From IMG/VR virus record IMGVR_UViG_3300031731_000008, positions 1-40,441 of that record: 40,441 nucleotides of DNA; one strand, 5' to 3'. A program made the translations under genes and the position numbers. Below, one piece after another: positions 1-40,441 of this stretch (within the stretch, counting starts at the first letter, position 1; each line of letters begins with the position of its first letter). The notes beneath the pieces are model-generated. The model saw nothing but the letters and a program-made list of their open reading frames with translations. It searched no databases and was not told the DNA's origin. The stretch is from a virus.

Positions 1-127
1 CCGGCGTTGAACGTCACGAGCGCGCCGTCGAGCGCACCGCCGTCCACGCTCTGCGAGATGACGCCCTCGGGCCAGAGGTAGTCGGGCACGCCCTCCACGC
101 GCACGGCGCTGGGATCGGTGGAGCCCG
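1..127. repeat. terminal direct repeat copy 1 (identical to 40315..40441); assembly overlap of a circular/permuted genome
   Basis: ccggcgttgaacgtcacgag...ggtggagcccg read at both ends, 127/127 identical by eye; lies inside a coding frame. Confidence 0.9.
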
Positions 128-692
128 CCGGGGTGCGGAGGTTGAGGTCGAGCCGGACGACGCCCTCGGCGCGCGTGAATGACACGAAGCCAGCCGCCAC
201 GTCATCTGTCCCCTGGGGGAGGAACGAGTCGTAGCGGCGCGGCGGGTACTCGCGGGCGTAGAGACGGCCCGCGGGGCCGGTGCCGACGAGTCGCACGTCG
301 AGGAGCCCCTGAGCCTCCAGCGGGACGAGCGCAGACGGCGACAGCCGGACACCCTCCGCGAGCATGTTCAGGTGAGCCTCCGCGGCGAGGTCAGCCGCAT
401 AGGCGACGGTCGTGCCGTTCGAGCCCTTCGACGTGATGGTCTTGCCCTTGGCGGTGTACCCCGTGACGGGATTCACGCCTGTGGACAACCATGTGGAAAC
501 GTGGATAACTACCGCGTCACGCGCGGCCTCCAGGTCGTCCCCGAGCGGCATCCCGTAGGCGTCGGTGGGGAAGATCGCGGAGGCGATGGCGTTCGTGACG
601 AGGTTCGAGGCCCGGCGGATCAGGTCCTCGGCGTTCGGGTCCCCCCGGAGTGCCTCCGGGAGGTCCTCGGTGGTTGCGTAGATGCGAGCCAT
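1..692 (-). CDS. head-tail adaptor/connector-like protein, 5' portion (gene crosses the junction and ends at 40242)
   Basis: ATG 692..690. Absent from the ORF track because it runs off the edge. N-term MARIYATTEDLPEALRGDPNAEDLIRRASNLVTNAI resembles gp6-like connectors. High GC3 frame stays open; 692+73 nt = 255 codons across the junction. Sits after the capsid gene. Confidence 0.6.
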   Translation of the reverse strand, partial: MARIYATTEDLPEALRGDPNAEDLIRRASNLVTNAIASAIFPTDAYGMPLGDDLEAARDAVVIHVSTWLSTGVNPVTGYTAKGKTITSKGSNGTTVAYAADLAAEAHLNMLAEGVRLSPSALVPLEAQGLLDVRLVGTGPAGRLYAREYPPRRYDSFLPQGTDDVAAGFVSFTRAEGVVRLDLNLRTPAGSTDPSAVRVEGVPDYLWPEGVISQSVDGGALDGALVTFNA

Positions 693-766
693 GCTGGCTG
701 TCCCTTCTATGGCGAAGGGGCCGGGGAGCGTCAAGCGCGTCCCCGACCCCCTCGTGTGTCGGTCTA

Positions 767-1303
767 TCAGGCGAACAGGTCGCGGATGCCGTCACGGGTG
801 AGGCCCGCGAGGTCCTCCTCCGTCTTGGCTCCGCCACGCGGGTCGAGTGCCCACGCCGTCCAGTCGGCCTTGCTGGCCGCGCCGGAGGGCTTCGGGAGGG
901 GCTCGGCGTCCTCGTGGGACTCCTCGACCTCCTCAGTGTCCTCTGGCACGTCACCAGCGCCGCTCTCGTCGCCGTTCTCGTCCTCCTGGGTGTCATCACC
1001 CTCGGGAACGTCTTCAGCGTCTCCAGCGGGCTCCTGGCCCTGCTCCTGCGTCTCGGGACCCTGAGCATCGCCCACGGCCTCCTGTGCGGCATCCTCGTGA
1101 GTGTCTCCACCCGTGTCGATGCCTTCCGAGCCAGGGGCCCCGAGAGGCGGAGCGGTCACGTCCGTGCCGGTGTGACCCTCCGCACCCTCAGTGCCGCCCT
1201 GGCCCGCGGTCGCCTCGGCGGCTTCAGCCACGACCTCCGCGTCACGGAGTTCACCAGCCTCAGCCGCCTCACGGCGACGACGGTTCCAGAACGACAGGCC
1301 CAT
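767..1303 (-). CDS. hypothetical acidic low-complexity head-module protein (178 aa)
   Basis: ATG (MGLSFWNRRRRE..) 1 nt after the capsid stop; long D/E/G/T-rich core. The upstream part of the 359-aa track ORF overlaps the capsid gene in another frame. Confidence 0.6.
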   Translation of the reverse strand: MGLSFWNRRRREAAEAGELRDAEVVAEAAEATAGQGGTEGAEGHTGTDVTAPPLGAPGSEGIDTGGDTHEDAAQEAVGDAQGPETQEQGQEPAGDAEDVPEGDDTQEDENGDESGAGDVPEDTEEVEESHEDAEPLPKPSGAASKADWTAWALDPRGGAKTEEDLAGLTRDGIRDLFA

Positions 1304-1304
1304 G

Positions 1305-2165
1305 TCAGATGACCGCCCGCGTCGGGAGGACGACGACGCCCTTGTCATCCAGGCGCTTCGTCGCCAGGTGCGCCGTGATGGCGAAGCCGGTGATGCGGGC
1401 GTAGATGTCACGGTCCTGCTCGATGAGCGCGCGGCGCTTGTAGAGCAGACCCAGGGCACCCTTGCGGATGACCAGGGCGTTGTAGGTGTCCTCGGCGTCC
1501 GTCGCGCCCTCGGTCTTCGTGGCCGCGTCGGAGATGATGACGGGGATGTTGCCCGCCAGCGAACCGACCTGGCCGCGCATGATGACCTGACCGGAGCCGA
1601 ACGTGAGCGAGGACTTGAAGTTCTCGTCACGGAGCAGGCCCACGTGCTGGCGCGAGTGGATGATGATACCGGCGACCTTCGTCGGGTCCCACTTGTCACC
1701 GAACGCCGCGATGGCGGCGGTGATGGAGGCCCAGTCGAGCGCGTCGGCGGCGGGGAGGATGATCGGGCTGGACCCGACCGTGGACTCCGCGGCCGCACGC
1801 AGGTCAATGTCCATCTTCTCGGCCAGAGCCTCAGAGATGGCGACACGTGCGCGGCTGGACGGGTTGCCCAGTGCGGTCAGTTCCGCGGTGTCGGTGACCT
1901 CCACGGCCGTACCGATTTCACGGACGGTCGCGGTCATGTCATCGGTGGTCAACTTCTGCGGGACGATGGGGACGCCCTCGGAGAGGTCAGCCGCGGGGTT
2001 GATGCGGTTGAACTTCGGGAACGTCACCGTGTCGCCGGGCTGGCCGACGAGGGTGTCATCCACGGTCGCAACCTGCGTCATCACGGCGGCCTGTGCGGCC
2101 TCCTTGACGGCGACGGGAGCGTAGACCTCGGGAACGATGAGGTCGGCCTTCATGGTCGTTGCCAT
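1305..2165 (-). CDS. major capsid protein
   Basis: 286 aa, MATTMKADLIVPEVY...; typical HK97-fold capsid length and composition; follows the scaffold gene; clean codon bias. Confidence 0.85.
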   Translation of the reverse strand: MATTMKADLIVPEVYAPVAVKEAAQAAVMTQVATVDDTLVGQPGDTVTFPKFNRINPAADLSEGVPIVPQKLTTDDMTATVREIGTAVEVTDTAELTALGNPSSRARVAISEALAEKMDIDLRAAAESTVGSSPIILPAADALDWASITAAIAAFGDKWDPTKVAGIIIHSRQHVGLLRDENFKSSLTFGSGQVIMRGQVGSLAGNIPVIISDAATKTEGATDAEDTYNALVIRKGALGLLYKRRALIEQDRDIYARITGFAITAHLATKRLDDKGVVVLPTRAVI

Positions 2166-2203
2166 GCTGGGTTCCTGCCTTTCAAGTCAGGTCGAGGGGA
2201 GTA

Positions 2204-2959
2204 TCAGCCCGCCGACAGTCGGCGGTACTCCTCGGGGTTCTTCTGGAAGAGTTCGAGACGCTCGTCGTAGGACATGGCCTCGAACTTCTCCGGGGTGATC
2301 GCGCTCGACCCGTTGGCTCCACCGAACGAGTCAGGCCCCGATGCACGGCCACCGCTCCCGGCGTTGCCCTTCAGCATGGGGTCACTGCCCGCGAGAGCAG
2401 TGATCTTGGACGACACGGTAGCACTGAACTGGTCGGTTCCGCGTGCGGCCTTGACCTCCGTGTCGTCGGAGAGAACGAAGGTCAGGTACTTCTCCCGGTC
2501 GGGGGAGATGCCAGCGGCCCATGCGGCGCGCAGGATGGCCAGGTCAGCCTCGGCCTTACCGGCGCGCTCCGTGGCGCGTTCGAGGTCCACGGACTTCGCC
2601 TGGAGGTCCCGGCCGAGCGTCTCCACGGTGGGAGTCTCGTCGGGGAGTTCGAGCCCGGCGGCTTCCGCGAGGGTGCGGAGTGCGTCCGGGAGGCCCTTGC
2701 GCTCGACGCGCTTCGAGGCGTCCTTGTCGCGGAGGTCCTTGATGGTGCTCAGGGCGTCGTCCAGCGTCCACGGCTTGCCGGTCGCGGTGTTGATCGGAGC
2801 GTCCGTGGCGGGCTTCGGAGCCTCGCCGGGCTTCGGTGCGTCGGCGTTGGGAGCACCCTGGGTGCCGTTGGCGTTCGCCGCGTCGGTGGCCGCCTGGCCC
2901 CCGTTCTGAGCGTCCGTCGTGGTCTGTGCGTCGGTCGTGCTGGTGGCGGTGTCGGCCAT
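2204..2959 (-). CDS. capsid scaffolding protein
   Basis: 251 aa; disordered T/A/Q-rich N-term, helical charged core, position directly upstream of the capsid gene; SD AGGAGG before the ATG. Confidence 0.7.
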   Translation of the reverse strand: MADTATSTTDAQTTTDAQNGGQAATDAANANGTQGAPNADAPKPGEAPKPATDAPINTATGKPWTLDDALSTIKDLRDKDASKRVERKGLPDALRTLAEAAGLELPDETPTVETLGRDLQAKSVDLERATERAGKAEADLAILRAAWAAGISPDREKYLTFVLSDDTEVKAARGTDQFSATVSSKITALAGSDPMLKGNAGSGGRASGPDSFGGANGSSAITPEKFEAMSYDERLELFQKNPEEYRRLSAG

Positions 2960-3300
2960 GTTCTGAGTCCTCCTGGGGCTCCTCGGCGGGTGATAGTTCG
3001 CTCAGCATACCGCGCTAGACGGCCGCGTGCGGCATCGGGACCCCGTGACGGGTGGAGGAGTGCCAGACGGGGTGCGGATGCGAGGGCGGTGCCAGTACGC
3101 CCCCTAGACTGCCGCATCCGTGTATCCGCCAAACGGCAGAGGGGCGGGGTGCTTTTATGCAGACGGGGGGTGAGCCGCGCAGAGCGGCGGAGAGGGCCCG
3201 TTCCACGGCCGTCTGCGGCTGGACACGACGGCCGCACCTGTGCTAGGCCGCGAGCCATGGGAACTATCCTGCACATCGGCGTGAATGTGCAGGATAGTGC
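2960..3300 (-). other. 340-nt non-coding, structure-rich island between the MuF-like and scaffold genes
   Basis: Only low-GC3, R/P-rich ORFs (3015..3206, 3052..3246). Several hairpins (3263..3298, 3206..3234, 3076..3120). Possible -10 TATGCT (3009..3004) about 45 nt before the scaffold ATG. Confidence 0.6.
3263..3298 (-). terminator. perfect 14-bp-stem hairpin immediately 3' of the MuF-like gene (terminator, processing site or protein site)
   Basis: actatcctgcacat / atgtgcaggatagt with an 8-nt loop; unusually AT-rich for this genome; no U-run follows on the transcribed strand. Confidence 0.35.
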
Positions 3301-4401
3301 TCAATCGTCGGGCCGAAGCACCTGCTCGCGCGCGCTCTGACGCTTCAGGAACGGGTGCCGATTCATGTGCTCACGCATGCGCGCCTGAGCCGCCTTCACG
3401 TTCTGACGGGCCGCGGCCTTCGCCTCCGGGGAGAGTGCCACCGCCTCCAGTTCCTTCGCCCGGCGGATCGCACGCTCGATGCCCCTCTGCTCCTGCTGAG
3501 CCTGGTAGCCCTTCTCGTCCCACTTCGGCCGGTCGGTCACATCACGGCGTCGGGACAGGCCCACGATGTACGCCCGGATCGCACACCGGCAGTTCGGGTG
3601 GAAACACCCAGCGGCGCGAGCCTCGTCCAGCGTGCCGTCCACCGTGACCCAGACCTCGGCCTCGGAGCCCTCGCCGGGGAGGAGGTAACGCCCGGCCGGG
3701 GTGCCATCCGTGCTGAGCACCTTCCCCGCCCACTCATCACACACCTTGCACGCGCGCGGCCCCGGCGTGATCGTCACGAGGTTCTGCCCGAGGTCCTTCA
3801 GCGCGGTCACGTGCCCGGCGATCATCGCCTGAGCCGTCCCCGTCCGCACCGCCATCCGGGCATAGTCGGCCGCGCCCATCTTCCCCCTGCCCACGGGCAC
3901 CTGGGCGAAGCCGTTCCGCACGAGCCCATTGAGCGCACGCTGGAGCGCGTCACGCTTCAGCAGGGTCCCGGTGGTGGTGCCACGGAGGACCTCAGACACG
4001 ACCGCACGCGCGGCGTCCTCGGCCGCCCTGAGGATGAACGGGGCCGCCTCCACCGTCTTACCCAGAGTCGCCGTCGCGAGAGCCGTGACGGCCGCCTGGT
4101 GCGCTACGGGCACAGCCTGAGTGCCGACCTCCCGGTACGCGGCCAGCGCGCCGATCCCGTAAGCCTCCTCCATGGCCGCGGTGATCGCCGCCGCCGCCTG
4201 CGGGTTCACCTTCGCGAGCATGGCGAGGACCTGGGGGCGGAGCGTCTGGAGGCGCTCCAGCACGTCCCGTTCCCACCAGTCCTCGGTGATGCCGTCCTGG
4301 AGCATGGCCACGAGCGCGGAGAGGATGCGCAGTTCGGCGTCCTCGTAGATGCGCGCGACCTCCTCGGAGAGTGAAGCCGCGAAGATGGGCGAGACGGCCA
4401 T
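3301..4401 (-). CDS. minor capsid / head morphogenesis protein (SPP1 gp7 / Mu F-like)
   Basis: 366 aa; C-terminal motif GCFHPNCRC typical of MuF-like proteins; follows portal with a 1-nt TGATG-type overlap. Confidence 0.8.
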   Translation of the reverse strand: MAVSPIFAASLSEEVARIYEDAELRILSALVAMLQDGITEDWWERDVLERLQTLRPQVLAMLAKVNPQAAAAITAAMEEAYGIGALAAYREVGTQAVPVAHQAAVTALATATLGKTVEAAPFILRAAEDAARAVVSEVLRGTTTGTLLKRDALQRALNGLVRNGFAQVPVGRGKMGAADYARMAVRTGTAQAMIAGHVTALKDLGQNLVTITPGPRACKVCDEWAGKVLSTDGTPAGRYLLPGEGSEAEVWVTVDGTLDEARAAGCFHPNCRCAIRAYIVGLSRRRDVTDRPKWDEKGYQAQQEQRGIERAIRRAKELEAVALSPEAKAAARQNVKAAQARMREHMNRHPFLKRQSAREQVLRPDD

Positions 4402-6029
4402 CAGGCGACCGCCTCCTCCTCGACCTCATCCGGGTCAGCCGTGCCGGGTGCCGGGGGGAGTCCGAACGTGTTCGGGTCGAGCGGGGCTGGAGTCTCGTCC
4501 TCGATCCGCTTCAGTTCGGCCTCAATGTCGGGCTCATCCCAGTCGGGGTGCATCGTCTTGACGCGGGTGTACCGGCTGGAGGCGTCGGCGTTCTTCTGCG
4601 CGCCCGCCGTCTCGGCCAGGACCTTCGGGGACTCCTGCACGGCATCCGGGAATACGACCTTCACGGGCATCGGCTCGAACGTGCCGCCGAACTCCTCCCG
4701 GTCGATGATGAGGAGGCTCGTGAGGAGACGCGAGAGGGCGTCACGCCAGTACAGGACCTTCTTGTCGCGGGTCGCGAGGGTGCGCTTGTTCCGGCCGACG
4801 TACTCGGTCGCCGTCATGTCGGGAGCATCCCCGCCCTGGTCCTCGTCCGGGGTGAAGCCTGCCGCCTCGATGGCCTTCGCGCTGAAGTCCTTCAGGATCG
4901 CCAGGTGCTCCTCCACCCGAATGTCGAACTGGACCTGATCGATGGGGGCCTCCTGGCCCTGCTCGCCCGGCTGGCGCTTCAGCGACACGAACATGCGCTG
5001 GTCGGCGGGGAACGCCGCACCCTTGCCGAAGCCCATGTTGCGGAGCATGTAGTCCGCGACGAGCAACTTGCTCTCGCCGTCCTCCACGTCTCGCATGAGG
5101 CTCGTGGCCGTCCGGTCGATGGCGGAGAACAGTCCGATGGTCGCCGGGGTGAAGTCGGAGCGGCCGATGTTCGAGCGCCGGTCCAGGGGGTCCGGGAGCA
5201 TGTTCGGGATCGAGACGGCCGTGGTGAGGCCGGGCCGGGAGAACGTGGCCCCGAACTCGTTCACCTGCTCGGCGTAGGGGCGTGTCGCCGGGTGCTCGGT
5301 GAGCGGGATGACGCGCCCGAGGTTGACCTCCGTGCCCACGTACAGGGCATGGTAGATCGCGCCGCCCTCGTGCAGTTCCAGGTGCCGGAACGTCTGCGAT
5401 GCCGTCTGCTCCACGACGCGCCAGAACAGCGTGCCCGTCTGCACCCCCCACGAGTAGAACGGATCGTAGGAGTCGGCGTCAGCACGCGACACGGTGGGGT
5501 GCGGGGCAACGTCCTTGTCCCAGCCGATGCGGAGCGCCACGGAGCCCAGCGCGCTCGCCGTCTCGGCCGCGCTGAGGAGGGTAGCGAGGAGCCCGGTCTG
5601 CTCCACGAGAGCATCGAGCCGGGCCTGCGTGGCGGCCGTGGAGGGGGCCGGGGTGACCTTCCCCGTCTTCGGGTCCTTCACCGTGGGACCCTCCACCACG
5701 AAGCGGGGCGGGTCGGAGAACAGCGCCTCCGCGCTCATGTGGGCGATCTTCTCCGGCACGGGCAGGTGGACCTTCTCGTCGCCGTCCACGTGCTGGCCCC
5801 AGAACTTCGAGGAGGTCTGCTCCTGTACCGGCTGGCGGTCCTTCTTGAACAGCCCGCCGGAGATGCCGCCGCCCTCCCAGCGTGCGATCTTCGCCGTGGT
5901 GCCCTGCGTCCCCGAGTAGAACGCCTCCAGGTCGTCCGGGTCGCCCGCGTACCAGACGGAGCGCTCCGCCACACGGTCATAGCGTCGGCCTTCGAGAGGC
6001 CAGGGGGAGTTGTCTGCGGGGAACGGCAT
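4401..6029 (-). CDS. portal protein
   Basis: 542 aa, position between terL and the MuF-like gene, SPP1 gp6-like size and acidic C-terminus. Confidence 0.85.
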   Translation of the reverse strand: MPFPADNSPWPLEGRRYDRVAERSVWYAGDPDDLEAFYSGTQGTTAKIARWEGGGISGGLFKKDRQPVQEQTSSKFWGQHVDGDEKVHLPVPEKIAHMSAEALFSDPPRFVVEGPTVKDPKTGKVTPAPSTAATQARLDALVEQTGLLATLLSAAETASALGSVALRIGWDKDVAPHPTVSRADADSYDPFYSWGVQTGTLFWRVVEQTASQTFRHLELHEGGAIYHALYVGTEVNLGRVIPLTEHPATRPYAEQVNEFGATFSRPGLTTAVSIPNMLPDPLDRRSNIGRSDFTPATIGLFSAIDRTATSLMRDVEDGESKLLVADYMLRNMGFGKGAAFPADQRMFVSLKRQPGEQGQEAPIDQVQFDIRVEEHLAILKDFSAKAIEAAGFTPDEDQGGDAPDMTATEYVGRNKRTLATRDKKVLYWRDALSRLLTSLLIIDREEFGGTFEPMPVKVVFPDAVQESPKVLAETAGAQKNADASSRYTRVKTMHPDWDEPDIEAELKRIEDETPAPLDPNTFGLPPAPGTADPDEVEEEAVA

Positions 6030-6120
6030 GAGATGGCCTCCAGGGGCACGAGGGCGGGGGTCCAGCCTCCGCGGGTGAGTTCGGGGTGACGGTCCCGCCG
6101 TCGTCCGTCATGCTACCGGC

Positions 6121-7470
6121 TCAGGCGGCTTCCGCGAGGTCCGGCACGTGCAGGGGCACCACGTCCTGCCACTCACGGATGGACGACATGACGGTGTATC
6201 GGAGCGCGTCTACCTCGTCGTCGTCTTCCTTGATCGGCTTCGTGTCACCGCGCTCGGTGGCCTTCTCATCCCAGAGGTACTGCGGGATGCGGTCTACGAG
6301 ATGCGGGTTCGCTTCCTTCACCACGTAGAGCCCACCGGACGCGAGGAGCGAGGCGATGGTCTGGATGCCGGGGAGGACCTTGTTCGACGCGGCGAGGGTG
6401 GTGTAGCCCTTGTCGTGGAGTTCGGTGCGGAACACCTTCGCGGCCGGGTCCACGGCGATCCACTCCGGGTCGCGCCACGCCGGGAGGGGCTGTTCCTTCA
6501 GCCAGCGCAGGAACTCGCTCGCATGCTTGCCCACGGTCATGTGCTTCGGGGCGAACTCGTCCAGGACGATGAGGCTGTACCGGGTGGTCGTCTCCACGTC
6601 CGGCCCTGCCCCATCGGGGAGGATGCGCCCGGCCTTGTCGAGCGTCACCCTGGCGAGCCCGAGGAGGTACGCGCGCGTCTCGTGCGTCTGCCCGTAGTCG
6701 AGCCCGGCCATCAGGGTCCGCTCGATGACGATGCCCTGCCGTGGCTCCCAGGTGCCGTCCGCACGCTTCCGCACCAGCCACTCGCGGGGGATGGTGTGCG
6801 CCTCCTCATCCCAGAGGTCATAGATCGCGCCGTCAGCGCCGACCCAGAGCCCTTCGATGAACCGCTTCCGCCAGAGCCCGGTGAACTCCTTGCTGATCGC
6901 GTCGAGGTACTCACGGGAGAGGGACGGGTTGTCGGTCAGGCGGAAGTGGTGCCGGATGAGGGAGAGTTCGTCGGCGCGCTTGATGTACTTCTGCATCAGC
7001 CAGTGACGGTTCGAGTCGGGGTTCGTGGTGCAGAACAGTTTCGCGCCGGGGACGCTCATGCGGCCGAGCAACTGGGCGAAGAACTGCTCCGCCACGAGGG
7101 TCGCCTCATCCAGGTAGGCCCCGGCGAGGGTGAGCCCTCGAATCTTCGTCTCCGCCGTGGCGTTGTTCGCGCCGAATAGGTGGACGAGGCGGCCCATGAT
7201 CCGGGCGGTAGACGCGCCACGGGTGTACTGGATCGCCGCCGGGTGGAGTTCATCGATCACGTCGAGCACGTTCCGAGAGAGAGTCTGGAGCGTCTTCCCG
7301 ATCATGGCGAGAGGGCCGGGGGGACCGTACCGGCAGAAGTCGAGCCAGGCGATGATGCTGGACAGCGTCTTGCCGGAGCGGATCGCCCCGTCCCAGATGT
7401 TGATGCGGTGGGCGGTGCGGCGGATGCACTCCTGTTGCTTCGGGGACAGCCCGAACGCGGCACCGGTCAC
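6121..7470 (-). CDS. terL: terminase large subunit
   Basis: 449 aa; Walker A WDGAIRSGKT near the N-term; C-terminal nuclease-like half; GTG start overlapping the upstream stop (GTGA). Confidence 0.9.
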   Translation of the reverse strand: MTGAAFGLSPKQQECIRRTAHRINIWDGAIRSGKTLSSIIAWLDFCRYGPPGPLAMIGKTLQTLSRNVLDVIDELHPAAIQYTRGASTARIMGRLVHLFGANNATAETKIRGLTLAGAYLDEATLVAEQFFAQLLGRMSVPGAKLFCTTNPDSNRHWLMQKYIKRADELSLIRHHFRLTDNPSLSREYLDAISKEFTGLWRKRFIEGLWVGADGAIYDLWDEEAHTIPREWLVRKRADGTWEPRQGIVIERTLMAGLDYGQTHETRAYLLGLARVTLDKAGRILPDGAGPDVETTTRYSLIVLDEFAPKHMTVGKHASEFLRWLKEQPLPAWRDPEWIAVDPAAKVFRTELHDKGYTTLAASNKVLPGIQTIASLLASGGLYVVKEANPHLVDRIPQYLWDEKATERGDTKPIKEDDDEVDALRYTVMSSIREWQDVVPLHVPDLAEAA

Positions 7471-7766
7471 GCCGACACCACTCCCTCAGCCATGAGCGCA
7501 CCGAGAGCGATGCGGCCCCGGCCCAGCCACACGTCCTGCCGACCGAGGGGGAGGAGTTCCCACGTGCCCGGCTCACACTCACGCTGGAGGGCACGGGCGA
7601 TGATGAGCGCCAGGGCGTCCTCACGGGGTGCTGGCTGGAGGTCTGCGCGCTCCAGGCGTGCGCCCTTCACGTAGAACACTTCAGGCGGGTTCTGCGCGTC
7701 CTCGACGGGCAGGGGCATGACCCAGCCCTGCACCGGGTGACGGTAGTCCACGAAGCCCTCGTTCAT
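7467..7766 (-). CDS. hypothetical protein (99 aa), apparently leaderless
   Basis: ATG 7766..7764 lies 6 nt after TAGACT (7778..7773); no SD; coupled to terL by GTGA. Confidence 0.6.
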   Translation of the reverse strand: MNEGFVDYRHPVQGWVMPLPVEDAQNPPEVFYVKGARLERADLQPAPREDALALIIARALQRECEPGTWELLPLGRQDVWLGRGRIALGALMAEGVVSA

Positions 7767-7772
7767 GCGGCG

Positions 7773-7778
7773 AGTCTA
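7773..7778 (-). promoter_or_regulatory. -10-like box GGTAGACT positioned for a leaderless transcript
   Basis: minus strand reads ccggTAGACTcgccgcATG; TAnnnT matches the actinobacterial sigma-A -10 consensus. Confidence 0.45.
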
Positions 7779-7812
7779 CCGGGCGAACCGGCTTCACCTT
7801 CGACGTTATGTG

Positions 7813-7956
7813 CTAGCCGCCACAGATGCAGTGGTAGTGCCTCATCGGCTTGCCGTAGGAGCGTGAGGCCCCGATGGCGGCGTGGACGGCTTCGCCCTGG
7901 TAGGTCCAGCGTTTCTTGCCGGGGTTCGGGCACGGCGGCCGCTTCGCCTTGCCCAC
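7813..7956 (-). CDS. small Cys/His protein (47 aa), zinc-ribbon-like
   Basis: GTG start; VGKAKRPPCPNPGKKRWTYQGEAVHAAIGASRSYGKPMRHYHCICGG translated by hand; below the ORF-track size cutoff; high GC3. Confidence 0.4.
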   Translation of the reverse strand: MGKAKRPPCPNPGKKRWTYQGEAVHAAIGASRSYGKPMRHYHCICGG

Positions 7957-7957
7957 G

Positions 7958-8107
7958 TCACTCCTCGGGGACGAAGCCGACGTATCGGGGGACCGGGCCG
8001 AAGTCTGCGAGGGACCCGTTCGACTCGAACGTCTCGTGCGGCTCCTCCACGGGCTGGGGCTTCTGCGCGCGCTTCACGTCGAGGGTGATGGTGAGGCGGA
8101 GTCTCAC
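7958..8107 (-). CDS. small hypothetical protein (49 aa)
   Basis: GTG 8107..8105 overlaps the upstream TGA (GTGA); VRLRLTITLDVKRAQKPQPVEEPHETFESNGSLADFGPVPRYVGFVPEE; fills an otherwise empty gap. Confidence 0.35.
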   Translation of the reverse strand: MRLRLTITLDVKRAQKPQPVEEPHETFESNGSLADFGPVPRYVGFVPEE

Positions 8108-8367
8108 CGGCCGATCCACTTCGCGATGACGGTCGCCCCCGTGGGGTACGGGTCACGCTGGGAGCCGCCCTGATGGATCGTGACCACCACGTCGGCGTGC
8201 TCCGGTGCGGCGGCGGTGAGCGCGGCCAGAGTCTTCGCCGGGATCGGCCAGTCCGTCTTCACGGTGATCGTGTGCTCGGCGGCCGGGATCGTGTCGTAGG
8301 GGAGTTCCCGGCGCTCATGCTTCCCGGCCCGCTCGTCGTCCAGCCAGTCCATCTGCTCAGTAGTCAT
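8104..8367 (-). CDS. hypothetical protein (87 aa)
   Basis: internal ATG (MTTEQMDWLDDERAGK..) of track ORF 8104..8499; the upstream part of that ORF is a wrong-frame overlap. Confidence 0.55.
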   Translation of the reverse strand: MTTEQMDWLDDERAGKHERRELPYDTIPAAEHTITVKTDWPIPAKTLAALTAAAPEHADVVVTIHQGGSQRDPYPTGATVIAKWIGR

Positions 8368-8512
8368 CGAGGTCGTCGCCCATCTCGGCCCTCTGGAGCC
8401 GGTTCTCGTAGTCGTGCATCTCGTCGGTCGTGTGGTGCTGGTCGTGCATGCGGAGCCGTCGCACGTGGTAGGTCTTCTCCTCCAGCGCGTCGAGGTCATC
8501 CCAGGCCATCAT
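8357..8512 (-). CDS. small acidic/His-rich protein (51 aa)
   Basis: MMAWDDLDALEEKTYHVRRLRMHDQHHTTDEMHDYENRLQRAEMGDDLDDY; ATGA overlap with the upstream stop at 8509. Confidence 0.45.
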   Translation of the reverse strand: MMAWDDLDALEEKTYHVRRLRMHDQHHTTDEMHDYENRLQRAEMGDDLDDY

Positions 8513-8778
8513 CGGCCCCGCGTCCTCATCGCACGCCCCCACACCTGGAGCCGCTTCGCCATCCACCCGAGGAGCCTCATCAGCGGGACCTCCCAGATGG
8601 CCCGTAGAGCGTCTAACGCCTCCCCGAGGTCCTGGGATGCCTCGTGGAACGTTCTGGGCCGCTCACGGCCGTCCTGGCACGTGCAGGGGTGCTCTGCGCA
8701 CCGGAGGCCATCCCGCCAGTCGAGGGTCGAGATGTGTGGGCAGTCCCATGCGGGGCAATCCGTGTCGTACGCGCTCAC
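8509..8778 (-). CDS. Cys-rich hypothetical protein (89 aa)
   Basis: GTG start in a GTGA overlap with the terS stop; DCPAWDCPH..LRCAEHPCTCQDG cluster. Confidence 0.6.
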   Translation of the reverse strand: MSAYDTDCPAWDCPHISTLDWRDGLRCAEHPCTCQDGRERPRTFHEASQDLGEALDALRAIWEVPLMRLLGWMAKRLQVWGRAMRTRGR

Positions 8779-9215
8779 GACTCGTCCCCACCGAACACGA
8801 GACGGTCGAGCAGGTTCCCGACCTCCTGGAGGCCCGCGGCCGCCTGCTGGTCGAGGTTGAGGTACTTCGCCCGGCGCTCCATGACCTTCAGCACGAACTC
8901 CCCGGCGCGCACGTCCCCACGGACGGCGCTGGTGAAGTTACCGGCGAGGAGCATGTCGAGGCGTTCCAACTCCAGCGAGCGCACGTCCTCCACGTCCTCA
9001 GCGGGGGCGTTGCGGATGGCCTCACGGACCCAGTTCGAGGCTGTCGCCCCCTGGACGCCGAGCCGGGCTCCGATCATGTCGAACGAGAGGCCCTGCTTGC
9101 GGAGGCGTAGAGCCTCGTTCCGGTTCGATGCACGGTTCGCGCGCTTCATGCTCGCGTTCTGCTGGTGCGGTGTCGGGGCGAGGGCGTCCGGGTCGGGTGT
9201 CTTCTGGTTCTGCAT
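8775..9215 (-). CDS. terS: terminase small subunit (HTH type)
   Basis: 146 aa; NEALRLRKQGLSFDMIGARLGVQGATASNWVREAI HTH plus a helical C-term, as in actinophage small terminases; SD AGGAGG. Confidence 0.6.
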   Translation of the reverse strand: MQNQKTPDPDALAPTPHQQNASMKRANRASNRNEALRLRKQGLSFDMIGARLGVQGATASNWVREAIRNAPAEDVEDVRSLELERLDMLLAGNFTSAVRGDVRAGEFVLKVMERRAKYLNLDQQAAAGLQEVGNLLDRLVFGGDES

Positions 9216-9261
9216 GATGGCCTCCTGGGCTCGTGTTCCCCGTCCTGCGGGGCTGGGCGTG

Positions 9262-9267
9262 AGTCTA
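9262..9267 (-). promoter_or_regulatory. -10-like box GGTAGACT upstream of terS
   Basis: minus strand gagcggTAGACTcacgcc...aggaggccatcATG in the 61-nt gap between 9277 and 9215. Confidence 0.4.
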
Positions 9268-9276
9268 CCGCTCGAA

Positions 9277-9513
9277 CTACCGTCGAATGATGCTCACGCC
9301 GGGCTCAGCGTTGGTCGGCTTCCACCGGACCACGTGCCGGGCATGCTCGGGCTCGTACTCCACGGTCACGTCGAGCCTCCGTGCGGTGGCCTCCTCCAGC
9401 ATGAGCCGCTGGAACTCCTGGAGGAGGTACGCGGGGGCGACGACGAGTTCATAGTCGTGGATGACCGCCTGCCCGCGTTCTCCATCCCCGAGGGCGGTGA
9501 CGGCGCGTGTCAC
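9277..9513 (-). CDS. hypothetical protein (78 aa)
   Basis: track ORF; GTGA coupling to the upstream gene. Confidence 0.6.
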   Translation of the reverse strand: MTRAVTALGDGERGQAVIHDYELVVAPAYLLQEFQRLMLEEATARRLDVTVEYEPEHARHVVRWKPTNAEPGVSIIRR

Positions 9514-9881
9514 GAGAGGCCCGCATCGATCGCGAGGTCCCTGAGCGCCGTGTGGACGTTCTCCGGGGTCACGTGGTCATCCAGGGAGTCGAGGAGCCCG
9601 GTCAGTTCGTCACGGAGCCATGCGGCGGAGACGCTGACGACTTCCCAGGTGCCTTCGCGCTCCAGGATGGCGTCGAGGTCCCCGACCTTACTCGCTGAGT
9701 GCGCGTCCCCGGTGGAGACGAGCCCCTCGGGCTTGTACGTCCAGTCTGCGGCGCAGTCCACGCAGTGATAGCCGACCTCGGCCCACCCGTCGCTGGTGCG
9801 CTCCAGTTCGATGCTCGCGCCTGCGTGGTCCGGGTAGGAGACACGGATGGCCGTGCCCTCGGGGAGTGCGGAGGGATTCAT
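9510..9881 (-). CDS. hypothetical protein (123 aa)
   Basis: internal ATG (MNPSALPEGTAIRV..) in an ATGA overlap with the stop at 9878; the upstream part of track ORF 9510..10226 is wrong-frame. Confidence 0.6.
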   Translation of the reverse strand: MNPSALPEGTAIRVSYPDHAGASIELERTSDGWAEVGYHCVDCAADWTYKPEGLVSTGDAHSASKVGDLDAILEREGTWEVVSVSAAWLRDELTGLLDSLDDHVTPENVHTALRDLAIDAGLS

Positions 9882-10390
9882 CGCTGGTTCCAATCGGGGC
9901 GGAGGGTGTAGACCTCGGCGGGCTGGCCATCCTCGCGGTACACGATCTGGCCGGAGCGGACGGTGGTGAAGACCGCCGGGGTGTCGGTAGGGAGGGACCG
10001 CGCAGAGGCGTCCGGGTCGAGCCAGAGGCCGTGCAGGCCCTTCAGGGCGTCCCGTGTCGGTTCGTCGGTGGTGTGGGAGAGCATCGGCATCGCGTCGAGT
10101 TCGACCATGACGGGCTCGGGGCTCACGGGGCCGACGAGGCGCTTCTGGAATCCGGCACGCCAGCCGAGCGTCTCCTCGGAGCGGGGCACGCGGTCCTGGG
10201 CGGCCGCGGCGAGCGTGGGACGCCATGGCCCGTAGGTGTCCGGTGTGGGCCCGAGGATCGATCCGGGGTAGGAGAACACGGCCCGGTGCTCCTCCGTGAG
10301 GCCGAGAGGGCTCACCACGTGGCGGGGGCAGTCGGGGCGGTGAATGCCGGTGCGGCGGAAGTCGAAGCCGGGGCAGGTGCAGTCGTTCAT
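9878..10390 (-). CDS. hypothetical protein (170 aa) with N-terminal Cys/His cluster
   Basis: MNDCTCPGFDFRRTGIHRPDCPRH; ATGA-type coupling on both sides. Confidence 0.6.
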   Translation of the reverse strand: MNDCTCPGFDFRRTGIHRPDCPRHVVSPLGLTEEHRAVFSYPGSILGPTPDTYGPWRPTLAAAAQDRVPRSEETLGWRAGFQKRLVGPVSPEPVMVELDAMPMLSHTTDEPTRDALKGLHGLWLDPDASARSLPTDTPAVFTTVRSGQIVYREDGQPAEVYTLRPDWNQR

Positions 10391-10851
10391 CGGTACTCCT
10401 CGCAGAGGGTGGCGGGTGCGGCGTCCACGGCGGCGAGGGTGACGCGCCCGGACTCCACGTTGTCGGCAGTGGCGATCACTTCATCTCGGATCGCGTCGAG
10501 CGTGCGCCCCTCATCCAGGTCGCGGCAGGTGACCGCACCGAGGGTCAGGGCGGCCTCCTCCAGGTCATCCGACCACCCGTAGCCGTTCTGAGCGGCGACG
10601 GTGCGGACCTTCTCGATGAACTCCTCCTCAGCGGTGGGCTGGGCGGAGCATCCGGTGACGAGGACGGCGACGGTGAAGATCGCGCCGATGAGGAGCGACC
10701 AGCCGATGATGCGGGGGAGAGTGTGACGCCCGAAGCGGTAGCCGGATACGTTCACGCCACAGAGCCCGCACAGGCCGGTCATCGGCTTCGGGTGCTCACG
10801 GTTCGGGCATTCGGCCGGGGTGAAGATGTAGCCGGGGCGGGGCTTGCTCAT
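10387..10851 (-). CDS. membrane/lipoprotein-like protein, DUF732-like C-terminal domain
   Basis: hydrophobic segment ending in lipobox-like LVTGC; C-term with paired Cys (AVTCRDLDEG...PATLCEEY) resembling DUF732; atypically long Cys-containing N-region. Confidence 0.5.
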   Translation of the reverse strand: MSKPRPGYIFTPAECPNREHPKPMTGLCGLCGVNVSGYRFGRHTLPRIIGWSLLIGAIFTVAVLVTGCSAQPTAEEEFIEKVRTVAAQNGYGWSDDLEEAALTLGAVTCRDLDEGRTLDAIRDEVIATADNVESGRVTLAAVDAAPATLCEEYR

Positions 10852-11210
10852 CGCTCCTCCGTCCAGGTGGCGATCAGCGCACCGACCCCGAGGATGCCGG
10901 AGAGAATGCCGGAGCCCGTCTCGTAGGTGATGCGGGCGTTGATCGGGACATGGGAGAGGGCGGCGGCGGCCTCCGGCGGGGAGGAGAGGGGGACCTTGAC
11001 CGTGCAGGTGACGGTGATGGGCTCCTCGGGACCCTCCTCCGTGGCCGTCTCACCCGAGGCGAGCCGGGGCCGGAGGTAGTCCTGCATCGACTCCGAGTAG
11101 AGGATCGATTCAGCCACGAGGGCCTGATTACCGGTCAGGAGCACGTCACCGAGCGCCGCGGTCAGCGCGGCCTCCAGGTCCTCCGGCGGGGTGATCTTCT
11201 CGTTATCCAT
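10848..11210 (-). CDS. hypothetical protein (120 aa), C-terminal hydrophobic segment
   Basis: track ORF; GILSGILGVGALIATW near the C-term. Confidence 0.6.
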   Translation of the reverse strand: MDNEKITPPEDLEAALTAALGDVLLTGNQALVAESILYSESMQDYLRPRLASGETATEEGPEEPITVTCTVKVPLSSPPEAAAALSHVPINARITYETGSGILSGILGVGALIATWTEER

Positions 11211-11215
11211 GGGGT

Positions 11216-11479
11216 TCAGCCTTTCGCGGTTGCGGTGATGGGGACGTGCGGGCCGTGCTCGTGCTCCAGGACCTCAGCGAGAGGAGCGAGGAGCGCGTGA
11301 CGGGAGTTCCGCTCGAAGCCGGGGAGTATCGCCACGGCGCGGGCGGGGAGGTAGCGGGCCTGGTCAGGGTCCCGGACGAACACCCAGTGACGCCCGAGAC
11401 GGTTCGCCTCGGCGTAGGTGCGAGCCTCACCGAGTCCCCCGGCGAAGATCAGCACGGGAAGGGTCAGCGGGGAGGCCAT
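11216..11479 (-). CDS. hypothetical protein (87 aa)
   Basis: track ORF, good GC3 bias. Confidence 0.55.
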   Translation of the reverse strand: MASPLTLPVLIFAGGLGEARTYAEANRLGRHWVFVRDPDQARYLPARAVAILPGFERNSRHALLAPLAEVLEHEHGPHVPITATAKG

Positions 11480-11724
11480 ACCGGGCCCTCCAATCGGTAG
11501 CGGCCGTCAGGGCCGGGGTGGTGGTCGGGGGAGGAGGCCAGGAACACGGGCGGCTCCGAGGGGCAGACGTACCACGGGCTCGCCGGGTGCTTCCGCTCCA
11601 CCACGTCCCACGGGAAGACTCCCCCCCAGGCCATGTCCTCGGCACGGACCGGCTCGCCGCCGTTCACGCGGTACAGGATGCCCTTCTCGGGGTGCTCCTG
11701 CTGGGCCTTCGCTTTAGTCGCCAT
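11464..11724 (-). CDS. hypothetical protein (86 aa)
   Basis: ATG 11724..11722 (MATKAKAQQEHPEKGILYRV..), overlapping the upstream TAA by 11 nt. Confidence 0.55.
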   Translation of the reverse strand: MATKAKAQQEHPEKGILYRVNGGEPVRAEDMAWGGVFPWDVVERKHPASPWYVCPSEPPVFLASSPDHHPGPDGRYRLEGPVWPPR

Positions 11725-11869
11725 TTCGTGCCGCCGTGACTCGTGCAAGATGGAACCAGGAGACGACCCTGCGGCCGGTCTGAGTGGGGGCGTTGCAGGG
11801 CTCACCGTTCGGGGCCTGACAGTTCGGGCACGTCTGCGCCAGGATCGCGGCGCGCTCCTCGTTCGTCAT
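11714..11869 (-). CDS. small zinc-finger-like protein (51 aa)
   Basis: MTNEERAAILAQTCPNCQAPNGEPCNAPTQTGRRVVSWFHLARVTAARNGD translated by hand; ATGA overlap with the DUF2786-like stop; CxxC-x7-C..H pattern. Confidence 0.5.
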   Translation of the reverse strand: MTNEERAAILAQTCPNCQAPNGEPCNAPTQTGRRVVSWFHLARVTAARNGD

Positions 11870-12597
11870 GCTCCCGCCTCCAGCACCTTGCCGTGGGTGA
11901 GGCCCTTCTCGCCCGTGTTCGCTTCACGCCCGGCGAGGTTCCCGTGGGCCTGCGCAAAGCCGTCCCACCGCTTCTCGCGCTGGGTGCTCTTGCGGAGGTT
12001 CATCCCGTCCACGAACTCATCGACGCGCGTCTTCCGGTCCACGAGCACGAGGTCCGTGCCGCTCCCGGCCTCCTCGATCACCTGGAGCCGATTCGAGTCG
12101 ATGCGGACATAGGCCCCGTGGCCGAAGCCGCGGATGAAGTGGTCACGGGCCCGGCGGCGGTCCCAGTCGGAGCCGAAGCGGTAGCGGGCCGCGTTCGCCC
12201 TCCACCAGACGCGCATGGCGACGAGGGCCTGCACCTGGAGGGAGCGGATGAGGACCTCGGCCTGCTGAACGTCCGACTCGAAGCCGACGATGAACAGGAC
12301 CGAACGGTTACCCACGGATGCGGCGAGGGGACGCATGGAGCCCAGCGCCCAGACGACGTTCGTCCCCATGTCGAGGAGCGCCTCCCGATAGGTGCCGCTG
12401 AAGGACACCTTGACCTCCGTGATGCGCTCGTGACTCTTGCCCTCGCGTGCCCGGCGCTCATCGATCACGGCCTGGTCGATGGCGTACTTGACCATCAGCC
12501 GCTCGGCGTGCTCCGTGAGGGCCTCGGCCTCCTCGGGCGTGGTGCTCTCGGCCTTCGCGAGGAGTTTCGCAATCAGGTCGATCTTCTCTTCAGTCAT
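11866..12597 (-). CDS. DUF2786-like protein
   Basis: 243 aa; N-term KIDLIAKLLAKAESTTPEEAEALTEHAERLM is the DUF2786 signature; first gene behind cassette P5. Confidence 0.7.
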   Translation of the reverse strand: MTEEKIDLIAKLLAKAESTTPEEAEALTEHAERLMVKYAIDQAVIDERRAREGKSHERITEVKVSFSGTYREALLDMGTNVVWALGSMRPLAASVGNRSVLFIVGFESDVQQAEVLIRSLQVQALVAMRVWWRANAARYRFGSDWDRRRARDHFIRGFGHGAYVRIDSNRLQVIEEAGSGTDLVLVDRKTRVDEFVDGMNLRKSTQREKRWDGFAQAHGNLAGREANTGEKGLTHGKVLEAGA

Positions 12598-12660
12598 GGT
12601 GTCGGTCCTTCCGATCCGGGTCCGGGGTCCCTCCCCGTGCGGTAGTTACACTGTAGCACG
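12598..12660 (-). promoter_or_regulatory. conserved early promoter/5'-leader cassette, copy P5 (also the divergent region for the ParB-like gene)
   Basis: minus: CGTGCTACAGTGTAACTACCGCACGGGGAGGGACCCCGGACCCGGATCGGAAGGACCGACACC-ATG. The plus strand of the same box reads TACACT (12647..12652), about 38 nt before ATG 12691. Confidence 0.6.
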
Positions 12661-12690
12661 GATCACGGCCGCTCAGGTACAGTGGTTCAC

Positions 12691-13269
12691 ATGGCAGACT
12701 CCACCCCCCTTGTGCGGGACCTCGGGACCCCGACCGTCGTGCCCATCGGCACCATCAAGCCCGCGAAGAACAACCCCCGACGCATCCCGGCGCGCGCCGT
12801 CGAGATGGTCGCTCACTCCCTCCGCGCGTTCGGCTGGCAACAGCCGATCATCGTGGACCGGGACGGGGTGATCGTCGCCGGGCACACACGGCTCCAGGCG
12901 GCGAAGACGCTCGGGCTGAAGCACGTCCCCGTGATCGCCGCGGACCTCACCCCGGAGGAGGCTCGCGCCTACCGGGTCGCGGACAACCGCACGGCCGACT
13001 TCACGTCGTGGGACTTCCCCGAACTCGCCCGCGAACTGGAGGCCATCGGGGAGGAGTTCGCGGACGTGCTCGGCCTGGCCGACTGGCAGGGCATCATGGA
13101 CGACTTCGAGAACGCCGGGACCTCCGACGACGATGACGCTGTGGCGGCCGCGGGGGGCTCCTCCGGGTTTGACGTGGTGGTCACCTTCGAGACGAAGGAC
13201 GAGGCGCTCGCCGCCTCCGAGGCGCTGTTCGATCTGGGGGCTGTCGATGTTCGTCACAAGCGAGGCTGA
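12691..13269 (+). CDS. ParB-like nuclease domain protein
   Basis: IKPAKNNPRRI..QQPIIVDRDGVIVAGHTRLQAAKTLGLKHVPV..ARAYRVADNR matches the ParB/Srx N-terminal domain; acidic linker; ATG 12691 preferred over GTG 12682. Confidence 0.75.
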   Translation: MADSTPLVRDLGTPTVVPIGTIKPAKNNPRRIPARAVEMVAHSLRAFGWQQPIIVDRDGVIVAGHTRLQAAKTLGLKHVPVIAADLTPEEARAYRVADNRTADFTSWDFPELARELEAIGEEFADVLGLADWQGIMDDFENAGTSDDDDAVAAAGGSSGFDVVVTFETKDEALAASEALFDLGAVDVRHKRG

Positions 13270-14242
13270 CCGTGGGGGGCTCCTCGTCTCCGTCATCACT
13301 GGAGGCCGCCCCCTCCTGAAGCAGAGGACCGTGGGCCGGTTCTTCGAGCAGATGCACGCGGCCGGGGTGGCCGACATTGTGTGGGTCGCGAACGAGCGTC
13401 ACGCCGACGACCTGGAGCCCGACGAGCATGAGGTCGTGACGTACTCCGACGACTGGGCCTACGAGTACGCGAGTGAGCACTGGATGAGCCCTGACACCCC
13501 GCCGGAGCGTGGGGGGTTCTTCGGGGCGTTCCCCGGCCGGGAGGCGGCCGCACGTGAGGCGGAGCGTCGAGGGTGCTGGGGCGTGCTCCAGTTGGATGAC
13601 AATATCGACCGGATCATGTTCGTCCGGGACACGCGCGGCGGCAACAAGGTCATCCAGGACCTCGGCGGCTTCGCGTTCTTCGTGGACATGCTCACGGCCG
13701 TCTCGCGCTCCACGAACGCCCGCACCGTGGGGGCGCAACTCTCCTCCATCCCGGAGCCCGAGTTCAAGATCGCGCGGCCCGGCTTCCCCTACTCGCTGTT
13801 CATCGAGCGCGTCGGGGAGGGACGCGAGGAGTGGTTCGGGCCCTACGAGGACGACATAACGCACAGCCTCCAGTACGGCGACCGCGCCGATGGCTCCACC
13901 GCCGCCATCGTGCCGATGATCCGTTACCACAAGGAGAACACCAGCAAGACGGGCATGCGGGCGAAGTACAACCACGAGCGCTCGAAGATGCTCCAGCGTC
14001 TCCAGCCGCACGTGGCGAAGGTCGGCGTCCGCGCCACGCGCTCGAATGGTCAAGGCGGCGCGCGCGTCTTCCACTCCATGCCTGCCGGTGCGATCCGTAA
14101 CCCGCTCGCCGTGCATGACCACGACCTGTACGGAGCGGCCCGTGAGGCCCTCGTGGCGGCGACGGGGCAGTGGAAGGTGGCTGAGCGTGAGGGGAACCGC
14201 GCGAAGGCGATGGAGCGGGCCGCGAAGGCCGCTGGGAAGTGA
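13247..14242 (+). CDS. hypothetical enzyme-like protein (331 aa), possibly glycosyltransferase-like
   Basis: ATG 13247, overlaps the ParB-like gene by 23 nt. LLVSVITGGRP strand-loop start and LQLDDNI (DxD-like) suggest a GT-A-like fold. Weak, by eye only. Confidence 0.25.
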   Translation: MFVTSEADRGGLLVSVITGGRPLLKQRTVGRFFEQMHAAGVADIVWVANERHADDLEPDEHEVVTYSDDWAYEYASEHWMSPDTPPERGGFFGAFPGREAAAREAERRGCWGVLQLDDNIDRIMFVRDTRGGNKVIQDLGGFAFFVDMLTAVSRSTNARTVGAQLSSIPEPEFKIARPGFPYSLFIERVGEGREEWFGPYEDDITHSLQYGDRADGSTAAIVPMIRYHKENTSKTGMRAKYNHERSKMLQRLQPHVAKVGVRATRSNGQGGARVFHSMPAGAIRNPLAVHDHDLYGAAREALVAATGQWKVAEREGNRAKAMERAAKAAGK

Positions 14243-14245
14243 AGC

Positions 14246-14277
14246 GGCCCCGACCTCGGGGGGATGAGGTCGGGGCC
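14246..14277. terminator. bidirectional hairpin terminator between convergent genes
   Basis: ggccccgacctc / gaggtcggggcc, perfect 12-bp stem, 8-nt loop, between stops at 14242 (+) and 14306 (-). Confidence 0.65.
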
Positions 14278-14305
14278 TACGCGCTGGGGACGCGGTGACG
14301 GGAGT

Positions 14306-14656
14306 CTACGCCCAGAGGACGCCAGCACCCTTGACGATGCGCTCGCGGCCGATCACGTCACCCTGCTCGCCGTTCTCGTACTCCTCGCGAACGTCGTAGG
14401 TCCCCAGGTGGTCGCCGGAGAACGGCCAGGCGTTGCCGTGGCGGGCGTAGTCCTCCTGGAGGTTGTGGGGGCCGGTCCACACGAGGTCGCGGCTCTTGGC
14501 GCACTCACGGGCGCGTGCCCCGGCGGTGCAGTCGTTCGTCTCGTCGGCGTAGACCTCCTCGAACCGGTCCTCGACCGGGACGCTGGGGTCGGCGTTCCAC
14601 TGGGCCGCGCAGACCATCTCGTAGTCGGCCTGGCTCATGTTGTCGTTGCTATTCAT
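14306..14656 (-). CDS. hypothetical protein (116 aa)
   Basis: ATG 14656 (MNSNDNMSQADYEM..) directly behind cassette P4. Confidence 0.65.
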   Translation of the reverse strand: MNSNDNMSQADYEMVCAAQWNADPSVPVEDRFEEVYADETNDCTAGARARECAKSRDLVWTGPHNLQEDYARHGNAWPFSGDHLGTYDVREEYENGEQGDVIGRERIVKGAGVLWA

Positions 14657-14716
14657 GGTCTGGGTCCTTCCCATCGGTGGGGGGCATCTCCCCCGCATAG
14701 GTGACACAGTAGCACA
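14657..14716 (-). promoter_or_regulatory. conserved early promoter/5'-leader cassette, copy P4
   Basis: minus: TGTGCTACTGTGTCACCTATGCGGGGGAGATGCCCCCCACCGATGGGAAGGACCCAGACC-ATG. Confidence 0.6.
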
Positions 14717-14732
14717 CCATGCGGGGGAGTGG

Positions 14733-15167
14733 TTAGCCCAGCCGGACGCCCTCGTAGCGTGGCGGGTTCGCGGGCTCCACGTAGGGGGCGAAGCGCTCCA
14801 GGTGCGCGATCACGACCTCACGGGGTGCGGGCGTCTTCCCTCCCTCGTCGTCGGCCAGCCACCACGTCTGCGAGGGCGCATGCCAGAACGGAATCTCGGT
14901 CGGGTCGTCGTACTTCGAGATTTTCCACCCCATGCGGCGAGCGCGCTCCGCCTCACGGGCGTCCTGCTCCAGCCGGACGTTCAGCATGACCTCCAGGATG
15001 ATCCCGTTCGAGGGGCGCTCTGCGCGTGCGCTCCCGCCCATGCCCTTGTCGAACCGGTGCTGGATGCTGAGGCCTTCGGTGACGCCCGTGGCCGCGCACA
15101 CCGCCCCGTCCCGCTTCGCGATCCTGGCGACCGTGAGTTTCGGGAAGGGGCGGGGGCGTGGAGTCAT
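14733..15167 (-). CDS. HNH endonuclease
   Basis: 144 aa; RDGAVCAATG..LSIQHRFDKGMGGS..PSNGIIL..N pattern typical of actinophage HNH proteins. Confidence 0.6.
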   Translation of the reverse strand: MTPRPRPFPKLTVARIAKRDGAVCAATGVTEGLSIQHRFDKGMGGSARAERPSNGIILEVMLNVRLEQDAREAERARRMGWKISKYDDPTEIPFWHAPSQTWWLADDEGGKTPAPREVVIAHLERFAPYVEPANPPRYEGVRLG

Positions 15168-15913
15168 CGGAGGATGAGCGAGGGCTGGATGAGGGCGCGG
15201 AAGTGTTCCCCGACCTCGGCCATCATCGGGCCCTGCTTGTGCCCGTTCGAGGGGGCTCCGGCGGTGATCTTGAACGGCTGGTACTTCGGCACCGTGGAGA
15301 ACACCTTGCGCAGGTGCTCGGGCATGAGCCCGAACGTCGGCGCGCCCTCCTCCTGCGGCTTCCAGTCGGCCAGGAGTTTCCAGACCGGCGGGTAGGTGGT
15401 GAAGCGTGCCCGGACGAAGACCTGGCGGAAGACCTCCACGTCGCCGTCGTGGACCCCGACCGTCGTGGTGAGCGTGGGGGCCCCTGCCGGGCCCATGGTG
15501 CCCTCGGTGATGGTGACGCGGGAGTACGAGAGCATGTCGCGCGAGACGGTGCTCTGGCGCTCGTTGAGGGTCGCGATCCGGGCGAGCGCGGCGCGTGGAA
15601 TGTAGAACTGCTCGTCCCAGTCGTCGGCTTCATCGTTCTGGGTGTAGCGGACCTCGGCGCGGCGCTCCCAGTCATCGAGCAGGGAGGCATAGCCCCGGAG
15701 GGCCTTCTCGTCCTTCGAGGCCGGTTCCTCCGGGCGCTCCGCGAACGCGAGGTCGTAGTCGCCCACGGTGTAGCGGTCGGTCGCGAGCAGGTGACGCTCA
15801 CGGATCACCGCATGCGTCAGGACGGGCGTCACGTCGTCATTCGAGACGTGGGGGAGGACGGCCGTCGCGGCTTCCTTCGCCGTGAAGAACGGCAGGGATA
15901 TGGTGCGAGTCAC
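15164..15913 (-). CDS. short DnaN (beta sliding clamp)-like protein
   Basis: 249 aa, GTG start. VLTHAVIRERHLLATDRYTV, IPRAALARI, FTTYPPVWKLL and the C-terminal ..ALIQPSLI align by eye to DnaN domain II-III landmarks (ATDGHRL, VPRK, RFPDYRRVL, ..VVMPMRL). Confidence 0.4.
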   Translation of the reverse strand: MTRTISLPFFTAKEAATAVLPHVSNDDVTPVLTHAVIRERHLLATDRYTVGDYDLAFAERPEEPASKDEKALRGYASLLDDWERRAEVRYTQNDEADDWDEQFYIPRAALARIATLNERQSTVSRDMLSYSRVTITEGTMGPAGAPTLTTTVGVHDGDVEVFRQVFVRARFTTYPPVWKLLADWKPQEEGAPTFGLMPEHLRKVFSTVPKYQPFKITAGAPSNGHKQGPMMAEVGEHFRALIQPSLILR

Positions 15914-15964
15914 TGGGGACCCCTTTCGTGGTTGAGGGGGCCCCGGAGGGCCCCCGGTGAGTGG

Positions 15965-16330
15965 TCAGTACGAGTAGTTGCGGTGGTAGACCGCGCCGCC
16001 GCGCGCGAACGGGGTGCCCTTGCTGGTCCAGTAGAGGCCATCGCGGGAGCGGCTCACCTGGCGCTCGGGGGCGTTCTCCACGATCATGCTCGCGCGCTCC
16101 TCGTCCGTGTAGGTGTGCGACCAGACGGGGAACGGGCCATCGAATCGTGCGGGCTCGTGGCCGGTGGTCTTGTCCACGATCTGGAGCGGCTTCACCCAGA
16201 CCGTCTTGCCCGAGGGGCTGACGCGGGTGATGACGTAGGGGTACGAGTCCTGCGGGTAGCAGAGCGTCATGCCGTCCCCGACCTGGGGCTGGTAGTCGCG
16301 GGCTTCCTGGGTGCGGTCCTGGTCGTTCAT
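15965..16330 (-). CDS. hypothetical protein (121 aa)
   Basis: ATG 16330 (MNDQDRTQEARDYQ..) directly behind cassette P3. Confidence 0.65.
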   Translation of the reverse strand: MNDQDRTQEARDYQPQVGDGMTLCYPQDSYPYVITRVSPSGKTVWVKPLQIVDKTTGHEPARFDGPFPVWSHTYTDEERASMIVENAPERQVSRSRDGLYWTSKGTPFARGGAVYHRNYSY

Positions 16331-16388
16331 GGTTTCGGTCCTTCCGAATGGTGGGGGCGTCTCCCCCGTGTGGTTACACAGTAGCACG
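16331..16388 (-). promoter_or_regulatory. conserved early promoter/5'-leader cassette, copy P3
   Basis: minus: CGTGCTACTGTGTAACCACACGGGGGAGACGCCCCCACCATTCGGAAGGACCGAAACC-ATG. Confidence 0.6.
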
Positions 16389-16568
16389 TCTTGCGAGGGC
16401 GGTGTGACACCCCCGGCAACGCGGCATGTCCTCCGGGGCGGTGCGCCCGTGGAGATGCCAGGCGATGCGGCCGCACATACTCATGCGGACGGAGGAGACC
16501 CGGATGCGGGCAGGGGACTCCCGGAGCGCGTGAGCACGCCGGGAGCCCTCTGCGGTCAACCACTTCAC
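16374..16568 (-). CDS. possible small Cys/His protein (64 aa, or 36 aa from an internal ATG)
   Basis: GTG in a GTGA overlap with the stop at 16565; ..MCGRIAWHLHGRTAPEDMPRCRGCH..; its TAA lies inside the P3 box; R-rich, so uncertain. Confidence 0.3.
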   Translation of the reverse strand: MKWLTAEGSRRAHALRESPARIRVSSVRMSMCGRIAWHLHGRTAPEDMPRCRGCHTALARRATV

Positions 16569-16963
16569 GCCGGGCCGTGCTGGGCTGACAGCCGATCCGT
16601 GTCCCGTTCCTTCACCAGGAGCGAGTGGAGCATGCGAATCTCCGTGTCGAGGTTGTCGATCCTCAGGAGCGTGGCCTTCGCGAGGCCCGCGGTCACCTGG
16701 CGCTGGGTGTCCAGTTCCACGACCTCCGGGTCCACCTTCGCCCACGTCTCCGCCTCCGCGTTCGTCTTCACCCCGTCGAGGAGGCGCTTCCGCATCTTGA
16801 TCGTTTCCTTCGCCGCATCGTACTGCGCATCCGACGTTCCCGCCGCCTGAATCTGTTCCTCGTAGAGGTCGATCTGCTCGTACCTCTGCCGAATGAGGTA
16901 CTCCATGCGGGGGAGCACGTCGGAGGGGACCGAGCGGTAAGCCCGATCCCCTCCAGCGCTCAT
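16565..16963 (-). CDS. hypothetical coiled-coil protein (132 aa)
   Basis: ATG 16963 in an ATGA overlap with the upstream stop (the track start 16981 is an alternative codon). Confidence 0.6.
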   Translation of the reverse strand: MSAGGDRAYRSVPSDVLPRMEYLIRQRYEQIDLYEEQIQAAGTSDAQYDAAKETIKMRKRLLDGVKTNAEAETWAKVDPEVVELDTQRQVTAGLAKATLLRIDNLDTEIRMLHSLLVKERDTDRLSAQHGPA

Positions 16964-17382
16964 CGCCTGTCCTCCGGCCAAACCTTCTCAGCGGCCTCCT
17001 GCGGCTCGCTGGCGGCCTCGGGTGCCGTGGTGGGCTCATCATCCGCGAGGAGGTCTGTGGGGCGCTCCTGCCCCTCCTCCTCGGCCAGTGAGTCCATCAT
17101 CTGTGCGAAGGCGTCGAACGCCTTGCGCTTGATCGCCGCGGCCGTGGCGGCACCCTCCGCGATCACGGCCATGCCCAGCGCCGCGGCGAGGACCATGTGC
17201 GAGTGCCCCTCCATGTCCGTCGCCAGGTGGGACGCGGTGCGCTGAGCGGACTCCTCGGAGCCCTCCATCGCGCCCATCGTGGCGACCTCCACGAGATGCG
17301 CCAGGAACGCCTCCGGGTCCGTGAGGTCCTCGACGGGCTCCTCGGCGGGGGCGTCCTTCGGCTTGCGGGTGAACAGTCCCAT
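16960..17382 (-). CDS. hypothetical acidic protein (140 aa)
   Basis: ATG 17382 overlaps the annealase TGA by 1 nt; MGLFTRKPKDAPAEEPVEDL.. Confidence 0.6.
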   Translation of the reverse strand: MGLFTRKPKDAPAEEPVEDLTDPEAFLAHLVEVATMGAMEGSEESAQRTASHLATDMEGHSHMVLAAALGMAVIAEGAATAAAIKRKAFDAFAQMMDSLAEEEGQERPTDLLADDEPTTAPEAASEPQEAAEKVWPEDRR

Positions 17383-18317
17383 CACTTTCCTGCTTCCGTG
17401 GTCGTGGGCTCCGCGGCGGGAGCCTCCTGGCCGGACTCGGCGGGTGCCGGGGCCGGTGTCTTCGGTGCCGCATCGACGGCCTGCTTGCGCTCCAGAACGG
17501 CCGACTTCACGGCCTGGGAGAGTTCGTTCCGGTCACGTGCCGCCTCCCAGATGGCGCGCAGTTTCTCGGGCGCTTCCGGGTCGTCCAGGGCGACCTCACG
17601 GATGGCCTTCAGCCAGTCGGTCGCGCCCTCCACTTCGCCGGTCGTCTGATTCACGACGGGCTCGGACTCCTCGGCCGGGGCGTGGTCCACCTCGTCGTTG
17701 CCGAGCGACACCTGCTGTTCGATGCCCTCCTGCACGTTCTCCGCGGTGCGGGTCTGTGCCGGGGGGAGGCCGACCATCGTGCCGCCGACGAGGGCCGACT
17801 GCTGGCCCTTGTTGTAGAGGCTGAGGCCGAACTGGTCACCGAGGGCGATGGCGGCGCGCTTCACCGAGAGGCTGATCGCGGACTTGTACGCGAGGTCGTG
17901 CGCGTCACCCCGTGAGGGCTGGCCCTGCGCCGTGGCGGTGGAGCCGTCCTCGTAGTGGGCGACGTACTCCCCATCGGGGTTACGCACGGTGAGGCGCACG
18001 AGGGCCCGATAACACACGTCCCAGCCGAAGTAGGTCTTGCCGTCACGCTTGCGAGTGCGCTCCGATCCCTCCTCGAACACGAGTTCCGTCTTCACCACGT
18101 CGAGGTCGTAGCCCCCGAAGCCGAAGACGCGGATCAGGTGCGCTCGAATGTCCTGCTGGGACACGTGCGAGTTGCCGTCCAGGTGGAGGACGCGCGCCGG
18201 GTTGATCGCCCCGAGGAGCGCGGCGACCTGGGCCGGGGTGAGGGTGCCCCTCGCGGGGACCTCCTGAACGGCGACCCCTACGCGCCCGATGATGCTGTTC
18301 TCGGTCTGCTCGACCAT
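17382..18317 (-). CDS. Rad52/Sak-type single-strand annealing protein
   Basis: 311 aa from ATG 18317; GDAHDLAYKSAISLSVKRAAIALGDQFGLSLY matches the Rad52/22 annealase signature; adjacent to the exonuclease. Confidence 0.65.
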   Translation of the reverse strand: MVEQTENSIIGRVGVAVQEVPARGTLTPAQVAALLGAINPARVLHLDGNSHVSQQDIRAHLIRVFGFGGYDLDVVKTELVFEEGSERTRKRDGKTYFGWDVCYRALVRLTVRNPDGEYVAHYEDGSTATAQGQPSRGDAHDLAYKSAISLSVKRAAIALGDQFGLSLYNKGQQSALVGGTMVGLPPAQTRTAENVQEGIEQQVSLGNDEVDHAPAEESEPVVNQTTGEVEGATDWLKAIREVALDDPEAPEKLRAIWEAARDRNELSQAVKSAVLERKQAVDAAPKTPAPAPAESGQEAPAAEPTTTEAGK

Positions 18318-18321
18318 GGCG

Positions 18322-19485
18322 TTACTCTCCCTTCTCCGCGGTGACGCGGAGACTCTCGACGGTGGTTGTGGTGCGGATGCGCTCCCGCTGCTTCTCCGTG
18401 AGGAGTTTCGCGTCGTATCCGGTGCGGGTGCTACGTGACAGAGTAGCACCATAACCGCCCTCGCGGAGGAGCACCTGGCGGCCGCTCTCCTGCCGCATGA
18501 TGCCCTTCAGGGTGGCGAGCGCCTCCTCCCGCTGGGTGACGGCGTTCTGGTACTCCGTGCGCTCCAGCACCGAGTCGGCCGCGGCGATGGTGGAGAGGGC
18601 CTCGCGGATCGCACCCTTGCGGGCCGTGACCTCCGGCGCGTCATCGAACTGGTCCTCGGTGTCCACGTAGGTCATCGGGGGCACGAGGTCGGCCTCATCC
18701 TGGAGCCAGGCGTTCGCGGCCTCGATCATCTTCAGGATGCGCTTCTCGTCGCGCTCGACCCAGATCCGCTCATGCCCGAGAATCTCCACGACGTTGCCCT
18801 GCTTGTCGCGCTTCACCTGGCGGTAGATGACGAGGACGCGCTCCGCCCCGGTGGTGAGCATCTGCCACTGGACCTGATCGAAGTAGTTCGCGGGGACGAC
18901 CGGCTTGCTCCGGGGCGTCTTCCGCCACGACTTCGAGCCCGTCTTGAACTCCGCGAGTTCGAGGGTGCATGAGCCGTCGTCCTGGAGGTCCACGTGCCGC
19001 CAGGCGTCGGGAGTGGAGCCGAACCGGTGATCCATCTCCCACACGACGAAGCCGTGAGTGAGGACGAACGGGCGCGTCTCGTGCGGGCCGTTCTTCTCGA
19101 CGTGCTCGTTCGCCTCCGCGAGGAGTTCCGGCTCGGCCAGGGTGCCGTAGTTCATCACCGTGAGGCTGAACCGCGAGAACACCGGGCGCTTGCCCTCCAT
19201 GCGCTCCCGCCACAGGTCCATCACCGAGGAGAACGGGTTCGTTCCCATCACGGTCGTCATGGCCGTCGCGGAGATGATGGAGCCCTGCGAGCGCACGCGC
19301 CGCCACTCCTCAATGTCGTCGGAGTGCGCGATGGTGAGGACGCCGGGAATGTCCCGGACCTCCAGCACCGTGTCAACGGCGGCCTCCGCCTCCACCAGCG
19401 CCGCATCGACCTCCTCCTGGGTGACGACGGCCTCGACGCTCTCGGCGCGCTCTACGGCCGCGCGGACCTCTGCGACCTCGCTCAT
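18322..19485 (-). CDS. YqaJ/RecE-like exonuclease (PD-(D/E)XK)
   Basis: 387 aa from ATG 19485; GSIISATAMTTVMGTNPFSSVMDLWRER..NYGTLAEPE..ELAEFKTGSK..YFDQVQWQMLTTG fits the YqaJ viral recombinase domain. Confidence 0.8.
   Translation of the reverse strand: MSEVAEVRAAVERAESVEAVVTQEEVDAALVEAEAAVDTVLEVRDIPGVLTIAHSDDIEEWRRVRSQGSIISATAMTTVMGTNPFSSVMDLWRERMEGKRPVFSRFSLTVMNYGTLAEPELLAEANEHVEKNGPHETRPFVLTHGFVVWEMDHRFGSTPDAWRHVDLQDDGSCTLELAEFKTGSKSWRKTPRSKPVVPANYFDQVQWQMLTTGAERVLVIYRQVKRDKQGNVVEILGHERIWVERDEKRILKMIEAANAWLQDEADLVPPMTYVDTEDQFDDAPEVTARKGAIREALSTIAAADSVLERTEYQNAVTQREEALATLKGIMRQESGRQVLLREGGYGATLSRSTRTGYDAKLLTEKQRERIRTTTTVESLRVTAEKGE
18427..18450 (-). promoter_or_regulatory. box-like palindrome inside the exonuclease gene (possible internal promoter/operator)
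   Basis: minus GGTGCTACTCTGTCACGTAGCACC: one mismatch to box GGTGCTACTGTGTCAC; arms GGTGCTAC/GTAGCACC are a perfect 8-bp inverted repeat; about 110 nt upstream of annealase ATG 18317. Confidence 0.3.
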
Positions 19486-19697
19486 CGGTTCGCCTTCCGT
19501 GACGCCTTCGCGACCTTGTTCTTCGCGCGGCGCTTCGCCAGGCGGTTCGCGGCCGCGGGGTCGCGCTCCGCGTCGATGCCCTCGAACACCTTCCGGCCCT
19601 GGAGGGCACGGAGGATGCGGCCGCCCCACGACACGTCGTAGCGGTCGAGTTTCGCGTCCCGCTGGGCCTCACGGGTGGGAGTGGGCTGATTCTTCAT
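19482..19697 (-). CDS. hypothetical basic protein (71 aa)
   Basis: track ORF; K/R-rich C-terminus; ATGA coupling on both sides. Confidence 0.6.
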   Translation of the reverse strand: MKNQPTPTREAQRDAKLDRYDVSWGGRILRALQGRKVFEGIDAERDPAAANRLAKRRAKNKVAKASRKANR

Positions 19698-19852
19698 CGG
19701 TTCACCTTTCGGATGGATGCCGCGAGTGCGGCGATGGCGACCAGGCCCCCGAGGAGGGCCGCGAATGCGACCTCCCCGTCATGGAGCACGGTCAGGTTGA
19801 GCACGCCCGCGAGTGCGGACGCGACGAGGAGGACGAGGGCCCAGAGGATCAC
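19694..19852 (-). CDS. small two-TM membrane protein (52 aa)
   Basis: GTG in a GTGA overlap; VILWALVLLVASALAGVLNLTVLHDGEVAFAALLGGLVAIAALAASIRKVNR translated by hand; ends in an ATGA overlap. Confidence 0.5.
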   Translation of the reverse strand: MILWALVLLVASALAGVLNLTVLHDGEVAFAALLGGLVAIAALAASIRKVNR

Positions 19853-20184
19853 CGGGCGACCTCGATAGTGAAGGTGAGGGCGGAGTTGGCTTCACGTGCG
19901 CTCGCGATCCACTCCTGAGCCTCGGTCCACGTCCATTCGAGGGGCTGGGTGAATGAGCCCGTGATCGGACCACCGGAGCCGTTCGGCCAGGTGCAGATGA
20001 TCCGGTAGAGACGGCGGGGGACCTCGGAGGCGCAGGTGGTGACCTCGCCCGATTCGCCGCGGAGGGTGACCATGCCGAGGAGGTCACCGTCGTGGACCTC
20101 GCGGATGGTGAACGGGTAGCCGTCGCGGTAGATGGGGAACGTCGTGATGCGATCCCGAGTGACGCGATCCTGGGTGTTGCTCAT
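19849..20184 (-). CDS. hypothetical protein (111 aa)
   Basis: ATG 20184 (MSNTQDRVTRDRITTF..) behind the cassette; the upstream part of the track ORF is non-coding. Confidence 0.65.
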   Translation of the reverse strand: MSNTQDRVTRDRITTFPIYRDGYPFTIREVHDGDLLGMVTLRGESGEVTTCASEVPRRLYRIICTWPNGSGGPITGSFTQPLEWTWTEAQEWIASAREANSALTFTIEVAR

Positions 20185-20284
20185 GTGCTCGGTCCTTCCG
20201 GCTGGGGTGCCCCTGGGGGCCTGTCCCTCCAGCATAGGTGCTAATGTGGCACGTGTCCAGTTCAATTCGAGAAAGGCAAGGGAC
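20185..20284. promoter_or_regulatory. divergent control region with quasi-palindromic box GGTGCTAATGTGGCAC (20237..20252)
   Basis: Minus: CGTGCCACATTAGCACCTATGCTGGAGGGACAGGCCCCCAGGGGCACCCCAGCCGGAAGGACCGAGCAC-ATG. Plus: TGCTAATGT, then about 38 nt to ATG 20285 of the XRE gene. Confidence 0.55.
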
Positions 20285-20641
20285 ATGACCCCAGCAGAGT
20301 TCAAGACGCTCCGAGAGGGCATGGGCCTGGCGGCCGAGGAAGTCGCCACCATGCTCGGCGTGACGCGCAAGACCGTGTTCGCCATGGAGTCCCCCACGCG
20401 GGCGCTCGACGTGCCAGAGGAGCACGCGGAGCGACTCCGAGAGTTCCACAAGGAGTTCCTGCGCGCCGTGTCGCGTGCAAAGCGCCGGAAGGTCCTCCCC
20501 CGGTTCACCGACGAGGAGCGGTTCCAGAAGGTCTACGGCGAGGGGCTCCCGCTCAGCGTCCAGGGCCCGCTCATCTACGCGGCGCAGGGCTTCCGCGCTG
20601 GCGAAACTGCGACCGTGGCACCCGTCGATTACGAGCGATGA
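20285..20641 (+). CDS. XRE/Cro-CI family helix-turn-helix protein
   Basis: 118 aa; LREGMGLAAEEVATMLGVTRKTVFAMES is a canonical HTH_XRE segment. Confidence 0.7.
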   Translation: MTPAEFKTLREGMGLAAEEVATMLGVTRKTVFAMESPTRALDVPEEHAERLREFHKEFLRAVSRAKRRKVLPRFTDEERFQKVYGEGLPLSVQGPLIYAAQGFRAGETATVAPVDYER

Positions 20642-20652
20642 GGGAACGGGAA

Positions 20653-20687
20653 AGGCCCCCGGCTGGAAGATTCCGAACCGGGGGCCT
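20653..20687 (+). terminator. hairpin after the XRE gene
   Basis: aggcccccgg / ccgggggcct, perfect 10-bp stem, 15-nt loop; no T-run. Confidence 0.4.
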
Positions 20688-20743
20688 ACGCTCCAGAGAT
20701 GCCCTGCCCTGGGTGCTTCACCACAACCACGAAGTGAGAACGC

Positions 20744-21478
20744 ATGAACGATAGCACGAGCGGATACACCACCGTTCCGAACTGGATGCTCGCCGCCGAG
20801 GACGTGACCCTGCACATGGTCGTCGTGTATGCCGCGCTCGGCACATGGACCGACCGGGAGGGCACGGCATGGCCCGCCATCCCAAAGATCGCGAAGCGGG
20901 CGAAGATCAGCGAGCGGAGCGCACGCCAGGCCCTCCGGGACCTCGAAGGGCTCGGGCTCGTGGAGACGCTGAGGAGGGCCGCGCCGGACGGCGGTCAGAC
21001 CTCGAACCTCTACCGCCTCCACACCACCGCGACCCCCCGGCAGGAGATGCAGGGGGGGGTGCAGGAGATGCAGGGGCCCCCTGCACGTGGTGCAGACGAA
21101 CAAGCACCACTAGAACAACCTCCTGCTAACGCAGGAGGAGAGAAGCGCGCACGCGCGACGAGAATCCCGGAGCCATTCATCGTCACGGCCGAGATGTGGG
21201 CCTGGTGCCACGAGAAGGGGTTCGACCTCCCATGGGCGAAGGAACAGACCGAGCGCTTCGTGGACTACTGGCGCGGCATCCCCGGCCAGCGGGGCACGAA
21301 ACTCGACTGGCCCGGCACGTGGCGGAACTGGCTCCGGCGCTCATGGGATGACCGGCGCGCACCCTCCGGCGCGTCCACGGCCCGCGAGACGCCCGACGAA
21401 CGGTTCCGCCGACTCATGGCCCAGGCGGAGGCGATGGAGACGCAGGCTGAGCCTGAGCGCCTGGCGGTCGAGGCGTGA
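20744..21478 (+). CDS. replication initiator / replisome organizer-like wHTH protein
   Basis: 244 aa; N-term wHTH (PKIAKRAKISERSARQALRDLEGLGLV); C-term FVDYWRGIPGQRGTKLDWPGTWRNWLRR motif common in phage replication organizers. Confidence 0.45.
   Translation: MNDSTSGYTTVPNWMLAAEDVTLHMVVVYAALGTWTDREGTAWPAIPKIAKRAKISERSARQALRDLEGLGLVETLRRAAPDGGQTSNLYRLHTTATPRQEMQGGVQEMQGPPARGADEQAPLEQPPANAGGEKRARATRIPEPFIVTAEMWAWCHEKGFDLPWAKEQTERFVDYWRGIPGQRGTKLDWPGTWRNWLRRSWDDRRAPSGASTARETPDERFRRLMAQAEAMETQAEPERLAVEA
21040..21076 (+). repeat. two 16-bp direct repeats at 21-bp spacing (iteron-like) inside the initiator gene
   Basis: gcaggagatgcagggg at 21040..21055 and 21061..21076, followed by near-palindrome tgcaggggccccctgca and further tgcag/ctgca copies up to ~21096. 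Confidence 0.5.
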
Positions 21479-21828
21479 GCCCCGCCGACGTGATCCGCCT
21501 GCTCGCCGTCATCGCCACGTTCGACAACCGGCGCGTGGAGGACTCCACCATCGCCGCATGGTCCTCCGTGTTCGATAGCACCCCGTGGACGTTCGACCAG
21601 TGCCGCGAGGCCGTCATCCGCCACTTCCGCGATTCGACGGACTACCTCCAGCCCGCGCACGTCATCCGAGGAGCCCGGATCGTCCGCGAGGAGGCCGAGC
21701 GCGAGGTCCGGCGTCACCGAGCCCTAAACCCGCTCCCGAGGGAGTACGGGGCCCCGAAGCCGGAGAACTTCGACGCCCTCGTGAGGCAGGCCGAGGAGGA
21801 GGCGCGATCAGCACGCTCCACGGGATAG
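21475..21828 (+). CDS. hypothetical protein (117 aa)
   Basis: GTG in a GTGA overlap with the initiator stop; track ORF. Confidence 0.6.
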   Translation: MSPADVIRLLAVIATFDNRRVEDSTIAAWSSVFDSTPWTFDQCREAVIRHFRDSTDYLQPAHVIRGARIVREEAEREVRRHRALNPLPREYGAPKPENFDALVRQAEEEARSARSTG

Positions 21829-21831
21829 ACT
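21826..21831 (+). promoter_or_regulatory. -10-like TAGACT upstream of ssb
   Basis: gggaTAGACTgtcacc...acggaggccattGTG; overlaps the stop codon of the preceding gene. Confidence 0.3.
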
Positions 21832-21867
21832 GTCACCACGAATCACCACTACGAAACGGAGGCCATT

Positions 21868-22365
21868 GTGGCCGGAGAAACTGTCATTACCGTCGTCGGG
21901 AACCTCACCGCCGACCCTGAACTGCGCTACACCCAGAACGGCCGCGCCGTCGCGAACATGACCATCGCGAGCACGCCGCGCACGTTCGACCGCCAGGCGA
22001 ACGAGTGGAAGGACGGCGAGGCGCTGTTCCTCCGCGCATCCGTCTGGCAGGAGTTCGCTGAGCACGTCGCCGGATCGCTCCACAAGGGCTCCCGCGTGAT
22101 CGCCCAGGGACGCCTCACCCAGCGCTCCTACCAGGACCGCGAGGGCAACAACCGCGTGAGCATCGAACTCGAAATCGACGCCATCGGTCCCGACCTCCGC
22201 TACGCGACCGCACAGGTGACGCGCGCCGCGAAGGGCCAGGGAGGGCAGGGCGCACCACGCCAGGCCCAGCAGGCCGTCACGGATGAGCCGTGGAGCACTC
22301 CCGGATCGTCCACCGAGGACGCCTGGAGCACGCCGGGATCGTTCGGAGACGACACCCCGTTCTGA
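21868..22365 (+). CDS. ssb: single-stranded DNA-binding protein
   Basis: 165 aa; [31 protein letters not shown]-fold start, G/Q-rich linker, acidic tail ending DDTPF. Confidence 0.9.
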
Positions 22366-22372
22366 CCGACAC

Positions 22373-22405
22373 GCGAGGGCGGGGTCCACGTGGCTCCGCC
22401 CTCGC
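22373..22405 (+). terminator. hairpin between ssb and rusA (attenuator/terminator)
   Basis: gcgagggcgg / ccgccctcgc, perfect 10-bp stem; the 13-nt loop itself contains ccacgtgg. Confidence 0.4.
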
Positions 22406-22423
22406 TCTGTATCTGGAGACACC

Positions 22424-22858
22424 ATGCGACTGTTCATCCCCGGCACCCCCGTCCAGCAGGGCTCACTCATCCCCCGCGTCATCTTCGTGAAGGGCCGACC
22501 TCGCGCCGTCCTCCACTCCCACAATTCCGAGGGCCTGAAGCGCTGGCGCAAGGCCGTGAGCGCCGCTGTCGCCGCCGAGATGGACGCGCTCGGCATGGAG
22601 GGACCCCTCGGGCCCTACGTCGCCATCTCGGCCGTGTTCCAGATGCCGAAGCCGAAGACGACGAAGTACCCCGACTATCCAGGAGGGACGCCCGACCTCG
22701 ACAAACTCCAGCGCGCCGTGGGGGACGCCCTCACCGCCTCCGGGATCGTCCAGGATGACGCCCGGATCGTCCGCTGGCACACCGACGAGACGTGGGCTGG
22801 GGGCCTCGGCTCACTCTCCGCCGAGCCCGGCCTGTGGCTGGAGGTCACCGACCGATGA
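22424..22858 (+). CDS. rusA: RusA-like Holliday junction resolvase
   Basis: 144 aa from ATG 22424; PDLDKLQRAVGDALTASGIVQDDARIV matches the RusA catalytic motif (DLDNL..K...DAL....DD..V). Confidence 0.8.
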   Translation: MRLFIPGTPVQQGSLIPRVIFVKGRPRAVLHSHNSEGLKRWRKAVSAAVAAEMDALGMEGPLGPYVAISAVFQMPKPKTTKYPDYPGGTPDLDKLQRAVGDALTASGIVQDDARIVRWHTDETWAGGLGSLSAEPGLWLEVTDR

Positions 22859-23112
22859 TCCTCCTGACTCCCGAGCAAGCCGCGGAGGAGTTCGGCATCG
22901 CGCGCCGCACGGTCGCCTACTGGGCCGAACACAACCTCATCCGCTCCCACGTCAGGGAAGACACGGAGCGGCCTCAGCGGGGCGGTCACCCCGGCTACAG
23001 GGTGGAGCGCGCGCAGGTGGCGGAACGGGTCAGGCAGATGCCGCGGCGCGGCGTGCGGCGCTCACCGTCGCCCGGCTCACCCGAGCCTCGTCCTGTACCT
23101 GATCCCACGTAG
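22855..23112 (+). CDS. MerR/excisionase-type HTH DNA-binding protein
   Basis: 85 aa from ATG 22855 (ATGA overlap); LLTPEQAAEEFGIARRTVAYWAEHNLI. The R/P-rich tail overlaps the convergent gene. Confidence 0.55.
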   Translation: MILLTPEQAAEEFGIARRTVAYWAEHNLIRSHVREDTERPQRGGHPGYRVERAQVAERVRQMPRRGVRRSPSPGSPEPRPVPDPT

Positions 23113-23254
23113 CGCCCTCATCGAGACGCCGGTTGATCGCGTCGTTCCGGCAGGACCTCCACCAGGCGAGGGCACCCTCCGCGCGCTCGACCTCATCGGC
23201 CAGTTCGGGGAGGGGCTTAGCCCGATCATCGAACGGGTGGAGGTCGGCTGTCAT
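23030..23254 (-). CDS. small HTH-like protein (74 aa), leaderless, opposite orientation to its neighbours
   Basis: ATG 23254 lies 7 nt after TAGACT; GATWDQVQDEARVSRATVSAARR resembles an HTH; balanced composition. Confidence 0.55.
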   Translation of the reverse strand: MTADLHPFDDRAKPLPELADEVERAEGALAWWRSCRNDAINRRLDEGATWDQVQDEARVSRATVSAARRAAASA

Positions 23255-23370
23255 GCGGGTCAGTCTACCCGCTGAACACGCCGTAGCCCGCCTGGGCTGG
23301 TGCTCACCCCGCCACGGGTGCTAGGTTGGCACATGTCACCCCAACGGGGGTGCGAATCGGAAGGACCGAC
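23255..23370. promoter_or_regulatory. divergent control region: box GGTGCTAGGTTGGCAC (23317..23332), leader cassette P7, and GGGTAGACT (23267..23262) for the leaderless minus gene
   Basis: Plus: GGTGCTAGGTTGGCACATGTCACCCCAACGGGGGTGCGAATCGGAAGGACCGAC-ATG. Minus: gcgggTAGACTgacccgcATG. Confidence 0.55.
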
Positions 23371-23592
23371 ATGCAGACCATCATCCCTAACGCGCAGGCC
23401 CGCGGCACGCTCGAATCGCTCGTGTCCCCGGCGTCACTCGCGGAGAATGCCGACGAACTCCTCGGGCACATTGCCGTCCGAGTGGATGCCATCGCCCCCG
23501 ACGTGATGGCCGCGTTCGCCCTCCTCGGCGCGACCCGCGTGGACATGCTCCGCCACCTAGCACACGAGGCTATCGAGGCGGCGTTCGAGTGA
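23371..23592 (+). CDS. hypothetical protein (73 aa)
   Basis: ATG 23371 (MQTIIPNAQARG..) directly behind cassette P7. Confidence 0.6.
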   Translation: MQTIIPNAQARGTLESLVSPASLAENADELLGHIAVRVDAIAPDVMAAFALLGATRVDMLRHLAHEAIEAAFE

Positions 23593-23816
23593 GCCGCCGG
23601 AGCCGGACCCCGATCTTCGACGCACTCGCCGCGCGCTACCGCGAGGGGCCCGCACCACGCGAGCGCTCGTGGGCTCTCGACGCCTACATGCGGGGATTCA
23701 CCTACGGGCTCGTGCTCCAGGACACACTCCCCCCGAAGCGTCAGCACGTGCTCACGCACTCGTCCCCCTGGGACGCCATCGACCACACTCCGAACAAGCA
23801 TGATCCATCACTCTGA
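23589..23816 (+). CDS. hypothetical protein (75 aa)
   Basis: GTG in a GTGA overlap; track ORF. Confidence 0.5.
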   Translation: MSRRSRTPIFDALAARYREGPAPRERSWALDAYMRGFTYGLVLQDTLPPKRQHVLTHSSPWDAIDHTPNKHDPSL

Positions 23817-23828
23817 AAGGCAAGCACC

Positions 23829-24122
23829 ATGACCGATGCAGTCAAGACCCTGAGCCGCGAGATTCGACGCGCGAAGGGCGTCAAGTCCGGGACCGTCGTC
23901 ACCTTCACCCGAACCATCGAGTTCGTGGAGGGCATCCGGCGCGACGAGCACGTGACCCGCACGTTCGACTACGCCGCGATCTTCGTCGGCGGCCGCTGGT
24001 TCTTCACCGGCAAGGGCGGACTCGGCCAGTCCGCGCTCACGAACCGCGAGTTCCTGGACCGCATGGCGGAGCCCGACATCTCCCGCGTCCGCGTGGCGAC
24101 CAACTTCGAGCGGGTGTCCTGA
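23829..24122 (+). CDS. hypothetical protein (97 aa)
   Basis: track ORF; SD-like aaagg upstream. Confidence 0.6.
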   Translation: MTDAVKTLSREIRRAKGVKSGTVVTFTRTIEFVEGIRRDEHVTRTFDYAAIFVGGRWFFTGKGGLGQSALTNREFLDRMAEPDISRVRVATNFERVS

Positions 24123-24754
24123 TGGCCCGCGTCCACCGCGTCCAGCGGTCCAACAAGGAACACACCTGCGGGCACTCCCCGACGCACGTGATCCCGAAGG
24201 GCGACCCGTACCTCTGGGCGAAGCCCGGATTCCGCACCCGCACCCCGAAGGTCCGTTGCGTGGAGCACCCGTTCCGCCCCTCCGAACTCGCCACCGGCCT
24301 GAACGCCGAGCCGATGGCGGCGCAGGAGGACTTCAACGCCACGCTGGGCACGCTGGAGGCCCACGACTATGACGGCCTGACCGCCGCCGTGGATGAGTTC
24401 CGCGAGGCGCTGGAGGCGTACCGGGACGCCCGGCAGGAGGCGCTCGACGCCTGGGAGAACGGCAACAGCCAGTTCGAGGAGTGGCTGGAGGAGGCCGAGG
24501 AGGCCCTGAGCGCTCTGGAGAATCTGGAGGTCGAGGAGTGGGACGAGGAGGAGCCGCTCAACGAGACGACGGAGCCCGAGCCCGACGCCGCCGACTTCGA
24601 GGAGGAGTCCGACTACGACGCGGCCGTGGAGCGCTGGCAGGAGGCGCAGGACGACGCCGAATCCGAGTGGGATGACTGGAACTCGCGCCGCGACCAGCAC
24701 TGGGACGACCAGATCAGCGAAGCCTCCGAGGCATCCGCGAGCGTGTCACTGTGA
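24122..24754 (+). CDS. hypothetical protein: basic Cys/His N-domain plus very acidic Trp-rich C-domain
   Basis: 210 aa; N-term ..HTCGHSPTHVIPKGDPYLWAKPG..VRCVEHPF; the C-terminal ~140 aa are dominated by D/E with EEW/DDW repeats. Confidence 0.6.
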   Translation: MARVHRVQRSNKEHTCGHSPTHVIPKGDPYLWAKPGFRTRTPKVRCVEHPFRPSELATGLNAEPMAAQEDFNATLGTLEAHDYDGLTAAVDEFREALEAYRDARQEALDAWENGNSQFEEWLEEAEEALSALENLEVEEWDEEEPLNETTEPEPDAADFEEESDYDAAVERWQEAQDDAESEWDDWNSRRDQHWDDQISEASEASASVSL

Positions 24755-25281
24755 CCGGGGGCGCGCTCATGTACGGCGGCACGGAGGGCTCCAGCGGGTC
24801 CAGCGCTTCACACGAGCGCGCCACCCGAGAGGCACGCGACGGCACGGCCACGGCCCGCCAGACCGTCCTCCTGGACTCCCTCGCGGAGGCGGGGGCGGAG
24901 GGGCTCACGTGGCGGGAACTGGGGACCGCCGCGGGGCTCCACCATGGGCAGGTTACTGGGGGCCTGTCCAACCTCCACAAGGCGGGCATGATCGCCCGTC
25001 TGACGCTGAAGCGGGGGCGGTGCTCCGTCTACGTGCTACCCGAGCACGTGGAGGGACGCGCCACCGTCGCGCAGGGGCGTCGGGATGCCGAGACGAGTCC
25101 GGTAGGGTTCCCCTTCCGGCAGGGTGCTCATCTCGTGCTGGGGCCTGACGTTCACGCGACCATCGACGGCGAGTTCATCGTCTGGAATGGTCGCCGCTAT
25201 CACCCCGTCGATGTGCACGACTCCTCGCGGGTCGAGCCGATGGATGACCAGGGGCGACGGCCACTGTTCGACCTCGATTGA
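24751..25281 (+). CDS. winged-helix (MarR-like) DNA-binding protein candidate
   Basis: 176 aa; LTWRELGTAAGLHHGQVTGGLSNLHKAGMIARL resembles a wHTH recognition unit; start GTG 24751 or ATG 24769. Confidence 0.35.
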   Translation: MTGGALMYGGTEGSSGSSASHERATREARDGTATARQTVLLDSLAEAGAEGLTWRELGTAAGLHHGQVTGGLSNLHKAGMIARLTLKRGRCSVYVLPEHVEGRATVAQGRRDAETSPVGFPFRQGAHLVLGPDVHATIDGEFIVWNGRRYHPVDVHDSSRVEPMDDQGRRPLFDLD

Positions 25282-25297
25282 CGGGGCTCTGGGGCTG

Positions 25298-25339
25298 AGG
25301 GTCCGTGCGTTGTGGGGATGACGCACGGGCCCTCTTTTT
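25298..25339 (+). terminator. rho-independent terminator
   Basis: agggtccgtgcgt / acgcacgggccct, 13-bp stem (one G-U), followed by cTTTTT. Confidence 0.75.
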
Positions 25340-25364
25340 CGTGATTGGACACCCCACGGCCAGG

Positions 25365-25425
25365 GGTGCTACTGTGTAACCACGCGGGGCCCACACGGGG
25401 CCCTCCACCGGAAGGACCGGACACC
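25365..25425 (+). promoter_or_regulatory. conserved early promoter/5'-leader cassette, copy P1
   Basis: GGTGCTACTGTGTAACCACGCGGGGCCCACACGGGGCCCTCCACCGGAAGGACCGGACACC-ATG; possible -35 TTGGAC at 25344..25349. Confidence 0.6.
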
Positions 25426-25668
25426 ATGGCCACCATTCAGCGCAAGACGCTCACCCTCACCATCGACCTCGAAGGTGCCGCATTCAACGACGGATTCGGG
25501 GACCTCGAAATCGGGAACCTTCTCCGGGAAGCGGCCGCGAAGATCGAGGGAGGCGCACTCGCGGAGAACGGGGCGCGCATCGCCACCGGGCGCGGCATCG
25601 ACCTCATCGACTCCAACGGCAACCGCGTCGGATACGCGGGCGTCACCCTGAAGCGGACCCGAGTCTGA
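25426..25668 (+). CDS. hypothetical protein (80 aa)
   Basis: ATG 25426 (MATIQRKTLTLTIDLEG..) behind P1. Confidence 0.6.
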   Translation: MATIQRKTLTLTIDLEGAAFNDGFGDLEIGNLLREAAAKIEGGALAENGARIATGRGIDLIDSNGNRVGYAGVTLKRTRV

Positions 25669-25708
25669 ACACGCCGTGCGCCCGAGGGATTGTGACCCAC
25701 GGGCGCAC

Positions 25709-25754
25709 GGTGCTACTGTGACACCACAACCACCACCCGAAAGGATCGGACCCC
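25709..25754 (+). promoter_or_regulatory. conserved early promoter/5'-leader cassette, copy P2 (short variant)
   Basis: GGTGCTACTGTGACACCACAACCACCACCCGAAAGGATCGGACCCC-ATG; lacks the GC hairpin; SD-loop stem is CCGA/TCGG. Confidence 0.55.
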
Positions 25755-26024
25755 ATGAACTCCATCAGCCTCCGCAAGGGCGAGACGCCCAACGAGACGA
25801 CCCTCACCCTCTCCGGCATCACGATCTGGTTCTCATACGAGACGCCCGTCGCCTTCACCTTCCGAGGCAAGCGCGTCGTCCGCGTGAACGACTGGAGCAC
25901 CACCACCGGCAAGCACCTGAACCGCATCGACGGCGGCGGGAGCGCACAGGCCGACCGCATCCCCGGCGACGAGTTCACGAGCCTCCTGGAGCACGCCCTG
26001 GACCTCCTCGGGGTGAACGCATGA
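25755..26024 (+). CDS. hypothetical protein (89 aa)
   Basis: track ORF behind P2. Confidence 0.65.
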   Translation: MNSISLRKGETPNETTLTLSGITIWFSYETPVAFTFRGKRVVRVNDWSTTTGKHLNRIDGGGSAQADRIPGDEFTSLLEHALDLLGVNA

Positions 26025-26350
26025 CCCGCACGGACTCCTGGGAGGGGGCCATCGTCCGGGGCCGCGACCGCCGCAAGGGGCGAGTCGTCGCAGACCACCG
26101 GCCCATGCTCCGCCGGGAACGCTCCAGCGCCCTCGTGGTCCACTGGGACGATGACCAGACGAGCACCGTCGCCCGCCACGCCGTGACCATGCTGAAGCCG
26201 CCGCTCCACTTCGCAGAGGTCGTCACCCCGCTCCGGGAGGAGGGCCCGCTGGAGAACTTCGGGCCCCTCTGGGCGTTCATCATCTGCGGGACGTGCGCGG
26301 CCGTCAGCCTCGCCGGTATCGCGTTCCTGATGGCGATGGACGCGCTCTGA
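26021..26350 (+). CDS. hypothetical protein with C-terminal TM segment (109 aa)
   Basis: ATG 26021 in an ATGA overlap; LWAFIICGTCAAVSLAGIAFLMAM near the C-term. Confidence 0.55.
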   Translation: MTRTDSWEGAIVRGRDRRKGRVVADHRPMLRRERSSALVVHWDDDQTSTVARHAVTMLKPPLHFAEVVTPLREEGPLENFGPLWAFIICGTCAAVSLAGIAFLMAMDAL

Positions 26351-26748
26351 TGTGCGGCGCTCCAGGGTGCGTCCTCCACGCCCATCACGACGAGGACCAC
26401 ACGGACGGCATCGTTCGCTGGCCGAAGTCCACCACGAAGCGGGGCACCACGAACCGCAACGAGCGAGGGAACGCCGCCACGCGCCGACGCCGGAAACAGC
26501 GCCTCGTGGATGAGTTCGGAGATGGGGAGACGTGCCCCTGCTACCGGTGCGACCGCGCGCTCAGCATCTCCATGGTGGAGGCCGACCGGAAGGTGCCCGG
26601 CATCCTCGGCGGCACGTACCGCTGGGAGAATCTCCGCCCCGTCTGTGGTGACTGCAACAAGATCACCGGCAACGCCGTCTCGAAGATGCTCCGGGACAAG
26701 GTGCGCAAACCGACCATCATCCGACTACACCGTGAAGGGCTCATTTGA
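26350..26748 (+). CDS. HNH endonuclease
   Basis: 132 aa from ATG 26350 (TGATG overlap); CPCYRCDRAL..EADRKVP..GGTYRWENLRPVCGDCN. Confidence 0.65.
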   Translation: MCGAPGCVLHAHHDEDHTDGIVRWPKSTTKRGTTNRNERGNAATRRRRKQRLVDEFGDGETCPCYRCDRALSISMVEADRKVPGILGGTYRWENLRPVCGDCNKITGNAVSKMLRDKVRKPTIIRLHREGLI

Positions 26749-26750
26749 CC

Positions 26751-27077
26751 ATGGCCACCATTGCAGACCCCCAGACCATCACCGACGCCGCCGAAGCGAT
26801 CCGGGCCCTGAACCGCCGCCTCCACGAGCGCGATGGTGACGACTACAAGGCCAGCCCCGAGGACCTCGCCGCGGCCGCGCTCAGCGTTATCCCGGACGCG
26901 ATCCTGGAGGAGGCCCCCCTGAACGCCCTCCACCTGGAGCGCCTCGACAACGACTATGCCCACTTCGGAGCCCCCGGCGGCATGTCCCTCGCGCTCCACC
27001 GCGGCGACTGGGTGGAGCGTGGCCGCCCCTCCCGCATCGTCATCTCCGTGCTCGACCTGGAGCCCTTGCGCGTCTGA
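26751..27077 (+). CDS. hypothetical protein (108 aa)
   Basis: track ORF; ATG 26751 preferred over TTG 26745. Confidence 0.6.
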   Translation: MATIADPQTITDAAEAIRALNRRLHERDGDDYKASPEDLAAAALSVIPDAILEEAPLNALHLERLDNDYAHFGAPGGMSLALHRGDWVERGRPSRIVISVLDLEPLRV

Positions 27078-27113
27078 AGCGCTGTGCGCCCGCCTGCGGG
27101 CCTAAAACGAGTC

Positions 27114-27143
27114 AACCCCCCTCCCTTGCCTGGGAGGGGGGTT
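27114..27143. terminator. bidirectional terminator where the early (+) and late/lysis (-) arms converge
   Basis: aacccccctccc / gggaggggggtt, perfect 12-bp stem, 6-nt loop, TTT after it on the plus strand. Confidence 0.75.
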
Positions 27144-27179
27144 TCGTCGTTCCTGCGCCCGCGTGGCGCGGATGGGGGC

Positions 27180-27662
27180 CTATTCCGGCTGGGCATCCCT
27201 GTACTGTTCGCGGGTGAGGTCACTGGGGAGCACGCCGTGACGTGCCGCGGCCGCCTCCACGGAGGCCAGGTCGGAGCGTGCGGCCGCCGTCGTCTGATTC
27301 GACACGGTGAAGATGGCCAGGAGGCTCGACAGCGAGGAGAGGCCGAGCGAGAGCGCAGTCAGGAGCGCGGTGGACACGTCCTCGGAGAACACGCCGAGGA
27401 GGACCAGAGCCGGGGCCACCGTCGCCGCGAGCGCGTAGATCGCACCACGGAGGACGCCCACCGCGTCACGCCAGTTCGCGTTCACGACCGAGAGGCCGGA
27501 GGCGACGAACTGGAGGATCGCGCCGATGATGATGAGCCCCTGCTCGACCTGATCCTGCGAGGCCAGGCCAGCGAGGATCACGAGAGGGGCGAGGGAGCCG
27601 AACCACACCTGGATCGCCTGGCGGCGTTCCGGGGTGAACCATGCGGCGAGTCGAGAGAACAT
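27180..27662 (-). CDS. putative holin / four-TM membrane protein
   Basis: 160 aa; four hydrophobic helices; strong SD (taggaggtcagcATG); last gene of the lysis cassette. Confidence 0.5.
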   Translation of the reverse strand: MFSRLAAWFTPERRQAIQVWFGSLAPLVILAGLASQDQVEQGLIIIGAILQFVASGLSVVNANWRDAVGVLRGAIYALAATVAPALVLLGVFSEDVSTALLTALSLGLSSLSSLLAIFTVSNQTTAAARSDLASVEAAAARHGVLPSDLTREQYRDAQPE

Positions 27663-27671
27663 GCTGACCTC

Positions 27672-28400
27672 CTACGGGGTCGGTGTCGGTGTTGGGGTGA
27701 GCGTGCAGAGGTACGCAGGCTGGGACGTAGGGACGCCCGTTTCCGGGTCCTCCACGAGCACGGTTGTCGCGGTGCCAGTGTAGCCGTCAGGGCATGCGGG
27801 GCCAGCGGGACCTTGCGGGCCGGTAGCGCCCGTCTGACCGGTGGGGCCCTGAGGACCTGCGGGGCCTGCCGAGCCCTGCTCGCCGTCCTGCCCGTCCTTC
27901 CCATCCGCTCCGGGCTCACCAGGAGCGCCATCGACGCCGGGCGCACCGGGGGCCCCTGGGTCGCCGGGCTCGCCATCGTCGCCGGGGGTGCCGGGCTCAC
28001 CTGCGGGGCCGGAGGGGCCGCGCTCCGGGATGAGTACCTCCGGGTCGGTGCCGTCCGGGTCCTCACCGAGCGCGAGCAGTTGGTCGTAGAGTTCCTGCGC
28101 GTTCGCCTGGGATGCCACGAGGTCATCGGTGAGTTCGGAGATGGTGAGGCGCTGTTCCTCCACGACCGAATTCGAGCGGGCGTTCCGGTCCACGAGGTTC
28201 ACCAGGAACCACGCGCCGAGCCCGAGGAGGAGCATCACGAGGATCGCCGTCGTGACGGTGAACACCCAGCCGAGACGCTTCGGAGGCTCCTCGATGGGGG
28301 GCAGGACTATCGCCCCGGCCGCCGTCTGCGATTCGCGCATCTCCTGGAGAATCTCCGCGGGGTCGCGGGGCTCCAGATCGGCGTTCTGGTCATCGTTCAC
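27672..28400 (-). CDS. membrane-anchored collagen-like repeat protein (242 aa)
   Basis: GTG 28400 (GTGA overlap, SD ggaggcacaca). N-terminal [30 protein letters not shown], a coiled-coil stretch, 25 uninterrupted G-X-Y triplets, and a C-term with 2 Cys and a (TP)5 tail. Confidence 0.7.
27795..28019 (-). repeat. collagen-like (GXY)25 coding repeat
   Basis: [75 protein letters not shown]. Confidence 0.85.
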
Positions 28401-28771
28401 TGTGTGCCTCCAAGGCCAGCCTGAGCGGCAAGGATACCCACGACTATCGCCGCGGCGGGAGACGCGAAGATGAGGAGCCATTGCCACTGAGTCGCGCGGC
28501 GCACCTTCTCGCGCTCGTTCCGCTCTGCGATCTGAGCCTGAAGGGCCGTAGTCTCGGCCGCCACTCGCGCCTGGTGCTCGGCGGCGAGGTCCTTCTGGAG
28601 CGTCGAGATTTCACGGCCCTGCCCCTCCAGGCGTCCATCCACGCGGCGGCGCTCATCGGAGAACGTGTCGCGGGTCACGAGGTTATCGAACCGCTGGTTC
28701 CACTCGACACGCATCTGCGAGAGGTCCTCGCGGAGGATCTGAAACTGGGAGGGGGTCATGCCGTCCGTCAC
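28397..28771 (-). CDS. tail-anchored coiled-coil membrane protein (lysis-cassette component)
   Basis: 124 aa from GTG 28771 (AGGAG 9 nt upstream), or 120 aa from ATG 28759; helical charged N-domain; C-terminal [23 protein letters not shown]. Confidence 0.55.
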
Positions 28772-28826
28772 GGTGTGAAACTCCTGGGGATGAAGTGAGG
28801 GAGGGCCGCCGGGTGAGCCCGCGAAG

Positions 28827-28832
28827 ACTCTA
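28827..28832 (-). promoter_or_regulatory. -10-like GGGTAGAGT between the endolysin and the membrane-protein genes
   Basis: minus gccgggTAGAGTcttcgcggg in the 79-nt gap. Confidence 0.3.
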
Positions 28833-28850
28833 CCCGGCGACCCTCTCGGC

Positions 28851-29654
28851 TCACGACTTGATCTGCGGCACGTCCTCGTCGGCAATGTCAACGAAGACCT
28901 TGCCCATCGCGGCGGCACGCGCGGCGACCGTGGCCTTGATCGCGTCGTAGTGGCCACGGGTCACGGGACCGGATGCCTCCAGGCCGAAGCCCTTCGCCAC
29001 ACCGTTCGCGTAGGCCACGCTGAACCAGCCGAAGGGGGAGAACGTCCCCGCCTCGAAGTCAACGATCGCGCCCGACCGCTTCGAGTCGGACTTGTCGTCG
29101 GTGTGAATGACTCCTGTGGACATGTTGCGCTTCTTTCTCTTAGGGTTTGCCGGGGTGGAGGTTCCGCCCCCAGCGGGCTTGCCAGGGACGGCGTTGAAGA
29201 TGTTCAGCACGTCGTAGTGCCATGCCTCACCGAAGCCGAAGCCAGAGGCGACGAGCCCGTACTTCCAGGCGTTCGCCCGGAGCCAGTTCGAGCGGGCCGA
29301 GCCCATCGTCGCGATCCCGCCATCCGAGCCGGTGTCGTAGAGGTCCACGGCCGCCTTCGAGCCCTGAATCTCATGGTTCGACGTGCCCGGCACGGCGACC
29401 GTACCAGCCGACGAGATGCGATACCACAGGCGGCCGTTCCACCAGCGGGTGTCATAGACGCGGCGACCGTTCACGTCCCCGGCGGTGACGTACCGTTCCA
29501 GGAAGATGCGCTTCTGGTCCTCGTAGGTGCGGATCGCGGAACGGACCCTCACCCAGACGCCGAACAGGCTGTGCATGTCGGCGCTCAGCCGGTCGATGCA
29601 GTAGGCCATCCACGGGGTGACGCGCTGGCCGTCGCGCTCAACGAACGTGACCAT
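28851..29654 (-). CDS. endolysin, peptidase M15 (VanY / D-Ala-D-Ala carboxypeptidase-like) with C-terminal domain
   Basis: 267 aa; RSAIRTYEDQKRIF, GTSNHEIQGSKAAVDL and GEAWHYD fit LAS/M15 metallopeptidase motifs; basic linker KRKKR, then a second domain. Confidence 0.75.
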   Translation of the reverse strand: MVTFVERDGQRVTPWMAYCIDRLSADMHSLFGVWVRVRSAIRTYEDQKRIFLERYVTAGDVNGRRVYDTRWWNGRLWYRISSAGTVAVPGTSNHEIQGSKAAVDLYDTGSDGGIATMGSARSNWLRANAWKYGLVASGFGFGEAWHYDVLNIFNAVPGKPAGGGTSTPANPKRKKRNMSTGVIHTDDKSDSKRSGAIVDFEAGTFSPFGWFSVAYANGVAKGFGLEASGPVTRGHYDAIKATVAARAAAMGKVFVDIADEDVPQIKS

Positions 29655-29902
29655 CAGGCACCGTCCTCGCCGCGCACGTCATCGCCGTCCGAGACATAGC
29701 ATGTCGCGTCGAGAGGGACGCCCGGCACGAGGACCACCTGGCCGTCGTCTCCGAGCCCCCAGGCGTCCGCGATGCCATCCCCATCAATGTCCACGTCGAG
29801 CGGCAGGAGAGGCCGCTCAGCGCCCGCACGCGCCTGGTCCTCCAGGAGCCCGCGGATCACCGCCTCGTCCTCCTCGGTGAGCGTGTTCTCGTCATTCGCC
29901 AT
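29654..29902 (-). CDS. hypothetical acidic protein (82 aa)
   Basis: ATG 29902 (MANDENTLTEEDEAV..); 1-nt overlap with the endolysin start. Confidence 0.5.
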   Translation of the reverse strand: MANDENTLTEEDEAVIRGLLEDQARAGAERPLLPLDVDIDGDGIADAWGLGDDGQVVLVPGVPLDATCYVSDGDDVRGEDGA

Positions 29903-30077
29903 CGCTGGCCTCCTCGATCTGTTCGACTTCGTAGGTGCCGTCCTTCCACGGGCCGCGGACCATGCCGCGCGCGCGCTTCTCGGCGTTCTCCGGGGTGCGC
30001 GCACGGACGCGCATCTCCGTGCCCGAGTTGCCGCTCGGGCTCGTGATCTTCACCCGGTAGTCGTGAATGTCAGACAT
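29892..30077 (-). CDS. hypothetical protein (61 aa)
   Basis: ATG 30077 (MSDIHDYRVKITSPSG..), 8-nt overlap with the upstream stop. Confidence 0.5.
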   Translation of the reverse strand: MSDIHDYRVKITSPSGNSGTEMRVRARTPENAEKRARGMVRGPWKDGTYEVEQIEEASDGE

Positions 30078-30891
30078 CGATGGGCTCCTCCCATGCTGTG
30101 CCGGTGCTGATCTGGGGACCGGCCTTGACCCAGGCCGAGCCATCCGATACCTGCGGCCCGGCCCCGATCCAGTTCGTGCCGTCCGAGACGAAGACTCCCG
30201 CCTCCGTCTCCATCATCGTGAACGCCGACCAGGGGCCATAGTCGATCCCGTTCTTCGCCCGATAGCGGACTCGGTACTTCGTGGAGGGGGAGAGTTCGAC
30301 CTTCCCGGCCGTGGTCTGGTTTGAGGAGCCCGACTGCCATCCGCCCACCACGTCATCCGGCCCGGCGACCTCGTCATAGACGAAAATGTCGTAGGTGATG
30401 ATGGCGGACCCGCCGTTGTCGGACGGTGCCGTGATCTTGAACGCGATTGAGTCCGGCTCCGCGCTGACGAACGTCGGCGCGGCTGGCTGAGACGGCGGCT
30501 TGGGGATGCGGGGGGCGCTCCCAGGGTCCGCGTAGGCCGTGCCGGAGCCGATCCCATCGTGGACGTTCCCGTTGATGGAGAACGCCATGTTCTGCTGATC
30601 GATGAGGTAGCCCTGGGCGTTGTGCGGCTTCGTGAAGTACCCCGAGCGGAGCACGATGTACGAGTCGTAGGCGTTCCCCGAGGGGACGGTGAACGTGCCG
30701 CTCGCGGACGCGAATCCGCCGACCGACCAGTAGCAGGTGCCGTTCGTCCACTGGCCGCCACCGTTGCCGTAATAGCGAATCTCCCAGTACCACGTGGAGT
30801 AATTCCCCGCCTGGTTGTACGACACGTAATAGACGTTGCCGTAGACCTCACACGGCCCGTAGCCGGAGAGTGGAGCGCGTGCCGATCCCAT
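30070..30891 (-). CDS. minor tail protein / receptor-binding candidate with FN3-like segment
   Basis: 273 aa; Y/W/G-rich beta N-domain; PSQPAAPTFVSAEPDSIAFKITAPSDNGGSAIITYDI..YRVRYRAKN resembles fibronectin type III. Confidence 0.45.
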   Translation of the reverse strand: MGSARAPLSGYGPCEVYGNVYYVSYNQAGNYSTWYWEIRYYGNGGGQWTNGTCYWSVGGFASASGTFTVPSGNAYDSYIVLRSGYFTKPHNAQGYLIDQQNMAFSINGNVHDGIGSGTAYADPGSAPRIPKPPSQPAAPTFVSAEPDSIAFKITAPSDNGGSAIITYDIFVYDEVAGPDDVVGGWQSGSSNQTTAGKVELSPSTKYRVRYRAKNGIDYGPWSAFTMMETEAGVFVSDGTNWIGAGPQVSDGSAWVKAGPQISTGTAWEEPIDV

Positions 30892-30903
30892 GGTCTACCC
30901 CGC

Positions 30904-31800
30904 TCAGTCCGGGGCCGTGCCGGGAATCCAGACACGGCCCTTCTTGTGCGCCGGGGCGGTCGGCTGGACGAAGATGCCGAGCGCCTGAAGGGCCGCCTTC
31001 ACGTTGCTCTCGCCCGTGCCTCCACGAGCGACCGCGAGGACGCCCGACGTAATGTCGGCCGCGGAGTGGTTGTGCGCCTCCGGGGGGAACTCGGTCGGCT
31101 TGCCGGTCGTCACCTGCGCCCACGTGTGAGTGTGCGTCGTGGCGGCCGCGCCGAGGTTCGTGCGCGCCTGCGTGGCTGACGTGGCCCCGGTGCCGCCCTT
31201 CGCGACCGCGAGGGTGCCGGACATGTTCGCCAGGGTGGTGAGTTCCTGCCATGCCCCAGCGATCCACAGTTCGATGGACTTCTGAGTCGTGTCCACACCG
31301 AGCGCGACCTCCTCGGAGGGCGTCGGGCGCTTCGCCGTCTCGTAGGGGTACGCGCGGAGGCCGGTGGAGGGCTTCAGGGCGTTGATGTGCCCCGAGGCCA
31401 CAGCGGCCGTTCCTGCCGCCACCGTGACGGTTCCGATGAGGAGTTCCCAGGTCGTCTCGTTCTGGGTGAGAGAGGGGAGCGAGCCGCCGGACGTGTTCGC
31501 CGTGCCCGCCTTGATCGCCGCGGTGATCGTGTTCGCCGTCTGGTCGAGACGGAGGATCACGGCGTCGAGCCGGGTCCCCGATGCGGGAGCCGCGCCCACC
31601 GTGAGAGTCTTCGCCGTCGTGTTCTCGTAGTAGACGCCGCGCACGAGCCCGGAGCCAATCCCAATCACGACCTGCATGCCGGTCCCAGGGGTGAGGGCGA
31701 GGCCCTCATTGATCCCCGAGAACGCCATCGCTCGCGCCCACTTCGAGAACTGCGTCTCGTTCGTCTCCACGCCGTAGAACGGCCAGGATGCCTCAGCCAT
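30904..31800 (-). CDS. minor tail protein / tail fibre
   Basis: 298 aa; repeated GGTGA(T/E)S..A..NLG and ..PTEFPPEAHNHSAADITSG fibre-type motifs. Confidence 0.55.
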   Translation of the reverse strand: MAEASWPFYGVETNETQFSKWARAMAFSGINEGLALTPGTGMQVVIGIGSGLVRGVYYENTTAKTLTVGAAPASGTRLDAVILRLDQTANTITAAIKAGTANTSGGSLPSLTQNETTWELLIGTVTVAAGTAAVASGHINALKPSTGLRAYPYETAKRPTPSEEVALGVDTTQKSIELWIAGAWQELTTLANMSGTLAVAKGGTGATSATQARTNLGAAATTHTHTWAQVTTGKPTEFPPEAHNHSAADITSGVLAVARGGTGESNVKAALQALGIFVQPTAPAHKKGRVWIPGTAPD

Positions 31801-32068
31801 GTGTTGTCTCCTCCTCAGTCACGGGCCATTCTGCCACGGGGTCAGGGTCAGCCGGTGACGGCATCCCGACCATCTCCCCGGCCTCATCTAGGCTCAGGGT
31901 CATCACGCCCCCATCGGGGAACGTCACATCGACCGGGTAGCCTGCGGCGAGCGCCTCCTGGATCACCTGCTCGACATAGGCCGAATACGGTGCGAGTTGC
32001 TCATCCAGGCGACGGGCAGGGTCGAAGTCGGGATCGAACTCCTGCACGCCCATTACGCGGATCATCAT
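31793..32068 (-). CDS. hypothetical protein (91 aa)
   Basis: ATG 32068 in an ATGA overlap with the Tal stop; the rest of track ORF 31793..32818 is wrong-frame. Confidence 0.55.
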   Translation of the reverse strand: MMIRVMGVQEFDPDFDPARRLDEQLAPYSAYVEQVIQEALAAGYPVDVTFPDGGVMTLSLDEAGEMVGMPSPADPDPVAEWPVTEEETTHG

Positions 32069-34683
32069 GCCCACCTCTGCGGGATAACGTCGATGACGGG
32101 GTAGTTGACCTGATGAGTGCCGCCACCCGCCTGATAGGCGCGGGCCTCTATCGTCGTCGTCCCCGCGAGGAGTTTCACGGTCTTCGTCATGCTCTGCTGG
32201 AACGTTCCCGACCCGTCCGAGGCGGAGGCGTAGAGCGTCTGGCCCCATGAGGTCGAGCCGGTGATCCCGTCCTGGGGCTCCAGCACGGTCGCCCCCGATA
32301 GGCGGATACCTGCTCGCGTCTCCCCGGCAGTGGCGGTGACCCATGCGCCGAACGTGATCGTCACCCAGAGCGCGCGCCCCGCGGGAACCACGATGTTCGT
32401 GCTCATGCCGCTGACCACCTGGCCGAATACCGACGTGCTCGTGATGGCGTTCACGTCGGCCGTGCGGGCCAGGCTGAAGGGCTCCGGCACCAGCGAGGCA
32501 TCCGTGATGATTTCCCGCCATGCCTGCCACTCTGTATCGCCATTCGAGGTTCGGAACCAGACGCGCGCGGCCGCCGATCGGTCGTAGAGATACTGGAACT
32601 GCCGGAAGGCCGAATGCCGGACGTTCATCACCGTGCCGATGGAGGCCGGGAAGCCAGCGCCCGCCGTCGCCACCGTCACGCCCGTGATGAACGAACTCGG
32701 CAGGGCGGCCGCGTCCACGTCCCCGATGACCGTCACCGGGGCACCCGTGACCTGCGACCACGGGTGAGTGTGCGACGACGGAGGGAAGGTCGTTGGCTTC
32801 TCCGACACGGTGTCCCACGTGGTCGGGAACGCGGTCGGCTCGTTGATGATCCGAGCCCAGTCCACCGGGCCCGCCGACGCGCGCTCCAGGTTTGACACGC
32901 GCGAGTCAATCGACTGCACCTTGGACGACTCCGCATCCTTCGCCGTGAAGCCCGACACGTCGCCCAGAGCCGCCCCGGCCATGACGCCCGAGGAGGTCAC
33001 GCTGTAGGCGACCTCCGTGACGCGAGCGACCGTCTCAGCGCCGGAGACGACGGTGGTCACCACGTCGCCCTGACGCCAGTCCACGTTCACCTGCATCGTC
33101 GTGTCGTCCGAGGGGACCATCTTGACGGCCGTGCCACCCTGGCCCTCCGCGAGCGCCTCGTCGCCGGACTGCTGGAGTTCCCCGAGGTCGTCCGTGTCGC
33201 GCTGGTCGATGAACTCCTCGAAGACGACTCCCCACTCCTCCTCGGCGGCGATGGCCTCCGGGGTGCGGCGCTGGACGATGGTGCGGGCCTTGCCCTCACC
33301 CTGCCCGGCCACGATGGCATCGGTGACGACGGGACCGCCGGTCTGGACCTCCTCCGACACGATGGTGCCGTTCTCCACGTCGAAGCGCACGAAGGCCGTG
33401 CGGTCGCGGGCGTCGAGCACCTGGAACTCGATCTTGCCGCCCACCTGCACGACACGGAATCCGAGGTCGGGGTCGTAGGCGACCATCTCCTGGAGGAGTT
33501 CGAGGAGGTTCTGGAACCGTGGCGACTTCGACTGGGTGATCCCACGGCCGCCCGAGACGGCCTCCAAGTCGAGGTACTTGCGGAGCCCGCGGACGCGCTC
33601 CGGGGGTGCCTGATCGAACGTCACGTTGTACGCCACGAACTGCCGCATGAGCGCCTCAGTGGCTCCCGTGCGGGTGTCATTCGTGCGCGACTGGGAGGAC
33701 AACTGCGGGTCCCCGATGGTCGGGTCCGGGAACGCGCGCGCGCCCTGGAGGAGAATCTCGTCGGTGACGCCGCTGAACGTGAACGTGCCGTCCGGGTTCT
33801 GCTGGTTGCGGACGCGGGTGGGCGTGCGGGTGGGCCCGGACCAGAGGGGCCCGTAGACCGTCTCCCGCCAGGAGCCCCGCGTCATCTGCCGCGTTTCTAG
33901 GACGCTCTGGGAGGCGTTGACCGCCCCGAGCCAGCGGTAGCGCTGGAGGTCCGGCGCGGCGGGCGTCATGTTGCCGTCCAGGTAGCCGCCGGGAGCGCCG
34001 CCGTAGACCCGGCGAATGTCCAGGGTCGCGCCGAGGGGGTTCGAGGAGGACATGAGCACGTAGACGCCGGAGTAGGCCGCGCCCTCAATGGCGGGGGCCT
34101 GCACGCCGAAGCGGCCCCAGTCCTTCCCCTCGAAGTAGGAGCCATCGGACCATGTGCCCGAGATGTAGTTGCCGCTCGCGTCGAGCCAGTAGATGCGGAC
34201 CATGACAGCCGTCGCCGTGTCCCCGAGGCGGCCCTCCACGCTCCATTCCACCTGCTCCCCTGGAGTGACGGGGATGCGGTTCGCGGCCGTCGTCAGGTTG
34301 AAGTAGGAGGAGCCGGTAGTGTTCACGGTGCCGCGCACGTAGTTGGCCACCGGGTCCGTGAAGAACTCGCGGTTGAATCGCGCGACAGGGTACGTCGCGT
34401 CGTTCGCGGGGATGGGCTCCACGAAGCGGTTGCGCCCCTCCTCGCGCCAGTCCGTGTACGTCGGCGGATGCGTCACCACGCCGTCCGGGCCGGTCACGAG
34501 GAGGCCGGAGCCAGGCTCGGAGAGGTACGGCACCATCGGGTGATCGCCCGGCAGAGTGACCGTCCACTCGCCCACGCCGCACCACTTCGTCCGGGCCTTC
34601 AGGTCCAGGTACGCCGGAGTCACCTGACCGACGCGCTTCAGCGTGCGGTCGCGGACCTCCACCGTCAGATCGTCTACGCGCAT
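32065..34683 (-). CDS. tail-associated (Tal-like) minor tail protein, 872 aa
   Basis: ATG 34683 (MRVDDLTVEVRDRTLKRVGQVTP..), overlaps the Dit stop by 1 nt; position after Dit; C-term KPTTFPPSSHTHPWSQVTG fibre motif. Confidence 0.6.
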   Translation of the reverse strand: MRVDDLTVEVRDRTLKRVGQVTPAYLDLKARTKWCGVGEWTVTLPGDHPMVPYLSEPGSGLLVTGPDGVVTHPPTYTDWREEGRNRFVEPIPANDATYPVARFNREFFTDPVANYVRGTVNTTGSSYFNLTTAANRIPVTPGEQVEWSVEGRLGDTATAVMVRIYWLDASGNYISGTWSDGSYFEGKDWGRFGVQAPAIEGAAYSGVYVLMSSSNPLGATLDIRRVYGGAPGGYLDGNMTPAAPDLQRYRWLGAVNASQSVLETRQMTRGSWRETVYGPLWSGPTRTPTRVRNQQNPDGTFTFSGVTDEILLQGARAFPDPTIGDPQLSSQSRTNDTRTGATEALMRQFVAYNVTFDQAPPERVRGLRKYLDLEAVSGGRGITQSKSPRFQNLLELLQEMVAYDPDLGFRVVQVGGKIEFQVLDARDRTAFVRFDVENGTIVSEEVQTGGPVVTDAIVAGQGEGKARTIVQRRTPEAIAAEEEWGVVFEEFIDQRDTDDLGELQQSGDEALAEGQGGTAVKMVPSDDTTMQVNVDWRQGDVVTTVVSGAETVARVTEVAYSVTSSGVMAGAALGDVSGFTAKDAESSKVQSIDSRVSNLERASAGPVDWARIINEPTAFPTTWDTVSEKPTTFPPSSHTHPWSQVTGAPVTVIGDVDAAALPSSFITGVTVATAGAGFPASIGTVMNVRHSAFRQFQYLYDRSAAARVWFRTSNGDTEWQAWREIITDASLVPEPFSLARTADVNAITSTSVFGQVVSGMSTNIVVPAGRALWVTITFGAWVTATAGETRAGIRLSGATVLEPQDGITGSTSWGQTLYASASDGSGTFQQSMTKTVKLLAGTTTIEARAYQAGGGTHQVNYPVIDVIPQRWA

Positions 34684-35549
34684 CAGAACAGCACCACCTT
34701 CCGGGGGTGCCAGGCCACGTTGACCCTCGTGGCGCTCGTCGCCCCGGCGAGGATCACCTGCGCGTCCGTGGTCCCACGGGGGATGCTGAAGAACTTCGGT
34801 GCGGGCTCCAGGCCGTCGTAACGGTTCACCCCGGCCTCGTCCGTGATCGTGCCCGCCGTGGTGTCCACGTCGATCCAGCCCGTCGTCTTCACGGTCGGCT
34901 GAGTCCACTCCAGGACCAGCCCGTCGCGGGCCATCAGGAAGCCGGAGAACGGCGGCAGGAATCGCCACGTCGGCCAGGCCGCCACGTCACCCGTGTTCGT
35001 GAACTGCACCGAGCCGGAGCCCTCCGTGTTCGAGAGGAGCAACTGCACGAGCGACTGGCCGGGGCCGATCAGGGGGATGCCGAGCCCGCCAGGCTGGATG
35101 ACGCGAGCCTCGGAGTTGACGCGGGTCCAGTACGGGTCCCCGGCCTCCACCGTGAAGATCGTCTTCAGGAAGGTGGAGCCGTCCGTGTCGGTGCCCATCT
35201 CGTAGTCGCCGCCACCGGAGCGCACCACGTCGGCACGCCAGCCCTCCCCCTCCAGTTCGAGGGTGAGCGCGACCGGCGCGTTCTCCAGGAGCATGATGCG
35301 GGCCAGGGCGCTGTACTTCTCCAGCACGTCATCCCGGCCCTTGCCGGTGATCTTCACGGGCATATCGACCACGCGGGAGAGGGTGCGGCCGCCGCGGAAC
35401 GTCTTCCCCTCACCGGCCCCCTCGAACCACTGGAGGGAGACGCCCGGCATGCCGAAGCCGCGGACGTTCAGACCGGCCTTGACGCCCGACTCCTCCCCCA
35501 GGATGAGGGCACCGCCACGGGACGCCAGGTTGAGTACGCGGGCCATCAC
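34683..35549 (-). CDS. distal tail protein (Dit-like)
   Basis: 288 aa immediately after the tape measure gene; beta-rich. Confidence 0.6.
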   Translation of the reverse strand: MMARVLNLASRGGALILGEESGVKAGLNVRGFGMPGVSLQWFEGAGEGKTFRGGRTLSRVVDMPVKITGKGRDDVLEKYSALARIMLLENAPVALTLELEGEGWRADVVRSGGGDYEMGTDTDGSTFLKTIFTVEAGDPYWTRVNSEARVIQPGGLGIPLIGPGQSLVQLLLSNTEGSGSVQFTNTGDVAAWPTWRFLPPFSGFLMARDGLVLEWTQPTVKTTGWIDVDTTAGTITDEAGVNRYDGLEPAPKFFSIPRGTTDAQVILAGATSATRVNVAWHPRKVVLF

Positions 35550-37840
35550 TTACCTCCGAAGGGGGAACGGGGCGATCCGAGGGCCGCGAACAGGGCCTCC
35601 TCGTCGCTGAGAGACTGGTTCTCGGCGGCGACGTAGGTGAAGTGCGTCGCGCCGCGTTCGGGAGCCTCCACGGGCGCAGGAGCGTCGGAGCCCCAGTCGC
35701 CAGAGAGGGCCGCCTGGATACGCTCGTCCGTGAACGGGTTCGCGCCATGCATGCCGTCCGTGAACTGCTCCATCAGAGCACCACCGGACTCTAGGAGGTC
35801 GGTCCAGCCGGAGCCCGAGAACGGTCCCCACTTCGCCGGGGAGTGGGGGAAGAATCCGCCCACGAAGTCCATGACGCCGCCGATGGCGTCACCGACACCA
35901 CCGATCATGTTGCCGATGCCGTCGATGAAGCCCTGAATGAGGTCCTCACCGGCACCGAGGAGCCAGGTCCCGATGCCGCCGAAGAACTCCATGATGCGAT
36001 CCGGGATGGAGCCCAGGAAGTCCATCGCGCCCTCCCAGGTCGAGCGGATCGTGGAGACGATCCCCGACCACAGGCCGCTGAAGAATCCGGTCAGCGCGCC
36101 GAACGTGGCACGCCAGCCGCCGAGCCATCCCGAGACGAGCCCGGTCGCCCACGACACGAGGTTGTTCCACACGTCGTTGAAGAACGAGCCGATGCCAGCC
36201 CACAGGCCGTTCCACCACGAGGCGAGCCCGTTACCGATGCCCTGGAGCCAGCCGACGAATCCGTTGAACACGCCGCGGACGAAGCCGATGAAGCCGTTCC
36301 AGGTGTTCGTGATGAATGCGCCGACCGCGGACCAGAGCCCGTTCCACCACGTCGCGATGCCGTTGCCGATGCCAGTGAGCCAGCCGACGAAGCCCTCGAA
36401 GACGGAGACGATCCACGAGATGAAGCCGTTCCAGACCTCCGTGACCCACGACCCGAAGCCCGCCCACATCTCCTGCCACCACGTCGCGAAGCCGTTCATA
36501 ACTTCGGTGATCCACGAGACGAAGCCGGACCAGACTTCGGTGATCCATGCGACCACGGCATCCCAGTTGGCCACCAGGAAGACGAGCGCGGCGACGAGGG
36601 CCACGATGGCGAGGATGATCCACGTGATAGGGCTCGCGAACATGGCCGCGTTGACCGCCCACTGAGCGACCGCGAGGATGCCGAACGCGGCCGCGAGCAC
36701 GCCGACAGCGATGGCCACGGCGGAGAGCAGTTCGGGGTTCTGTGCCGCCCACTCCAGGAGCGGCGTCAGCGCCGGGAGGAGTTGCCCCGCGACGGTGGTC
36801 ACGATCATCTCGAACGAGCGCTGGAGGGTCTGCCACTGAGCGGCGACCGTGCCGCCCATCGTGTCGGCCATGCCCTGCGCCGCGCCGGAGACGTCACCGA
36901 GCCCGCCCTCGACGCCCTTCAGGCCCTCCAGGAACGTCGGAATCTCGTTGACTCCGAGGTCCTCCAGGGGGGTTCCGAACAGGCCGATGGCGGCGTTCGC
37001 GCGCGCCACAGGGTCCTCGATCCCGAGGAGCCCATCGATCACCTGCTGGAAGCCTTCCTTGCCCTGCTCACCGCCCGCGAGAATCTTCGCGCTCATCTCC
37101 TCCGCCGAGAGCCCTGCGGCCTCGTAGGCGGCGACAGACGTGCTCGACATGTCGGTAGCGCGGATGCTGAATTCCTTCACCGCGTCACCGGTCTTGTCGA
37201 TGCCGTACATGCCCTTCTCGGAGGCGGCGACGAGAGCGCTCATCGCCTCCTCACCCGAGATGCCCACCTGCTGGAAGAACGGCCCGTACTCGTCCACGGC
37301 GTCCACAATGTCCTCGCGGACTGCCGGGGGCACCTTCTGGAGCGCGGCCGTCAGCAGGTCGATGCCCTCCTCGGCGGAGGCCGCCATGCCGGTCGAGAGC
37401 ATCTGCCCGACGACCTGGGAGATACGGTCAGCCTCGATGCCGAACGCGCCGGAGAGGGTCGATACCTTCTCCACGATCCCCTGGAGTTCGTCCACGGACG
37501 CCTCGCGCATCCCACGGATGGAGCCGATGACGCCAGCAGTGATGCCCTGCACGTCCTCCATGGACTCACCGAAGTTGTTCGTGTACGCCCCGGCGGCCGC
37601 TTCACCCGCACGGGCCGCCTCCGCCTCTGTGAGGCCCAACTGGGCGGCGACCTTAGCGTTACCCGCCTGAATGTCGATCGCGTTACCCAGCGCGGCGGAG
37701 AACGCCGCACCGACCGCCAGAGCCGCACCGGCACCAGCCGCCGCCATCCACCCCGGCATCTTCTGGCCGACGCTCGCGAGGGGACCCTCCCACTTGTCAG
37801 TGTCGAGTTCCAGGTGCCCGACGAGCGTGCCAATATCCAT
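35546..37840 (-). CDS. tape measure protein
   Basis: 764 aa; helical N-half, TM-like central segments, Trp/Gly-rich 44-aa tandem repeat (WWNGLW..NGFVGWL.GIGNG); follows G/G-T. Confidence 0.9.
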   Translation of the reverse strand: MDIGTLVGHLELDTDKWEGPLASVGQKMPGWMAAAGAGAALAVGAAFSAALGNAIDIQAGNAKVAAQLGLTEAEAARAGEAAAGAYTNNFGESMEDVQGITAGVIGSIRGMREASVDELQGIVEKVSTLSGAFGIEADRISQVVGQMLSTGMAASAEEGIDLLTAALQKVPPAVREDIVDAVDEYGPFFQQVGISGEEAMSALVAASEKGMYGIDKTGDAVKEFSIRATDMSSTSVAAYEAAGLSAEEMSAKILAGGEQGKEGFQQVIDGLLGIEDPVARANAAIGLFGTPLEDLGVNEIPTFLEGLKGVEGGLGDVSGAAQGMADTMGGTVAAQWQTLQRSFEMIVTTVAGQLLPALTPLLEWAAQNPELLSAVAIAVGVLAAAFGILAVAQWAVNAAMFASPITWIILAIVALVAALVFLVANWDAVVAWITEVWSGFVSWITEVMNGFATWWQEMWAGFGSWVTEVWNGFISWIVSVFEGFVGWLTGIGNGIATWWNGLWSAVGAFITNTWNGFIGFVRGVFNGFVGWLQGIGNGLASWWNGLWAGIGSFFNDVWNNLVSWATGLVSGWLGGWRATFGALTGFFSGLWSGIVSTIRSTWEGAMDFLGSIPDRIMEFFGGIGTWLLGAGEDLIQGFIDGIGNMIGGVGDAIGGVMDFVGGFFPHSPAKWGPFSGSGWTDLLESGGALMEQFTDGMHGANPFTDERIQAALSGDWGSDAPAPVEAPERGATHFTYVAAENQSLSDEEALFAALGSPRSPFGGK

Positions 37841-37855
37841 GCGCGAGGGCTCCTA

Positions 37856-38529
37856 TCATCGGCGGAGATTCGGTTTCTTCTCCGGGGGCTTGAAGTGGCG
37901 GTACAGGCGGGAGTCTACCGACAGGAGCGCGAGGATGCGGACCTGGAGCCATCGCCACGTGCGGCCGTGTCGAATAGCCGGGTCCGACACGTCGATGCCG
38001 TAGCGCTCATGCAGGTCGGCCTCCACGAGCCGCCACGCCTCCAGGATCGTGAGCCAGGAGATACCGGAATCTACCGGGGGTTCTTCGAAGCGCGCGAGGC
38101 CCGCGGGGCCGACTGGGTTCCCCGACGTGCCGCGCGATTCGTCGGAGCCTGCGCTTTTCCCGAGAAGACTCCCGCCTCGAACGCCTTCTTGGCGGCCTCC
38201 GGCGACACGGCGAAGTGGGTGAACGCATAGTTCGCGCACCGGACGACGGCAGGCCATGCGAGCCCGTCCTCGCGCATCTGGTCCACCACGGCGTCGGAGA
38301 GAATCTGCGAGACGAACGTCCGCTCCTCCGCGCCCTCCAGTTTCAGCGAGGCCATCTCGGCGGGGCTCACCGCCTCACCCTTGTTCACCTTGATCGCGAC
38401 GTTCGACAGGGCCGTGTAGCGCAGGCCGGTGTCCACGTCCGGCGCGGGCACCACGTAGTCGCGGGGCCCGAGGCCCTGCATCGTGAGGTCGTTCTCGGTG
38501 AGGAACTCGGAGAGGTCAACGAATGGCAT
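37856..38529 (-). CDS. tail assembly chaperone G-T fusion via -1 frameshift
   Basis: The -1 frame after the slip site encodes ..ISWLTILEAWRLVEADLHERYGIDVSDPAIRHGRTWRWLQVRILALL.. and stops at 37856; predicted product about 224 aa. Confidence 0.75.
38071..38529 (-). CDS. tail assembly chaperone (gpG-like)
   Basis: 152 aa between the major tail and tape measure genes. Confidence 0.75.
   Translation of the reverse strand: MPFVDLSEFLTENDLTMQGLGPRDYVVPAPDVDTGLRYTALSNVAIKVNKGEAVSPAEMASLKLEGAEERTFVSQILSDAVVDQMREDGLAWPAVVRCANYAFTHFAVSPEAAKKAFEAGVFSGKAQAPTNRAARRGTQSAPRASRASKNPR
38155..38161 (-). promoter_or_regulatory. programmed -1 ribosomal frameshift slippery heptamer G GGA AAA
   Basis: Zero-frame phasing checked: 38529-38160 is divisible by 3, and the -1 frame is in phase with the stop at 37858..37856. 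Confidence 0.75.
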
Positions 38530-38548
38530 GGATGGCTCCTACGACGAA

Positions 38549-38582
38549 GGGGGCCGCCCGGATGGACGACCCCCTCAGTCTA
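38549..38582 (-). promoter_or_regulatory. TAGACT box plus hairpin between the major tail and chaperone genes (attenuator/internal promoter)
   Basis: minus cggcTAGACTgaGGGGGTCGtccatccgggCGGCCCCCttcg; 8-bp stem with one G-U. Confidence 0.35.
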
Positions 38583-38594
38583 GCCGCTGAACCG

Positions 38595-39098
38595 TCAGAC
38601 GCCCGCGCCCTCATCTGCGGGATGCGTGATCGGGTTGCGCTTGCCACGCCCGGAGAGGACGAAGGACGCGCTGGAGACGGCCTCGGTGTTACCACCGTCC
38701 GGGCTCCACGACACGGCGGCGTAGCCCTCGTAGGCTTCGACGCGCGGGCCGCCCGGCTCCATCTCGTACCAGCGAATCTTCAGGACGTTCTCGACGCCCG
38801 TGTTGCCCGCGGCCAGACGGATCTTCTCCTGGCCGGGATCGTAGGCGGTCGGGGTGTCCTGGAGGGTCTTGCGGATGCACTTGCCCTCGATCTTCCACCG
38901 GTTCGCGGTGTTGACCTCCGACAGCCAGCCCTCGCCGTCGAAATCGGAGTCGTCCTGCATGGACGCCTCCAGGGTGTCCTTGAACTCGGTGATGCCGAAG
39001 ACGCCGAGCCACGAGTCTGCGGTCGCGCCCTCCACGTCCAGGAACCACTTCCGGTTCGTGGTGGCGGCTCCCAGGGGAACCTTCGTTGTAGCGGCCAT
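38595..39098 (-). CDS. major tail protein
   Basis: 167 aa from ATG 39098 (SD ataggaggccctggg); position upstream of the chaperones; beta-rich. Confidence 0.65.
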   Translation of the reverse strand: MAATTKVPLGAATTNRKWFLDVEGATADSWLGVFGITEFKDTLEASMQDDSDFDGEGWLSEVNTANRWKIEGKCIRKTLQDTPTAYDPGQEKIRLAAGNTGVENVLKIRWYEMEPGGPRVEAYEGYAAVSWSPDGGNTEAVSSASFVLSGRGKRNPITHPADEGAGV

Positions 39099-39109
39099 CC
39101 CAGGGCCTC

Positions 39110-39541
39110 CTATCTGTTCGGGATCGAGCGATCGATGGTCAGGTAGTAATTCTCGGTGCGCTGTTCGCGTCCGTTCGCGTCCTGACCGAGGGAAGTTCCT
39201 GACTGCCACGCGGAGGCCACGAGTCTGACGGTGCCGAGCATACCGCCCCAGCGCCCTTCCAGCACGTCAGACACCGCCTGCGCCATCTCCGTGAGGTCAT
39301 CGGGGTCGGTGGCGGCGAAGTGGAACTGCACGCCCACGATGGGGACCGGGTGCATGGCCACGGTGTACGGGTTCATCGCGACGGCGCGGCTCGGAGTGGA
39401 GGGAACCGCCCCGATGTAGAGCCCCGCCTGCGCGGCCGTGTAGACCTCATCGCCGTCCGGGTCCACCCAGGACAGCACGCTCGACTCGGCGGCGAGAGTC
39501 TCCCCCACGCCCCGCACGAGCGCCTTCTCATAGTTCGCCAT
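39110..39541 (-). CDS. tail terminator / tail completion protein candidate
   Basis: 143 aa from ATG 39541; synteny between the neck gene and the major tail gene. Confidence 0.45.
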   Translation of the reverse strand: MANYEKALVRGVGETLAAESSVLSWVDPDGDEVYTAAQAGLYIGAVPSTPSRAVAMNPYTVAMHPVPIVGVQFHFAATDPDDLTEMAQAVSDVLEGRWGGMLGTVRLVASAWQSGTSLGQDANGREQRTENYYLTIDRSIPNR

Positions 39542-39542
39542 C

Positions 39543-39902
39543 TCAGCCCCCGAATCGCTTCCGTAGTTGCCCTGCCACGGCCTCACGCACCCTATCGCGG
39601 TTCGCGTTCAGGGCCTTCTCCAGGAACTTCGCGTTGCGGCCGTCGTCGTGCTTGATCGTCATGTTCTCGTGCTGGTCCACGGCCTGGCCCTTGTAGGCAA
39701 CGTCGCGGTACGAGATAGCGACCTTCACGGCCGCCGGGTCGCCGGACACTGCGCCCGTGCGCTCCAGGTCGCCGTCCTCGTGAGGTATCTGCTCGTTCGA
39801 GTCCCCGAGCACGAGTTCGCCCCCGAGGAGGAGGCCCTTGTATGCGGCGTCACGTGCGGCATCCGACGCGCCCTTGATGTTCAGGGCTCCGCTCATCCTC
39901 AC
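39543..39902 (-). CDS. HK97 gp10-like neck / head-tail joining protein
   Basis: 119 aa; ..DGRNAKFLEKALNANRDRVREAVAGQL.. resembles the HK97 gp10 family. Confidence 0.5.
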   Translation of the reverse strand: MRMSGALNIKGASDAARDAAYKGLLLGGELVLGDSNEQIPHEDGDLERTGAVSGDPAAVKVAISYRDVAYKGQAVDQHENMTIKHDDGRNAKFLEKALNANRDRVREAVAGQLRKRFGG

Positions 39903-40249
39903 GAGAGCACCACCCGGCAGTGTGCGAGAGGGAGGTCGGCCTTGTCCATCGACCGGGAAGTGACCACGCGCACGCGCCCGTCCGGGAGGGTGACTTCGGA
40001 CTCGGGCTCGAAGTGGTGCGCGTGCGCGAGCGGCATCACGAGGGAGGCGTCCGACATGCGCTCCTCAGTGTCGGAGCCCCGCACGAGCCGGTTCCCGTCC
40101 TTCACCATGACGCCGGGAGTGTCGCCGTCAGGGCCCACACTGGTCGGGTCCGTGAAGCGTGGACCCTTCGGGCCGGGCCCCAGGAACGTGCGGACGGTGA
40201 CGGCGGCCGTCAGCCACTCCGCGAACGCCTCGGTGAAGTCATCAGCCAC
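39899..40249 (-). CDS. head closure / head-tail connector protein candidate
   Basis: 116 aa, GTG start overlapping the adaptor stop; call is by synteny. Confidence 0.4.
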   Translation of the reverse strand: MADDFTEAFAEWLTAAVTVRTFLGPGPKGPRFTDPTSVGPDGDTPGVMVKDGNRLVRGSDTEERMSDASLVMPLAHAHHFEPESEVTLPDGRVRVVTSRSMDKADLPLAHCRVVLS

Positions 40250-40441
40250 GGGACGCCCCCCACAGGAGCATGCCCTCGACGTACTCGCCCGTGATGCCGG
40301 TGATGACGAGCGTCCCGGCGTTGAACGTCACGAGCGCGCCGTCGAGCGCACCGCCGTCCACGCTCTGCGAGATGACGCCCTCGGGCCAGAGGTAGTCGGG
40401 CACGCCCTCCACGCGCACGGCGCTGGGATCGGTGGAGCCCG
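40242..40441 (-). CDS. 3' end of the junction-spanning adaptor-like gene (same gene as 1..692)
   Basis: frame ..TLVITGITGEYVEGMLLWGASRG-TGA (stop 40244..40242); 40315..40441 duplicates 1..127. Confidence 0.6.
   Translation of the reverse strand, partial: GSTDPSAVRVEGVPDYLWPEGVISQSVDGGALDGALVTFNAGTLVITGITGEYVEGMLLWGASRG
40315..40441. repeat. terminal direct repeat copy 2
   Basis: identical to 1..127. Confidence 0.9.

Follow-up and report, generated by a model that had tools for sequence, protein, structure and literature searches.

Why does nearly the same stretch of bases precede one early gene block after another in this phage, conserved further than a promoter and a Shine-Dalgarno (SD) sequence alone would need? 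The window analysed here, the whole 40,441-nt stretch of DNA, is a circular genome in its entirety, from a phage of the Microbacterium foliorum type. A preliminary description had located seven copies of the repeat, and all seven were recovered in place and on the strand given, each ending at the ATG of a gene and lying on the strand of that gene (7/7). It is confirmed that a cassette of ~60 bases, composed of a predicted promoter, a small RNA hairpin and a ribosome-binding site in a hairpin loop, heads seven early gene blocks (Table 1). The claim that essentially every early unit carries one was overstated; ~7/11 heads do, while about four others lack the full cassette. Three heads are leaderless, and another (20285, +) has the box followed by a plain leader with GAGAAAGG, its gene product being an HTH_3-like protein of 118 aa; this box-only head is kept in all relatives, L125 included. 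For six of the seven first genes behind the cassettes there is no Pfam match, and Rfam covariance models gave no match at gathering thresholds across the whole window. We consider it probable (roughly 0.7) that every copy serves as a portable cassette for early expression, recognised by the machinery of the host.

Table 1 Positions of cassettes, their parts and associated features in the window.
Feature	Position	Strand	Details
P5 cassette	12595..12659	-	ATG 12595-12597; gene for 243-aa DUF2786 protein
P5 box	12649-12659	-	GTGCTACAGTG; -10 TACAGT 12650-12655
P5 hairpin 1	12623-12637	-	CGGGG-aggga-CCCCG
P5 SD hairpin	12602-12614	-	TCGG-AAGGA-CCGA
P4 cassette	14654..14715	-	box 14705-14715; -10 TACTGT 14706-14711; ATG 14654-14656
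P4 hairpin 1	14680-14694	-	GGGGG-agatg-CCCCC
P4 SD hairpin	14661-14673	-	TGGG-AAGGA-CCCA; stem pair 3 is G-C, not C-G
P3 cassette	16328..16387	-	box 16377-16387; -10 TACTGT 16378-16383; ATG 16328-16330
P3 hairpin 1	16353-16367	-	GGGGG-agacg-CCCCC
P3 SD hairpin	16334-16348	-	TTCGG-AAGGA-CCGAA
Box in exonuclease gene	18428..18450	-	GGTGCTACTCTGTCACGTAGCAC; ~120 nt upstream of Rad52-like gene start (18317)
P6' variant cassette	20182..20259	-	ATG 20182-20184
P6' probable promoter	20231-20259	-	TGGACA 20254-20259; 17 nt; TATGCT 20231-20236
P6' leader	20201-20233	-	longer, imperfectly structured
P6' SD hairpin	20190-20200	-	CGG-AAGGA-CCG
Box-only unit head	20238..20287	+	GTGCTAATGTG 20238-20248; -10 TAATGT 20242-20247; ATG 20285
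P7 cassette	23318..23373	+	box GTGCTAGGTTG 23318-23328; -10 TAGGTT 23322-23327; ATG 23371-23373
P7 hairpin 1	23337-23352	+	CACCCC-aac-GGGGGTG; reversed polarity
P7 SD hairpin	23357-23369	+	TCGG-AAGGA-CCGA
Terminator (intrinsic)	25297..25344	+	17-bp stem, then TTTTT; ends P7 unit just before P1
P1 cassette	25366..25428	+	box 25366-25376; -10 TACTGT 25370-25375; ATG 25426-25428
P1 hairpin 1	25386-25404	+	
P1 SD hairpin	25408-25420	+	CCGG-AAGGA-CCGG
P2 cassette	25710..25757	+	box 25710-25720; -10 TACTGT 25714-25719; ATG 25755-25757
P2 SD hairpin	25737-25749	+	CCGA-AAGGA-TCGG; closing pair A-U for G-C, both sides changed

Motif frequencies were compared with dinucleotide-preserving shuffles and proved clearly higher. 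The exact box GTGCTANNNTG occurs 9 times against 0.19 ± 0.42 expected, and GGAAGGACC, the start-associated sequence (SAS), 6 times against 0.64 ± 0.79, in each case co-oriented with the gene that follows, bearing out the six gene-oriented occurrences first counted by eye. The joint pattern GTGCYANNNT-N20-50-GRAAGGAYC is found 6 times versus 0 in shuffles, P2 falling outside it by one base of spacing. Permitting one mismatch abolishes the box enrichment (22 vs 16). Seven of the 9 exact boxes stand at unit heads and two more lie inside genes, at 2414-2424 (-) and 18439-18449 (-); the exact SAS copies are all within 12604-25418. The P3 box overlaps the gene lying upstream (16374-16568) at its 3' end. 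Among 185,579 species genomes no Microbacterium record matched the joint pattern, and its six matches were all to unrelated taxa; by itself the SAS has too few bases for such a scan.

In a logo of 35 copies of the box, G-16, T-15, G-14, A-11 and T-7 are present in 35/35 and C-13 in 33/35, and the middle three bases of the hexamer differ among orthologues (TACTGT, TAATGT, TACTCT, TAGGTT, TACATT, TAACCT). This restriction of variation to the nnn positions agrees with the extended -10 reading (TGn-TAnnnT) proposed at the outset. The sequence GTGCTAC(T/A)GTG..AC correctly describes five copies, P1-P5; the stated start (G/C)GTGC needs correction for P4, which begins TGTGC. From these patterns we infer that the G-16 T G C T A n n n T-7 G block would act as a promoter of the actinobacterial sigma-A class in its extended -10 form, with no need for a -35, and that transcription would start 7-8 nt past the hexamer, at an A or G after the conserved AC(C/T). 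Sigma-A promoters mapped in Corynebacterium glutamicum show TAnnnT with a weak -35 as well as extended -10 elements, and leaderless mRNAs are abundant there (PMC3890552). The leaderless heads of the present genome (n=3) carry TAGACT or TACAGT 6-7 nt before the ATG, a TA...T pattern kept in relatives. Searches including Pfam found neither a sigma factor nor an RNA polymerase domain of the phage. A generic -35/-10 scan detected P6' as the sole cassette, while the sequence otherwise fits TGn-TAnnnT with the expected substitutions. For P6' itself the box had been mis-assigned: GTGCCACATT (20243-20252) corresponds, in reverse complement, to GTGCTAATGTG, the box of the divergent rightward promoter, and probably belongs to that promoter.

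Conservation at C-13, G-6 and A-3/C-2 goes beyond the known requirements of a sigma-A promoter, leaving room for an additional DNA-binding factor. The 17-23-bp box might even be mainly an operator, at which a phage HTH protein bound over the -10 switches all early units off or on together, much like a stoperator. Such proteins are encoded (candidate starts 20285, 20744, 22855, 23254, 24751 and 9215), and the box is partly palindromic, with GTGC-N7-GCAC in P7 and the 20238 box. The site embedded in the exonuclease gene contains a 7-nt inverted repeat, GTGCTAC...GTAGCAC, and lies in a 23-nt island that is invariant in a relative of ~49% amino-acid identity, bar two nnn positions of TAnnnT, while its flanks diverge. 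Of the eight codons in this island, five end in A/T though the GC3 of the gene is 0.92 (P=1.5e-4), and the box is a probable internal promoter or operator. Nevertheless, an operator as the main role is doubtful: the right half-site varies (TAAC, TCAC, ACAC, GCAC), variation within the box coincides precisely with the nnn of a -10 hexamer, and the sites always face the gene and occur only where promoters are expected. The dedicated regulator suggested at first found no support, and no link emerged between the box and any of the HTH proteins. An operator role would in any case be compatible with the promoter cassette, not exclusive of it.

The stoperators known from cluster A mycobacteriophages bind a repressor and are dispersed over the genomes of temperate phages. 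They resemble the boxes in being short asymmetric repeats, many per genome and oriented with transcription. The analogy fails here, since the sites are only at promoter positions, where they read as a -10 element, and neither an integrase nor an identifiable immunity repressor was found by Pfam or among the annotations of relatives.

The G/C hairpin described after the box is indeed present in most copies. A perfect stem of at least 5 bp occurs in 27/35, compared to 11.8% of same-size random windows, and always begins 9-13 nt past the hexamer; stem sequences differ, both polarities occur, and P2 lacks the hairpin. Whole-leader folding energies are ordinary for the composition (z 0.04 to -2.1). 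The predicted transcript would open with 2-6 free bases followed by this 5-7-bp G+C hairpin of variable sequence (hairpin 1), most likely a 5'-terminal stem-loop shielding the mRNA from 5'-end-dependent decay. Alternatively, hairpin 1 could be a terminator or attenuator against upstream read-through, as proposed for the stem-loops of the promoter-early stem-loop (PeSL) cassettes that T4-like phages carry (Arbiol et al. 2010, PMC2839356; Comeau et al. 2014, PMC4122927). Intergenic and rich in G+C, hairpin 1 lies between co-directional genes, and PeSL stem-loops of the same kind lowered reporter expression (PMC2839356). We find this decidedly improbable. Hairpin 1 is followed by ACC or CACC in place of a U-tract, which argues against termination, whereas the clear terminators of this phage combine long stems with a T-run. 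Moreover, as hairpin 1 lies downstream of its own promoter, a terminator there would attenuate its own unit too.

All seven copies place the end of G(G/A)AAGGA(C/T)C 3-8 nt ahead of the ATG, at the position of an SAS, with the AAGGA core in the loop of a 4-bp stem. The stem positions pair in 97.3% of 112 cells versus 77.6% in shuffles and at most 48% in slid controls, with 23 double changes versus 6.7 and a covariation score of 0.563 versus 0.196 (0/500 shuffles reach 0.563); these values derive from some 7 families of paralogues spread over some 9 genomes, sequences so few and related that the independent compensatory events are perhaps 6-8. RNAalifold independently recovers the same flanking helix. 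Judged by sequence comparison, the compensatory base changes show that the flanks of the ribosome site are likely to pair as RNA, and this covariation around AAGGA supports the suggested RNA-level control. The stem (N-C-G-G / C-C-G-N) would present the core in a 5-nt loop, leaving the site exposed and perhaps equally efficient for any downstream gene. Conservation was rightly said to exceed the needs of an SD. The cassette SD is only mid-strength, at -9 to -10.4 kcal/mol where those of other genes reach -12 to -18, and the 3' CC, invariant or co-varying, adds nothing to SD:anti-SD pairing when a textbook 16S 3' end is used in place of the host's own. This suggests that the CC serves the stem and not rRNA pairing. 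The same reach beyond the bases pairable with the 16S rRNA 3' end is a feature of SAS elements.

RNA hairpins that bind proteins also typically combine an invariant loop with a covarying stem. An RNA-binding protein of phage or host origin could occupy the AAGGA loop and repress or activate the translation of all cassette-led genes together, with parallels in T4 RegA and the CsrA/RsmE proteins, binders of GGA-containing loops. The stem (about -4 to -5 kcal/mol) is too weak alone to block ribosomes, and the SD appears deliberately sub-maximal. Set against this, pairing with 16S rRNA already accounts for the loop invariance, and Pfam finds no RNA-binding domain in 40 early proteins, although HTH proteins were found. 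Furthermore, tblastn of the early proteins against the right arm of phage AnnaSerena (20000-56707), which bears a near-identical SAS, returned no common protein. Translational control of this kind is therefore improbable, and it is a further stretch that the hairpin is a dedicated translational operator through which an unrecognised factor makes all early cassette-led genes one post-transcriptional regulon. If true, such logic would also account for the SAS found in the EF cluster of Microbacterium phages, and perhaps for SAS elements at large.

The likeness to start-associated sequences is closer than had been claimed. SAS and ESAS elements were described in the cluster EF Microbacterium phages AnnaSerena and Krampus, which share the host species and the cassette architecture; their authors call the SAS role unclear (Jacobs-Sera et al. 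2020, PMC7302621). The EF core, GGGAAAGGACCCC, nearly equals cGGAAGGACCg here, stands 2-6 nt before the start codon and is likewise confined to the non-structural region and always gene-facing. Our scan of AnnaSerena found upstream TAnnnT hexamers (TATAGT, TAGAGT, TAGACT, TAAACT), a G+C hairpin in about half of leaders and potentially pairing G/C flanks around the SD. In contrast, the EF upstream element lacks TGn and carries a further conserved block, GTAGCG(A/G)AA, which precedes the hexamer by ~17 nt; the EF SAS loop is 6 nt with invariant flanks, hence no covariation, and the genome is 56.7 kb with all genes rightward. The element type is thus already known, and the variant found here is an additional member of the SAS/ESAS-like elements, sharing with them a single orientation, a location in the non-structural part only, larger intergenic gaps (40-100 nt) and ATG starts (7/7).

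In mycobacteriophages of cluster K, the SAS (Pope et al. 2011, PMC3203893) is similarly a 13-bp asymmetric motif at the ribosome-binding position, 3-7 nt before mostly ATG starts, with G/C-symmetric outer parts (GGG...CCC) unable to pair with 16S rRNA. It too precedes non-structural genes only, behind large intergenic gaps, with an upstream promoter-containing element at about half of sites. Its sequence differs (GGGATAGGAGCCC), the phages are temperate, and the ESAS consists of paired 17-bp imperfect inverted repeats with -35/-10 hexamers, for which the authors favour a DNA-binding site over an RNA hairpin; in Adephagia the ESAS was interpreted as SigA-like promoters (PMC11373665). No conserved 17-bp inverted repeat lies upstream of the SAS in our phage, where a direct box of 11-17 nt (GTGCTACTGTGnnAC) and then the short G+C hairpin of variable sequence make up the element. 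In Fionnbharth (K4, the one genome checked), six start-adjacent deviant SAS sites break the outer pairing uncompensated, so the stem reading may not generalise to all SAS elements.

Conservation in related genomes was also evident, with cassettes at orthologous sites in the three GenBank relatives Gingerbug, DelaGarza and Lesiram and in several IMG/VR and metagenome contigs, even where the downstream gene differs. Cassette identity is 0.78-0.87 where the 300 nt downstream are unrelated (0.09-0.45). Between relatives, replacement has affected the genes that follow P3, P4 and P7; the window contains no homologue of Gingerbug genes 39 and 55, which stand behind P7 and P3. As near-identical cassettes flank small ORFans that differ among related phages, the cassettes appear to mark, and may promote, module exchange. 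PeSL cassettes are comparable. In these repeated composites a strong early promoter for host sigma is joined to a poly-G/poly-C stem-loop, an SD and a start codon; they precede ORFans within plastic regions, and cassettes bound the indels and replacements. Here, too, a predicted promoter box, stem-loop, SD and start recur as a unit before ORFans, with cassettes bounding the indels and replacements between relatives. PeSLs differ in their Gram-negative hosts, full -35/-10 promoter, AT-rich upstream region, variable stem-loop position, terminator function and want of an SD-in-loop hairpin. Mini-circle formation was demonstrated for T4-like phages.

It might then be argued that the cassettes are chiefly recombination modules, kept similar by exchange or gene conversion, with expression secondary. 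They do lie at junctions of conserved and unrelated sequence, PeSLs of the same composition, poly-G/poly-C stem-loops included, precede ORFans (PMC2839356), and the P1 cassette with its gene is present or absent among relatives, bounded by boxes both with GGTGCTACTGTG. We consider this unlikely, as the identical stretches in common are short (11-17 nt) and homogenisation alone yields neither the TA...T-invariant, nnn-variable pattern nor the compensatory stem changes. For the expression cassette, a part in module exchange would be an additional property. A canonical terminator lies directly 5' of P1, and P1 with its 80-aa gene is missing in DelaGarza and Lesiram. This terminator exemplifies those of the phage, another clear one being located at 27114-27143 (-).

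The seven intergenic regions (P1 to P5, P7 and the variant P6') that the preliminary description grouped as one promoter and 5'-leader cassette at the heads of early units were recovered in position and strand, each running into an ATG. In the shuffle control proposed there, motif counts exceed those of shuffled sequence. The exact promoter box GTGCTANNNTG occurs nine times in the window compared to 0.19 expected, the exact Shine-Dalgarno (SD) box GGAAGGACC six times, always on the gene strand, compared to 0.64, and the two lie 20-50 nt apart in six cases compared to 0 expected. P2 has a 19-nt gap and a variant SD box, GAAAGGATC. The GGAAGGACC signal resides in the exact copies, since enrichment is lost when one mismatch is permitted (22 vs 16).

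The window matches the Microbacterium foliorum phages Gingerbug (ON970592), DelaGarza (MT889371) and Lesiram (PP978869) with ~79-88% nucleotide identity across most of its length, reversed and circularly permuted. At the window ends, positions 1-127 recur exactly at 40315-40441 as a direct repeat of 127 bp, which indicates a circular assembly and hence a whole genome of ~40.3 kb. Gingerbug proteins mapped onto the window place the non-structural genes at ~9280-27080 and the structural and lysis genes elsewhere, on the minus strand; the annotations of the relatives include neither an integrase nor an immunity repressor. Cassettes occupy orthologous positions in all three relatives, which bears out conservation of the feature in related genomes, and are also present in two IMG/VR contigs (L124, L125) and four metagenome contigs (L137, L146, L149, L150). 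As L125 and window proteins share only 29-78% identity, the cassette outlasts considerable divergence. Among GenBank phages, BLAST detected the whole cassette in the three relatives only. The joint pattern was absent from all Microbacterium genomes among the species representatives scanned, and no Rfam family was matched in the window. A loose scan pattern (GTGCTANNNTG-N20-50-GGAAGGA) gave only single, chance-like matches in viral contigs, and a stricter pattern was used instead; most metagenome and all species-genome matches were rejected as chance occurrences in unrelated taxa. Streptomyces phage Sycamore (MT701593, 34059-34079) matches CGTGCTACTGTGTAACCACAC exactly over 21 nt within a gene annotated as hypothetical (E=0.1), which may be coincidental.

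Alignment of 35 distinct box copies shows G-16, T-15, G-14, A-11 and T-7 to be invariant. C-13 is found in 33 copies and T-12 in 30 (the five exceptions are P6'-type pseudo-boxes), while G-6 is present in 29 and A-3/C-2 in 34. The middle three bases of the TAnnnT hexamer are free to vary among orthologues (TACTGT, TAATGT, TACTCT, TAGGTT, TACATT, TAACCT). This substitution pattern corresponds to the TGn plus TAnnnT signature and supports the earlier suggestion that the box is an extended -10 element. Sequence 5' of the box offers a faint T near -36 and nothing else. Mapping of sigma-A starts in Corynebacterium glutamicum revealed TAnnnT hexamers with a weak -35, a frequent extended -10 and leaderless transcription of approximately one third of mRNAs (PMC3890552). 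Early transcription would hence be driven by a host sigma-A extended -10 promoter.

Three other unit heads, all kept in relatives with variation confined to the middle three bases of TAnnnT, have no usable SD sequence and are probably leaderless, as judged from the spacing of hexamer and ATG. One of these heads the gene before the terminase gene, where the late operon probably begins. Taking the three as leaderless transcripts places the start site 7-8 nt past the hexamer; the predicted cassette start is the purine after AC(C/T). In DelaGarza, GTTCAGCGGGTAGACTGCCCTGCATG (~25085-25100, +) comprises the leaderless promoter and ATG of the small HTH-annotated gene and sits in an unannotated gap (24983-25218), where the record may be short of one gene.

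Unit heads, boxes, terminators and SD stems of the window and related phages
Feature	Position	Strand	Description
Probable leaderless head, gene before terminase gene	7764-7778, start 7766	-	TAGACT/TACAGT 6-7 nt 5' of ATG
Probable leaderless head, small protein (Gingerbug homologue annotated HTH DNA-binding)	23252-23267, start 23254	-	TAGACT/TACAGT 6-7 nt 5' of ATG
Probable leaderless head, ParB-like gene	12678-12693, start 12691	+	TAGACT/TACAGT 6-7 nt 5' of ATG
Box divergent from P6'	20238-20248	+	GTGCTAATGTG
Probable promoter of leftward P6' unit	20259-20231	-	TGGACA-17-TATGCT
Box within exonuclease gene	18428-18450	-	GGTGCTAnnCTGTCACGTAGCAC, 23 nt
Box within scaffolding-protein gene	2414-2424	-	GTGCTACCGTG, exact
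Intrinsic terminator	25297-25344	+	17-bp stem, then TTTTT; end of P7 unit
Intrinsic terminator	27114-27143	-	12-bp stem, then T-run; between convergent early/lysis units
SD stem, P5 and P7			TCGG/CCGA
SD stem, P1, also P3 of relatives			CCGG/CCGG
SD stem, P3, window			TTCGG/CCGAA
SD stem, P4, window and Gingerbug			TGGG/CCCA
SD stem, P4, DelaGarza			TCTGG/CCAGA
SD stem, P4, Lesiram			CTGG/CCAG
SD stem, P2			CCGA/TCGG
SD stem, L125			CGGG/CCCG in 3/4 copies; fourth GGGG/CCCC

Minimum-free-energy folds from the predicted start gave a two-hairpin picture common to all copies, with P2 being without the first hairpin (hairpin 1). The hairpin 1 stem always starts 9-13 nt past the hexamer, leaving 2-6 nt between the predicted 5' end and the stem, and is variously GGGGG/CCCCC, CGGGG/CCCCG, GGGCCC/GGGCCC, TGGCCCC/GGGGCCA, GAGGGGG/CCCCCTC or GCCCC/GGGGC; the polarity is reversed in P7 (CACCCC/GGGGTG). 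Whole-leader energies were unremarkable relative to dinucleotide shuffles (z = 0.04 to -2.1), so thermodynamics alone cannot back the hairpins. The opposite polarities and differing lengths prevented placement of the hairpin 1 helix in a common alignment, from which RNAalifold returned the SD stem as the sole helix. Hairpin 1 was instead assessed by stem counts: 27 of the 35 copies have a perfect stem of ≥5 bp closing a loop of 3-8 nt, compared to 11.8% of same-size random windows from this genome. A role as terminator is less favoured, as hairpin 1 is not followed by a U-tract, unlike the evident terminators of this phage with their long stem and T-run. We hence prefer a protective 5'-terminal stem-loop that would shield the mRNA.

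The flanks of the AAGGA sequence are complementary and change together among copies. Covariation was determined for a 4-bp helix across 28 distinct sequences, with shuffled partners serving as controls. Standard pairs were found in 97.3% of cells (77.6% with partners shuffled) and double-sided changes in 23 cells (6.7 in shuffles), affecting three of the four pairs, while the covariation score of 0.563 (0.196 in shuffles) was reached by none of 500 shuffles. Sliding the partner by 1-3 columns reduced pairing to ≤48%, and a fifth base pair was rejected, with 3 of 24 cells pairing. A protein dimer on an inverted DNA repeat conserves base identity rather than complementarity, and thus the stem is best read as RNA. 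It is this covariation that is new, suggesting the conserved SD-flanking bases form a 4-bp RNA stem. The cassette SD strength (-9 to -10.4 kcal/mol) is only mid-range, other genes reaching -12 to -18, hence the invariant CC appears to serve the stem and not rRNA pairing. With a stability of about -4 to -5 kcal/mol, the stem is weak and should present or insulate the ribosome site rather than block it. The AAGGA would accordingly be displayed in the loop of a covarying mini-hairpin, with the ATG to follow. The sequence ACCGGAAGG, found at 25406-25420 and in other SD hairpins, would also match helix 45, in its 5' half and loop, close to the 3' terminus of 16S rRNA in actinobacteria (..GUACCGGAAGGUGCGG..); the register of pairing is different and the likeness may be coincidental. 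Across all gene starts, structural and lysis genes mostly carry GGAGG/AGGAG near the start and many early genes GAAAGG/GGAAGG 8-10 nt from it, which matches two registers on one 16S 3' tail.

The unit heads comprise six with a box and two hairpins (plus P6' with its own promoter), one with a box only and the three leaderless cases. The P6' box GTGCCACATT had been counted with that copy; it is in fact the reverse complement of the divergent box, which heads the gene at 20285 with a plain leader. The leftward P6' unit has its own probable -35/-10-type promoter, of which TATGCT is kept in all relatives. P3 and P4 lie within a co-directional gene array devoid of terminators and represent additional internal starts as opposed to isolated units. 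In the exonuclease-embedded box, all positions are invariant between the window and L125 save two of the middle hexamer bases, while the flanks diverge. Although GC3 of the gene is 0.92, A/T occupies the third position in five of the eight codons of the box (P = 1.5e-4). This reflects selection on the DNA, and the box is most simply a putative internal promoter for the Rad52-like gene. The box in the scaffolding-protein gene occurs in four of four genomes and, lying ~250 nt 5' of the gene for the major capsid protein, might serve the latter as an internal promoter; its conservation is uninformative, as it is located inside a ~75-nt stretch fully conserved among the four.

Likeness to the start-associated sequences (SAS) of mycobacteriophages had been proposed at the outset. 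In cluster K, the SAS is defined as GGGATAGGAGCCC, located 3-7 nt before mostly ATG starts, with outer bases unable to pair with rRNA and an extended SAS (ESAS) upstream (PMC3203893), the latter subsequently interpreted as SigA-like promoters (PMC11373665). Since the first SAS reports in 2011 no mechanism has been given, and the role is still described as ill-defined or needing verification in 2024 and 2025 papers, including a 2025 survey calling for experimental verification of SAS/ESAS function (PMC12699233). Cluster EF Microbacterium phages contain ten copies of GGGAAAGGACCCC with an upstream ESAS, whose role was called unclear (PMC7302621). Our scan of phage AnnaSerena revealed nine SAS sites (≤2 mismatches), eight adjoining a start codon, in the order conserved GTAGCG(A/G)AA block, TAnnnT, G+C hairpin (in about half), GGG-AAAGGA-CCC and start codon. 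The window cassette is the same kind of element, with the same layout and a near-identical SAS core, differing in the promoter half and in its 5-nt loop. The parallel drawn with stoperators does not fit. Composite design, poly-G/poly-C stem-loops, ORFan cargo and junction positions are shared with the promoter-early stem-loop (PeSL) cassettes of T4-like phages (PMC2839356, PMC4122927). The feature is thus real, non-random and conserved, its initial interpretation was largely correct, and it is a member of a published class, neither categorically new nor a new kind of system. Extension of the RNA stem to cluster K was rejected: in the K4 Mycobacterium phage Fionnbharth, six of eight start-adjacent SAS sites deviate from GGGATAGGAGCCC, and all six, a small sample, break outer G/C pairs with none compensated. 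The RNA-stem reading is, on comparative grounds, established only for this phage group, which supplies in its paralogous and orthologous copies the natural stem variation missing from published SAS examples and turns a descriptive motif into a testable hypothesis.

Pfam analysis of 40 early proteins identified several HTH domains, SSB, Rad52, ParB_N, a TAGT glycosyltransferase and a zinc finger, and none of the 40 matched a sigma factor, RNA polymerase or RNA-binding domain. In tblastn, none of the 44 early proteins queried had a match in AnnaSerena across its non-structural arm (20000-56707). Host machinery is favoured as no shared phage-encoded SAS reader is visible, an argument from absence of evidence only. 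A regulator or operator acting on the box appears rather unlikely, the idea being kept alive by the inverted repeat GTGCTAC...GTAGCAC in the exonuclease box, while a regulator of the RNA hairpin is very unlikely; either could be compatible with the main explanation. We assign a probability of approximately 0.7 to the mechanism overall, i.e. a sigma-A extended -10 promoter, a 5' protective hairpin, an SD mini-hairpin and the ATG. Within it, the promoter/ribosome-binding site and SD stem are rated higher than the role of hairpin 1 and the recombination component.

The first genes behind the cassettes encode proteins without a Pfam family in six of seven cases, the seventh being a DUF2786 protein. 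The P3 and P4 cassettes are 0.78-0.87 identical to those of relatives, whereas the following 300 nt show no relationship (0.09-0.45). The window lacks homologues of Gingerbug genes 39 (behind P7) and 55 (behind P3), and the P1 cassette is absent together with its gene from DelaGarza and Lesiram. Hence, cassettes are retained through replacement of the genes that they precede. The whole cassette would act as a module that drives early expression of small, interchangeable genes whatever their context, and as a compact, probably host-only module it is of use for Microbacterium genetics. It also provides a predicted map of transcription for a phage cluster that has received little study, and corrects start codons in deposited relatives.

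The divergent two-gene unit at 12691-14242 (+) codes for one protein with a ParB_N domain and another, of 331 aa, matching the TET-associated glycosyltransferase family (PF20691, E=4e-17). The latter hints at a putative role in modifying DNA bases; a TET-like gene was not noticed. In Gingerbug, the annotated starts of genes 58 and 61 (34196 and 36388) fall upstream of or within a cassette, with boxes at 34168 and 36390 and SD boxes at 34211 and 36436. The cassette-predicted ATGs lie ~30 and ~65 nt downstream of these starts, in agreement with the DelaGarza annotation, and the Gingerbug start codons are probably mis-annotated.

Follow-up and report, generated by a model that had tools for sequence, protein, structure and literature searches.

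The window analyzed here, the whole stretch of 40,441 nucleotides, is a complete Microbacterium phage genome with a GC content of 69%, whose kin are the Microbacterium foliorum phages Gingerbug (ON970592), DelaGarza (MT889371), and Lesiram (PP978869). It constitutes a reverse-complemented circular permutation relative to Gingerbug, to which it is ~85% identical; nearly all Gingerbug proteins map onto it, and the 8-kb segment from 20000 to 28000 shares 82–85% nucleotide identity with the relatives. The structural genes lie on the minus strand (1–9200 and 27100–40441) and the early/replication region, transcribed in both directions, spans ~9.3–27 kb. Terminator-like hairpins are located between operons.

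A sequence-only reading of this DNA had described seven stem–AAGGA–stem palindromes, and all of them are present exactly where it placed them, each with its AAGGA 5–9 nt before an ATG. They reside in the early region, between 12 and 26 kb, downstream of promoter motifs, and each presents the Shine–Dalgarno (SD) core AAGGA as the loop of a mini-hairpin. On the plus strand, the SD mini-hairpin of cassette P7 (TCGG-AAGGA-CCGA, 23357–23369) precedes the ATG at 23371, that of P1 (CCGG-AAGGA-CCGG, 25408–25420, loop 25412–25416) the ATG at 25426, and that of P2 (CCGA-AAGGA-TCGG, 25737–25749) the ATG at 25755. Their counterparts on the minus strand belong to P5 (TCGG-AAGGA-CCGA, 12602–12614; ATG 12597), P4 (TGGG-AAGGA-CCCA, 14661–14673; ATG 14656), P3 (TTCGG-AAGGA-CCGAA, 16334–16348; ATG 16330), and P6′ (CGG-AAGGA-CCG, 20190–20200; ATG 20184). 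All of these ATGs begin ORFs whose homologs or syntenic counterparts are annotated genes in the relatives—the ATG of P5 being the earliest start codon in its ORF—and with the element, gene starts in the records of related phages are corrected.

Architecture and cargo of the early cassettes

The palindromes form part of a cassette, found in 6–7 copies per genome, in which an extended –10 promoter (TGcTACTGT) is followed in turn by a GC-rich 5′ hairpin, the SD hairpin, a G-poor spacer, and the ATG. Judged by its consensus, the extended –10 element of P1 (TGCTACTGT; 25367–25375, plus strand) would function as a promoter, with a –35-like TGGACA 18 nt upstream of it. The same sequence makes up the putative promoters of P2 (25711–25719, plus), P3 (16378–16386, minus), and P4 (14706–14714, minus), and a variant extended –10 element, TGCTACAGT, forms that of P5 (12650–12658, minus). 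P7 carries the –10 element TGCTAGGTT (23319–23327, plus), for which DelaGarza and Lesiram have TGCTACTGT, and P6′ possesses a sigma-70-type promoter, TGGACA-17-TATGCT (20231–20259, minus), in place of the extended –10 element. The leaders would start ~7 nt past the –10 element.

All cassettes except P2 have a 5′ leader hairpin, with predicted energies of –8 to –17 kcal/mol, whose sequence varies among copies while the folding stays constant: P1 (GC-rich, –14.7 kcal/mol; 25384–25406, plus), P7 (23334–23354, plus), P6′ (20209–20220, minus), P3 (16353–16367, minus), P4 (14679–14694, minus), and P5 (12616–12642, minus; loop AGGGA in the window). The P1 5′ hairpin also recurs in four metagenome fragments (L008, L011, L012, and L013), where its stem sequences differ and all fold. 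A C/A-rich linker connects the 5′ hairpin to the SD mini-hairpin. Among 36 hairpin-bearing leaders, the 3′ end of the SD hairpin lies 1–6 nt before the ATG, on the sense strand in every copy, and AAGGA precedes the ATG by 5–10 nt, with a mode of 8 (8 nt in 19/36, 9 nt in 8/36). The sequence just outside the stem is freely variable. From hairpin to ATG, the spacer consists of 58% C, 32% A, 7% G, and 2% T, and the SD therefore holds the only unpaired G residues.

The hairpin goes with the promoter motif. In five genomes, all intergenic promoter motifs are followed by it, apart from P6, the promoter of an XRE-type HTH gene (97% conserved) that uses a plain GAAAGG SD. Conversely, the hairpin is found only at the first genes behind promoter motifs, and internal genes with AAGGA or other SDs come without a stem. 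While the cassettes use AAGGA exclusively, SDs at other genes of the same phages are varied (GGAGG, AGGAG, GAAAGG). A general SD habit of the genome can be dismissed: SD-loop hairpins occur at a frequency of 0.16–0.17 of genes, cassettes included, compared with 0.12–0.16 in controls, and the non-cassette genes are at control frequency.

The genes driven by the cassettes are exchanged between close relatives. Behind the syntenic P3 cassette, the window, Gingerbug/DelaGarza, and Lesiram each carry an ORF unrelated to the others, and in the window the P4 protein has a replaced, shorter N-terminus. Since the cassette is constant and the downstream ORF exchanged, the cassettes behave as portable promoter–leader–ribosome-binding site modules at gene-swap junctions. 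Scanned against Pfam, the eight cassette-associated proteins showed nothing beyond DUF2786 and a weak hit to an HTH domain.

Covariation and distribution of the SD mini-hairpin

Our initial alignment had been picked for at least 3 bp of flanking pairing—a selection bias—and leaders were then re-sampled by promoter motif alone. Relatives were fetched by a promoter 18-mer (GTGCTACTGTGTAACCAC), leaving the SD region unconstrained. The retrieval yielded an IMG/VR contig (L004) and the four high-GC fragments named above, all of which show the order GC hairpin, stem–AAGGA–stem, ATG, and which add the stems CGGG/CCCG, GGGG/CCCC, and CTGAG/CTCAG. Two low-GC sequences matching the 18-mer were devoid of hairpins and set aside as chance matches. 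The promoter-only set comprised nine sequences (the window, the three isolates, L004, and the four fragments) and was defined by the rule TGCTANNNT, N10–50, AAGGA, N2–12, ATG, in which stem pairing is not a criterion.

The family to which the element belongs is small, covering four genomes, one viral contig, and four fragments. The 18-mer had no match in 185,579 bacterial and archaeal species genomes, and a 16-mer (TAGCACCTATGCTGGA) searched in viral and bacterial genomes gave chance matches only, L004 excepted. A BLAST search with one cassette yielded matches limited to the three close relatives, a scan of IMG/VR with the exonuclease protein returned a single unrelated locus, and the feature is absent from MenE and Lyell, Microbacterium phages of other clusters.

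Of the 31 promoter-only leaders, 30 have four or five Watson–Crick pairs flanking AAGGA. The sole exception (L013, position 944; entered under P7) reads tAGG/CCCa, with one A–C mismatch. The background rate in high-GC sequence (MenE, Lyell, and one viral contig, all unrelated) is 2/147. Within the window, AAGGA occurs 43 times on both strands, and at least three flanking Watson–Crick pairs are present at eight of these sites, seven of them start-proximal; the eighth (CTCG-AAGGA-CGAG at ~15715, minus strand) lies within a coding region and matches chance expectation. These background rates rule out a chance origin of the cassette hairpins.

Comparison of orthologous leaders revealed how the stems change. 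The P1 hairpin is identical in Gingerbug and has become CGGG/CCCG, a compensatory change, in L013, the P1 gene being missing from DelaGarza and Lesiram. At P2, CCGA/TCGG in the window corresponds to TCCGA/TCGGA in DelaGarza and Lesiram. The 5-bp P3 stem, TTCGG/CCGAA, is found in the window only, the relatives having CCGG/CCGG, with pair 4 (counted outward from the loop) being U–A in the former and C–G in the latter. P4 has TGGG/CCCA in the window, TCTGG/CCAGA in DelaGarza, and CTGG/CCAG in Lesiram. The P7 hairpin is kept in three relatives, and that of P6′ lacks a fourth pair in any of four genomes. Overall, the orthologous leaders of the three isolates retain the hairpin and contain new compensatory variants, and the orthologous groups alone account for at least six independent double substitutions. 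As the stem differs across related phages by paired mutations only, the hairpin is under selection.

Covariation was scored on 26 distinct 21-nt segments. The AAGGA loop is invariant among them, and 103 of the 104 cells of pairs 1–4 are paired. Pair 1 is G–C in 24 segments and A–U in two; pair 2 is G–C in 25 and A–U in one; pair 3 is C–G in 16, G–C in eight, and U–A in two; and pair 4 is C–G in 14, U–A in nine, A–U in one, G–C in one, and unpaired in one. A fifth pair occurs in 4/26 and is not conserved. Pairs 1 and 2 thus always place a purine (G or A) on the 5′ side, with either orientation being accepted from pair 3 outward. Both partners vary at each of the five scored pairs, with neither G–U pairs nor one-sided changes in the 26 segments. 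The covariation score was 0.523 as compared to 0.166 ± 0.029 in shuffled alignments, and none of 500 shuffles reached it, statistics that overstate independence because the sequences are related. When the 3′ partner was shifted by ±1 column, pairing fell from 82% to ~41–43%, and RNAalifold, run on 17 full leaders, returned the SD mini-hairpin as the sole consensus helix. Together with the promoter-only leaders, this supports the earlier proposal of a selected hairpin with an SD loop and a covarying stem, which had named covariation across a larger set of homologous leaders as its check, and the proposal passed that check in the 26 segments and 500 shuffles.

The same data bear on the idea that the stem itself is functionless and that the copies are recent duplicates of one promoter–ribosome-binding site module that was palindromic by chance. 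The cassettes are clearly paralogous and most copies have the core CGGAAGGACCG in common, which speaks for duplication. Covariation contradicts this idea, however: no fewer than six to eight independent double substitutions have left pairing intact (G–C to A–U at pairs 1 and 2, C–G to G–C or U–A at pair 3, C–G to U–A at pair 4), with an uncompensated inner-pair change in one case only, leaving it with hardly any probability.

Alternatively, the palindrome might act as DNA, either as the site of a dimeric DNA-binding protein or as a recombination site for cassette shuffling. Several HTH proteins are encoded close by, the cassettes sit at mosaic junctions, and the pairing is strictly Watson–Crick, G–T equivalents being found in 0/104 cells. 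Yet the half-sites span just 3–5 bp and covary instead of being conserved, the opposite of what protein recognition predicts, and operators do not typically lie ~30–45 bp downstream of a –10 element. Moreover, the AAGGA center is asymmetric. Given that every copy occupies the sense strand at a fixed, SD-like distance from the ATG, RNA provides the better fit, and we regard a role at the DNA level as very improbable.

Energetics and proposed roles of the hairpin

Folded in isolation, the SD hairpins have predicted energies of –1.1 to –5.3 kcal/mol, and opening them would cost 1–5 kcal/mol. Predicted pairing with the 16S rRNA 3′ tail amounts to –3.8 kcal/mol for AAGGA and –8.2 kcal/mol for GGAAGGA, with –8.7 kcal/mol for a GGAGG SD. 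Since it costs 1–5 kcal/mol, the hairpin would not strengthen the SD, and because the cost of the stem approximately equals the return from extended pairing, "enhancer" is a poor description. In whole-leader folds, the hairpin is part of the minimum-energy structure of P1, P3, and P5, its probability ranging from 0.2 to 0.98 and being just 0.2–0.26 in the full-length folds of P4 and P6′; thermodynamic modeling is thus by itself not decisive as to hairpin formation. An effect on accessibility is nevertheless predicted: across 37 leaders, opening AAGGA costs 0.40 kcal/mol in the native sequence, 2.37 kcal/mol with a non-complementary 3′ arm, and 0.75 kcal/mol with random compensatory stems (Wilcoxon p = 8e-10). 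Taken together, the modeled energetics favor the insulated display of a modest SD over an enhancer.

The best-supported reading, to which we give about even chances of being right, is that the hairpin may act in cis as an insulator, presenting the SD and allowing the cassette to function with whichever cargo gene is placed behind it. Host sigma-A RNA polymerase would initiate at the extended –10 promoter (TGcTACTGT), and the resulting leader of 30–46 nt would first fold the GC-rich 5′ hairpin, which is probably an mRNA stabilizer. Next, the 4-bp mini-hairpin would form, leaving the SD core AAGGA as a 5-nt loop, followed by the G-poor C/A spacer up to the ATG 8–9 nt past the loop. By pairing with each other, the stem arms would prevent the C-rich leader or any following coding sequence from sequestering the SD and the G-rich stretch on its 5′ side, and the SD of the first cistron would thus be accessible in any context. 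Upon 30S binding, the loop would nucleate pairing with the 16S rRNA 3′ end (UCCUU), whereupon the stem could open and two purines of the 5′ arm, able to pair with U and C of the 16S 3′ tail, lengthen the duplex to 7 bp (GGAAGGA or GAAAGGA). It is from the energetics and the purine orientation of pairs 1 and 2 that we infer this two-step model.

Covariation around an invariant loop, the strand and position of the element, its restriction to first genes, the spacer composition, the purine orientation of the inner pairs, and the predicted accessibility all argue for insulation, and a self-insulated ribosome-binding site would be useful to a cassette whose cargo is swapped. Against it stand the absence of any G–U pair, which is unusual in an RNA helix, and a loop invariance that exceeds what rRNA pairing strictly needs. 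Furthermore, an SD flanked simply by C/A-rich sequence would stay open too, and insulation alone therefore leaves the need for a stem unexplained. If it holds true, insulation would represent a natural counterpart of the context-independent ribosome-binding site parts designed in synthetic biology and would lend itself directly to expression work in high-GC Actinobacteria.

An invariant loop combined with a near-invariant orientation of pairs 1 and 2 and a free outer stem is typical of protein-bound hairpins. As the main rival, it is conceivable, if rather unlikely, that the hairpin serves as the operator of a trans-acting RNA-binding protein of phage or host origin, whether this protein represses or activates translation or is an endoribonuclease. 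The AAGGA pentaloop on its short G–C-closed stem would then be what is recognized, and the early operons could be controlled jointly, for instance for early shut-off—again a possibility we would entertain only tentatively. The use of AAGGA alone at cassettes versus diverse SDs elsewhere would be in line with such an operator, and the restriction to early operons would define its regulon. Its shape fits the CsrA consensus (PMC7652899), and the start-associated sequence (SAS) of Cluster K mycobacteriophages is likewise suspected of factor binding (PMC3203893). On the other hand, complementarity to 16S rRNA also explains both the invariant loop and the purine orientation of pairs 1 and 2. No CsrA homolog was found in the six-frame ORFs of the window (phmmer --max, best E = 0.52), actinophages account for 0 of 88 phage records with CsrA homologs, the Pfam scan of the eight cassette-associated proteins revealed no RNA-binding domain, and no candidate factor was identified. 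That the hairpin is the operator of a dedicated, hitherto unrecognized RNA-binding translational regulator or nuclease of the actinobacterial phage–host system, one that switches all early operons, and that the same logic could underlie the Cluster K SAS, strikes us as unlikely. Were factor binding to hold true, it would reveal post-transcriptional control in a bacterial group that, to our knowledge, is generally devoid of CsrA and Hfq.

Finally, the hairpin might act in transcription, as a nut/boxB-like loading site for antitermination or as a pause hairpin, stalling RNA polymerase at the start codon for ribosome loading. The lambda boxB has a 5-bp stem and a purine-rich, GNRA-like pentaloop (GAAAA or GAAGA) and occurs independently of start codons. 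The hairpins of the window recall it in size and shape (~13–15 nt, purine-rich pentaloop) and in their position just downstream of early promoters, 30–46 nt behind every one of them, and terminator-like hairpins are present between the operons. In addition, a hairpin-stabilized pause falls roughly 10–12 nt beyond the hairpin, which here, with hairpins ending ~4–6 nt ahead of the ATG, would be at or just past the start codon. However, the GNRA-like loop of boxB begins with G and ends with A, whereas the loop of the window element starts with A and is always AAGGA, the SD itself; it exactly complements the anti-SD, at SD distance from the ATG of genes that have no other SD. A conserved boxA-like motif is not visible in the leader alignment, nor was an N-like, arginine-rich protein noted, and antitermination sites are normally not linked to start codons. 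Collectively, this renders a transcriptional role improbable.

Relation to known elements

A search with Rfam covariance models returned no match at the gathering threshold, the sole sub-threshold match (E = 0.31) falling on a terminator at 25216–25338. Analogs of an operator would be the GGA-loop sites of CsrA/RsmA, the MS2 coat-protein operator, and T4 RegA/RegB. CsrA/RsmA sites present GGA in the loop of a hairpin of at most 4 bp that overlaps the SD (PMC7652899), and the AAGGA pentaloop on its 3–5-bp stem resembles them in being a short GGA-loop hairpin at the SD. The resemblance does not extend to the protein, as the searched phage ORFs and actinophage records contained no CsrA family member, nor to the sequence: the flanks in the window do not match the CsrA consensus RUACARGGAUGU, and each leader has one site instead of paired sites.

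As a cassette, the module is reminiscent of the PeSLs (promoter-early stem-loops), mobile regulatory cassettes of T4-type phages (Arbiol et al. 2010, PMC2839356; Comeau et al. 2014, PMC4122927). Both combine a repeated, strong sigma-70-like early promoter with a stem-loop among small, non-essential early genes, and both occur at gene-swap junctions between close relatives, an analogy without sequence relationship. The PeSL stem-loop, however, is a terminator without an SD, whereas the cassette of the window runs through the leader to the SD hairpin and the start codon.

The closest known element is the SAS, with its extended form (ESAS), of Cluster K mycobacteriophages (Pope et al. 2011, PMC3203893; Adephagia 2024, PMC11373665; Yasnaya_Polyana 2025, PMC12699233), whose function the 2024–2025 papers still describe as unknown (PMC11373665, PMC12699233). 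The SAS is a near-invariant 13-mer, GGGATAGGAGCCC, with a 7-nt center and outer symmetry (GGG-ATAGGAG-CCC). Like the element of the window, it is a short repeat with an SD core and symmetrical outer flanks that sits a few nucleotides before mostly ATG starts (the SAS spacing of 3–9 bp in one orientation holds for the window element as well), solely at non-structural genes with large upstream gaps. Both are conserved before genes of different families, and often follow a module comprising a SigA-like promoter and an inverted repeat.

Despite these parallels, the element of the window is distinct in kind. Its upstream repeat is a transcribed GC hairpin, whereas the ESAS is a 17-bp repeat that overlaps the promoter and has another sequence. 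Allowing up to two mismatches, the SAS consensus GGGATAGGAGCCC matched the window at three sites, none at a cassette and two not beside a start codon. The flanks of the SAS (G1, C10–13) are conserved in sequence; those of the window element, enclosing a loop of 5 nt (AAGGA), change in a compensatory manner. Variants of the SAS mostly break the symmetry: in Anaya, 12 of 15 SAS copies are perfect and the three variants are unpaired, and the part of the 2025 supplement covered contains a single compensated variant, CGG..CCG (PMC12699233). Because the SAS sequence definition failed and its own flanks covary, the window element is set apart from the SAS. The hypothesis of an SD-loop hairpin with a covarying stem in turn offers a testable idea for the SAS of Cluster K.

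Start codons and cargo genes behind the cassettes

Behind P4 and P5, two of the early cassettes that carry a promoter, a 5′ leader hairpin, and a Shine-Dalgarno (SD) mini-hairpin with an AAGGA loop ahead of an ATG, the annotated starts of the relative Gingerbug (L001; 34196 and 36388) are located within the loop of the 5′ leader hairpin or in the promoter. In the window, an extra C disrupts the reading frame from the upstream ATG (14685–14687), and position 12597 has no start codon 5′ of it. Contrary to both Gingerbug annotations, the true starts are therefore the ATGs following the SD hairpin.

At the syntenic P3 cassette, different phages carry unrelated cargo genes (window, 15968–16330, minus strand; L001, 32718–32927; isolates L002, 32254–32481, and L003, 32230–32610), and the protein behind P4 (14309–14656, minus strand) has a replaced N-terminus. 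The cassettes mark mosaic junctions. As to P1, a strong intrinsic terminator (plus strand, 25297–25334; a 17-bp stem followed by TTTTT) lies immediately 5′ of its promoter, and a second GC hairpin (plus strand, about 25672–25708) overlaps the −35 region of P2. With a terminator on one side and the P2 promoter region on the other, the P1 gene, encoding 80 aa, is predicted to be an isolated unit.

Further AAGGA-like loops

The P5 5′ leader hairpin of the window (GGGG-AGGGA-CCCC; 12623–12637, minus strand) forms another A(N)GGA pentaloop, located 13 nt 5′ of the SD hairpin; since relatives have AGGCA or AGCA loops instead, this one is probably incidental. An eighth palindrome, CTCG-AAGGA-CGAG (15707–15719, minus strand), falls within a coding region. 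No start codon lies at SD distance from it—the nearest ATG being about 22 nt downstream—and no copy was seen at the matching position of the Gingerbug homologue; this palindrome is consistent with chance.

Additional promoter-like elements and a divergent promoter pair

Distinct from the cassette promoters, a second promoter-like class consists of cggTAGACT followed by an ATG (window, 7778 and 23267, both minus strand), an arrangement kept in L001 (1036, 16972, 25614), L002 (1648, 25087), and L003 (1624, 25059). The gap of 6–7 nt to the ATG suggests that the first structural-operon gene and a small HTH gene have leaderless transcripts.

Inside the exonuclease gene, at its 3′ end and immediately ahead of the next gene, an inverted repeat, TGCTAC-TCTGTCAC-GTAGCA (about 18429–18448, minus strand), encloses a promoter-like TGCTACTCT. 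The repeat is retained in the relatives, even distant ones (L001, 30413; L002, 29927; L003, 29903; IMG/VR contig L004, 8949; metagenome fragment L011, 309), and could be an internal promoter or operator.

Finally, P6 and P6′ are overlapping divergent promoters (20231–20259): P6′ (TGGACA-17-TATGCT; minus strand) spans this interval, and the P6 −10 element, TGCTAATGT (20239–20247, plus strand), lies inside its spacer. The pair adjoins the gene for a 118-aa XRE-type HTH protein, which, at 97% identity to its Gingerbug homologue, is the most conserved protein observed in the window–Gingerbug comparison. By its layout, the P6/P6′ arrangement looks like a genetic switch.

Follow-up and report, generated by a model that had tools for sequence, protein, structure and literature searches.

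A conserved pair of lysis-cassette genes, one encoding a predicted type-II membrane collagen, in Microbacterium phages

To our knowledge, a holin and an endolysin are usually presented as all that phages of Gram-positive hosts need for lysis. Third lysis functions are known as the spanins of Gram-negative phages and the LysB proteins of mycobacteriophages, and we know of established third components only where the host has an outer layer, the outer membrane for spanins and the mycomembrane for LysB. Single-pass membrane proteins also take part in lysis. XhlA of PBSX and gp24.1 of SPP1 carry a C-terminal transmembrane (TM) segment, are needed together with a two-TM holin and must be co-produced with it for lethality (PMC6316719), and deletion of the single-TM protein LysF1b causes a severe lysis defect (PMC13056207). 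A literature search returned no account of a collagen-like protein that is anchored in the membrane and encoded in the lysis cassette of an actinobacteriophage. Here, we describe such a protein, B, and its upstream partner, A, which together make up a conserved and portable two-gene lysis-cassette module, uncharacterised so far.

Gene B lies in a viral stretch of 40,441 nucleotides (IMG/VR record IMGVR_UViG_3300031731_000008), which we call the window. Its reading frame of 729 nucleotides, TAG stop included, encodes 242 residues and is tightly packed between its neighbours (Table 1). The TGA of the upstream gene and the GTG start of B overlap as GTGA, with a GGAGG 9–13 nucleotides 5′ of the start codon, and at the other end the GGAGG Shine–Dalgarno sequence of the holin candidate overlaps the B stop codon (TAGGAGGTCAGCATG). 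The intrinsic terminator beyond the holin is the only terminator-like site in 26900–30200, leaving none inside the cassette. The endolysin also bears that label in the annotations of phages Gingerbug and DelaGarza. An initial annotation had reported the B coordinates, a TM segment, 25 triplets at 27795–28019, a Cys-containing end and GTGA coupling, with an M15 endolysin, a coiled-coil TM protein and a four-TM holin candidate as neighbours. Each of these is present, with B on the minus strand; its heptad-like stretch of ~55 residues also exists, but as a helix of ~43 residues (69–111).

Table 1 Features of the lysis cassette and of protein B in the window
Feature	Coordinates	Strand	Basis or remark
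Intrinsic terminator, 12-bp stem, 9 GC pairs, T-run	27114..27143	-	ends the late/lysis operon directly behind the holin gene
Four-TM holin candidate, 160 aa	27180..27662	-	PHROG holin phrog_6116, E 6.9e-5; annotated holin in Gingerbug
Gene B, membrane-anchored collagen-like protein	27672..28400	-	GTG 28400-28398, TAG 27672-27674; ORF and translation; Pfam Collagen
B aa 203-242, tip: putative Cys203...Cys232-bounded beta-hairpin and tail	27675..27794	-	AF2, family Cys pair
B aa 128-202, 25 uninterrupted G-X-Y triplets	27795..28019	-	sequence, Pfam Collagen
B aa 112-127, acidic Pro-containing linker, P115 and P120 invariant	28020..28067	-	alignment, charge
B aa 69-111, predicted extracytoplasmic heptad helix continuous with TM	28068..28196	-	alignments, AF2, heptad register from sequence
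B aa 43-68, predicted TM helix (signal anchor, N-in)	28197..28274	-	Kyte-Doolittle, positive-inside, AF2
B aa 1-42, acidic, predicted cytoplasmic N-terminus, net charge -6	28275..28400	-	alignment invariant columns, AF2, charge
Gene A, 124-aa tail-anchored coiled-coil partner	28397..28771	-	sequence, AF2, charge, profile search
Endolysin, VanY/M15-type peptidase N-terminal domain, without signal peptide	28851..29654	-	Pfam VanY, E 3.4e-6

The N-terminal part of B contains a short helix in the AF2 model (residues 14–24) and an invariant PGxIV motif (G29 and V32), followed by K41 and R42 at the edge of the membrane segment. The best 19-residue Kyte–Doolittle (KD) window, at residue 52, scores 2.46, and AF2 models the segment with pLDDT up to 98. 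We collected a B family of 66 members and surveyed the 65 of Microbacterium type for TM segment, Cys residues and stalk; their best hydrophobic windows score 1.98–3.12 and fall inside the first ~80 residues, and a hydrophobic helix of 20–25 residues is kept in all 65 as well as in the Arthrobacter and PA6 proteins that we inspected. In the AF2 monomer, the TM and heptad segments form one helix (residues 43–110, pLDDT 87–98), which bears the conserved NLVDRNA motif and a second conserved motif of 12 residues, and whose heptad core holds the polar residues N73, S76, Q83 and S97.

Beyond the linker, the collagen run contains 21% Pro, carries a net charge of −10 and matches Pfam Collagen PF01391 with 57.8 bits (E 9e-16; cut-off 27.2). 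Its Gly columns are nearly invariant across 44 homologues. These triplets are the only G-X-Y run longer than six in the six frames of the window, whose GC content is 68.5%, and composition therefore does not explain them. The AF2 monomer leaves this region extended with pLDDT 53–79; as a triple helix it is predicted to be ~21 nm long. The tip is modeled as a β-hairpin with strands at residues 207–217 and 224–234 (pLDDT ~91), after which comes a (TP)n tail. Two Cys residues, 203 and 232, lie in the C-terminal 40 residues, and a terminal Cys pair is found in every full-length member of the family. At least three interchangeable sequence types of tip occur on the conserved anchor, the tip in the window being type 1.

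Protein A opens with the motif QFQILRED...LVTR(D/E)xFxDE(R/Q)RRVD, continues as a long coiled coil and ends with WQW and a C-terminal TM segment, its only one; it lacks both a lipobox and a signal sequence at its N-terminus, and AF2 models residues 7–117 as a single helix. A profile search returned 92 cluster representatives, with a C-terminal TM segment in 86 of the 89 that were new, and even remote homologues of A, at 30–40% identity, again precede B-like proteins. Lys and Arg residues around the TM segment of A number 135 on the N-terminal side and 3 on the C-terminal side in 32 sequences. The bias around the B segment has the same direction, with 155 on the N side and 98 on the C side in 65 homologues (N exceeds C in 34, and the reverse holds in 3). 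Because of this charge bias, we infer that B is oriented N-in/C-out and that A faces the cytoplasm. The invariant terminal Cys pair, which is expected only outside the cytoplasm, likewise argues that the C-terminus of B is external, where a disulfide may form.

Every PHROG match of B is to a tail-fibre family or a family of collagen-like minor tail proteins, and its NCBIfam matches are to Scl1/Scl2 and Lcl, in each case through the G-X-Y region only. In Pfam, PHROGs and NCBIfam, neither A nor B matches a spanin family: B gives collagen and tail-fibre matches only, and A gives no matches at all. Foldseek found nothing below E 2 for the B model in the PDB, and in BFVD only 'minor tail proteins' of Appa and Kitkat that resemble the family; the A model has no matches in BFVD. 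Sequence searches of the PDB gave chance coiled-coil or TM matches for the B N-terminal profile (best E 0.002) and none for the A profile.

The initial view of B as a type-II protein that crosses the membrane once, bears a collagen stalk and belongs to the lysis cassette is supported. A survey of synteny, which had been proposed together with the initial annotation, shows the A–B pair between an endolysin and a holin at every related locus examined, so its placement is no chance feature of a single genome. About 30 independent loci, among them Microbacterium phages from several clusters, have this arrangement. The order endolysin–A–B–multi-TM protein occurs in Gingerbug, DelaGarza and Lesiram, in the cluster EJ phages Goodman and Rasovi, in Burro, Leaf, Dewdrop and vB_MoxS-R1, in 8 metagenome contigs and 13 IMG/VR or genome loci, and in a prophage of the Microbacterium plantarum chromosome. 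The Microbacterium hosts are Gram-positive, and B is always paired with an upstream A. The window has the full set of features that marks the module, namely a type-II TM segment, a helix, the collagen run that members usually carry and a Cys tip, beside A, an endolysin and a holin.

The flanking endolysins and holins differ in family from locus to locus. Endolysins beside the pair include M15, M23 and other types, and the downstream proteins have 2–4 TM segments and 80–165 residues; most are unrelated to the holin candidate of the window (12–19% identity), some are 43–47% identical to it and some 81–85%. Identity between the window and Gingerbug or DelaGarza runs to 90–94% in A, 81–84% in the holin, 68–75% in B, 51–52% in the endolysin and 39–44% in the tail protein. 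A co-evolution test, which correlated A–B identity with A–holin identity, gave a correlation too weak to be of use after the two close relatives were removed. Many Microbacterium phage clusters do without the module, which is therefore accessory.

The same succession of TM segment, helix, collagen and Cys tip is present in PA6/P100D gp19, ArV2 gp20, Cole gp22 and Faja gp23. These proteins of Arthrobacter and Cutibacterium phages have 27–42 G-X-Y triplets, compared with 25 in the B of the window, follow a small single-pass membrane protein whose cytoplasmic helix is charged, and adjoin an endolysin and a holin. The Arthrobacter tips are 52–71% identical to type-2 tips of Microbacterium-phage B proteins, whereas the window has a type-1 tip. 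There are also clear differences. The counterpart gene is upstream of the endolysin and B is downstream of it, the partner has an N-terminal TM segment where that of A is C-terminal, and the anchor and helix modules cannot be aligned with those of B in the window. Extension of the family through the anchor region of ArV2 gp20 recovered Arthrobacter phages only. In the Arthrobacter and Cutibacterium phages the gene closes the tail block, and the holin can be followed by further virion genes, so position alone is ambiguous there. The initial annotation had overlooked the obligate pairing with A, this reach into Arthrobacter and Cutibacterium phages, and the database labels 'minor tail protein', 'tail fiber' and 'lysin B'.

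We propose that B is a trimeric stalk that threads the wall as part of an accessory lysis module with A, and that it is neither a virion fibre nor a lysin B; we hold this composite reading with roughly even confidence. The N-terminal 42 residues would lie in the cytoplasm, one TM segment would cross the membrane and the remainder would be outside it. Three chains could associate through the helix continuous with the TM segment and through a collagen helix of 25 triplets, capped by a disulfide-bounded β-hairpin tip. The resulting ectodomain would be an acidic rod ~30 nm long (6 nm of helix, a linker, 21 nm of collagen and 3–4 nm of tip) and roughly 1.5–2 nm thick, which may be thin enough to pass outward to the cell surface through the pores of the peptidoglycan. 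An early suggestion that a rod of ~20 nm has the right length for crossing the wall is weakened by the relatives, whose stalks range from 0 to 42 triplets and mostly have 20–29 (0 at loci L032 and L033, 6 in P0002, and 37–42 in P0060 and PA6 gp19), and a fixed wall-spanning length would for this reason not be essential.

How such a stalk would act in lysis is speculative. B would be made late, its translation coupled to that of A, which precedes it, and to that of the holin, which follows it, and a transmembrane complex of A and B at the membrane–wall interface could assist or time holin-dependent lysis. In this scheme, A may play a co-holin role like that of XhlA or gp24.1, and B may couple the complex to the wall. 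By combining with different endolysin and holin families, the module would behave like an independent third lysis function rather than a cognate antiholin.

An unlikely alternative is that B serves for surface display and is no lysis factor: its stalk would carry the tip across the wall to the outside late in infection, where it could block superinfection, mask receptors and so prevent loss of progeny to debris, or sense a superinfecting phage and relay a signal of the lysis-inhibition type through its TM segment to A. Several features would suit display: a long, thin, acidic rod; a distal tip whose three or more sequence types can be exchanged on the conserved anchor, one type being common to Microbacterium and Arthrobacter phages; and an N-in/C-out topology with a cytoplasmic partner, which resembles the T/RI/RIII arrangement of T4. 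Moreover, papers on P. acnes phages describe gp19 as the most variable 'structural' gene, at 67–77% identity compared with 90–99% for others. Yet this variability falls mostly in collagen repeats under low constraint, and tips that are 56–71% identical between host genera speak against binding to receptors specific to one host. Expression from the last genes of a late operon would also come late for a lytic phage to exclude others, a membrane-anchored protein would be unable to mask abundant wall receptors, and B matches no known defence or exclusion family in PADLOC.

Less probable still is that B is a collagen-like tail fibre or minor tail protein of the virion, its hydrophobic N-terminus being a baseplate-attachment or assembly element. 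The PHROG matches point this way, the relatives in Rasovi, Htur, Leaf, Appa, Kitkat, ArV2, Cole, Faja and PA6 are labelled minor tail or tail fibre, the gene directly follows tail genes in Arthrobacter and Cutibacterium phages, and the P. acnes phage papers deduce a host-range role for gp19 from its variability. Those papers, however, arrive at a tail fibre by inference only, and the tail annotations were all drawn from the G-X-Y repeats. In all Microbacterium-phage loci B lies outside the tail-gene block, after the endolysin and coupled to the holin. A tail protein of this kind would be soluble, whereas B carries a membrane-spanning segment (KD 2.46); the corresponding segment is conserved across three host genera with KD ~2.0–3.1 and a positive-inside bias, and the gene is always paired with that of a second single-pass membrane protein. 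The 46-residue tip has no tblastn match in the window beyond gene B itself, which eliminates a tip shared with the tail proteins of this phage, and the genome has no other collagen run. Mass spectrometry of ArV2 virions found gp15–18, 23 and 24 with 35–95% coverage, and gp20 is absent from the table of 14 virion proteins as 'not detectable', although the paper in one place counts it among the tail proteins that were detected. The conserved TM segment and, with that self-contradiction, the ArV2 data weaken the virion reading. Mycobacteriophage L5 gp6, considered as a possible virion-proven collagen-like relative beside a lysis cassette, has neither G-X-Y repeats nor a TM segment and was dropped.

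T4 T has a short cytoplasmic N-terminus, one TM segment and a large disulfide-containing ectodomain. The predicted topology of B, with a single TM segment, N-in, and a large C-terminal ectodomain, fits such class III holins, and gene B is directly upstream of the holin and coupled to it, but we consider it improbable that B is a holin of this class or a specific antiholin, as a canonical holin candidate is also present in every locus, B resembles no holin family in Pfam or PHROGs, and downstream TM proteins that are mostly unrelated between loci would be atypical for a cognate antiholin.

More broadly, a stalk-and-partner module of the kind that we favour may represent an unrecognised class of late membrane machinery in phages of non-mycolate Actinobacteria, an 'inside-out fibre' together with A. 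As a corollary, the collagen-like 'minor tail proteins' of C. acnes, Arthrobacter and Microbacterium phages, including PA6/P100D gp19, which has long been taken for the host-range fibre, would not be virion proteins. We put this generalisation forward tentatively, with less confidence than the reading of B itself. There are several implications. First, conservation of the pair suggests that lysis includes a step or control point at the membrane–wall interface that has gone unrecognised. Second, the finding bears on annotation in practice: 'lysin B', 'tail fiber' and 'minor tail protein' are the names under which the B-type protein stands in dozens of GenBank records. Third, C. acnes phages are candidates for acne therapy, and their equivalent gene is widely taken as a host-range determinant by inference alone. 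Finally, the hosts are genetically tractable, with M. foliorum, SEA-PHAGES phages and BRED/CRISPY-BRED recombineering at hand, which makes the question directly testable.

The lambda i-spanin Rz shares several design features with B. Both are, in the case of B by prediction, single-pass type-II proteins, N-in/C-out, with an extended ectodomain that reaches across the envelope and with external Cys residues; both are encoded in a lysis cassette, genetically coupled to a small partner, and combined in mosaic fashion with various types of holin and endolysin. The N-terminal TM segment and coiled coil of i-spanins are likewise found in B by prediction. By contrast, the stalk of B is a predicted collagen triple helix and that of Rz a dimeric coiled coil, with no sequence similarity between them, the host of B has no outer membrane, and A is a cytoplasmic tail-anchored protein rather than an outer-membrane lipoprotein like Rz1. 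Membership of B in the spanins, which would call for a lipoprotein partner, an outer membrane and spanin sequence similarity, is rejected.

Protein A, for its part, resembles XhlA and gp24.1 in size (~90–125 residues), in its N-terminal coiled coil and C-terminal TM segment, and in its place beside an endolysin and a multi-TM holin. Homology is not supported: hhalign of A with SPP1 gp24.1 gave a probability of 0.2, and PF10779 matched none of 33 close members of the A family and one of 10 remote members, at a sub-threshold E of 0.026. XhlA systems, unlike the A–B pair, also have no third component with a collagen stalk. Lysin B, a mycolylarabinogalactan esterase, shares with B only its position after 'lysin A'. 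The label, given to Goodman gp30, vB_MoxS-R1 gp65 and others, is an annotation error, and we reject it: Pfam, PHROGs and NCBIfam reveal no hydrolase domain, and TM segment, helix, collagen and hairpin fill the whole B sequence, with no α/β-hydrolase fold or Ser-Asp-His triad. The hosts have no mycolic acids, and a survey of Microbacterium phages found that none of them has lysin B (PMC7302621).

Outside the lysis literature, we compared B with bacterial and animal collagens. The bacterial Scl1 and Scl2 proteins are built the other way round, with a C-terminal LPXTG anchor and a distal globular head. Among membrane collagens and class A scavenger receptors (SR-A, MARCO, collagens XIII and XVII), SR-A is a trimeric type-II protein with a short cytoplasmic tail, a signal-anchor TM segment, a coiled coil, collagen and a Cys-containing C-terminal domain, and B follows the same domain order. 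This likeness is purely architectural convergence, with no homology outside the G-X-Y repeats. Laid out convergently with animal scavenger receptors, B is a rare example of a type-II membrane collagen from a prokaryotic virus.

The collagen-like protein encoded in the lysis region (hereafter B) is a real feature and is conserved well beyond the genome of the window. The initial annotation had described an open reading frame with a transmembrane (TM) helix, 25 G-X-Y triplets and a Cys-containing C-terminal domain, and all of these are borne out where it placed them; the heptad-like stretch, put at about 55 aa, is in fact ~43 aa long. The TM is a single, very hydrophobic segment (aa ~43-68, Kyte-Doolittle 2.46). 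In an AlphaFold2 model built from a 44-sequence alignment (mean pLDDT 77.7), a short N-terminal helix (aa 14-24) is followed by one long helix that comprises both the TM and the heptad region (aa 43-110, pLDDT 87-98), an extended collagen segment and, modelled with confidence, a beta-hairpin (strands at aa 207-217 and 224-234, pLDDT ~91) lying between the only two cysteines of the protein, Cys203 and Cys232. The C-terminus is a (TP)n tail.

The Pfam Collagen match of B (57.8 bits against a cut-off of 27.2) identifies a collagen repeat domain. No second G-X-Y run longer than six triplets occurs in any other frame of the genome, and the glycine columns are nearly invariant over 44 homologues. 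The run is thus a selected feature rather than an artefact of GC composition, which is 68.5% over the 40,441-nt window. The sole other G-X-Y run, of six triplets (GAPGGTGLEGREGPPGLC), lies in a minus-strand frame at 15687-15740.

Features of the lysis region, with the corresponding genes of Cutibacterium acnes phage PA6 (compared locus L041)
Feature	Position	Strand	Description
Endolysin, VanY/M15-type	28851-29654	minus	upstream of A and B
Gene A	28397-28771	minus	124 aa; strongly conserved N-terminal motif, long helix, C-terminal TM
Gene B	27672-28400	minus	242-aa product; GTG start, GGAGG upstream
Collagen segment of B	27795-28019 (aa 128-202)	minus	exactly 25 uninterrupted G-X-Y triplets
Holin candidate	27180-27662	minus	160 aa, four TMs; PHROG holin match; downstream of B
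Terminator-like element	27143-27114	minus	12-bp GC-rich stem and T-run, immediately after holin
PA6 gp18	L041:1032-1271		small hydrophobic-plus-charged protein
PA6 gp19 ('collagen like minor tail')	L041:1268-2020		TM, Cys-containing helix, 42 triplets, Cys-rich tip

The window covers an entire Microbacterium phage genome and runs in the reverse orientation; all genes discussed here (endolysin, the coiled-coil protein A, B and holin) are on the minus strand. The isolates nearest to it, Gingerbug, DelaGarza and Lesiram, infect Microbacterium foliorum and share ~80-82% nucleotide identity with it across the lysis region. An exact 127-bp direct repeat at the ends (1-127 and 40315-40441) is most simply explained as an overlap left by the assembler, the genome being circular or circularly permuted, which would give a unique length of ~40,314 bp. 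Within the cassette, 79 nt separate the endolysin from A, the final two bases of the GTG of B are the first bases of the TGA of A (a GTGA overlap), and the holin starts 9 nt past the B stop codon, which its GGAGG overlaps. The terminator-like element is the only one within 26900-30200. From these overlaps and the sole terminator, we infer that B is made from the tail end of a late operon, coupled to A and the holin; position, coupling and co-termination group it with the lysis genes.

This arrangement recurs. Searching B by tblastn against 50,697 phage records matched 17 Microbacterium phages, and A matched all of these and, in addition, Leaf and Dewdrop. The cassette runs endolysin, A, B, small multi-TM protein in Gingerbug, DelaGarza and Lesiram, in cluster EJ (Goodman, Rasovi), in the singleton Burro, in the 95-kb phages Leaf and Dewdrop, and in the prophage-derived vB_MoxS-R1. 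A large protein database held 32 relatives of A and 66 of B, and an exhaustive profile search with A returned only 92 of 1.84 billion cluster representatives, with a C-terminal TM in 86 of the 89 that were new. A B-like protein follows even A homologues of 30-40% identity. All eight metagenomic contigs picked via A encode a Pfam-Collagen protein directly downstream, then a small TM protein. The same A, B, small TM protein arrangement is present in 13 IMG/VR or genome loci and in a prophage of the 3.36-Mb Microbacterium plantarum chromosome, Microbacterium being the only genus among the bacterial genomes matched. As the initial annotation had it for the window, A and B lie between an endolysin and a multi-TM protein in every Microbacterium-phage locus read. 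In the M. plantarum prophage (CP141117), the holin-like gene is directly followed by one whose 555-aa product carries Mtd_N and GDSL/SGNH-lipase domains (L028:11023-12690). Next come host-like genes for an O-antigen polymerase, a GDSL lipase and an acyltransferase, and the region may be wall-polymer-modifying cargo.

Lysine and arginine counts in the TM flanks total 155 on the N side of B versus 98 on the C side (65 sequences; N side higher in 34, lower in 3), and 135 versus 3 for A. Under the positive-inside rule, these counts predict an N-in/C-out (type II) topology for B and a tail anchor for A, whose entire coiled coil would be cytoplasmic. In the ectodomain of B, the invariant Cys pair would be compatible with an oxidising, extracytoplasmic site. 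From standard rises per residue, the predicted ectodomain comprises a ~6-nm helix, a 16-aa linker, a 21-nm triple helix and a 3-4-nm hairpin. Modelled in this way it would be a ~30-nm rod whose width would not exceed that of a collagen helix or a trimeric coiled coil, roughly 1.5-2 nm. Given the porosity of peptidoglycan, such a rod could thread through the cell wall.

Family members keep a cytoplasmic PGxIV motif, the TM, NLVDRNA right behind it, a helix motif, a Pro-containing acidic linker and, in every full-length member, the terminal Cys pair. Their collagen segments are net-negative (median -6.9 charges per 100 aa) and contain 21% Pro. Between the B of the window and its Gingerbug and DelaGarza counterparts, identity is 85-92% in the TM, 70-81% in the helix, 70-75% in the Cys-bounded C-terminal tip and 59-64% in the collagen. 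Tips of at least three sequence types occur on one same anchor. In many members (Leaf gp85, L007:4379-5284; P0065-P0096; L035), one or two short non-GXY C-x5-C inserts, such as YCALNGFC or YCAGTTC, break the collagen region and may be extra disulfide staples or kinks. Triplet counts among 66 members run from 6 to 37 (median 24). In two IMG/VR contigs (L032:1120-1491 and L033:4225-4596), a B-like TM, short helix and Cys tip are joined directly with zero triplets; there the B-like gene stands between a remote A homologue, itself preceded by a 2-TM protein, and a putative amidase-like gene. With stalks from 0 to 42 triplets (42 in PA6 gp19), no one fixed length for spanning the wall can be essential, which weakens the idea in the initial annotation of a rod that could span it.

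The architecture and context of B are established, and a role in lysis is a proposal. We give even odds to A and B being a putative accessory lysis module that would act at the membrane-wall interface, with B contributing a trimeric stalk threading the cell wall. That B is instead a surface-display, exclusion or sensor device seems unlikely.

A virion fibre is less probable still, although look-alikes carry such labels. When the B model was compared with viral structure predictions by Foldseek, the matches were 'minor tail proteins' from Microbacterium phage Appa (E 1e-5) and from Arthrobacter phage Kitkat. By tblastn, a family member with a type-2 tip (P0069) matched proteins labelled 'minor tail' or 'tail fiber' at their C-termini, with 52-71% identity, in 15 records of Arthrobacter phages; among them are ArV2 gp20, Cole gp22, Faja gp23, Kukla gp21 and Pitbull gp21. 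Each combines an N-terminal TM (KD 2.0-3.0) with a helical segment, a run of 27-38 triplets and a Cys tip, and its gene is preceded by one for a 71-108-aa protein (N-terminal TM and charged helix) and followed by endolysin and holin. In ArV2 and Cole, tail/virion genes flank this block on both sides; behind the holin lie ArV2 gp23 and gp24, detected by mass spectrometry, and gp25 and gp26 of Cole, which carry minor tail annotations. The one pertinent experiment in the literature searched, the ArV2 virion proteome, identified fourteen proteins, including gp15-18, gp23 and gp24, and the paper states that gp20, which shares the architecture of B, 'was not detectable by mass spectrometry', though one inconsistent sentence elsewhere counts it as detected. 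PA6 has the same layout: gp18 as small partner, gp19, gp20 endolysin and gp21 holin. In the literature gp19 is called a tail fibre that probably determines host range, on the grounds of glycine repeats and variability; direct evidence for this was not found in the literature searched. The annotated gp19 opens directly with its TM helix, and an in-frame upstream TTG at 1274 or 1283, after GGTGGAGGTGAG, would prepend a cytoplasmic KRQRRNFEK, so the start is probably mis-called. That the whole class of 'collagen-like minor tail proteins' comprises non-virion, wall-threading lysis proteins is a tentative extension that we would not yet favor.

The A+B pair occurs with at least three endolysin types (VanY/M15, M23 and L-Ala-D-Glu peptidase) and with mostly unrelated downstream TM proteins: most are only 12-19% identical to the holin of the window, the nearer ones reaching 43-47% (L008, L011) or 81-85% (Gingerbug, DelaGarza, L014). 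This argues against a cognate antiholin, and it is improbable that B is either a specific antiholin or itself the holin. Compared with Gingerbug and DelaGarza, the cassette shows a mosaic break between 28772-29654 and 27180-28771 (minor tail protein 39-44%, endolysin 51-52%, A 90-94%, B 68-75%, holin 81-84% identity); the 79-nt endolysin-A gap may be a recombination joint. By analogy, such portability resembles that of spanins or LysB, each an independent third function, and is unlike that of a cognate antiholin. If A and B do form a lysis module, they would more likely serve as a co-holin or lysis timer than disrupt the wall or outer layer directly.

The B family is currently mis-annotated or unannotated, and our literature search found no description of a membrane-anchored collagen-like protein in an actinobacteriophage lysis cassette. 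GenBank applies 'lysin B' to TM-collagen proteins of Goodman (gp30, L003:4019-4726), vB_MoxS-R1 (gp65, L031:3402-4037), Johann, TurboVicky, Zanella, Typher, Jera, PermaG and SBlackberry. We rejected that identity, as the relatives so labelled have no esterase domain and a survey of Microbacterium phages found lysin B absent from them (PMC7302621). In layout, B is nearest to an i-spanin; it was rejected as a spanin for lack of a lipoprotein partner, of an outer membrane in the host and of homology. Its domain order has also converged on that of class A scavenger receptors in animals. Partner A is like XhlA and SPP1 gp24.1 in topology, but no sequence relationship between A and XhlA could be detected; XhlA and gp24.1 are tail-anchored, and a two-TM holin must be co-produced with them to kill and lyse Bacillus (PMC6316719). 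In F1 mycobacteriophages, the single-TM LysF1b is likewise needed for efficient lysis (PMC13056207).
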